DNA of 64,000 nucleotides from Bugula neritina. Lineage: Eukaryota; Animalia; Bryozoa. Below, piece after piece: positions 1 to 64,000 of this stretch. The DNA is taken from the NCBI GenBank assembly GCA_964035545.1, contig OZ037771.1, forward strand, positions 5,613,190 to 5,677,189. Direction: 5' to 3'. Within the stretch, counting starts at the first letter, position 1; each line of letters starts with the position of its first letter. Below the pieces are notes generated by a model. That model was given only the letters and a program-made list of their open reading frames with translations, made no database searches and was not told the DNA's origin. The position numbers were made by a program, and so were the translations under genes.

Positions 1-35
1 GTTGAGAGTAGTTTTACTTTTTGTTGAGTTTACAC

Positions 36-348
<313 letters not shown>

Positions 349-554
349 ATACAATATATACACAAGCCCACAGATGCAGTAAGATAACATGCTAAATTTT
401 TTAAGTGCACATATATAGTAGCTCTAAATAATAACGCAGGTACTGCAGGTATTTAGGCAAACACTGCTGCTAGCCATGAAGGAGAGAATACATAAATTTA
501 TCTAATATATAACTTTTTCTCACACTATATATATTATATAGTACTTGAACTTAC

Positions 555-638
555 CTGGCTATGTACTCCACAAATATTACAAAGTAAAAACAGCAACAAT
601 GTATATGCATAGCACATTCTGTAAACACAGCCACCCAT
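555..638 (-). CDS. Exon 1 (signal peptide) of type-B TLR-like gene B0; rest of gene lies left of the window
   Basis: ATG at 638, MGGCVYRMCYAYTLLLFLLCNICGVHSQ then gtaagt donor; nearly identical to exon 1 of B1 (22827-22910) and B2 (46454-46537). Confidence 0.8.
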
Positions 639-3412
639 GGTGACAGCTAGCTGATAAATGATGAGCCTGTGTGTTCATAGTTTAGCAATATGGCTGTCTA
701 AATAGCTTAAGCATCTGTTTCCTTGTTTCCTCGTTGAAATAACTGCTATTTATTAGTGAGAAACTGGTTTTGCTTTATCAAAAACATATTCAATAAGAAT
801 TTAATTGGATCAAAACCAGATGCACTGCTTTAGCTACTCCTTGTCGTGGTTGCTACTGTCTTTTTTTATGTTTATTATGCAGTTATATTATAGCAACTAC
901 AATATAGATTAGACAGCATAATAATAAAGGACTGTATTTATTCAAAGGCAAGAATGTGACAAGTAAAACTTTGAGATACAACTGCAAAAAGGTTAGCTAG
1001 TTAGCTGGTCTAGTTTAAATATAAATTGCTGCTGTAGCTATAGCATTCATATAGTGATACCAAACAAGATCTCTATACACTGTATGATTTTACACTTTTA
1101 ATATGATTAGGTAATTAGTAATTTTTACTGCATTATCAATAATGTCATCGTCTGAACAACAAGCAAACGGCTATCAGTTTGCAATATATTATAATATAGT
1201 ATAATATATATTTTGCTTATAATACAAATTTACAATATCATCATTTAACAATAAATTAAAGAATAGAAGCTCATATAATAAGTGTTGAAGCAATGACATG
1301 GCTGTTACCGAAGGCATTAAAAATGAATTTCAGAAATTACCAGCGCTGTTTAAAACCATACTTTTCTTTTATTTGAATGCTAAAATAGCACTAATCAATA
1401 ATGTACTTTATTTAAAATTAGTTATTATTATGAGATTATATTCTTCTTGAAATATAGGAAACATTTGAAGCAACAATTTTATAATATGCAGTTATCCTCA
1501 AACATGATATCGTCATTTTTAAAATTAGGTATGATCTTAGCATATAAATGAATGGATACAATTTGAGCTTATTTGTCAACAACAATTTTTTTTTTTGGTT
1601 GACTTTGCAAAAAGAGTTGCACTCTACTTTAATTTTTCTGCGAGATTTAACAATTTCCTTCACACCCATGACTGCAGATGCAGTAAATGATTATTGTATA
1701 AACAGAGCTAGTAGTTGTTAGCATCATGGATTACCATATGTTAAACTTACATGACCTTAGATATAGACAATTAGACAATAGCTGTAATGCAGTACAAATA
1801 ATATTACTCTGACTACTTGCCAAGAAGCAGTTATACTGGAAGTCTGTGGACAAGTAAATCAAAGCCTTTGCAATTTAGTGATGTATGAATAATACATTCG
1901 CTATCAAATTACTGTATCTAGTAGATAATGTCAAATAAAACATGGAAGACAACTAGCAATCTACTGTAAAAAGGTCAAACATGCTGCTAAAGGTTTTTCT
2001 CAAATCTATGAGCTATCTAGACTTTCATGGCTCACAAGTGCAAATACTATTAGCAATACTTCAATCTATGCATTGATACTAATAATTGCGGAATGGCTGT
2101 TCACTGTTGTGTATAAGTTTGATAATAAATCTGCCTACTTGAATGCTCTTATAGGTAAAAAGACATTTACGTAAAATAACCACCAGGAAAAAAACCATTG
2201 CCAGTTTTTGACAAACGTATGACTATAATCACCTCTTTAGATTATTTTGTCAAGGGAAAATGAATATAATTAGCATACAGTTTTTGAGGAAATAAAAACA
2301 GTTTCTTAAGCTAAAACCTATTATACGCAGCCGAATAAAATGAACTGTTAACGAAAACCGATTCCACTAAATATTGCATATCAAGCAGCAAAAAATTGTA
2401 ACTATACCGACAATGAATCAGTTATCAAAAGGTATGGATAATAATTTTAGTATTGCTGTGAAGGCTAGACAAGGAACTGTTTTCTAGTAACTATTATATA
2501 GTGGATCTATTTATAGATAATTGCTTAGGTGCTAGAAGTAACAGATAACAATTGGGGTTCAAGTTCTTACAGAACACAATACATGTTTCGTAATCTATTG
2601 TATTCTTAGGCTGATTGTTCACATCGCAAAGGTTTGAGGAAAAATATGGCTGTTTTTTGGCATCACACATAAACTTTTAACAGATCAAAAATATTTGTCT
2701 CCGACGTTTGTAACTGTCAGCTGCAACAGACAGTTTCTATAATTGAAAATGCTTCAATGTAGACAGACTTATACGCTGTAGATTATTTGTCATTTCATCT
2801 TATAACAAAATGCAGCTTGAATTGTGTGATTATCCGAACAACATGAGGTCTATCACAGTTATATTCTCTTGTTTTAGAATGCAGATTGAAAACATTTGTA
2901 ATTTTGTTAAAGTAAAAAAATTTAGAAATTAGGTCAAAAAGCAGATGAAAAATTAAGCTTTATATTAACCACTAGCATAAAAAAGTTACTGCATAGAATA
3001 GCTGGCAAGAGGCACAGAAGTTGTATTGTTCATATTTAGGTACTCCAGTTATTTTAGCAACTAATCATGCATTACATAAAGAAAATATTATAAACTAAGG
3101 AGAACAGGTTTTTTTGTGAACATAAATATTGTTACCATGGTTACGCCACTTGACAATTCTATATAATTATAATATAGCAATAGAATAATAAATGAATTGA
3201 TAACTGTTTCATAATGCATCCATTACTATTGTAGTAGTATCACTAGTTCTAAATCTATACAAGTTATTATAATGTATAACTATTGCACTTTAGCAACACA
3301 GTCATGCATGTCATTAAGTGCGTTGTATACCAGAATATGCAGCTTGCAGTACATTACAGAGACTAACTACTTAACTTTTACATTAATGTATCTATTCATT
3401 CTCCAAGTTAAA

Positions 3413-4899
3413 CTTTGCCTAGGGTGTTGAAGACACTTATACGATCAAATTGTCTCATATTGTTGTAGTGGTGGTGAAATGCACACAGTCTATATATAAG
3501 ATGATGACGGAAAACATAGAGAACTATAACAATGATAGCAGCTATTACAGAAAACGAAATGATTAAAATGAGGTTTTTCTGTAAAATATCTTTTGTCTCA
3601 GTAAAGCTAGAAAGTTTTTCAACTTCACTTGAGATAATTGATGTCGTCGGATTGTTGTAAAATAATTGTTATCTTCCGTTGTTTTCAAAGTGATAATTGT
3701 TGTAGAGTCAGAACTTTTGCTCTTATAATCAAAGTTTTGTCACAAACTTTTTGAAAAAAATTTTAGATACAAAACAAAACTATTGTTTGGGGCTGAGTAG
3801 GGGCTGAGGCTAGGTGTGCCTGTAATAAACAGCTCCTCTAAAGATTTGTGTAGCGGGTATAACTCCGAATAGGCATAGCAATGTGCTGGTAGGTAGTTCT
3901 GCTTCATTCTGTAGCCACATGGTGCAACATGTTATAATAATAAATTCTTATATAGCAATCCCTTATTGTTAAAGTTAAAGTTGGGTATAGCAGGTTGAAT
4001 GCATGCAATGAAGAAGTGATAAACATATCCTGGTAACAAAAAATTGCTTTTATTACATTATTAAAATAAAACCTTAATATTAAAATTAATCAAACATGTC
4101 GAAGATCAGTTTTTCCAATTTTGCACTCAAGTGCACAGCAATCAATTCAAAAATAATTATGTAACTCGGCACTAATATGGCATTATACTGGTTCATAAAA
4201 CCTGGATTTTAGTTCCAGAATGAAGCAACCCACTGACATCATATTTTATATGACGCTTACATATTCTAGTTATATTATCAACTTATTAACTCAAATAATC
4301 TGTGCGTATTGAAGAAGATATTATTGGTATGAATTGCACTTGTAAAAGCAATGAAAATTTAGAGTTAGATATTTAAAATGAACATAAAAATCATTTATCT
4401 TAAAAACCCTTTTTGCTGATCAGTAAATCTAATAAAATATATCAGTAGTTTAGCTAAAAGCCTTCAACTATTTTTTGGTAATAGATAAAACACTATATAC
4501 TGTAACATAATACTATTTACAATATACGTACCTGAGTGTCTTCAGAGTTGTCAGTCCTTTGAATGAGTCTCTACTGATAGTTTCATTAGAAAGTAGAATA
4601 TTGTTGAAAGAGATGTTAAGATGTAAGAGTCGTGTATTGGAGGCAAATACGAAGGAACCTATGAATGAAATCTTGTTGTAGGAGAGATCAAGATACTCAA
4701 GGTCAGTGAGAGGTGAAAGGTCAGGTATGTTGCTGAGGTGATTGTGATTGAGTTTTAGTACTCTGATACCAGTTGTATTGAGAGTTGGTGGTACAGAGAA
4801 CTGTGTTATTTGACTATCGCTACAGTCCATGACACCAGGTAAATCACAGGTACATCTCTCTATCTCACAAAGTTTTTCACACTGTCTGCTTTGAATAAA
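3413..4899 (-). pseudogene. Type-C TLR pseudogene C0 with internal deletions
   Basis: Intact exon 2 (4532-4899). Exon 3 (starts 3908) is fused at ~3790 directly to the stalk part of exon 4. CGA>TGA at the RQNFDYKS motif, a frameshifting ~49-nt deletion at ~3660, a recognisable TM (NLILIISFSVIAAIIVI), and a junction at ~3413 that removes the TIR exon. Confidence 0.9.
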
Positions 4900-7120
4900 C
4901 TATAAAAAAAAACAAATGCAAGTTGAACTATTTTAGTTGCTATCTCCGTTTGACATTTTGATAAAAAGCTATAGTAGTAAGCAATACTCTTAATTTGCGT
5001 AGCTTGTATACTATGCACAACTCTTGTGTAGTATGTTAAAAATTGTTTTTTCTTTGCCAAACAAATGTTCAACCAAGATTTAATTGGATTAATAGCCTAA
5101 TGTAAACACTGCTTCCTGTTAATTCTTCTTAACAGCAAATCATTTTCTTGTGAGCAGCATTGCTTTGATGGCTGCTATTGAAATGTTTTATTTATAATTA
5201 GAAGCTTCATATATTTTATCATATTTAAAGATTTTTTTATATTTTTCAGTCTTCTGTGAAGCAAGTTATAGACTGATCTATGAATGCATATTTAAGCGTA
5301 TACAGAAAAATCACGGTTTTTTTCTTTATTGTGAGCCTACGTGAAACAAGATAATATGGGTGATTTTTTGACCATTTGTCACTTTATATTATAACTACAA
5401 TATACAACAATTAGCCACTAAACTTTACAGTAATGGACAACTACAATATGCCAAAATTATGACATGTAAATACATGAGCTAGAATGAGAATGGGAACATG
5501 ACAAGTTTGACTGCGCTTTCTTGTGCACAAACTGTGTTGGTGGTTAAGGATACCATGCCAAGGTATATATTAGACATCATATGAGTTCATAGGGCAATAC
5601 CGTCTAAGTCTTTTTCCAACATCTGGAGCAGTTTGCAGGCAGAATTGGCTTGTTATGAGGTGACTTGAGCATTTGAGTTCAGATCTATAAGGGCCTGCCA
5701 GTCACCGGGTACGAGTGGTAGATAACTCACAACAGCACTCTCACTGCTGACTTCCAAATATTTTTTGCACACATGCGAGACAAATTGATTTTGTAGAGAG
5801 CTGTGGCCGGTCATTCTAAGACAGACCAAGTATTATAGGTGCTGCTGCTGTTTTTAGGAAAGGGCAGCAGCAACTGAGTAGCAATGCTTACTGTTTCAGT
5901 ACTTTTTTTACTAGTACTTGTAATTTTTGTTATTTATTACTATTTAACTTTTCTATTTCTATAAATCTATATCAATTATATATGCATGTACTAAATACTG
6001 GCATTTCAGCACTAGTATAATAGGGTTATTAGACATAGCCAGTTTTTCTTCTGAGCGTTTAGATTTGGGATCAGCCGAGGTGGCGCAGGCGTAACTCAGT
6101 GATGATTCATGGTAACAGTAGCATCTCAGAGGTGTCTCTGCTACAGATTGCCAAGTTTTATTTTCATTTTAGGGTCAAGCTACTTTATTTATTATACATA
6201 AGTAAATCACGATCAAAAATTAAAGTTTGCTGAAATTCATGAAAACGTAATATATGTCGGGTAATTCTATGTGCTGATTTTAACTATGCATAGCATAAAC
6301 AAGCTGCAACATTAAAATGTAAAGTCTTGTCATATGAACTAAATATAAATTATTTATACAGACCGTAATGAAAAAAAGCCATTATGTTCTGTATATCCAA
6401 AAATTATTAAAAAGTTGAGAAAAAGCATAAACAACTGAGCAGAATTAGAAAAAAGAACCTCTGATTATTTGGTTGCATTTGTTTATATTTTATTAATTCA
6501 AGACAAAAAACTATTTACATCAGCAAGTAAATTGTGAAATATAACTACAACTAGACATATATTGAGTGTGTAGTGAATTAAGTAAATTGACCCGCAATAA
6601 CTATTATGTTTCATTGTATATATTTTGCTGCAATTGTTATAATAGCACATATGGCATTATCTTGTCATTATAATTTCATTATACTCATTGAATTAACAAA
6701 AAAAATTCTAAGGCTAAATACAAGTAAAACGTCCACCTATGCACCAAGCACAGCATACAGCTGTCATTAATTAAGAGCACTTGAAGTCTGATTCAAGAAA
6801 TTGGTGTTTGAAATTAAAGTTTGTTGGTTGAAAGTTGAAATGTTTTTGTTTAGCAAATGTATTTGCATTTATAGCCTATAATCATATTTTTTCTTAAAAA
6901 CTAAAAAAGAAGAGAAAAATATAATTGTTATCGTGTTGGTAAAATATAATCTTCGACACCAATGACACTAACGGAATTATTGTAGTTACTGCAGAGGCAT
7001 GTTTTTGCAAGAAAATTATGTACAGCCTAAATATTGGTCCAACTTACTATCTTTACACTAGAATCATAAATATATAGCTGTTCACACTTTCAATTGTTCA
7101 GCAGTTATCCTAAAGCTTTT

Positions 7121-7230
7121 TAGGCCGCTTTGGAATTCCCTTTGCATAGGGGCAACTGTGGGCCCTACTCGATGACCATTCGGCAACCACCATGCGTAAG
7201 GCACAACTATTTGAGCAATTGCAGTAATTT
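7121..7230. repeat. Interspersed repeat fragment (also ~30504-30613; diverged inverted copy at ~53005-53118)
   Basis: Reverse complement aligns with 53005-53118 (aattactg.aattgctc.aata.ttgtg.c.tacgc.tg.tggtt.ccgaatggtcatcg.gtagggcc.acagtt.cccct). Confidence 0.7.
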
Positions 7231-7939
7231 TACTCTGATATTTCGTCATTTGTGTAAGCAAATGTAAGTGATAGAATATGTAGTTAAACTAATTAGCCTT
7301 AAATTAAAATATCAGCTTTAGTAACCAACAACATCTACTAAATTTTTTAAGCTACATTAGCGATGCGATAAAAAATGTTTTAGCATTTCACTGTGTACAC
7401 TAGCAATGCCTGCTGCAGACAAATACGTCTGCACCATTCTCTGTGCAAAGCATCTATTGGTCATTATGGCATTTACCAAACTAAAAGCTATGGAGACCTC
7501 AGTCAATTGTAAGTAGCAATAACTTACCATAGTATAAATTTAACCAAAAATATTAATATCTATTGTCATTATGTATATGTTATATTATTTTGTAAATTGC
7601 TTTTTAATGAAGCATTACTACAAATTTAAAAGTTACTTTTAACCTTTTAAGATAATGAAGAAGAAGCAATGTAAGTATATTGACCATATTCATGTTATCA
7701 GTTTCTTTCAAGTTTAATGTTTTGAAGAAATTTCTTTAGTTATTGTAGTACATATGGTGTATATACAGCATACAAATATATAAAAATTAAAAGTATATAA
7801 GATAGGCTCTAAGATGAATCAGTGTATACTGTAATATGTGTTGACCAAAGACCATTATGAGTACTATGGTGTAATACATGTTTAAAGATAAAGAAAAGAC
7901 AAATTCTCTAATTAATTAGAATTTAGCCTAGTAGCCAAC

Positions 7940-9130
7940 TGCGGTCTCACTTTACCATAATGATAGAATTGGAACTTTTGACGTCAGGTGATTTTACTGA
8001 TGACTTGGAGTTGAGTAATCGCCAAGATGATTTATAATAATCATGAGGTTGATTGATTACTTAATTTAGTCGAGGTGTCGTACTGACTAGGTGAAGTCTC
8101 CTAAAAGGGAGTGTTTGATTTTAGCGCTGGCTACAACTGAATCTATGTGCTCTGTTGCAGGTGAGACTGGCCCTGGATCTCCAGGGATGCAAGCATTGAT
8201 AGATCTGCATCCTGCCCCGTGGGAGGAGATCTCAGACAAAGGGTTAGAACTCCTGTTTGACATGCATTTCGCTATCAGCCGAGCAGCCACCACCTGATGT
8301 TAGTGCCATGCAATTCACAACTACCGCAACTACTACTAGTAATTTACCGGAGTTACCCCAAGCATTGATGCAAAAGACAACCTGGACCACACGGCGTACA
8401 AAACTACTCATTCAGATTTTAATTGGTCAAGACCCAAATAGATAGTGTGACTAGTGTCGACGAACATTTCCTACCATTTAGAGACTTAGAGTGCATGTAC
8501 CTCCGTACTTTGCCATAACGTTCTGTCCATGCGGCACGCACCATTTTAACCACGATTACGTTTTTCGACACCAACGGACAATTAATTATTATGTTGAAAA
8601 TATCGATGATGTGGACCAGGACACCTACCCGGAATTCAGAGACGTAATTATCTCACACATTTCATCATCGTCTCGGAAAGAAATTCCTCTTAAAAGATTT
8701 CCCAGCATCAGACCCACAGGAGAAAGCGACTCCAACAACATCAATACTTCCCCAGATTCTGTAGTCCCCCTTCCTCTGTCGTGGAGAATTGTCCTCTTCG
8801 TGTCCTGTTAACACGCTCCAACTAGTCAGTAGATAGTTCAACTCGTGCTCTTCCTCCACATTCCCCTTCTCTCTCGAAAAAAAGGAGGAAAACTAAGGCT
8901 ACCTCTACTCTTGCTGACACACTGAATCATAAAATTCAGATTGATTTGGACAAATTACAATGGCAGTTTGTCCGGTTGTGTAAGGAGTGACGCTGGACAG
9001 CCTCAAAGTTGACCCAGCTTCAGGAACGTTTTTCATAGTAGACGGACTAGTAAACAATTCATCTTCATCGCATGATTGTACAGGGAGATCCTGCTTTACC
9101 CGGTGAGCTGCCTCAGCTGGTGGTAGCGTA
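7940..9130. mobile_element. Degenerate GC-richer transposon-like segment, family not determined (copy ~31320-32510)
   Basis: Shift to higher GC/CpG, broken ORFs including HVPPYFAITFCPCGTHHFNHDYVFRHQRT, next to an LTR-like segment; no RT or integrase motif recognised. Confidence 0.4.
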
Positions 9131-9317
9131 AATTAAAGTTACATTTTCATGTCTTCTTCTAATATTGTGTTTCAACTGTCATTGTATGCTATACTCAGCT
9201 TTTACTCTGGTTATGGGAATATGTGTGTCCAAATTTATATGTATATATTCTGCATGTTTCATGTTTCAAAAATTTAGTATTAAAATAATAATAATAATAA
9301 TAATAATAATACCAAGC

Positions 9318-9602
9318 TGTTGTCATGGCACTGCGGTGGATGTCTTACCCGTTTCCTTGGCTTCATCTCCTGCCTCAGCTCCTGATTGCTTTGGTTTATC
9401 GGCAGCCGTACTTCCCGATAGGTGGGAGGTGTAGAGATTTTGTGGACTAACCAGAAGCTACGCAACTCTCGGACTACGCACCACTACGCTAGCGTAGTCA
9501 CATAGTTAATCATGATGATACGTTACGCTACCTTTCATCCTATTGACTAGTAATCATCCCCCCACATTGGCTAATGATCAGTGAACCCTATAATTCACAA
9601 CA
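9318..9602 (-). mobile_element. LTR-like segment (copy 32701-32985)
   Basis: TGTTGT...ACAACA inverted termini; on the minus strand followed by gcTTGGTA (PBS-like); internal CTACGC repeats and a 16-bp palindrome at 9483-9498; no TSD found. Confidence 0.35.
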
Positions 9603-10300
9603 ATAACATGGAACAGCTCTCTATGGTTGATAACATGGAACAACTTTCAGCAGCAATTATAATATAAAATATATTTTTGCAGTCCTAATTCATCAAATAG
9701 CAACAAATTTCACTGATATTTATTTTGATATCTCAGATATAAATTGCTTACAACTTATGAGTTTTAGGCAATAAGCAGTGAATCAAAGTTATCAGTAGTT
9801 TAAACCATTTTACGTATCATTCGTCAATTCATGGAGTGAATTGTACATGCACTGACTTAATGCATATTCATGAAAGCATTTTATAAGTGAAATTTGCAGT
9901 TTTCTACAAGGTGTTATAACTTATAAACCAAGCTTAACAGAAGTCTCTAATTTCTGCTAGTTAAAGTAATTGGTAATAATTGTTGTCTCTAGATGAACAG
10001 CCAGCTTTGATTGATGTGTTCAAAGGTATATTTTGATGACAAAAGACAAATACTACAAAGTTAGTAAGATACAAAACATTTAAATTATACATCATATTGC
10101 TTTAGATTAGCTCTCTAACAATGCACAATCTACATATCATGTCTATACAAGTTCTACATTCTTTTAGTCACTTTTTATTTATTAATTATACAGAGCAAAG
10201 CATCAGTTAGGGTTAACAGTTTAAAAGTCATTCAACGTAAAATTGATGAAGTGTTTTGCCAAATAAACAAATAGTATTGGATATTTGAAAGTACATTGAT

Positions 10301-15698
<5,398 letters not shown>

Positions 15699-16869
15699 GT
15701 TGAGAATATAAGGCAAATTATTGCCTATTATAGCTAGCAGTAGTAAAATGTTCAATTTAAGTAACTCCTTTGAGACAAAAGCGTGGTAGTCACTGATCAA
15801 ATAGGCTACGATCTTCAATGAACATCCTTGTGAATGCTGGCATATGTGCGGAAATATGTATAATTCGACGTCACATTTAAGTGTAATTTGCGTTTCTAAA
15901 CCATCAGTGGCTGGAATTAGTTAATATATTATGATAAGTAAATAATAAAAGATAAAAGACGGTGCGTAAAAATATTAACTTAAGCAAACAAGATTAGTGT
16001 TATCAAGTTTTGTTGATGCATACAAAAGTAACAATTCTATTGGCTGATTTTAAAGGAAACGTTATATTTTTAGTCGCAAGCCTTTCATAATCAAGCTTAG
16101 AATGTGCATTAAGTAAATAGCAAATATAATAATTAAAATATATTATAGCGACAGCTGTGTCTTAATTATATATTAGATACCAATTAGTTAATAATCAGAC
16201 AGAACCAACATCATTATTTACTGGCCCATCTGACCCAATTTACTAAAGTGTTAGAGAAAATTTTAATTCTCATTTAGCATATTGTTTAAAGTGTAGATTG
16301 GATCAGAATATCTACTTTATATAATGAAAAAATCTACATATAAGACTTACATATATCCATGAAAAGCATGTTTTATCCATGACAAGTAGTTGCAAAAGTT
16401 ACTTGCTTCGGCCATTTTATAGTTCAGATAGCAGCAAAAAAATATTCACCTATTATCCATTTGTGATTGCAAAATAAACCATTTAGCCGAGCAATTTGAT
16501 CATCCAAGTTTTATGTACAGCTGTTTGGATTTTAATTGTTATTTCATAGAAAGAAAACAATAAAAGAAGCATGATTATTTGAACCATCACATGGCCAAGT
16601 TAAACTACACAGAAAAATAACTTTTATTCAAGTAGCTCAATACTACTAGATTATTATTGGTGCCAAATTGCAAATAATAACTGTTTACTATGCTACCGCT
16701 TGGTGACAAGAATAGCTTCAATGACAATATGGGGGGTTTTCTAACGTTTTCATTATGATAACCAGCAATTATAGTAGGCCGTATTTTTTACCTTATTAAT
16801 TTAACCAGTTAAACAAGTTTTATGAAAATGGTTTTACATTTATTGATTAGTCTTTGAATTAAAAGATTT

Positions 16870-17740
16870 TAAACAGTAAATGATATGCTTGTAGAAACCA
16901 TCGATTAAGTGGTCTGGGCTGCTGGTAGATATATTATTTTGGATCGTGGAATTTAACTCTCAGTCCCTCATCTTACTAATGTGGGGAGGCTATTGGGTAT
17001 TTAGTATTGTGGAACATGTACTATTTTTATCAGTATGTAAGAAAATGCCCTTGAATCTAATGAGCATAGGTATACTACTTGTTTGTCAGTGAGCATAATA
17101 TAAGTGTAATATTTTTACAATCATGTTATATTTGATCTTATTATGTAAACTTGGAGTTATCTTTTCATAATATTGTAGCTGTTCGATATACATGCAGTTT
17201 TGAACGTATTTTTTATTTCTAGATTAGCTTGCAAAGCTACACAGCTTTAAACTTTCTGCTAAGAGTCAGGAAGATATTATTAGTTAGCAAACAGAATCTT
17301 TATTTTTTAGTAACATATATGGCTGCTCGTTTGCTAAAATCTTAGAAATTGTTATATATTGTATTAAAATAAACCTTGTACTAAATAGATACAAATTTGA
17401 CTATGCCACAATTTGAAGATCACCTCTCTTGTTCCACAAAGAAATAATACATTAGATTAATGAAATAGCAAACTAACAAACTCACAGCAACAAATAATAA
17501 TAGACATCACATATGCAACTAAATCATAATATATTGTAGATGTTGAAGATACAATGATGATAATATATGCATGCATAGTGCATTATACACATACTGACTA
17601 GCATACTATTGTAAAAAACATAAATTATTGTTTCACAATACAAATAGCATAACCATGTAATTGGCAAACACTTCGACATTGTTAAGTTGGTAATGGCCAT
17701 TTCACTTAGCACAGTGAATCCATATAAAAAACTGGCTTGT
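16870..17740 (-). pseudogene. Decayed cytoplasmic/TIR remnant downstream of the B1 stop codon (copy ~40190-41063)
   Basis: In frame after the stop and past a second TGA: NNVEVFANY (type A has EECRVFASH). Near 16870-16995: NSLPTLVR (cf. DHLPKLLTR) and DHLIDGFYKHIIYCL (cf. SHIREGFIKTIVETL). Weak, by-eye similarity. Confidence 0.45.
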
Positions 17741-20700
17741 TCAAAATAGAAATAGTACTAAAACTGTAGCAATTGTTGTAGCAACACCGATGGCAACTAG
17801 CTGTTCTGATTGTCCACCAGAAGAGTCTGTGCTAGTACTAACAGTTAGTGAGTCATAGTAATCACTGATTGTCATATCTAATCCGTAGCAATAAAACTGA
17901 GAATCACATTTAATAGCTGGAGATGTAAGCAGCCAGTGGATATAACTAACGTGAGACTCATTGTTAGAGCATAGGACAGTGTTTCCTGTGAGTTCAACGT
18001 AAAAGTTGTTATTCAATGATTGATTGTCAAACTCATTTCGAAATTCTTCTTCAATGTAGTGAATGCTGTTGTTTATTAAGTTAAGGTAATCAAGTTTAAG
18101 GTTTTTAGAGATGGTGATGTTCCAACTAAGAAGTTCATTGCCATGGAGATCGAGATGGGTTAAGTTCGGGTGATGAGAGAAGAAGTCAAAGTCTGAAAAA
18201 TATAAAATTCCACCTTCCTGATTTCCAAAATGAAGCTCCTCTAAAGCTGGAGCACCTCCTAAAAGCTCTCCAGTTACATCATTTCTTAATTTTTCACCAA
18301 ATTTATTTTTAGTCAGCACCAAAGTTTTGACTGGGAAGTTAGTCAGAAAATCACGAGACCACCCAACAATACTGCAGTCAATGCAAACCAGTTTAGAAAG
18401 ATATTGAAATCCAGTAATATTGCGACATGATATAAATCCAACTTGAGAGTATGACAGAGTTATGGTTTCAAAATTATTGAGATACATTTCCATGTTAGAG
18501 CATAGTGGAGTTGATTCATTTCTCCGGACATCTTCAGACACGGTGAAATCATTATAATCAATAGCTAAAGTTGTCAGATGTGCAGGGACAAAGTGAAAAT
18601 TAATTCTTCCCCTGTTTAGCAATGTACGAACAACACGATTCCAGTAATATTTTACTGTAAAATCTACAGCTTTATCAGACACATAATCGATTCCTTGTGT
18701 TCTGATATAATCTATAGCAAAGTTGATCACATTTACTCGATTTAAACATAACAATGAAGTAGAAAGAAAGTCAAGTGAACATTTCTTTTGAAGATGGTTC
18801 ATAAGTTCGTTGAGAACATGGATGTCAACTATGTTAGGAATGTGAGTTACATTCCAATCAAACCTATCTTCAGTGAACAAATAACTATCTTGGTTACAAT
18901 CTAGAAGATCTGGGTAGTAGTCGTGTCCATCACATGAATACTCTTTAGTCATACCACGAAATGCAATGTAACGAATGAACGGGGTCTGGAGTTTTGTGTT
19001 GTTGAACAGTGCTTCAACAAATGGTTGTAGCTTTTGACCGTCTTCACCACACGACACTTGTAGAGAAGAATGGTTTAACTCATTCTGACTAATATCCAGA
19101 TATAGCAGTCCTTGACAGTACTGTCGCAAGTTTAGGGTTTCTGGAGTTTGTATGTGGTTCGCTTGCATGGACAAAACTTGTAGTGGAATTGTAGAAAGAG
19201 GAATGACGTCACCAATGTTGATATCCCACCAGCAGAATTTTGTACCCTTCTCTGGAATGTTTATATGATCAAGTAAAAGTGTGTGAAGTTTACTGTTTGC
19301 TATTCCGTTAAAAATGTCAGAAAGGTGTTCTTTTAACGGATTACAGGATAAGTCAAGTCTTAGTAGAGAATTTGTAAAACTTTTTAAGAATTCTTGATTA
19401 ATACTATTTACATGACAATTTCTGGCAGAGAAACGTTTCAAGGGCAAACTTGAAAGAGGCGACATTGAGATGTTGGTCAACTTTGGAGTATCACAGTCAG
19501 GCCCACCTGCAAAAAAATATTATCAACTAAATTACTTTTTTATAGAATACTTGGAACATGAGTATAAAAAAGCAGCTACTCATTCCAAACTATGTTGTAA
19601 ATGTAATAACTGGCTATAGCCTTCGGGTATACTCAGACTGCTGTTTTAATAATTTCCTGAGTAAAACACATGCAGGGAAGTATTTTGATAAAAAATCTAG
19701 AGAATTTGATCGATTATATTTGATATTTTGTGATCTTAAAAACCAGCTTTCTGTTGTTACAGTTGAGTTTCAGAATATTACTTTTAACTAGTAGCCCACT
19801 TATTCAACCAGAGAAATTATTAGACAAAAACAAATTTTCAGCATGCTTAAATTAATTGCAGAATGTTATATAAAATTTCAATTACTGACACAAATTTTGC
19901 ATTTTAATCTACTGAGTCGTTACAATTTCAAAGTTTGAAGTTTTAAGCAAAATGGCCATCATTTGTTTTACTGACAATAAAGCTAAGCGATGTTTGACAA
20001 ACAAAGCTTTAAAACTATAAATATCATAAGCTTCTCACATTATGAGATTAAAATCATTGAAATTTAAAAATATTTAGATCCTCATTATTAGCAAAATCAG
20101 TAAACAAATTTTATAAGCTGAATCTATTTTGTACTAATTTAATTTAATGTAATCACACAAAGAAATCGTTTGTTATAGACAGCAGAAAGTTTTATATGTT
20201 GATACCAATAGCAGCAGGAGGTAGATACCCTATATTTATACACATTGATGTCAAAATCTCACAATGTACTTTGAGTTTTTGGGAGATGTAAAAGCTGTTA
20301 CTTATATTGCATTCTTAAAAATAACTGGTGTGCTCTACATATAGTCATCTTAAAGGTTAAAATTCTCAAGCTACTTTTTGGAAAATAATTGCCCCCACTG
20401 AGAATCGAACCCGAGACTGCTGGCAAGCAAGTGTGCTAATACCAATACACCACGGGGATCACTGATAAACTTAGCACAATACTTATGATTTTATCTATCT
20501 ATCTATATATGCAAAACAGCAATGCAATATTTTAGCAATATTTCTGTATTATTAAGAAAAACTCAATTTAACTTTGTTTTACAAAAATAATTTTTTCCAC
20601 GGCTTAAACTAATGACACAAAAAATAACCATATCTCTACGTTAATTACTGAACATTTTTCATGATCACACTCAATCATGATTATTTCCTTGAGCATGACT

Positions 20701-22910
20701 AATATTAGCACCATGTTACCTATAGCATATCCTCATAGCAACTTAATATATTTTAATTTTAAACTTATCTATTTCAATATTTTGTGTTTTTTTTATATAG
20801 GGCACTAAACACATAAATTTAGGTTACTCACCAATGCTCAATGTGTGTAGTCTGTGAAATTCTGTAAAGACTGTGCTAAATGCTGGGGTTCCAATCAAGT
20901 AAAGTTCTTCTAGTGAGTTGTTGAGAGGAGCCAAGGCTGAATAGTCAAACCCTTGAGCAGGTCTGTGACCGTCTTTCTGTTTCAGTCTACAAGTTGGGCA
21001 AACATAATTCATACAAAGAAATTAACTATAACGGCCAAGAACAGTTTAGCGAAAACTTAAATTTTGAAGATAATACCAGTAATTTTTAATAAAATTTAAC
21101 TGGTTCACCCTTGCAATAAAAATAAGCATAATAAATTTATTTATACTTTTATTAAAAGAACATGACTTAATATGCAATTCACAGAAACACATCTGCATAC
21201 TTATGTAGTTTACTAGGATCAGAAATTTCAATTTATACTGCAATTCATATGCATGCTGCTATTTATAGACAGTTTAAGCTGAGTGATTTTAAAAGGTATT
21301 CTTCTTACAGCTAACTTTTTTTGTAAGAAAAAAGAAATAATCCATTCAATTAGTACTACAATATATCAATTCTGCCTAAATGTAATTTATGTTTTTTGCT
21401 CTAAATATAGGAATTTTTTATAGTCTTTTTATTCTACTTGCCATTGATTTAATGAAATTATTTGCTATAAAATAATATGTACCTGAGTGTCTTTAGAGTT
21501 GTCAGTCCTTTGAATGAGTCTCTACTGATTGTTTCATTAGAAAGTAGAATATTGTTGAAAGAGATGTTAAGATGTAAGAGTCGTGTATTGGAGGCAAATA
21601 TGAAGGGACCAATGAATGAGATTTTGTTGTAGGAGAGATCAAGAGACTCAAGGTCAGTGAAAGGTGAAAGGTCAGGTATACTATTGAGGTGATTGTGATT
21701 GAGTTTTAGTACTCTGATACCAGTAGTATTGAGATTTGGTGGTACAGGGAACTGTGTTATTTGACTATCACTACAGTCCATGACACCAGGTATATCACAG
21801 GTACATCTCTCTATCTTACAGGGTTTTCCACACTGTCTTCCTTCGGCAAACTATAAAATAATGATGTGAATATGATAATTTCAGTCACCTAAGGTAGTAC
21901 ATGATGTGAAAAGCAAAATAATTTCAGATTTTGGCATAAAATTTATTTTCATGCCTGGTCCTTTCTCAGATTTATTACCATTCATTGAAATCTTTGCTTC
22001 CTTGTATTTTGAAATACGTAATTTGAGTAACCATGGAAACAGTATTTTACTCGCAGCCAACTAGCTTTTAAACACATTTCCAAAGACTTTGGGTTCAGGT
22101 GTATGAGTTTCAAAACACAGTTTAATTGTTTGTATTGAACCAAGATATTGCACTATATGTTACCAAACTGTAATATTCTAGTACTTTACCATTAATTTAT
22201 CTTACGCAAACACGCAAAAAAAGAAAAATATATCTAAATGGTTTATCACAGTAAATATTATAATCACCAGTAATTCAACCTTCAATAATTTGTAATTCTA
22301 ATCAAAATGTGTTAATGGTGGTGTCTTCAAATTGATATTAACTGGTAGAAGTAAAAGGAATAGTAAGAACCAGCCATTTATCTACTTGTCAACTTTTTAA
22401 ATCTGTGTAGACTAGCAATATCAGTAACACCTAAGCTATACGTTACTTATGTAGTTGATTCATTTAATTTTATGGATTATTTTCTACACTCAATAGCTAA
22501 GAGCAGTTTTACGGTTTTTAAGTGTGTACCACACCATGCACACAGCAAACACACTGAACACACACTGAACACACACAACACACTAAACACACAACACACA
22601 CACAACACACACAACACACACAACACACACAACACACACAACACGCACAACATGCACACATACATACTCAAACAAACATAATGAATTTTGAAAAAGCACA
22701 AATATAATAACTGTGGGTACTGCAGGTATTTAGGCAAACACTGCTGCTAGCCATGAAGGAGAGAATACATAAATTTATCTAATATCTAACTTTTTCTCAC
22801 ACTATATATATAGTACTTGAACTTACCTGGCTATGAACTCGACAAATACTACAAAGTAAAAACAGCAACAATGTATATGCATAGCACAGTCTGTAAGCAC
22901 AGCCACCCAT
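17741..22910 (-). CDS. Type-B TLR-derived LRR receptor B1, 790 aa, no TIR, ending in a hydrophobic C-terminal tail
   Basis: Exons 22827-22910 (MGGCAYRLCYAYTLLLFLLCSICRVHSQ), 21483-21850, 20832-20986, 17741-19506; GT-AG with compatible phases, 2373 nt open; ends SSGGQSEQLVAIGVATTIATVLVLFLF*. Confidence 0.85.
20391..20460 (-). mobile_element. tRNA-derived SINE head or tRNA pseudogene in B1 intron 3
   Basis: Minus strand GATCCCCGTGGTGTATTGGT...GGGTTCGATTCTCAGTGGGGGC with A-box and B-box-like motifs; no intact cloverleaf. Confidence 0.6.
22545..22670. repeat. CA-rich (CAACACACA)n repeat in B1 intron 1 (shorter copy ~46200-46300)
   Basis: Directly visible. Confidence 0.9.
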
Positions 22911-23764
22911 GGTGACAGCTAGTTGATAAATGATGAGCATGTGTACGTATTTTAGCCATGTGGTTGTCTAAATAGTTTAAGCATCTGTTTCCTTGCTTCC
23001 TTGTTAAAATAACTGCTATTTATTAGTGAAAAACTGGTTTTTCTTCATCAAACAAATATTCAATAAGATAACATAAGGTCTATCAGAGTTATATAATCTT
23101 GTTTTAGAATGCAGATTGAAAGCATCTGTAAATTTGCTAAAGTAAAAAGTTTTAGAAATTGGTTCAAAAAGCAAATGAAAAATTAAGCTTTATATTAACC
23201 ACTATAGCCTAAAAGAGTAACGGCATAAAATAGCTGGCAAGAAGCACAGAAGTTGTATTGTTCATATTTAGGTAAGCGAGTTATTTTAGCAACTAATCGT
23301 GCATTACATGAATAAAATATTATAAACAAAAAAGAACAGGCTTTTTGTAAACATAAATATTGTTACCATGGTTACGCCACTTGACAATACTATACAATTA
23401 TAATATAGCAATAACCTCATAGATAAATTGATAACTTTCATAATGCATTCATTACCACTATATAGCTTTATTATCACTAGTTCTAAATCTATACAAGTTA
23501 TAATGAATAATTATTGCATTTTAGCAACATAGTCATGCATGTCATAAAGTGCGTTGTATACCAGAATGCAGCTTGCAGTACATTACAGAGACTAACTGCT
23601 CAACTGTTACATCAACATGTCTATTTATTCTTCAAGGTAAACTACCGCAAATAGTTTTATTACATTTCAAGTTGCTCTCAACCAGGTTTCTCTGTTGAAA
23701 TAGCAGCGTAGATTGAATAAGAGGTTTTAGACTTTGAAGTCAATATGAATTGCTGTCTTTTAAG

Positions 23765-26700
23765 TTATTCATGCATATGCTGGCAGGGTACAAACGATGT
23801 TTTCTCTCTACCTAATGAGTTGAATAACTCATAAATAGGTTGACTGGCTGACAGCTCCATAATAAACTCCTGCACAAAAGCTTTCAAGCTGCCATCTAGC
23901 TCCGGGTGAAGCCCTGTTGGCCAACATATGTGTTTCTTTTGAAAAATAATGTCAGTGAGAAGTTTTGGAAGATGATCCAGTTGGGAAACGCAGTTGATAC
24001 CAACTGTGACAACCAGTACCTCACTCGCTGGCTTCAATTTAATCAATTCAAACTCAAATTTAGTTACATCATCCTTCATGTAGTCTGGTGTGACAAAGAT
24101 CACAGCTTTCTCACTTTGAGCTATGAGCTTGGCTGTTACTGTCTTTAGCAATTGATTCGGTGATGCGGTGGTTGTGCTTGATGTAATTGTGATACTATCT
24201 TCAGAAAACTCTACTTCTTCTATTAGACCTGCAAATTTCAAATTATCGTGAGTAATAGAAAGTTGTGGCTGTATATATGAATTACTATTAATATTTAATA
24301 TACATATAGTATACATTAATACATACATATACATTAATACATTATAGTATTTATATATTCTCTCTGTTGTATTCAATATTTGCAGCTGCGTAATTTATGT
24401 TGAATTATTTTAAGAGAATAGCTAAAGTTAGATTTACTAGTAAATGATTTGCATATGCAAATAACTAGTATATTATAACATACTCACGGGCCACATGGTT
24501 AGAAATCAGTGCAGTGTGACTTGCATAAACTGGAAAGTCTTTGTCCAGGGTGTTGAAGACACTTACAGGATCAGATCGTCTCATATTGTTGTAGTGGTGG
24601 TGAAATGCACACAGTCTATATATAACACGATGGCGGAAAACATAGAGAAGTATAACAATGATAGCAGCTATTACAGAAAACGAAATGATTAAAATGAGGT
24701 TTTTCTGTGAAATTTCTCTTGTCCCGGTAAAGCTATAAGGTTTTTCAACTTTACGTGAGATGACTGATGTCGTCGGATTGTTGTATTTATGACGTGTTGT
24801 TTTCATCACAGATGTTTCCTTGCGTAGAAAAGCAAAATAATTGTTATCTCCCGTTGTTGTTAATGGGGCAAATGTTGTAGAGTCAGAACTTTCGCTTTTA
24901 TAATCAAAGTTTTGTCGCAGAGTTTTTGGAAGAATTTTAGATAAAATAAAACTATTGTGCTGGTCACGGGTTGAGGAACTATTATCTTTAGTAGAATAAT
25001 ATTTATCGTAAAATGCGACGATAGTCTCGTTTGCATGCAGGCACTTCAGATTCTTTACACAAATGACTGCTGGAGATGTTAACAACCAATTAATGTATTC
25101 TAAAGTATTCGAGTTGTTTCTTTCACAATAAATTTTATTGTTTGTAAGATCAACAGTAAAGCCGTTTTGAAGATGTTGGATATCAAGCTCTTTACGAAAT
25201 TTCTTTTCAACGTAATGAATGTTATTGCCCTGCAAGTTAAGATGTTGCAAGTTAGAATTCATGGTTATGGTGGCGTTCCAATTAGAAAGTCCATTGGCAT
25301 GGAGATCCAGATACGTTAAGTTTGGATGATGTGAGAAAAAGTCAGCATCTAACAGATATGAAAGACTTTCCTTCTGGTTTCCAAGATAGAGCTTCTCAAG
25401 TGAAGATACAAAATTACTTTGCACTACTTCAGATTTTTTGTTGTTTCGAAATTCAAGTTGTTTTTGCTGTTTGATTTTAAACAATTGTGTGGTCCTGCAT
25501 CTGGTGCACAAGAAAGCGCGTAAGTCATGAATCCTATAAGGATAAAGGCATGCGTTTTTGCCTAAATTCGAGTAATTCATGTCTATTTGCTCTACACTGG
25601 AGGGATAATTTATTGCACTAGAGGCACAAGTCCAATTCTCTCCTTGAAAGTTATTATGACCCATTGAAATGGTTGTAACTTTTGGGGACACAAATGCAAT
25701 ACTGCTTATAGTTTCCGAGTTGCCACTTTGAACTGCTAGTGTATTTCTTAAAGTAGCAAGAGTTACACTGAGATCTTGAGTTGATACATCTGTCACACCA
25801 ATACTTTTAGCAAAGCTGTGAATATCGCCAACGATATCACTCAACTCTATAGCTTTCGAAGACAATGATAATACAAGGTCAGCCCATGTACCCCAACTAC
25901 TTTTTAGGATGTAGTCAAGTTTTGGCAATGGGACAAAACTAGGCTTGTTAGACTGGTCCCAGTAGAAGTCATTTTCAAGAAAGAGGTAACTATCTTCATT
26001 ACAGTTTAGCAAGTAAGCCTTGTATCGTTGACTACAAGAAGGCTCTGTTAGACTCTGCAGCCCAATATATTTCAAAGATGGGATGTGATAATTTTCGTTA
26101 TAAATAACGTGATTTGACAAAACATTTAGTTGACCTACAATCAGTTGGTTTAGTGACATTGACTTTTGGATGTAGTTTTGGCTCATGTCAATGTATGACA
26201 ATTTCGGACAGCATAGCGTTAAATCAAAGCTGAAATGTGCTGCTAAGCCATTAGCTTGCAAAGACAATATTTTGATTGGTGCGTTTTGAAGTGGTGCCAT
26301 ATTTTGGTCAGATAAATGCCACCGGCAGTTGCTTGTGTGGTGCATGTTGATATGGTCGAGAATTAGTGTGTGCACACTACTGTAGGCTATCCCATAAGTT
26401 ATCTCCTTTATATAGGGCATCAAATGGTTGCAAGACAAATCTAGCTTGAGTAGTGAGTCCTTGAGATTCTTTAAGAATGTCCTGCTTATTTTAGTGATTC
26501 CACAATTCCGAGCAGAAAACTTTTTTAAAGGAATGTAGGTGATTGGCCACAAAGGACTGTCATGTGTTAGCGAGGGGACGTGGCAGGCTGCACCACCTAA
26601 AATTGGAATTTAAATTGATAAAAAGTTTAGCTCTTGCATTGTATTTGATTGAACTATAATGAACTTCTGCCAAAACAAACAATGTGGGGTGTGCCTGTTA

Positions 26701-28282
26701 TCAGCATTATATATGATAATCTGCTACAACAGTTACATTATAGTCTCTTTAATATATATCATATTTTGAAAAATATCAAATGTTTATATGTACTTCAACA
26801 ACTACAGTAGGCCTGATCATTCTTAAAAAAGTACATGACTATAACAATAACTGTCATCAATCTATGTATAGCACTAAATTTGAACAATAATCGTGAATAT
26901 TTCTACAATTGAAAAATATTTTATACGAAGCAATACGTTATTCTGTATTACAAAATTAGGTCTTTGCATGTCACACTATGTAGTTAGTGAGAAATAGCAT
27001 CATACAAGTAATAATATTTCAGTTTGCTTAAAAAGATATAGCTTATACTGGCTGATAGCTCAGTGTAACGTGCTCAGAGATCATTTCTGAGAGTCTTACT
27101 TTTCTATATCTGTGTAGAGATACAACATGTCCATTAATTGCTAAATTTGTTTTACTTGTACATCAGCTCACCTAGACTGAGAGTATGAAGCTTGTGAAAT
27201 GATGTAAAGTAGGGGCTAAGGCTGGGTGTGCCTGTGATAAATAGCTCTTCTAAAGATCTGTGTAGCGGGTACAACTCCGAATAGGCATAGCCATGTGCTG
27301 GTAGGTAGTTCTGCTTCATTCTGTAACCACATGGTGCAACATGTTATAATAAGAAAATCCTATAGCAACTCATTAGTGTTAAAGTTAAAGTTGGGTATAG
27401 CAGGTTGAATGCAATGGTAACAAGAAACAACTTTTATTACATTATGAAAATAAAACCGTATTATTAAAACCAATCAAACATGTCAAATGTTAGTTTGTTC
27501 AATTTTACACTTAAGTGCACAGCAATCAATTTAAAAATAATTATCTAACTCGGCACTAATATGGCATTATACTGGTTCATAAAACCTGGATTTTAGTTCC
27601 AGAATGAACCAACCCACTGACATCGTATTTTATATGACCCTTACATATTTTAGTCATATTATCAACTAATTAACTCAAATAATCTGAGCGTATTCAAGAA
27701 AATATTATTGGTATAAATTGCACTCGTAAAAGCAAAGAAAAATTAGAGTTAGATATTTAAAATGAACATAAAAATCATTTATCTTAAAAACCCTTTTTGC
27801 TGATCAGTAAATCTAATAAAATATATCAGTAGTTTAGCTAAAAGCCTTCAATAATTTTTTGTAATAGATAAAACACTACATACTGTAACATAATACTATT
27901 TACAATATATGTACCTGAGTGTCTTCAGAGTTGTCAGTCCTTTGAATGAGTCTCTACTGATAGTTTCATTAGAAAGTAGAATATTGTTGAAAGAGATGTT
28001 AAGATGTAAGAGCCGTGTATTGGAGGCAAATACGAAGGAACCTATGAATGAAATCTTGTTGTAGGAGAGATCAAGATACTCAAGGTCAGTGAGAGGTGAA
28101 AGGTCAGGTATGTTGCTGAGGTGATTGTGATTGAGTTTTAGTACTCTGATACCAGTTGTATTGAGAGTTGGTGGTACAGAGAACTGTGTTATTTGACTAT
28201 CGCTACAGTCCATGACACCAGGTAAATCACAGGTACATCTCTCTATCTCACAAAGTTTTTCACACTGTCTGCTTTGAATAAA
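23765..28282 (-). CDS. Type-C Toll-like receptor C1 (LRR-LRRCT-Ser/Thr stalk-TM-TIR); chimeric; exon 1 not found
   Basis: Exons 27915-28282, 27172-27320 (MKQNYLPAHGYAYSELYPLHRSLEELFITGTP...), 24488-26596, 23765-24228; 3090 nt open with GT-AG phases 2/1/1; TM LILIISFSVIAAIIVILLYVF; TIR VYASHT...VIFVTPDY...KFEF...ICWP. Confidence 0.85.
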
Positions 28283-31200
28283 CTATAAAAAAAAACAAAT
28301 GCAAGTTGAACTATTTTAGTTGCTATCTCCGTTTGACATTTTGATAAAAAGCTATAGTAGTAAGCAATACTCTTAATTTGCGTAGCTTGTATACTATGCA
28401 CAACTCTTGTGTAGTATGTTAAAAATTGTTTTTTTTTTGCCAAACAAATGTTCAACCAAGATTTAATTGGATTAATAGCCTAATGTAAACACTGCTTCCT
28501 GTTAATTCTTCTTAACAGCAAATCATTTTCTTGTGAGCAGCATTGCTTTGATGGCTGCTATTGAAATGTTTTATTTATAATTAGAAGCTTCATATATTTT
28601 ATCATATTTAAAGATTTTTTTATATTTTTCAGTCTTCTGTGAAGCAAGTTATAGACTGATCTATGAATGCATATTTAAGCGTATACAGAAAAATCACGGT
28701 TTTTTTCTTTATTGTGAGCCTACGTGAAACAAGATAATATGGGTGATTTTTTGACCATTTGTCACTTTATATTATAACTACAATATACAACAATTAGCCA
28801 CTAAACTTTACAGTAATGGACAACTACAATATGCCAAAATTATGACATGTAAATACATGAGCTAGAATGAGAATGGGAACATGACAAGTTTGACTGCGCT
28901 TTCTTGTGCACAAACTGTGTTGGTGGTTAAGGATACCATGCCAAGGTATATATTAGACATCATATGAGTTCATAGGGCAATACCGTCTAAGTCTTTTTCC
29001 AACATCTGGAGCAGTTTGCAGGCAGAATTGGCTTGTTATGAGGTGACTTGAGCATTTGAGTTCAGATCTATAAGGGCCTGCCAGTCACCGGGTACGAGTG
29101 GTAGATAACTCACAACAGCACTCTCACTGCTGACTTCCAAATATTTTTTGCACACATGCGAGACAAATTGATTTTGTAGAGAGCTGTGGCCGGTCATTCT
29201 AAGACAGACCAAGTATTATAGGTGCTGCTGCTGTTTTTAGGAAAGGGCAGCAGCAACTGAGTAGCAATGCTTACTGTTTCAGTACTTTTTTTACTAGTAC
29301 TTGTAATTTTTGTTATTTATTACTATTTAACTTTTCTATTTCTATAAATCTATATCAATTATATATGCATGTACTAAATACTGGCATTTCAGCACTAGTA
29401 TAATAGGGTTATTAGACATAGCCAGTTTTTCTTCTGAGCGTTTAGATTTGGGATCAGCCGAGGTGGCGCAGGCGTAACTCAGTGATGATTCATGGTAACA
29501 GTAGCATCTCAGAGGTGTCTCTGCTACAGATTGCCAAGTTTTATTTTCATTTTAGGGTCAAGCTACTTTATTTATTATACATAAGTAAATCACGATCAAA
29601 AATTAAAGTTTGCTGAAATTCATGAAAACGTAATATATGTCGGGTAATTCTATGTGCTGATTTTAACTATGCATAGCATAAACAAGCTGCAACATTAAAA
29701 TGTAAAGTCTTGTCATATGAACTAAATATAAATTATTTATACAGACCGTAATGAAAAAAAGCCATTATGTTCTGTATATCCAAAAATTATTAAAAAGTTG
29801 AGAAAAAGCATAAACAACTGAGCAGAATTAGAAAAAAGAACCTCTGATTATTTGGTTGCATTTGTTTATATTTTATTAATTCAAGACAAAAAACTATTTA
29901 CATCAGCAAGTAAATTGTGAAATATAACTACAACTAGACATATATTGAGTGTGTAGTGAATTAAGTAAATTGACCCGCAATAACTATTATGTTTCATTGT
30001 ATATATTTTGCTGCAATTGTTATAATAGCACATATGGCATTATCTTGTCATTATAATTTCATTATACTCATTGAATTAACAAAAAAAATTCTAAGGCTAA
30101 ATACAAGTAAAACGTCCACCTATGCACCAAGCACAGCATACAGCTGTCATTAATTAAGAGCACTTGAAGTCTGATTCAAGAAATTGGTGTTTGAAATTAA
30201 AGTTTGTTGGTTGAAAGTTGAAATGTTTTTGTTTAGCAAATGTATTTGCATTTATAGCCTATAATCATATTTTTTCTTAAAAACTAAAAAAGAAGAGAAA
30301 AATATAATTGTTATCGTGTTGGTAAAATATAATCTTCGACACCAATGACACTAACGGAATTATTGTAGTTACTGCAGAGGCATGTTTTTGCAAGAAAATT
30401 ATGTACAGCCTAAATATTGGTCCAACTTACTATCTTTACACTAGAATCATAAATATATAGCTGTTCACACTTTCAATTGTTCAGCAGTTATCCTAAAGCT
30501 TTTTAGGCCGCTTTGGAATTCCCTTTGCATAGGGGCAACTGTGGGCCCTACTCGATGACCATTCGGCAACCACCATGCGTAAGGCACAACTATTTGAGCA
30601 ATTGCAGTAATTTTACTCTGATATTTCGTCATTTGTGTAAGCAAATGTAAGTGATAGAATATGTAGTTAAACTAATTAGCCTTAAATTAAAATATCAGCT
30701 TTAGTAACCAACAACATCTACTAAATTTTTTAAGCTACATTAGCGATGCGATAAAAAATGTTTTAGCATTTCACTGTGTACACTAGCAATGCCTGCTGCA
30801 GACAAATACGTCTGCACCATTCTCTGTGCAAAGCATCTATTGGTCATTATGGCATTTACCAAACTAAAAGCTATGGAGACCTCAGTCAATTGTAAGTAGC
30901 AATAACTTACCATAGTATAAATTTAACCAAAAATATTAATATCTATTGTCATTATGTATATGTTATATTATTTTGTAAATTGCTTTTTAATGAAGCATTA
31001 CTACAAATTTAAAAGTTACTTTTAACCTTTTAAGATAATGAAGAAGAAGCAATGTAAGTATATTGACCATATTCATGTTATCAGTTTCTTTCAAGTTTAA
31101 TGTTTTGAAGAAATTTCTTTAGTTATTGTAGTACATATGGTGTATATACAGCATACAAATATATAAAAATTAAAAGTATATAAGATAGGCTCTAAGATGA

Positions 31201-33683
31201 ATCAGTGTATACTGTAATATGTGTTGACCAAAGACCATTATGAGTACTATGGTGTAATACATGTTTAAAGATAAAGAAAAGACAAATTCTCTAATTAATT
31301 AGAATTTAGCCTAGTAGCCAACTGCGGTCTCACTTTACCATAATGATAGAATTGGAACTTTTGACGTCAGGTGATTTTACTGATGACTTGGAGTTGAGTA
31401 ATCGCCAAGATGATTTATAATAATCATGAGGTTGATTGATTACTTAATTTAGTCGAGGTGTCGTTTTGACTAGGTGAAGTCTCCTAAAAGGGAGTGTTTG
31501 ATTTTAGCGCTGGCTACAACTGAATCTATGTGCTCTGTTGCAGGTGAGACTGGCCCTGGATCTCCAGGGATGCAAGCATTGATAGATCTGCATCCTGCCC
31601 CGTGGGAGGAGATCTCAGACAAAGGGTTAGAACTCCTGTTTGACATGCATTTCGCTATCAGCCGAGCAGCCACCACCTGATGTTAGTGCCATGCAATTCA
31701 CAACTACCGCAACTACTACTAGTAATTTACCGGAGTTACCCCAAGCATTGATGCAAAAGACAACCTGGACCACACGGCGTACAAAACTACTCATTCAGAT
31801 TTTAATTGGTCAAGACCCAAATAGATAGTGTGACTAGTGTCGACGAACATTTCCTACCATTTAGAGACTTAGAGTGCATGTACCTCCGTACTTTGCCATA
31901 ACGTTCTGTCCATGCGGCACGCACCATTTTAACCACGATTACGTTTTTCGACACCAACGGACAATTAATTATTATGTTGAAAATATCGATGATGTGGACC
32001 AGGACACCTACCCGGAATTCAGAGACGTAATTATCTCACACATTTCATCATCGTCTCGGAAGGAAATTCCTCTTAAAAGATTTCCCAGCATCAGACCCAC
32101 AGGAGAAAGCGACTCCAACAACATCAATACTTCCCCAGATTCTGTAGTCCCCCTTCCTCTGTCGTGGAGAATTGTCCTCTTCGTGTCCTGTTAACACGCT
32201 CCAACTAGTCAGTAGATAGTTCAACTCGTGCTCTTCCTCCACATTCCCCTTCTCTCTCGAAAAAAAGGAGGAAAACTAAGGCTACCTCTACTCTTGCTGA
32301 CACACTGAATCATAAAATTCAGATTGATTTGGACAAATTACAATGGCAGTTTGTCCGGTTGTGTAAGGAGTGACGCTGGACAGCCTCAAAGTTGACCCAG
32401 CTTCAGGAACGTTTTTCATAGTAGACGGACTAGTAAACAATTCATCTTCATCGCATGATTGTACAGGGAGATCCTGCTTTACCCGGTGAGCTGCCTCAGC
32501 TGGTGGTAGCGTAAATTAAAGTTACATTTTCATGTCTTCTTCTAATATTGTGTTTCAACTGTCATTGTATGCTATACTCAGCTTTTACTCTGGTTATGGG
32601 AATATGTGTGTCCAAATTTATATGTATATATTCTGCATGTTTCATGTTTCAAAAATTTAGTATTAAAATAATAATAATAATAATAATAATAATACCAAGC
32701 TGTTGTCATGGCACTGCGGTGGATGTCTTACCCGTTTCCTTGGCTTCATCTCCTGCCTCAGCTCCTGATTGCTTTGGTTTATCGGCAGCCGTACTTCCCG
32801 ATAGGTGGGAGGTGTAGAGATTTTGTGGACTAACCAGAAGCTACGCAACTCTCGGACTACGCACCACTACGCTAGCGTAGTCACATAGTTAATCATGATG
32901 ATACGTTACGCTACCTTTCATCCTATTGACTAGTAATCATCCCCCCACATTGGCTAATGATCAGTGAACCCTATAATTCACAACAATAACATGGAACAGC
33001 TCTCTATGGTTGATAACATGGAACAACTTTCAGCAGCAATTATAATATAAAATATATTTTTGCAGTCCTAATTCATCAAATAGCAACAAATTTCACTGAT
33101 ATTTATTTTGATATCTCAGATATAAATTGCTTACAACTTATGAGTTTTAGGCAATAAGCAGTGAATCAAAGTTATCAGTAGTTTAAACCATTTTACGTAT
33201 CATTCGTCAATTCATGGAGTGAATTGTACATGCACTGACTTAATGCATATTCATGAAAGCATTTTATAAGTGAAATTTGCAGTTTTCTACAAGGTGTTAT
33301 AACTTATAAACCAAGCTTAACAGAAGTCTCTAATTTCTGCTAGTTAAAGTAATTGGTAATAATTGTTGTCTCTAGATGAACAGCCAGCTTTGATTGATGT
33401 GTTCAAAGGTATATTTTGATGACAAAAGACAAATACTACAAAGTTAGTAAGATACAAAACATTTAAATTATACATCATATTGCTTTAGATTAGCTCTCTA
33501 ACAATGCACAATCTACATATCATGTCTATACAAGTTCTACATTCTTTTAGTCACTTTTTATTTATTAATTATACAGAGCAAAGCATCAGTTAGGGTTAAC
33601 AGTTTAAAAGTCATTCAACGTAAAATTGATGAAGTGTTTTGCCAAATAAACAAATAGTATTGGATATTTGAAAGTACATTGAT

Positions 33684-39021
<5,338 letters not shown>

Positions 39022-41063
39022 GTTGAGAATATAAGGCAAATTATTGCCTATTATAGCTAGCAGTAGTAAAATGTTCAATTTAAGTAACTCCTTTGAGACA
39101 AAAGCGTGGTAGTCACTGATCAAATAGGCTACGATCTTCAATGAACATCCTTGTGAATGCTGGCATATGTGCGGAAATATGTATAATTCGACGTCACATT
39201 TAAGTGTAATTTGCGTTTCTAAACCATCAGTGGCTGGAATTAGTTAATATATTATGATAAGTAAATAATAAAAGATAAAAGACGGTGCGTAAAAATATTA
39301 ACTTAAGCAAACAAGATTAGTGTTATCAAGTTTTGTTGATGCATACAAAAGTAACAATTCTATTGGCTGATTTTAAAGGAAACGTTATATTTTTAGTCGC
39401 AAGCCTTTCATAATCAAGCTTAGAATGTGCATTAAGTAAATAGCAAATATAATAATTAAAATATATTATAGCGACAGCTGTGTCTTAATTATATATTAGA
39501 TACCAATTAGTTAATAATCAGACAGAACCAACATCATTATTTACTGGCCCATCTGACCCAATTTACTAAAGTGTTAGAGAAAATTTTAATTCTCATTTAG
39601 CATATTGTTTAAAGTGTAGATTGGATCAGAATATCTACTTTATATAATGAAAAAATCTACATATAAGACTTACATATATCCATGAAAAGCATGTTTTATC
39701 CATGACAAGTAGTTGCAAAAGTTACTTGCTTCGGCCATTTTATAGTTCAGATAGCAGCAAAAAAATATTCACCTATTATCCATTTGTGATTGCAAAATAA
39801 ACCATTTAGCCGAGCAATTTGATCATCCAAGTTTTATGTACAGCTGTTTGGATTTTAATTGTTATTTCATAGAAAGAAAACAATAAAAGAAGCATGATTA
39901 TTTGAACCATCACATGGCCAAGTTAAACTACACAGAAAAATAACTTTTATTCAAGTAGCTCAATACTACTAGATTATTATTGGTGCCAAATTGCAAATAA
40001 TAACTGTTTACTATGCTACCGCTTGGTGACAAGAATAGCTTCAATGACAATATGGGGGGTTTTCTAACGTTTTCATTATGATAACCAGCAATTATAGTAG
40101 GCCGTATTTTTTACCTTATTAATTTAACCAGTTAAACAAGTTTTATGAAAATGGTTTTACATTTATTGATTAGTCTTTGAATTAAAAGATTTTAAACAGT
40201 AAATGATATGCTTGTAGAAACCATCGATTAAGTGGTCTGGGCTGCTGGTAGATATATTATTTTGGATCGTGGAATTTAACTCTCAGTCCCTCATCTTACT
40301 AATGTGGGGAGGCTATTGGGTATTTAGTATTGTGGAACATGTACTATTTTTATCAGTATGTAAGAAAATGCCCTTGAATCTAATGAGCATAGGTATACTA
40401 CTTGTTTGTCAGTGAGCATAATATAAGTGTAATATTTTTACAATCATGTTATATTTGATCTTATTATGTAAACTTGGAGTTATCTTTTCATAATATTGTA
40501 GCTGTTCGATATACATGCAGTTTTGAACGTATTTTTTATTTCTAGATTAGCTTGCAAAGCTACACAGCTTTAAACTTTCTGCTAAGAGTCAGGAAGATAT
40601 TATTAGTTAGCAAACAGAATCTTTATTTTTTAGTAACATATATGGCTGCTCGTTTGCTAAAATCTTAGAAATTGTTATATATTGTATTAAAATAAACCTT
40701 GTACTAAATAGATACAAATTTGACTATGCCACAATTTGAAGATCACCTCTCTTGTTCCACAAAGAAATAATACATTAGATTAATGAAATAGCAAACTAAC
40801 AAACTCACAGCAACAAATAATAATAGACATCACATATGCAACTAAATCATAATATATTGTAGATGTTGAAGATACAATGATGATAATATATGCATGCATA
40901 GTGCATTATACACATACTGACTAGCATACTATTGTAAAAAACATAAATTATTGTTTCACAATACAAATAGCATAACCATGTAATTGGCAAACACTTCGAC
41001 ATTGTTAAGTTGGTAATGGCCATTTCACTTAGCACAGTGAATCCATATAAAAAACTGGCTTGT

Positions 41064-44000
41064 TCAAAATAGAAATAGTACTAAAACTGTAGCAATTGTT
41101 GTAGCAACACCGATGGCAACTAGCTGTTCTGATTGTCCACCAGAAGAGTCTGTGCTAGTACTAACAGTTAGTGAGTCATAGTAATCACTGATTGTCATAT
41201 CTAATCCGTAGCAATAAAACTGAGAATCACATTTAATAGCTGGAGATGTAAGCAGCCAGTGGATATAACTAACGTGAGACTCATTGTTAGAGCATAGGAC
41301 AGTGTTTCCTGTGAGTTCAACGTAAAAGTTGTTATTCAATGATTGATTGTCAAACTCATTTCGAAATTCTTCTTCAATGTAGTGAATGCTGTTGTTTATT
41401 AAGTTAAGGTAATCAAGTTTAAGGTTTTTAGAGATGGTGATGTTCCAACTAAGAAGTTCATTGCCATGGAGATCGAGATGGGTTAAGTTCGGGTGATGAG
41501 AGAAGAAGTCAAAGTCTGAAAAATATAAAATTCCACCTTCCTGATTTCCAAAATGAAGCTCCTCTAAAGCTGGAGCACCTCCTAAAAGCTCTCCAGTTAC
41601 ATCATTTCTTAATTTTTCACCAAATTTATTTTTAGTCAGCACCAAAGTTTTGACTGGGAAGTTAGTCAGAAAATCACGAGACCACCCAACAATACTGCAG
41701 TCAATGCAAACCAGTTTAGAAAGATATTGAAATCCAGTAATATTGCGACATGATATAAATCCAACTTGAGAGTATGACAGAGTTATGGTTTCAAAATTAT
41801 TGAGATACATTTCCATGTTAGAGCATAGTGGAGTTGATTCATTTCTCCGGACATCTTCAGACACGGTGAAATCATTATAATCAATAGCTAAAGTTGTCAG
41901 ATGTGCAGGGACAAAGTGAAAATTAATTCTTCCCCTGTTTAGCAATGTACGAACAACACGATTCCAGTAATATTTTACTGTAAAATCTACAGCTTTATCA
42001 GACACATAATCGATTCCTTGTGTTCTGATATAATCTATAGCAAAGTTGATCACATTTACTCGATTTAAACATAACAATGAAGTAGAAAGAAAGTCAAGTG
42101 AACATTTCTTTTGAAGATGGTTCATAAGTTCGTTGAGAACATGGATGTCAACTATGTTAGGAATGTGAGTTACATTCCAATCAAACCTATCTTCAGTGAA
42201 CAAATAACTATCTTGGTTACAATCTAGAAGATCTGGGTAGTAGTCGTGTCCATCACATGAATACTCTTTAGTCATACCACGAAATGCAATGTAACGAATG
42301 AACGGGGTCTGGAGTTTTGTGTTGTTGAACAGTGCTTCAACAAATGGTTGTAGCTTTTGACCGTCTTCACCACACGACACTTGTAGAGAAGAATGGTTTA
42401 ACTCATTCTGACTAATATCCAGATATAGCAGTCCTTGACAGTACTGTCGCAAGTTGAGCGTTTCTGGAGTTTGTATGTGGTTCGCTTGCATGGACAAAAC
42501 TTGTAGTGGAATTGTAGAAAGAGGAATGACGTCACCAATGTTGATATCCCACCAGCAGAATTTTGTACCCTTCTCTGGAATGTTTATATGGTCAAGTAAA
42601 AGTGTGTGAAGTTTACTGTTTGCGATTCCGTTAAAAATGTCAGAAAGGTGTTCTTTTAACGGATTACAGGATAAGTCAAGTTTTAGTAGAGAATTTGTAA
42701 AACTTTTTAAGAATTCTTGATTAATACTATTTACATGACAATTTCTGGCAGAGAAACGTTTCAAGGGCAAACTTGAAAGAGGCGACATTGAGATGTTGGT
42801 CAACTTTGGAGTATCACAGTCAGGCCCACCTGCAAAAATATATTATCAACTAAATTACTTTTTTATATAATACTTGGACCAGTATAAAAAAGCAGCTACT
42901 CATTCTAAACAATGTTGTAAAGGTAATAACTGGCTATAGCCTTCGGGTATACTCAGACTGCTGTTTTAATGATTTCTTGAGTAAAACACATGCAGGGAAG
43001 TATTTTGATAAAAAAGTCTAGTGGGTTGTTAAGAGAGAATTTGATCGATTATATTTGATATTTTGTGATCTTAAAAACCAGCTTTCTGTTGTTACAGTTG
43101 AGTTTCAGAATATTACTTTTAACTAGTAGCCTACTTATTCAACCAGAGAAATTATTAGACGAAAAAAAAATTTTCAGCATGCTTAAATTAATTGCAGAAT
43201 GTTATATAAAGTTTCAATTACTGAACTGACATAAATTTTGCATTTTAATCTAATGAGTCGTTACAATTTCAAAGTTTGAAGTTTTAAGCAAAATGGTCAT
43301 CATTTGTTTCACTGGCAATAAAGCTATGCGATGTTTGACAAACAAAGCTTTAAAACTATAAATATCATAAGCTTCTCACATTATGAGATTAAAATCATTG
43401 AAATTTAATAATATGTGACCCAGGCAGTCAGAAAAGCACTTTGTGACAAAATTCACATTTTTAGTTAAAGCTTGATTCTTATTTGCCTCTTTATACTGAT
43501 TGATTTGCAGTTTAAATTTTCGAAATCGGACCACTATTGTGTAATAGTGGTCCGATTTCAAAAATTTAAACTGCAAATCAATCAGTATAAAGAGGCAAAT
43601 AAGAATCAAGCTTTAACTAAAAATGTGAATTTTGTCACAAAGTGCTTTTCTGACTGCCTGGGTCACATATATTTTAGATCCTCATTATTAGCAAAATCAG
43701 TAAACATATTTCATAAGCTGAATCTATTTTGTACTAATTTAATTTAATGTAATCACACAAGGAAATCTTTAGTTAGACAACAGAAAGTTTTATATGTTGA
43801 TACCAATAGCAGCAGGAGGTAGATACTCTATATTTATACACATTGATGTCAAAATCTCACAATGTGCTTTGAGTTTTTGGGAGACGTAAAAGCTGTTACT
43901 TATATTGCATTCTTAAAAATAACTTGTGTGCTCTACATATAGTCATCCTAAAGGTTAAAATTCTCAAGCTACTTTTTGAAAAATAAATGCCCCCACTGAG

Positions 44001-46537
44001 AATCGAACCCGAGACCTCTGGCAAGCAAGTGTGCTAACCAATACACCACGGGGATCACTGATAAACTTAGCACAATACTTATGATTTTATCTATTGTTGC
44101 GACATATTGTTGTGTAGCATATATATGCAAAACAGCAATGCAATATTTTAGCAATATTTCTGTATTATTAAGAAAAACTCAATTTAACTTTGTTTTACAA
44201 AAATAATTTTTTCCAAACTTAAACTAATGACACTTTTTTCAAGCTTAAACTAATGACACAGAAAAATAAACATATCTCTACGTTAATTACTGCACATTTT
44301 TCATGATCAAAATCAATCATGACTATTTCCTTGAGCATGACTAATATTAGCACCATGTTACCTATAGCATATCCTCATAGCAACTTAATATATTTTAATT
44401 TTAAACTTATCTATTTCAATATTTTGTGTTTTTTTTATATAAGGCAGTTTACATTTTTTTACATCAACTGACACTAAACACATAAATTTAGGTTACTCAC
44501 CAATGCTCAATGTGTGTAGTCTATGAAATTCTGTAAAGACTGTGCTAAATGCTGGGGTTCCAATCAAGTAAAGTTCTTCCAGTGAGTTGTTGAGAGGAGC
44601 CAAGGCTGAATATTTAAACCCTTGAACAGGTTTGTGACCTTCTTTCTGTTTTAGTCTACAAGTTGGGCAAACATAATTCATACAAAGCAATTAACTATAA
44701 CGGCCAAGAACAGTTTAGCGAAAACTTAAATTTTGAAGATAATACCAGTAATTTTTAATAAAATATAACTGGTTCACTCTTGCAATAAAAACAAGCATAA
44801 TAAATTTGTTTATGCTTTTACTAAAAGAACATGACTTAATATGCAATTCACAGAAACACATCTGCATACTTATGTAGTTTACTAGGATCAGAAATTTCAA
44901 TTTATACTGCAATTTATATGCATGCTGCTATTTATAGACAGCTTAAGCTGAGTGATTTTAAAAGGTAATTTTCTCACAGCCAACTTTTTTTGTAAGAAAA
45001 AAGAAATAATACATTCAATTAGTACTACGATATATCAATTCTGCTTAAATGTAATTTATGTTTTTTGCTCTAAATATAGGAATTTTTAATAGTCTTTTTA
45101 TTCTACTTGCCATTGATTTAATGAAATTATTTGCTATAAAATATGTACCTGAGTGTCTTTAGAGTTGTCAGTCCTTTGAATGAGTCTCTACTGATAGTTT
45201 CATTAGAAAGTAGAATATTGTTGAAAGAGATGTTAAGATGCAAGAGTCGTGTATTGGAGGCAAATACGAAGGGAGCAATGAATGATATTTTGTTGTAGGA
45301 GAGATCAAGAGACTCAAGGTCAGTGAAAGGTGAAAGGTCAGGTATACTATTGAGGTGATTGTGATTGAGTTTTAGTACTCTGATACCAGTTGTATTGAGA
45401 GTTGATGGTACAGAGAACCGTGTTATTTGACTATCACTACAGTCCATGACACCAGGTATATCACACGTACATCTCTCTATCTTACAGGGTTTTCCACACT
45501 GTCTTCCTTCGGCAAACTATAAAATAATAACGTGAATAGGATAACTTTAGTTACCTAAGGTGGTACATGATGAGAAAAGCAAAATAATTTTAGAATTTGG
45601 CATAAAATTTATGTTCATGCCTGGTCCTTTCTCAGATTTATTACCATTCATTGAAATCGTTCTTCCTTGTATTTTGAAATACGTAATCTGTGTAACCATA
45701 GAAACAGTATTTTACTCGCAGCCAACTTGCTTTTAAACACGTTTCCAAAGACCTTGGGTTCAGGTGTATGAGTTTCAAAACACAGTTTAATTGTTTGTAT
45801 TGAACCAAGATATTGCATCATATGTTACAAAGCTGTAATATTCTAGTGTTTTACCATTCATTTATCTTACGCAAACACGCAAAAAAAGAAAAAGATATCT
45901 AAATGGTTTATCACAGTAAATATTATAATCACCAGTAATTCAACCTTCAATAATTTGTAACTCTAATCAGAGAGTGTTAATGATGGTGTCTTCAAATTGA
46001 TATTAACTGGTAGAAAGCAAAGGAATAGTAAGAACCAGCCATTCATCCACTTGTCAACTTTTTACATCTGTATAGACTAGCAATATCAGTAACACCTAAG
46101 CTATACGTTACTTATGTAGTTAATTCATTTAATTTTATGGACTATTTTCTACACTCAATAGCTAAGAGTAGTTTAACGGTTTTTGAGTTCGTACCACACC
46201 ATGCACACAACACATACACTGAACACTCACAACACACTAAACACACAACACACACACAACACACACAACACACACAACATGCACACATACATACTCAAAC
46301 AAACACAATGAATTTTTAAAAAGCACAAATATAGTAACTGTGGGTACTGCAGGTATTTAGGCAAACACTGCTGCTAGCCATGAAGGAGAGAATACATAAA
46401 TTTATCTAATATCTAGCTTTTTCTCACACTATATATATAGTACTTGAACTTACCTGGCTATGTACTCGACAAATATTACAAAGGAAAAACAGCAACAATG
46501 TATATGCATAGCACATTCTGTAAACACAGCCACCCAT
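41064..46537 (-). CDS. Type-B TLR-derived LRR receptor B2, 790 aa, no TIR
   Basis: Exons 46454-46537, 45149-45516, 44501-44655, 41064-42829; open frame; same terminal VLVLFLF*. Confidence 0.85.
43411..43670. mobile_element. 260-bp foldback/MITE-like palindromic insertion in B2 intron 3
   Basis: Arms 43411-43538 and 43543-43670 are reverse complements (one mismatch seen, 43521) around a 4-nt loop; termini TA-TGTGACCC...GGGTCACA-TA; absent at the matching B1 site (~20070). Confidence 0.9.
43989..44056 (-). mobile_element. tRNA-derived SINE head in B2 intron 3 (same position as 20391-20460 in B1)
   Basis: A-box TGGTGTATTGG and B-box GGTTCGATTCT on the minus strand. Confidence 0.6.
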
Positions 46538-47391
46538 GGTGACAGCTAGTTGATAAATGATGAGCATGTGTTCATAGTTTAGCCATGTGGCTGTCTAAAT
46601 AGCTTAAGCATCTGTTTCCTTGTTTCCTCGTTAAAATAACTGCTATTTATTAGTGAGAAACTGGTTTTTCTTCATCAAACAAATATTCAATAAGATAACA
46701 TGAGGTCTATAACTGTTATATTATCTTGTTTTAGAATGCAGATTGAAAGCATCTGTAAATTTGCTAAAGTAAAAAAGTTTAGAAATTAGGTCAAAAAGCA
46801 GATGAAAAATTAAGATTTGTATTACCCACTATATAGCATAAAAGAGCAACTGCATAGAATAGCTGGCAAGAGGCACAGAAGTTTTATTGTTCATATTCAG
46901 GTAAGAGAGTTATTTTAGCAACTAATCATGCGTTACATGAATAAAATATTATAAACAAAAAAGAACAGGCTTTTTGTAAACATAAATATTGTTACCATGG
47001 TTTACGCCAATTGACAATACTATATAATTATATTATAGCAATAACATCATAGATAAATTGATAACTTTCATAATGCATCCATTACCACTATAGCTTTATT
47101 ATTACTATAGTTCTAAATCTATACAAGTTATAATGTATAATTATTGCATTTTAGCAACATAGTCATGCATGTCATAAAGTGCGCTGTATACCAGAATGCA
47201 GCTTGCAGTACATTACAGAGACTAACTGCTCAACTTTTACATCATGTCTATTTATTCTTCAAGCTAAACTACCGCAAATAGTTTTATTACATTTCAAGTT
47301 GCTCTCAACCAGGTTTTTCTGTTGAAATAGCAGTGTAGATTGAATAGGAGGTTTTAGATTTTTAAGTCAATATGAATTGCTGTCTTTTAAG

Positions 47392-50300
47392 TTATTCATG
47401 CATATGCTGGCAGGGTACAAACGATGTTTTCTCTCTACCTAATGAGTTGAATAACTCATAGATAGGTTGACTGGCCGACAGTTCCATAATAAACTCCTGC
47501 ACAAAAGCTTTCAAGCTGCCATCTAGCTCTGGGTGAAGCCCTGTTGGCCAACATATGTGCTTCTTTTGAAAAATAATGTCAGTGAGAAGTTTTGGAAGAT
47601 GATCCAGTTGGGAAACGCAGTTGATACCAACTGTGACAACCAGTACCTCACTCTCTGGCTTCAATTTAATCAATTCAAACTCAAATTTAGTCACATCATC
47701 CTTCATGTAATCTGGTGTGACAAAGATCACAGCTTTCTCACTTTGAGCTATGAGCTTGGCTGTTACTGTCTTTAGCAATTGATTCGGTGATGCGGTGGTT
47801 GTGCTTGACGTAATTGTGATACTATCTTCAGAAAACTCTACTTCTTCTATTAGACCTGCAAATTTCAAATTATCGTGAGTAATAGAAAGTTGTGGCTGTA
47901 TATATGAATTACCATTAATATTTGATATACATATAGTATACATTAATACATACATATACATTAATACATTATAGTATTTATATATTCTCTCTGTTGTATT
48001 CAATTTTTGCAGCTGCTTATTTATGTTGAATTATCTTAAGAGAATAGCTAAAGTGAGATTTGCTAGTAAATGATTTGCATATGCAAATAACTAGTATATT
48101 ATAACATACTCACGGGCCACATGGTTAGAAATCAGTGCAGTGTGACTTGCATAAACTGGAAAGTCTTTGTCCAGGGTGTTGAAGACACTTATAGGATCAG
48201 ATCGTCTCATATTGTTGTAGTGGTGGTGAAATGCACACAGTCTATATATAACACGATGGCGGAAAACATAGAGAAGTATAACAATGATAGCAGCTATTAC
48301 AGAAAACAAAATGATTAAAATGAGGTTTTTCTGTGAAATTTCTCTTGTCCTGGTAAAGCTAAAAGGTTTTTCAACTTTACGTGAAATGATTGATGTCGTC
48401 GGATTGTTGTATTTATGACGTGTTGTTTTCATTACAGATGTTTCCTTGCGTAGAAAAGCAAAATAATTGTCATCTCCCGTTGTTGTTAATGGGGCAAATG
48501 TCGTAGAGTCAGAACTTTCGCTTTTATAATCAAAGTTTTGTCGCAGAGTTTTTGAAAGAGTTTTAGATAAAATAAAACTATTATGCTGGTCGCGGGTTGA
48601 GGAACTATTATCTTTAGTAGAATAATATTTATCGTAAAATGCGGCGATAGTTTCGTTTGCATGCAGGCACTTCAGATTCTTTACACAAATGACTGCTGGA
48701 GATGTTAACAACCAATTAATGTATTCTAAAATATTCGAGTTGTTTCTTTCACAATAAATTTTATTGTTTGTAAGATCAACAGTAAAGCCATTTTGAAGAT
48801 GTTGGATATCAAGCTCTTTACGAAATTTTTTTTCAATGTAGTGAATGTTATTACCCTGCAAGTTAAGATGTTGCAAGTCGGAATTCATGGCTATGGTGAC
48901 GTTCCAACTAGAAAGTCCATTGCCATGGAGATCCAGATACGTTAAGTTTGGATGATGTGAGAAAAAGTCAGCATCTAACAGATATGAAAGACTTTCCTTC
49001 TGGTTTCCAAGATAGAGCTTCTCAAGTGAAGATACAAAATTACTTTGCACTACTTCGGATTTTTTGTTGTTTGGAAATTCAAGTTGTTTTCGCTTTTTGA
49101 TTTTAAACAATTGTGTGGTACTGCATCCGGTGCACAGGAAAGTGCGTAAGTCATGAATCCTATAAGGATAAAGGCATGAGTTATTGCCTACATTTGAGTA
49201 AGCCATGTCTATGCGCTCTACACTGGCGAGATAATTTATTGCACTAGAGGCACAAGTCCAATTCTCTCCTTGAAAGTTATTATGGCCCATTGAAATGGTT
49301 GTAACTTTTGAGGACACAAATGCAATACTGCTTATAGTTTCTGACTTGCCACTTTGAACTGCTAGTGTATTTCTTAAAGTAGCAAGAGTTACACTGAGAT
49401 CTTGAGCTGATACATCTGTCACACCAATACTTTTAGCAAAGCTGTGAATATCGCCAACGATATCACTCAACTCTATAGCTTTCGAAGACAATGATAATAC
49501 AAGTTCAAACCATGTACCCCAACTACTTTTCAGGATGTAGTCAAGTTTTGGCAATGGGACAAAACTAGGCTTGTTAGACTGGTCCCAGTAGAAGTCATCT
49601 TCAAGAAAGAGGTAACTGTCTTCATTACAGTTTAGCAAGTAAGCCTTGTATCGTTGACTACAAGAAGGCTCTGTTAGACTCTGCAGCCCAATATATTTCA
49701 AAGATGGGATGTGATAATTTTCGTTATAGACAATGTGATTTGACAAAACATTTAGTTGACCTACAATCAGTTGGTTTAGTGACATCGACTTTTGCATGTG
49801 GTTTTGGCTCATGTCAATGTATGACAATTTAGGACAGCATAGCGTTAAATCAAAGCTGAAATGTGCTGCTAAGCCATTAGCTTGCAAAGACAATATTTTG
49901 ATTGGTGCGTTTTGAAGTGGTGCCATATTTTGGTCAGATAAATGCCACTGGCAGTTGCTTGTTTGGTGCATGTTGATATGGTCGAGGATTAGTGTGTGCA
50001 CACTACTGTAGGCTATCCCATAAGTTATTTCCTTTATATAGGGCATCAAATGGTTGCAAGACAAATCTAGCTTAAGTAGTGAGTCCTTGAGATTCTTTAA
50101 GAATGTCCTGTTTATCTTAGTGATTCCACAATTCCGAGCAGAAAACTTTTTTAAAGGAATGTAGGTGATTGGCCACAAAGGACTGTCATGTGTTAGCGAG
50201 GGGACGTGACAGGCTGCACCACCTAAAATTGGAATTTGAATTGATAAAAAGTTTAGCTCTTGCATTGTATTTGATTGAACTATAATGAACTTCTGCCAAA

Positions 50301-51907
50301 ACAAACAATGTGGGATGTGCCTGTTATCAGCATTATATATGATAATCTGCTACAACAGTCACATTATAGTCTCTTTAATATATATCATATTTTGAAAAAT
50401 ATCAAATATTTATATGTACTTCAACAACTACAGTAGGCCTGATCATTCTTAAAAAAGTACATGACTATAATAATAACTGTCATCAATCTATGTATAGCAC
50501 TAAATTTGAACAATAATCGTGAATATTTCTACAATTGAAAAATATTTTATACGAAGCAATACGTTATTCTGTATTACAAAATTAGGTCTTTGCATGTCAC
50601 ACTATGTAGTTAGTGAGAAATAGCATCATACAAGTAATAATATTTCAGTTTGCTTAAAAAGATATAGCTTATACTGGCTGATAGCTCAGTGTAACGTGCT
50701 CAGAGATCGTTTCTGAGAGTTTTACTTTTCTATATCTGTGTAGTGATACAACATGTCCATTAATTGCTAAATTTGTTTTACTTGTACATCAGCTCACCTA
50801 GACTGAGAGTATGAAGCTTGTGAAATGATGTAAAGTAGGGGCTAAGGCTGGGTGTGCCTGTGATAAACAGCTCTTCTAAAGATCTGTGTAGCGGGTACAA
50901 CTCCGAATAGGCATAGCCATGTGCTGGTAGGTAGTTCTGCTTCATTCTGTAACCACATGGTGCAACATGTTATAATAATAAATTTCTTATATAGCAATCC
51001 TTTATTGTTAAAGTTAACGTTAGGTATGGCAGGTAGAATGCAATGAAGAAGTGATAATTGTATCCTGGTAACAAGAAATGATTATTAAAACCAATCAAAC
51101 ATGCCGGATGTTAGTTTGCTCAATTTTACACTTAAGTTCCCAGCAATCAATTTAAAAATAATTATGTCATTCGGCACTAATACGGCATTATACTGGTTCA
51201 TAAAACCTGGATTTTAGTTCCAGAATAAAGCAACCCACTGACATCATATTTTATAAGACGCTTACATATTCTAGTTATATATTATTAACTTATTGACTCA
51301 AATAATCTGTGCGTATTCAAGAAGATATTATTGGTATAAATTTCACTCGTAAAAGCAAAAAAAAATACAGTTAGATTTTTAAAATGAACATAAAAAGTGT
51401 TGATCTTTAAAACTCTTTTTTTCTAATCAGTGAATCTGACAGAAATATATCAATAGTTTAGCTAAAAGCCTTCAACTACTTTTTTGTAATAGATAAAACA
51501 CTATATACTGTAACATAATACTATTTACAATATATGTACCTGAGTGTCTTTAGAGTTGTCAGTCCTTTGAATGAGTCTCCACTGATAGTTTTATTAGAAA
51601 GTAGAATATTGTTGAAAGAGATGTTAAGATGTAAGAGTCGTGTATTGGAGGCAAATACGAAGGGACCAATGAATGAAATCTTGTTGTAGGAGAGATCTAG
51701 AGATTCAAGGTCAGTGAAAGGTGAAAGGTCAGGTATGCTGTTGAGGTGATTGTGATTGAGTTTTAGTACTCTGATACCAGTAGTATTGAGAGTTGGTGGT
51801 ACAGAGAACTGTGTTATTTCATTGTCACTACAGTCCATGACACCAGGTATATCACAGGTACATCTCTCTATCTCACAGGGTCTTCCACACTCATGTTCAC
51901 TTTGAAC
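47392..51907 (-). CDS. Type-C Toll-like receptor C2 (LRR-LRRCT-stalk-TM-TIR); exon 1 not located
   Basis: Exons 51540-51907 (VQSEHECGRPCEIERCTCDIPGVMDC...), 50798-50946, 48114-50222, 47392-47855; 3090 nt open, same exon lengths as C1. Confidence 0.88.
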
Positions 51908-53167
51908 CTACAGTTTAAAAATGGCAGCATTATTATATAAAGACAGTAAACAGTTGCAAAATTAAAGTGCAGGCCAACTATAGCCTAGGCATTGCTCTGT
52001 TATCTAAAACTAGTTGTTGCAGATCACATACTTCATGCAGCAGCTAAGTTTTATACATAGACAGTGATTGGCTAATTGCAGGCAATAATCTTCATAAAAT
52101 TTGTTCCCTGGAAGAACTTTTTGATATATAAAAAGCAGTTATTATGAGTTTGATTGGTGGATATGTACTGTCTACTAAAATATTTTGTTGATTAGTTTTC
52201 AGTACAGTACATATGTTTTTATTAACATTGCTGATGAATACTTTAAAGTATTATAACTGTTCACATGTCTGGCTATTTATCTTAGTTGTTTATACATAGT
52301 AATACTGTTGCGTATTAATATATTTGCTATCCATGATTATATGATCTATATGATATATTATCTATGTAATATATTACTATCTATGTAATATTATCTATGT
52401 AATATATTACCTCTGTAATAGGCTATTATCCACAATATTTGCCACCCTTTTGAATGTCTCACAACTTTTATGACAACTATAAGACGATATTGCCACTGCA
52501 AGAGATTAGCTAATACAAATTATAGTCTATTGTAACTTTAAGAGCATTTATTTGAATTTCATAATGGCTTTAGCAATGTATTGTCTTACAATATGGTTGT
52601 ATGGGTGTCAATTTAAGCAATTGCAATCATTTCAGGTACAACTATATGATATATAACAGGGTAGTGTAGGAACTACAAAGACGTAATATATTATTATAGA
52701 GCTAATTAATATCCACATCAATTGTTGATTTCAAATCATTAATTGATTTTACCAAAATTTAGCTCTACGTATAATAGAAAAAGCGACATAGCTGTGTAGT
52801 ATACTGCTTGATCTGATACTTAAGACTTTGTTTAATGTATGATCTTAATATGCTTAACGTATTCAATTGTTTCAATTTGTTTCAATAATAAATTAACACA
52901 AACGCAGACATGATCTATTATACAACCTATTATACATTTATATAAACACTTGATGCTTACATTTGCCTAATAATTTTCATTTATTTATGTCTCTTATCTA
53001 TTACTGCAAAATTACTGTAATTGCTCGAATAATTGTGTCCTACGCGTGATGGTTACCGAATGGTCATCGTGTAGGGCCTACAGTTACCCCTAGGCATAGG
53101 GAATTCGAAAGCGCCCTTAATCTTACTAAAATGATGCGTCTAAACTTTGTTTTACAAATAAAGCAAT

Positions 53168-53169
<2 letters not shown>

Positions 53170-53237
<68 letters not shown>

Positions 53238-54900
53238 AGTGCACGCCAAATAAAAATGTTATTGAGATTAAGCCTTGGAATTAACAGTAGGTTACAAATA
53301 AACCTGCATTGGTAAGTGTTAATAGAAATCTTACGCCTACAGCACAGTATTGGATCTTCATATTTTAAATTTCAATAAAAAAGTTCCTAAATAAGAAAAG
53401 TAAATTCAGGAAACACTTGCCAGTGAAAAAGTGATCACAGCTATCAGTAGTTTGAAGATAGACATCATGGAAGCATCACTAAAGCCAAAATACGTGTCCA
53501 AAGCAAAGGTGACATACTCAAATTGTTTAAATGAAAAGGCCTGAATGGAATGTTCATATTTTGTAATGAGTTTTCACAATACAATTCTTTTGAATCAGTG
53601 ATTCTTGTATACATGCCTACAGGGAAGTTTTCATATTGCCTAAAGTTGAATATATTATATAATGCAACAGGACAATTACAATACAATATAGCCCTACCAT
53701 CTATATAACATGAGAAAGGGTATCATATACTTATTCTACCAATACTTATAGTATAAATACTAATACTATAAGTGCTTATGGTGTCGGTACTCATACTATC
53801 AGTACTTATACTACCAGTACTTATGCTATCAGTACTGAAAATGTTATAATAGTCATACTATTAGTACTCATAGTATCAGGTTTATCTTCCTGCTACCGGT
53901 CCCATGTAGCATGAAGGCAAGTAAACATCTACCAAATGAAGCTAAGGCCCCACAATTGTGCTTAGCGGTGATTGTGTTGGCCTTGGAGTTCAAGGTAGGC
54001 TACTATAACACTGAGACTAATTATTGCTAACTTCAACTCCTAATATCTATATAGCATGTTGTCTCATTTGATTTCTCTCATAGCAGCAAGTCTAGCCTGT
54101 ATTTAATATATCTAAGCCAACTTAGTCATCAGACAGGGTGCTAAAACAGAAAAGAATAGCAAGCAAAAGCAGCAATAATTAGTATAGTTCAATAGTGGGA
54201 CAGGCGTGAGGTTAACAGTGGGCGTAATAGGCAGTGAGCAAATGAGTCATCCTCCCGAACTAATTCAAGACATGTAGATGCAAAACATCTATTAGAAAAC
54301 CCAACATGCTTGGGTATACAATTACATTGAAGAACTGGGTTTAGCTGATGCGTTCTAGATACATGTGAATAACTTAGTACTGCATAAATGTACGTTTCAG
54401 ATATTTTCAATTATAACATTTACAACTGTTACAAATAATTCTAATATGCCCAAATGTAGATTCATGTGTAAAAAATAAGCAGCTTAAGCAAATATTTGTT
54501 AGTGCAATATAGTTTTACTTTGCAATGATACATAATTATATTTTCCACCACAACTGCATTTCGTTGAAAAAAAACTATGCAAAAAAGGATGAAGCTGTCG
54601 GGAACATCAAAAAATATATTGTATTTTCATATAAATAATTTAAAAGTAATATATTAAGCTATAGTATAAATTGTTATACCATACACAGCATATCTAATAT
54701 TTCATGGAATTTTGTTAATGCAATCACAGCAATAAATGCAATGGCATGTAATGCAATAAAACCTGACAGGCTGTTCATTTCAATTGGACAAATGCTAGTC
54801 CAATTACTATTAGGTATAAGCTACACTTCCTCCTAGAATCTAGATGTATTTTCAGTTTTGCGTCAGCCGATTGTCAAAACTTGTGGCTGGTAGATGCCAA
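53170..54900. repeat. Local direct duplication, copy 1 (copy 2 at 55552-56642 lacks ~53303-53983); each copy begins with (TA)n
   Basis: Both copies start (TA)n-AGTGCACGCCAAATAAAAATG and end GGCTGGTAGATGCCAA; duplicate MKISETYIYAV ORFs. Confidence 0.9.
53727..53879. repeat. Degenerate ~15-bp minisatellite (TACTTATACTATCAG-like)
   Basis: About ten imperfect tandem units visible. Confidence 0.7.
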
Positions 54901-56642
<1,742 letters not shown>

Positions 56643-56939
56643 ATAAGATTGAATACAAGATAGCATTCTTCAGTGAAACGCGATACAATTGCTTTGAAGT
56701 TAGTCAACTAATTTGTGACAGTGAAAACATCACTATAGGAGAATCGGATGCGCAAGGCTTCAATATACGCTTTCAAAAAAAATATAATGAAACTAGCACT
56801 TGAGAGAGACTGGCTTGTAGTTTAACAGATCAACGCTTAATTGCTGTATATCCAGTCTCACATGTTGCAAAGATTGGTCACCTCTATATATGCTCTTTTA
56901 CTGCCTAAATGAACCAACATCTAAGCACAAGCCCATCGT

Positions 56940-57110
56940 GTGTTTTATGTTTTGTGTGTGTGCCCTGCGCATGTGTTACGTGTGTGCATGTACTGCATGT
57001 GATGTATGTGTTGTGTTGTGTGTGTGCATGTACTGTATGTGATGTATGTGTTGTATGTGTGCATGTGTTGTGTGTGATGTATGTGTTGTATGTGTGCATG
57101 TGTTGTGTTT
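56940..57110. repeat. Degenerate TG-rich simple repeat
   Basis: Directly visible. Confidence 0.85.
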
Positions 57111-59439
57111 GCGCATAGCATTGGAGAACTGAGGAAAATCTGGTCTTTGACATATAATCTGTCAAGCCCCCTAGTTCCCTTCCACTGCTAGTGTAATAAG
57201 TTGAACAGTGGTTTGGAAGTTGAAAAAGTTTAATTGTTCATATAAGAGCTCCAAGTTAATGGAGGTGACCAAGTGCAATAGTTTGGGGTTTGAAGTTTGA
57301 CCCCCTAACTGCGAAATTGAGAACCTTCACTACTCATTCATCCCCCAACTCGGAGCTGCTTGGGAATTTTTTTTAAAAGCTTGATGTTTGATTTTTGTTA
57401 GGGGAAATTAAAGTACAGTATTGCTTTGTTTCAAATAATTAAAAATTAAAATATTTTGCTGAATTTCAGGGTGTTTCTGCTAATGAAAACCCAACCACTC
57501 TATCTGAACCTGGAATAGACGAATTACCATTCTAAATTGAAGATCCTGGATCAATAGATTGTGAGACAGAACTGCAGTAATGTGAAATAACTAAGTTAAT
57601 TTTCCATCTTTCAAACTGCGCCCATGATGTCTTACGATTTCCTTTCATTATTTGGGCACAATGTGACAGCTCGAATAAACACTGCCCATAATAATTCTAA
57701 ACTAGGTTTTAATCTTTGCCTATTAATTATTGAAGCTGATGCCACAGTTGGATATATTTATGCTATTTATTTCACATAATATATAAACAATGTTGGTTAA
57801 TAGTCTGTAGACCTCCGTGAACAAACCTTGGGTCCTTCAGAGTTTTTAATTTATTTGCTAAACGATGGCCTGATTTAAGGCATTTTCTGTACCTACACTT
57901 TTCATATAATTTTCTCATTTTACTTTTTGATAATCAACTAAATAATCAAAACTGTTTTTTCATGTTCCACTTCTCCTTATTAATAAACTTAAATAATATG
58001 TATAAATTAAATTATAAGTATAAAAACACCTTTTTGTTTTCTATAAATACTTTAAATATTATTTGTTCACCTATCAGGGTTCAATAAATGCAGGCCATTA
58101 TTATGTTCCTTTCAATATGACAGTTATAATCTCTTTTTTGACTTGTAAGCTTGCAATGTTTGAAATTATATTTACATACTAAAATAAAGTTTAGCATAGC
58201 TAAATAAAGCAGAGGATGTTAAACCAGGTGTAGGTACCTTCTTGCTAAGGTATAGGAGATGAAAGATATGCTTGGTTTCAGTATATTTATGCAGATAAGT
58301 CAGTGTATGTATGGAAAAGCAGTTGATAGCAGCAACCTCCTTTCACTGATTTTCTCACCATCAACTCAGAACTGAAAGCATTCATTATTATACTGTTGAG
58401 AGGATTGACAAACTGAGCTGAATCAAACTGGTAGAACTCAGTTGGGTGTTTCACATTCCACTGCCTTACATGGACTACAAACTTACTTTGCATAGCATAT
58501 AGAATTGCAGCAAGTCGGCATACACATGTAATATATTTTGTAGTTGAGCTGACTTTAATTATTGTTTGCTGCTGGTATGATAAGGCTGTGCCAGACATGA
58601 GTGAACAGACAAATCAAACAACAGAACTTTGATTTGTGCTCAATTAGCTAAAACATACACATAGTATAACATTTATGTAAGGTGTATATAGAGTATATTA
58701 TATAGCACATCTAGTATATAGTATACATTATACAAAATATATTATAATATACTCTATACAGATACATGTTATATGTACTATAATATACTACATATAATAT
58801 AGTAAAGTGAGCCCATCAAGATGTAAATGAAGACAATTAAATTCATCTTTCTGCAGTACTTTTTATCATACAGCAAATTATTCTGTGACTCCACATTGAA
58901 ATACTTCTGCTAAAAAGAGTTTATGAATTGGTGCAGATATAAAATTCCAAATGCTTGGAACAATGAGAAAAGCATTGAAAAAGCTTTCACTCTATTTTGA
59001 AAAAGCTTGCACAAATACCAGCATGTTCACTTCAATACAGACTCTGCTGCCTAGAGCTAGTCTATACCGGGTTTAAGACGAGATACATCTCTGAATAATT
59101 GAGTCAAATTCTTATAGTTGAAGGAGAAAACATGGTAATAACTCATCACTATAACTAGCTGCCAATTCACTGTAGTATTAAATATATCAATGCATTTTAG
59201 TCATACTCTAGCATAGTTCTTGTTATAATACAGTATATGTCATCTGCAGTATTATAGTGTATTTTTTATATATTAAAGCATCATATTTTCTCTTATATGA
59301 TGGTATGCAATATAGTCCAGTCATGTCATATTGTAGTACTTGTTATATGATAAGATAACTCCTCGCATATTATAGTATAATTCTTATTATGTTATTATTG
59401 TATGTTAGATAGGGGTATTATTATATATTCTTTATGCAG

Positions 59440-63806
<4,367 letters not shown>

Positions 63807-64000
63807 GTAAGTAGAGAGAGCACTAAGCACTAATATAATACTGGGTTGAAATTTAAAAAAAACCAGATATTGTTATGACTTTTCATCAATTAAGCTTATA
63901 TTTAAATTGAAGGATCATGAGAGAGTAAGCAGCTCTAGTTGCTCATGTATGAACAGTAACTTCACTTATTCCAACAACTTCATTACCTGGTACCAGAATT

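Follow-up and report, generated by a model that had tools for sequence, protein, structure and literature searches.

Tail-less relatives of Toll-like receptors (TLRs) include RP105/CD180, CD14, and soluble TLR5. Donor-cassette systems, such as the chicken Ig pseudogenes and lamprey VLR, combine one acceptor gene, incomplete or functional, with many flanking promoter-less partial donor cassettes and yield somatic variants. In sea-urchin TLR arrays, 26% of the genes are pseudogenes (PMC3367398), and gene conversion has been described between the tandem TLR1 and TLR6 genes of mammals (PMC2077338; PMC3125219). According to two published surveys, Bugula neritina has no TLRs (PMC8609888, PMC10279657).

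We analyzed a window of 64,000 nt from Bugula neritina (assembly GCA_964035545.1, contig OZ037771.1, positions 5,613,190 to 5,677,189). Seven related copies of an LRR-TM-TIR gene and the first exon of an eighth lie on its minus strand, arranged in transcription order as C2-B2-A2-C1-B1-A1-C0 followed by the signal-peptide exon of D1 (Table 1). The first-pass annotation had reported at least eight related genes in one orientation with conserved exon phases, and both observations held. In all ten full genes of the array, exons 2–5 have AG/GT borders and identical phases, exon 2 ending in phase 2 and exons 3 and 4 in phase 1. The whole array comprises 11 TLR-like genes in tandem, and the window holds its younger end; the four array genes just beyond it are intact, TIR-bearing D types alternating with dead C fragments. 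Intergenic DNA of the array consists of dispersed repeats and array-specific sequence, and a search of it for extra genes found none. The locus is very probably a lineage-specific TLR-like cluster with birth-and-death evolution, driven by gene decay, unequal crossover, and gene conversion bounded by exons, in line with the expanded TLR family proposed at the outset.

Similarly to the TLRs of Strongylocentrotus purpuratus, the Bugula genes have expanded in a lineage-specific manner into tandem arrays with many pseudogenes, turn over rapidly, and are better conserved in the TIR than in the ectodomain (PMC3367398). The sea-urchin genes are mostly intronless, canonical, and present in hundreds, whereas the Bugula array consists of 11 intron-bearing genes whose LRR region contains a helical insert and whose TIR is so divergent that a full-length public protein misses the Pfam cut-off. 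The absence of TLRs from the surveys is thereby explained: the genes exist, the public protein scores 17.4 bits against a TIR cut-off of 21.3 bits, and the gene models are labelled hypothetical. Duplication, exon swapping, and damaged gene types are the usual evolutionary mode of immune gene clusters, and the locus represents a compact, fully resolved case of such turnover in invertebrate immune receptors rather than a new mechanism. It combines a duplication border at a homogenized exon, apparently exon-bounded conversion, two independent deletions of the TIR module, and fresh nonsense mutations. It is of use to bryozoan immunology, and serves as a warning for gene surveys relying on domain thresholds.

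Table 1. Coordinates of the genes, gene fragments, and duplication units in the window (numbered from its first nucleotide).
Feature	Position	Strand	Exons	Remark
Gene C2 (divergent type)	47392..51889	-	exon 2 core 51540-51889; exon 3 50798-50946; exon 4 48114-50222; exon 5 47392-47855	ORF intact across exons 2-5
Gene B2 (D-type ectodomain, tail deleted)	41064..46567	-	exon 1 (signal peptide) 46454-46567; exon 2 45149-45498; exon 3 44501-44655; exon 4 41064-42829	deletion junction 41070-41073
Gene A2 (pseudogene)	33684..39021	-	candidate exon 1 38956-39021; exon 2 38216-38565; exon 3 37665-37819; exon 4 34277-36160; TIR exon 33684-34096	two in-frame TGA
Gene C1	23765..28264	-	exon 2 27915-28264; exon 3 27172-27320; exon 4 24488-26596; exon 5 23765-24228	open through exons 2-5
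Gene B1	17741..22940	-	exon 1 22827-22940; exon 2 21483-21832; exon 3 20832-20986; exon 4 17741-19506	deletion junction 17747-17750
Gene A1 (pseudogene, near-identical to A2)	10301..15698	-	candidate exon 1 15633-15698; exon 2 14893-15242; exon 3 14342-14496; exon 4 10894-12777; TIR exon 10301-10713	two in-frame TGA
C0 (dead C fragment)	2840..4881	-	exon 2 4532-4881	exon 2 and first 45 exon-3 codons kept
D1 signal-peptide exon	555..638	-		D1 is the first of four intact D-type genes continuing the array below the window
Duplication unit 1	3796..28266	.		tandem duplicate of unit 2
Duplication unit 2	27208-51891			tandem duplicate of unit 1

The TLR-like identity of the array genes is supported by their predicted architecture of signal peptide, LRRNT, LRRs with a helical insert, LRRCT, membrane segment, and TIR; signalling is putative. 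A hydrophobic first exon with a GTAAGT donor was found in B1, B2, and D1–D4, and in A as a candidate only. The LRR solenoid matched Pfam LRR_8 and LRR_4, with a weak match to LRRNT, and in every type a hydrophobic stretch follows the LRRCT. An AF2 model of B2 exon 4 (pLDDT 82, pTM 0.81; helix at residues 566–586) was compared to PDB structures with Foldseek; the matches listed were all TLR or RP105 ectodomains with a probability of 1.00, at low TM-scores of 0.2–0.44. Pfam TIR matched the last-exon ORF of A at 23.1 bits, above the cut-off, and the D1 exon and EB796_019979 at 17.4–17.9 bits, below it. A profile of the TIR region yielded 26 matches among 1.84 billion proteins; all eight distant matches scanned were Pfam TIR proteins (E = 1.8e-12 to 7.5e-4), three of them with LRRs. 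A profile search of the TIR exon against PDB gave weak matches to the TIR domains of IL-1RAcP (E = 0.015), IL1RAPL1/IL1RAPL2, Toll-receptor-related 2, and TLR6; these were intermixed with unrelated proteins. A protein-atlas feature search returned generic LRR/TLR2/CD180/CD14 leads only, with low recognition. A word search with the large exon of C1 detected no relatives, with the length window and word prefilter likely to blame; this result is probably artefactual, since BLASTP later found Watersipora homologues at 32–33% identity that the search had missed.

The first-pass annotation had distinguished a TIR-bearing C, a TIR-less B, and a nonsense-disrupted A, and each of these types was recovered; two of the three (A and B) are damaged. 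Like C, the A type bears a TIR exon. Its in-frame TGA codons lie in exon 2 (38560–38562 in A2 and 15237–15239 in A1) and exon 4 (36075–36077 and 12692–12694, respectively). With two TGA codons and zero frameshifts, A is, judging by its sequence, a recently disabled gene. Selenocysteine insertion or read-through at these codons was considered implausible; they replace Gly and Arg codons, and relatives use ordinary codons there.

The C2 product has a stalk rich in Ser/Thr and a membrane segment, and the last exon of the gene is homologous to TIR. TIR homology of the C last exon is based on 56–59% identity to the A/D and EB796 exons, although a Pfam scan of this exon gave no TIR match; an AF2 model of the C2 exon from a nine-sequence alignment (pLDDT 52) was unusable for fold search. 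A stop codon of C1 at 26610–26612 is intronic. A motif scan within 3–4 kb upstream of C0, C1, and C2 found no signal-peptide exon, and thus even C may be non-functional. C0 is an old dead fragment: its exon-3 remnant is fused to a frameshifted exon-4 tail (3414–3787), after which the 3' flank follows. Compared to C1, it carries deletions of 2,249 and 895 bp, both common to two further fragments outside the window.

The C-B-A unit had initially been described as repeating. The order does recur, exactly twice, because the two units in Table 1 are a tandem duplication; the older array is laid out differently, and the repetition reflects this one young event. A segmental duplication of ~23.4 kb produced the second copy, with its borders in homologous exons: one border coincides with the edge of exon 2 in a C gene, and exon 3 contains the other. 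The cassette is one recent duplication rather than a conserved functional unit. A core at 4796–18795 is 99.96% identical to about 28179–42118 (about six substitutions over 14 kb), and the cassette copies are therefore not independent observations. The next 8.5 kb (18796–27295) differs from its counterpart in unit 2 by 3.6–6.8% over most of its length, and this jump from 0.04% to about 5% means that a second event is needed besides the duplication. The 5' end of C1 (exon 2 and intron 2) resembles C0 and the remainder resembles C2, so that C1 looks like a crossover hybrid.

The small number of substitutions in the core could also mean that the second cassette copy is not fixed, being either a colony-private structural variant or a false tandem duplication assembled from two divergent haplotypes. 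We consider this improbable, though it fares best among the alternatives. It agrees with public DNA runs, which come from samples other than that of the assembly and whose contig depth gives no copy number. The run best matching the locus, X1, contains 0.58 of the 31-mers of 17001–23000, by estimate roughly what is expected from the unit-2 version alone, and shows the unit-2 letter, without any unit-1 contig, at 20 of the 22 scorable unit differences. Runs X3 and X4 match unit 2 at the three such sites that they cover, all in exon 2. Several observations argue against a copy that is not fixed: 124 kb are free of Ns and gaps, the units still differ in scattered substitutions and microsatellite length, and a search of the assembly found no alternative-haplotype contig for the locus. 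Moreover, a C1 5' end that is C0-like and not C2-like is predicted by unequal crossover and not by a haplotype join.

B is a D-type gene from which an 844-bp deletion with 4-bp microhomology removed the cytoplasmic tail and the TIR exon. The protein stops just past the shortened membrane segment (...VLVLFLF-stop at the terminus of B2 exon 4), and the 3' flank of B1 (16621–17750) is homologous to DNA starting about 160 nt past the D3 stop codon. On the private branch of B, pN/pS is 0.46 (42 non-synonymous and 24 synonymous changes), a value that does not date the deletion. The TIR-less state is known from the two near-identical copies only: no example occurred in the roughly 50 kb of homologous array read in GCA_010799875.2, and metagenome scans for B relatives and for the exact 24-nt deletion junction gave no matches. 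No spliced joints over B1 were present in the fragmentary contigs of four public runs, among which the X3/X4 contigs cover exons and parts of introns but not 17201–17600 or 22401–23000 of the B1 region.

Like RP105/CD180, CD14, and soluble TLR5, B has a TLR-type LRR ectodomain without a TIR, and RP105 is among its best structural matches. Unlike them, it arose by a recent single deletion, and its two near-identical copies are known here from sequence. B may survive as a surface protein, either tail-less or with a GPI anchor, and its loss is equally likely. There is a small chance that B is a newborn functional tail-less receptor, its new C-terminus acting as a GPI attachment signal or minimal anchor, which modulates the neighboring TIR-bearing receptors. 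The deletion was precise: it took out the last part of the membrane segment together with the tail and TIR exon but spared the D-type 3' flank from about 160 nt past the stop codon onwards. B would then be an RP105/CD14-like decoy caught at its origin.

Slightly less probable still is the proposal that C-B-A forms a functional module, in which C is the signalling TLR, B its tail-less partner, and the pseudogenes (A and the C fragments) are sequence donors from which conversion and crossover create receptor diversity. It draws on an open exon 4 of 587 codons in B, which retains a D-type 3' flank and a signal-peptide exon of its own, on a pN/pS that points to continued purifying selection, and on the similarity to RP105. 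The C-terminus of B (small residues, a short spacer, and 19 hydrophobic residues) appears GPI-signal-like, the mosaic structure of the genes is real, and dN/dS is raised to 0.6–0.8 in the helical insert. Nevertheless, the sole occurrence of the module is the two copies of one duplication, the remaining array combines dead C fragments with intact D genes, the homologous array read in GCA_010799875.2 showed no tail-less gene, and the upstream scan did not reveal a first exon for C. The constant blocks are the homogenized ones, which is opposite to donor-driven diversification, and dN/dS does not exceed 1 in the variable block. Contigs of the four runs over B1 contain no somatic joints or variants, an absence limited by the fact that assembled contigs drop rare variants. 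The suggested receptor/co-receptor pairing is thus unsupported, adjacency being the only tie between C and a deletion derivative, and nothing indicates a donor role for A or for the C fragments.

Donor-cassette diversification of the chicken Ig or lamprey VLR kind does not fit the locus. The locus consists of whole genes, all with introns and, except for the C type, with their own first exon; its pseudogenes are of a single type, its dead fragments number three, and the contigs over B1, which drop rare variants, contain no joints or mosaic variants.

As the initial description stated, there are sharp shifts in sequence identity along the genes. In exon 2, nucleotide identity among all types is 92–97%, and the introns flanking it are unalignable between types (about 60% identity). 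Within exon 4, identity between A and D is 70–89%, then 50–60%, and then 91–97%. Within a single gene pair, blocks differ >10-fold in synonymous divergence (p = 1e-9 to 7e-30 for heterogeneity). The proportion of synonymous differences (pS) between C2 and D1 is 0.08 in exon 2 and 0.54–0.86 in the other blocks (chi-square p = 7e-30); between A2 and D1, it is 0.12–0.16 in exon 2, block IV, and exon 5 and 0.38–0.73 elsewhere (p = 1e-21). Per-exon phylogenies, a check proposed with the first-pass annotation, gave discordant block trees, the exon-2 tree alone placing C1 and C2 at separate positions within the D genes, and a runs test was significant in 4 of 15 pairs (p <= 0.0025). Homogenization affects the LRRNT exon in every type and, among A, B, and D, also the last LRRs/LRRCT and the TIR exon, so that low-pS blocks of exon size occur between paralogues that are otherwise synonymously saturated.

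This pattern is the one expected of interlocus gene conversion, or concerted evolution, as far as can be judged from the sequences. Together with the duplication borders in homologous exons, it upholds the gene conversion and unequal crossover postulated earlier. Ectopic conversion probably homogenized exon-sized blocks, with tracts ending where the introns lose homology. As in mammalian TLR1/TLR6, adjacent paralogues are homogenized in parts and diverge in parts that bind, or in Bugula may bind, the ligand; unlike in TLR1/TLR6, the process in Bugula extends to several types of paralogue and to the N-terminal LRRNT exon, and the lack of intron homology makes its tracts match the exons. Overall dN/dS is 0.2–0.45, and the helical insert may be a fast-evolving, possibly ligand-facing part. 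That purifying selection on structurally constrained LRRNT, LRRCT, and TIR (dN/dS 0.2–0.3), and not conversion, made exon 2, block IV, and the TIR exon near-identical is highly improbable, as synonymous sites are homogenized too, exon 2 is merely 58–64% identical in protein to its Watersipora homologues and hence not ultra-conserved, and the exon-2 tree does not make C1 and C2 sisters. Exon-2 copies of two Bugula lineages are as similar to each other as copies within one genome; homogenization by conversion therefore looks like a past episode and may not be ongoing reshuffling.

The same family and exon structure were found in the Bugula neritina proteins EB796_019979, EB796_020371, and EB796_020373 (73–98% identical per exon) and in the Watersipora subatra 'toll-like receptor 4' (about 36–60% identical per exon). 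In the portions read of the assembly annotated with EB796 proteins, there were no models of the A type, the B type, or the full C type. No EB796 protein is identical to a gene of the window, and identity of the homologous DNA does not exceed 92%; the two assemblies thus represent different lineages of a species complex or close relatives.

The array is a further example of a well-known type of locus. Within the window (C7:5613190-5677189), every long open frame of interest was on the minus strand. The gene plan was established by comparing stop-to-stop segments, followed by tblastn searches of the window with 50 kb of flanking DNA on its low-coordinate side (L001-L005) and 10 kb on the other (L006), and comprised five exons, E1-E5. 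AG acceptors and GT donors were conserved in nucleotide alignments, phases were identical in all 10 full genes, and the same exon junctions were present in the public models EB796_019979 and EB796_020371. With letters denoting gene types and digits copies, the transcription order in the window was C2, B2, A2, C1, B1, A1, the C0 fragment and then E1 of D1, whose position accounts for the start of the array in the first-pass annotation. The related same-strand genes and C-B-A repeat that it described were borne out. Below the window, the array was extended by four D-type genes, all intact and TIR-bearing, and by a further two C fragments. The 216-Mb genome contained exactly 11 copies of exon 2, all within this array.

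Exon plan and synonymous divergence (dS, Nei-Gojobori) per exon or block
Exon or block	Length	Content	dS, A vs D genes	dS, C vs others
E1		signal peptide
E2	core 350 nt	LRRNT, first LRRs	0.09-0.14	0.08-0.14
E3	155 nt (149 nt in type C)		0.28-0.52	saturated
E4	1.8-2.1 kb	LRRs, non-LRR insert, further LRRs, LRRCT, membrane segment, first TIR strand
E4 block I			0.6-0.9	saturated
E4 block II		helical insert	2-3	saturated
E4 block III			about 1	saturated
E4 block IV		last LRRs, LRRCT	0.15-0.23	saturated
E5		remainder of TIR domain	0.17-0.20	0.9-1.05

Identity as Toll-like receptors was assessed with single exons or public proteins as queries, no exons being joined; the broken exon of A was used in pieces, or in scripts with X at the stop. 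Pfam returned LRR families and a weak LRRNT match in E2 and E4. The last-exon ORF of A matched Pfam TIR at 23.1 bits (cut-off 21.3), the D1 exon and the full public protein scored 17.4-17.9 bits, under the cut-off, and the C last exon had no Pfam TIR match. The first fold of the C exon reached a pLDDT of 52; the identity of this exon with its A/D and EB796 counterparts in Bugula was 56-59%. An exhaustive search of 1.84 billion proteins with a profile of the A2 TIR region recovered only 26 proteins at E <= 0.001; the distant matches scanned were all Pfam TIR proteins (eight of eight), three of them also with LRRs. The AF2 model of B2 E4 (20-sequence alignment) was an LRR solenoid (pLDDT 82) whose insert, residues 228-297, was entirely helical and which ended in a membrane helix, and the PDB matches listed were TLR or RP105 ectodomains throughout. 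Further TIR exons on contigs C3, C2, C17 and C7:556894 scored 27-40 bits with Pfam TIR (C17 only 23), above the exons of the array itself; TIR-domain genes therefore also exist elsewhere in the genome.

The nearest proteins were three hypothetical Bugula neritina proteins from GCA_010799875.2 (73-98% identity per exon), followed by proteins of Watersipora subatra, one named "toll-like receptor 4". Two surveys reported no TLRs in B. neritina (PMC8609888, PMC10279657), having missed them because the TIR score is sub-threshold. Homologous array DNA in GCA_010799875.2 was at most 92% identical and differed in layout; the window genome is therefore that of a different lineage in the species complex or of a close relative. 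The array in that assembly (VXIV02003066.1 and VXIV02002975.1) had genes in both orientations, one C fragment with its TIR exon retained, one D-type gene without the insert region, and a gene model of 1465 residues in which neighbouring genes may be fused.

A and B are damaged derivatives, in line with the first-pass descriptions of A as nonsense-disrupted and B as TIR-less. A1 and A2 each carried two nonsense codons (GGA->TGA in codon 2 of the core of E2, AGA->TGA in codon 28 of E4) and no frameshifts across 930 codons. The dN/dS of A against D genes was near 0.3, so the disabling looks recent. B1 and B2 were open across E1-E4 and stopped within the membrane segment (...VLVLFLF-stop). Compared with D3, 844 bp were missing from both: the remaining E4, intron 4, E5 and ~160 nt of 3' flank. 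Microhomology of 4 bp was present at the junction, and the following 1.1 kb was homologous to DNA downstream of the D3 TIR exon. C1 and C2 had an open frame across E2-E5, one stop in C1 being intronic; a signal-peptide exon was sought for every C copy and none was found. C0 and the two outside C fragments shared deletions of 2,249 and 895 bp (reference C1), the latter removing the same TIR module as in B. This module (E4 end, intron 4, TIR exon and ~120-160 nt of 3' flank; ~0.85-0.9 kb) was deleted twice independently, once in B and once in the ancestor shared by the three C fragments.

Synonymous divergence was strongly uneven among blocks, with pS heterogeneity at p = 7e-30, 1e-21 and 1e-9 in three gene pairs. 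E2 was 92-97% identical across all types, whereas its flanking introns (200 nt each side) were at background level, in agreement with the sharp identity switches first reported. Per-block trees, proposed earlier as a check, were discordant: C1 and C2 fell separately among D genes on short branches in E2 only. A Sawyer-type runs test within E4 gave p <= 0.0025 in 4 of 15 pairs. E2 protein was only 58-64% identical to Watersipora, and constraint alone therefore fails to explain the E2 similarity. Between the other Bugula assembly and the window genome, E2 copies were as close as they were within the window genome, which points to a past burst and not to continuing exchange. Overall dN/dS was 0.2-0.45 (0.6-0.8 in the insert) and in no case above 1.

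Self-comparison revealed that the cassette is duplicated in tandem, with a ~23.4-kb period. Its upper border was the 5' edge of C exon 2 and its lower border the deletion point in C0 exon 3; C1 was C0-like at its 5' end and C2-like in the remainder, exactly what unequal crossover between C copies predicts. The conversion, crossover and fast turnover proposed earlier were supported. In 500-nt windows, the units showed two levels of divergence, which call for a further event, perhaps a recent homogenisation or else a polymorphic variant. The best public DNA run, X1, contained only 0.58 of the 31-mers of the segment compared and had the unit-2 letter, with zero contigs carrying the unit-1 letter, at 20 of 22 scorable differences. 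The second unit is therefore not shared by the X1 sample; an assembly duplication is a less likely origin for it. The proposed pairing of a receptor with a tail-less partner, with pseudogenes as donors, was unsupported: the cassette is one young duplication, its A and B are damaged, and the older array is organised differently.

Coordinates of features in and near the array (window positions; negative values lie below the window)
Feature	Position	Remark
D1 E1	555-638	minus strand
Region with C0-type deletion, C0	2840-3786
Region with C0-type deletion, L004	-13823 to -12752
Region with C0-type deletion, L002	-27728 to -26632
Cassette unit 1	3796-28266
Cassette unit 2	27208-51891
Near-identical part	4796-18795	~6 substitutions and a 60-nt microsatellite length change vs partner
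Diverged part	18796-27295	3.6-6.8% different from partner over most of length
Segment compared with X1	17001-23000
C1 intronic stop	26610-26612
Long perfect (CA)n/(TG)n microsatellites	12821-13143, 36204-36466, 32-347
High-copy dispersed repeat	20201-20600	intron 3 of B1
X3/X4 variant	between 20309 and 20603	293 bp replaced
Dispersed repeat fragments and direct repeat pair	7119-8313, 53982-54900 / 55715-56642	fragments in dozens of copies, several contigs

The intron 3 microsatellites of A1 and A2 finish ~50 nt before the E4 acceptor, and the 60 nt by which they differ are the only change in length across the near-identical 14-kb core. The repeat in intron 3 of B1 was very deep in all four public runs; in two of these, X3 and X4, a variant had 17 other letters in place of 293 bp. 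Upstream of the array lay two direct repeats with 95% identity.

Follow-up and report, generated by a model that had tools for sequence, protein, structure and literature searches.

The locus analyzed here raises the question of how a Toll-like receptor (TLR) gene of the bryozoan Bugula neritina came to end directly after its transmembrane helix, and whether the truncated product would be a new kind of receptor. TLRs combine a leucine-rich repeat (LRR) region, a transmembrane helix and a TIR domain, and a survey reported no TLR in the B. neritina transcriptome (PMC8609888). Contrary to that survey, several intact TLR genes are found at this locus, together with a gene type, B, in which the TIR domain is missing. 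The sequence studied (hereafter, the window) is a stretch of 64,000 nucleotides (assembly GCA_964035545.1, contig OZ037771.1, positions 5,613,190 to 5,677,189), and positions given without a prefix are those of the window. A preliminary description of this DNA proposed that B is a TLR converted into a GPI-anchored or tail-less LRR receptor, and that a decayed TIR beside an intact ectodomain suggests selection for a non-signalling co-receptor or decoy.

Structure of the B genes

Two copies of the gene, B1 and B2, are present in the window (Table 1). The exons of B1 (84 + 368 + 155 + 1766 nt) add up to 2373 nt, which correspond to 790 codons and a stop, and all introns are GT-AG with matching phases. 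Introns 2 and 3 were spliced at the positions of B1 in RNA contigs from family members. Exon sizes, splice sites and open frames are all the same in B2. The searches were run exon by exon on B1. The 28-codon exon 1 has a hydrophobic core (the signal peptide was judged by eye), and Pfam LRR_8/LRRNT matches located LRRs in exons 2 and 4. The AlphaFold model of exon 4 (pLDDT 82.7) shows an LRR solenoid that includes a helical island and ends in a helix, and its best Foldseek matches were the ectodomains of TLR8, TLR7 and RP105 (RP105/CD180 with a TM-score of 0.41). The open frame of 790 codons with a TGA stop straight after the hydrophobic segment, as first described, was confirmed in both copies, and no disabling lesions were found in the remaining frame or splice sites of either. 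The statement that the ectodomain is free of lesions in B1 and B2 is therefore true, but it amounts to nearly a single observation because the copies are not independent: their sequences are the same (100%) over 15300-19132, with a divergence of a few percent farther 5'.

Table 1. Features of the B genes and of the deletion that shaped their 3' end (window positions).
Feature	Positions	Strand	Description	Basis or comparison
B1 exon 1	22910-22827	-	84 nt, 28 codons, signal-peptide-like, GTAAGT donor	94-96% identical exons in D1-D3 and B2
B1 exon 2	21850-21483	-	368 nt, LRRNT and first LRRs	RNA joint 20986/21483
B1 exon 3	20986-20832	-	155 nt	RNA joints
B1 exon 4, now last exon	19506-17741	-	1766 nt; LRR solenoid with helical island, LRRCT-like cap, Ser/Thr stalk, hydrophobic helix, stop	
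B2, second copy with identical deletion	41064..46537	-	Exons 46537-46454, 45516-45149, 44655-44501, 42829-41064	
Candidate GPI omega region	17816..17827	-	D-S-S-G, residues -28 to -25	Rule-based scan; present too in TIR-bearing paralogs
Terminal 19-residue hydrophobic segment, former transmembrane helix	17744..17800	-	Without cytosolic tail	Mean Kyte-Doolittle 2.6
Deletion junction	17747..17750	-	CTA/TCTA microhomology (3-4 nt)	
Last codon (Phe) and TGA stop	17741..17746	-	Taken from former 3' non-coding DNA	
Non-coding 3' flank, first described as decayed TIR	16621..17746	-		Homologous to DNA behind intact TIR exons in D3 and two contigs of GCA_010799875.2
Short dispersed repeat within B 3' flank	17124..17211	.		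At least 9 other genomic places

The helical island comprises four helices within the LRR solenoid (~18620-18883, exon-4 residues 200-287). Its later part is the most divergent stretch among the paralogs (codons 240-300, 54-93% nucleotide identity), and the island is a candidate ligand-specificity region. Intron 3 of B1 includes a short, highly repeated tRNA-like element (20378-20420) with very high read depth that was not called by ARAGORN and is probably a SINE; no tRNA genes were found in the 64-kb window.

Organization of the TLR cluster

The locus is a minus-strand tandem cluster in which the genes follow each other, in coordinate order, as D4, D3, D2, D1, a remnant of an A gene (A0), C1, B1, A1, C2, B2 and A2. 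D4 to D1 are located upstream of the window, with the first exon of D1 at 555-638. In the D genes (C7:5570288-5613827, which includes 555-638 of the window), all five exons (signal, LRRs, transmembrane, TIR) are open in D1-D3, exon 4 and the TIR exon are open in D4, and more LRR-TIR genes were found on the genomic sequences C2 and C3.

A 23.4-kb tandem duplication relates 3796-28266 to 27208-51891; the two units are near-identical at ~4900-19100 and ~94% identical beyond 20073, and the junction lies in the 5' region of A. The exon 2 peptide of A1 is the same as that of the A0 remnant, a signature of unequal crossover or of an assembly loop. In X4, a DNA run apparently from another individual, the depths of the contigs point to a single B per haplotype that resembles B2 at its 5' end, although Logan depth is a poor measure of copy number.

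Other members of the cluster have lost their integrity. A TGA is present in exon 2 of both C1 (14893-15260) and C2 (38216-38583), another one in exon 4 of C1 (12694), and one also in the exon-4 match of C2; both genes are pseudogenes with intact TIR exons. The A0 remnant (2840-5017) consists of exon 2 and pieces of an A gene from which most of the large exon and the TIR exon were cut out, and it is a second deletion product in the cluster. Exon 2 (21483-21850 in B1) is 93-97% identical across the A, B, C and D genes while the large exons are just 36-86% identical in protein, a pattern of likeness that points to exon-limited gene conversion. Farther along the window, 53982-56642 includes a 0.9-kb direct repeat (95%) and an 81-codon frame (54894-55136) that we take to resemble the end of a GIY-YIG (Penelope-like) element.

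Loss of the TIR exon in a single deletion

D1-D3 are closer, TIR-bearing paralogs that lie just outside the window and were out of view of the preliminary description. Their exon 4, 85-86% identical to that of B, is followed by a juxtamembrane segment, a phase-1 intron and an open TIR exon. B and D3 share 92% identity as far as 17747; between 17750 and 16621, B instead matches the DNA behind the intact TIR exon of D3 (79% identity over 1179 nt). The break in homology at 17750 is sharp, with identity of 84-92% up to that point. Missing in B relative to D3 are 848 nt (C7:5578628-5577781), which include the juxtamembrane segment, intron 4, the TIR exon and ~170 nt of 3' flank; the TIR exon of B, its donor and its acceptor are absent. 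We conclude with high confidence that a single deletion of ~850 nt with 3-4 nt of microhomology fused the transmembrane-coding end to the 3' flank, removed the juxtamembrane segment, the last intron and the TIR exon, and gave a stop two codons later. In another B. neritina assembly (GCA_010799875.2), both contigs read, L034 and L035, have the same flank behind an intact TIR end, and no deletion was seen there. In L035 the flank is followed by an insertion and then by the spacer that here separates B from C, which indicates that the gene in the position of B ends with a TIR there (the last 55 nt of the gene were read).

To judge by its sequence, B was rightly described as a gene that derives from a TLR, has no TIR and would encode a protein with a GPI-like or tail-less hydrophobic end, and splicing to a TIR of its own is precluded by deletion of the donor and the TIR exon. 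The heavily decayed TIR proposed at 16870-17740 was not borne out, since this stretch is non-coding flank and the TIR was lost in one deletion. No TIR match was obtained by tblastn of the A and C TIR exons against 15300-17760 (best E 0.85-0.92); the search with the A TIR had been suggested earlier as a check. A frameshift-tolerant alignment with shuffles produced z = 3.5, -0.9 and 0.3 for three family TIRs on the flank of B and z <= 1.2 on the three homologous flanks, whereas the positive control reached z 63-164. The z of 3.5 comes from a likeness of ~20 codons near 16900 to the last TIR helix; it is one of 21 non-control tests and was not reproduced. Pieces of other B. neritina TIR families found nothing in the flank of B (best E 0.16). 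A genome-wide Pfam TIR search missed even the real TIRs of the cluster and was excluded as evidence.

The C-terminus of B

At the end of B, small residues (-28 to -25) are followed by a polar spacer of five residues and a stretch of 19 hydrophobic ones with no cytosolic tail, which fits the general GPI pattern. The rule used in the scan was a simple one, and it returned four omega candidates in B. The same rule also selects D1-D4 and C if they are cut at the position of B, so the omega-like motif was inherited from the ancestor and did not arise as an adaptation. The earlier reading of this end as a GPI signal holds as far as the general pattern is concerned, but the motif predates the deletion. 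Membrane retention of a helix that is not followed by charged stop-transfer residues is uncertain. If expressed, B would have about an even chance of being GPI-anchored.

By analogy, an ancestral omega motif would be no argument against GPI attachment: stops in transmembrane exons repeatedly made GPI-linked CEACAMs, and also MICA*008 (PMC2832619, PMC4410604). In these proteins, as in B, a stop at the end of the transmembrane exon turned the helix into a candidate GPI signal. Unlike B, they have Ig/MHC folds, are expressed, and their GPI anchors were demonstrated or predicted; in B the change was a large deletion and the anchor is a candidate from sequence.

Selection and age

In a codon model of exon 4, dN/dS was 0.64 on the B branch (dS ~0.064) versus 0.39 elsewhere. 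For the B ectodomain, the test proposed in the preliminary description thus rejected neither neutrality (LRT 2.3) nor the background value (LRT 3.3), whereas neutrality was rejected on every other tested branch (LRT 4.4-49). Private changes counted by parsimony were 19 N : 12 S in B and 10 : 6 in D3, and B was not clearly different; pN/pS between the 5' exons of B1 and B2 was 0.49. All branch estimates are weakened by gene conversion among the paralogs, which is also likely to bear on the FastTree tree, where the placement of B had weak support (0.51). The selection previously inferred from a decayed TIR beside an intact ectodomain, an argument that presupposes a long period after the loss of the TIR, lost its basis, since the TIR was deleted at once and the contrast does not exist.

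The B branch as a whole did not evolve neutrally (P of no nonsense 0.005). A neutral period of up to ~dS 0.005 would be expected to leave the frame open (P 0.2-0.5), and a neutral stretch of more than ~dS 0.01 is unlikely with the frame intact. Should ~40% of the branch have been neutral, which could account for the raised dN/dS, an intact frame would be improbable (P ~0.0003-0.12). The frameshift rate put into this calculation, 0.10 per substitution, exceeds the rate measured in the flank (0.054-0.067). Either the truncation of B is very recent or the gene was kept functional, and the data fit both. Run X4 seemingly has two B-type alleles with differences close to the junction; if so, the deletion would be of some age, but none of the listed contigs was shown to span the junction.

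Expression and transcript fate

Spliced family transcripts were present in three RNA runs. Neither contigs over 16950-17749 nor a B-type transcript were seen in these runs, which are uninformative for B: the RNA contigs were mostly 90-99% alike to the locus, with non-B alleles, and their variants matched neither B nor any single paralog of this genome (at most 16/37), which indicates that the runs come from diverged lineages of the species complex. As intron 4 was lost with the deletion, the stop of B is located in the last exon, and a transcript with such a stop should escape exon-junction nonsense-mediated decay (NMD). AATAAA signals are found in the flank at 17304, 17217 and 16844, i.e., 440-900 nt past the stop. 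Together, the position of the stop and the downstream poly(A) signals make a stable B mRNA plausible. Splicing around the stop appears unlikely, since the ancestral donor is gone and there are only weak GT sites near the end.

Relatives and comparison with known systems

The ectodomains of B. neritina EB796_019979, EB796_020371 and EB796_020373 are 70-84% identical to that of B, and that of the Watersipora subatra 'toll-like receptor 4' is 40% identical; all have the same exon plan and a transmembrane helix. Intact single-cysteine-cluster-like bryozoan TLRs possess a juxtamembrane segment and a TIR, both of which B lacks. Apparent short forms were rejected: the annotation of EB796_020371 is ended by a frame break with the TIR exon behind it, the tail-less appearance of P0013 is an intron read-through with the TIR exon behind, and P0002 (758 aa, no transmembrane helix) has a frame break in the 2020 assembly with the transmembrane and TIR parts behind. 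No independent truncated alleles were found in protein searches, JGI metagenome contigs or two contigs of the 2020 assembly (read in part). A distant relative (L055:3004-4686; P0069/P0016 cluster, 10 ENA members) ends before any transmembrane helix and no TIR was found in the 3.1 kb downstream; this gene is possibly an independent soluble LRR-only derivative, or it has a long intron.

B has an LRR ectodomain with a putative signal peptide and a C-terminal cap, its candidate transmembrane part consists of 19 hydrophobic residues at the very end without cytosolic flank, and the TIR is absent (exon deleted, no remnant). On this domain composition B is to be placed outside the TLR family and fits the LRR-only class (TLR-type LRR region, no TIR). 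LRR ectodomains without TIR are common in invertebrate genomes, as in the Hydra LRR-only proteins and the TIR-less TLR-like Ciona *CiTLR6/7 (PMC8609888, PMC12816324). In contrast to these, the causative deletion is visible at base resolution in B, a gene known from genome sequence. CD14, RP105 (CD180) and lamprey VLRB are non-signalling LRR immune surface proteins; unlike B, they are old, fixed genes with known partners, and no orthology or sequence relation to B was shown. A search for papers on the origin of CD14 with a limited set of terms found none.

Discussion

We lean towards the explanation that B is a young truncated duplicate in a birth-and-death TLR cluster, not yet hit by further lesions, rather than an adapted co-receptor. 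Decay is routine in the cluster (stops in C1 and C2, deletion in A0), B alone does not reject neutrality, and the omega motif is ancestral; all were counted in favor of this explanation, as was the lack of a B-type transcript in the three RNA runs, even if these are uninformative for B. B belongs to a group of bryozoan TLR genes that form a tandem cluster with birth-and-death turnover. One deletion of ~850 nt took away its signalling part and linked the transmembrane end to the 3' flank, and a later unequal crossover (or an assembly loop) doubled the C-B-A unit. With its 5' exons and splice sites intact and the stop in the last exon, the transcript should escape exon-junction NMD, and its product would be a 790-aa LRR protein unable to signal. 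A GPI anchor or a tail-less helix would be a by-product of the position of the break.

It is unlikely, but conceivable by analogy with RP105, that B is kept as a functional LRR-only protein without GPI, either secreted or single-pass and tail-less, acting as a modulator or dominant-negative partner of its TIR-bearing neighbours. The dN/dS of 0.64 rejects neither neutrality nor the background value, no B transcript was seen in the three RNA runs, and the missing charged stop-transfer residues after the helix make membrane retention uncertain. Nonetheless, the hydrophobic helix is nearly full length and was modelled as a helix, the 85-86% identity of the ectodomain to D1-D3 would make heterodimers plausible, and TIR-less TLR-like genes are expressed in Ciona (PMC12816324).

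No more probable is that, after the same deletion, B was kept by selection as a CD14-like GPI-anchored, non-signalling LRR co-receptor or sheddable decoy. This view gains from a C-terminus that fits the general GPI pattern, frame and splice sites intact in both copies, the pN/pS of 0.49 in the 5' exons, a B-branch dN/dS not significantly above background (LRT 3.3) and the precedents of CEACAMs and MICA*008 (PMC2832619, PMC4410604). However, the omega motif is older than the deletion, the three RNA runs contained no B transcript, neither the two contigs of the other assembly nor the protein searches had a truncated form, and the purifying selection on the B branch may all precede the deletion.

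That the truncation is an assembly artefact, or that transcripts splice past the stop onto a downstream TIR exon (that of C1), is very improbable. The C-B-A duplication may be an assembly loop, B1 and B2 being identical over 3.8 kb and X4 depth suggesting one B per haplotype, but the assembly was built from HiFi reads with a QV of 53.7 (PMC11480708), the B-type flank is found in run X4 with 0 differences over 644 nt, and the deleted ancestral donor and the weak GT sites near the end speak against splicing around. Slow decay in place of a TIR at 16870-17740 after a point stop behind the transmembrane helix, the mechanism of the preliminary description, can practically be dismissed. In its favor are the likeness of ~20 codons near 16900 to the last TIR helix (z 3.5, one test) and a short EVFA-like word 80 nt past the stop; against it, the same DNA sits behind intact TIR exons in three other gene copies, the TIR signal is absent from homologous flanks and with other TIR queries, and homology breaks abruptly where the TIR exon, donor and acceptor of B are gone.

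A young truncated duplicate would be an ordinary finding: invertebrate immune clusters often contain TIR-less TLR derivatives and truncated duplicates, and CEACAM and MICA already show that truncation can make a GPI signal out of a transmembrane helix. We see a small chance that a CD14-like GPI-anchored LRR co-receptor or decoy is seen here at its birth from a spiralian TLR, with its transmembrane helix made into a GPI signal by the one deletion, and that it is expressed and selected beside 86%-identical signalling siblings. If so, such a co-receptor would possibly shape recognition of the bacterial symbiont or pathogens of the bryozoan. As the event is resolved to the base and near-identical intact siblings exist, the question of a one-step path from a TLR to a GPI co-receptor is testable with the pair B and D3. 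B, if it works at all, would act as a non-signalling anchored sensor.
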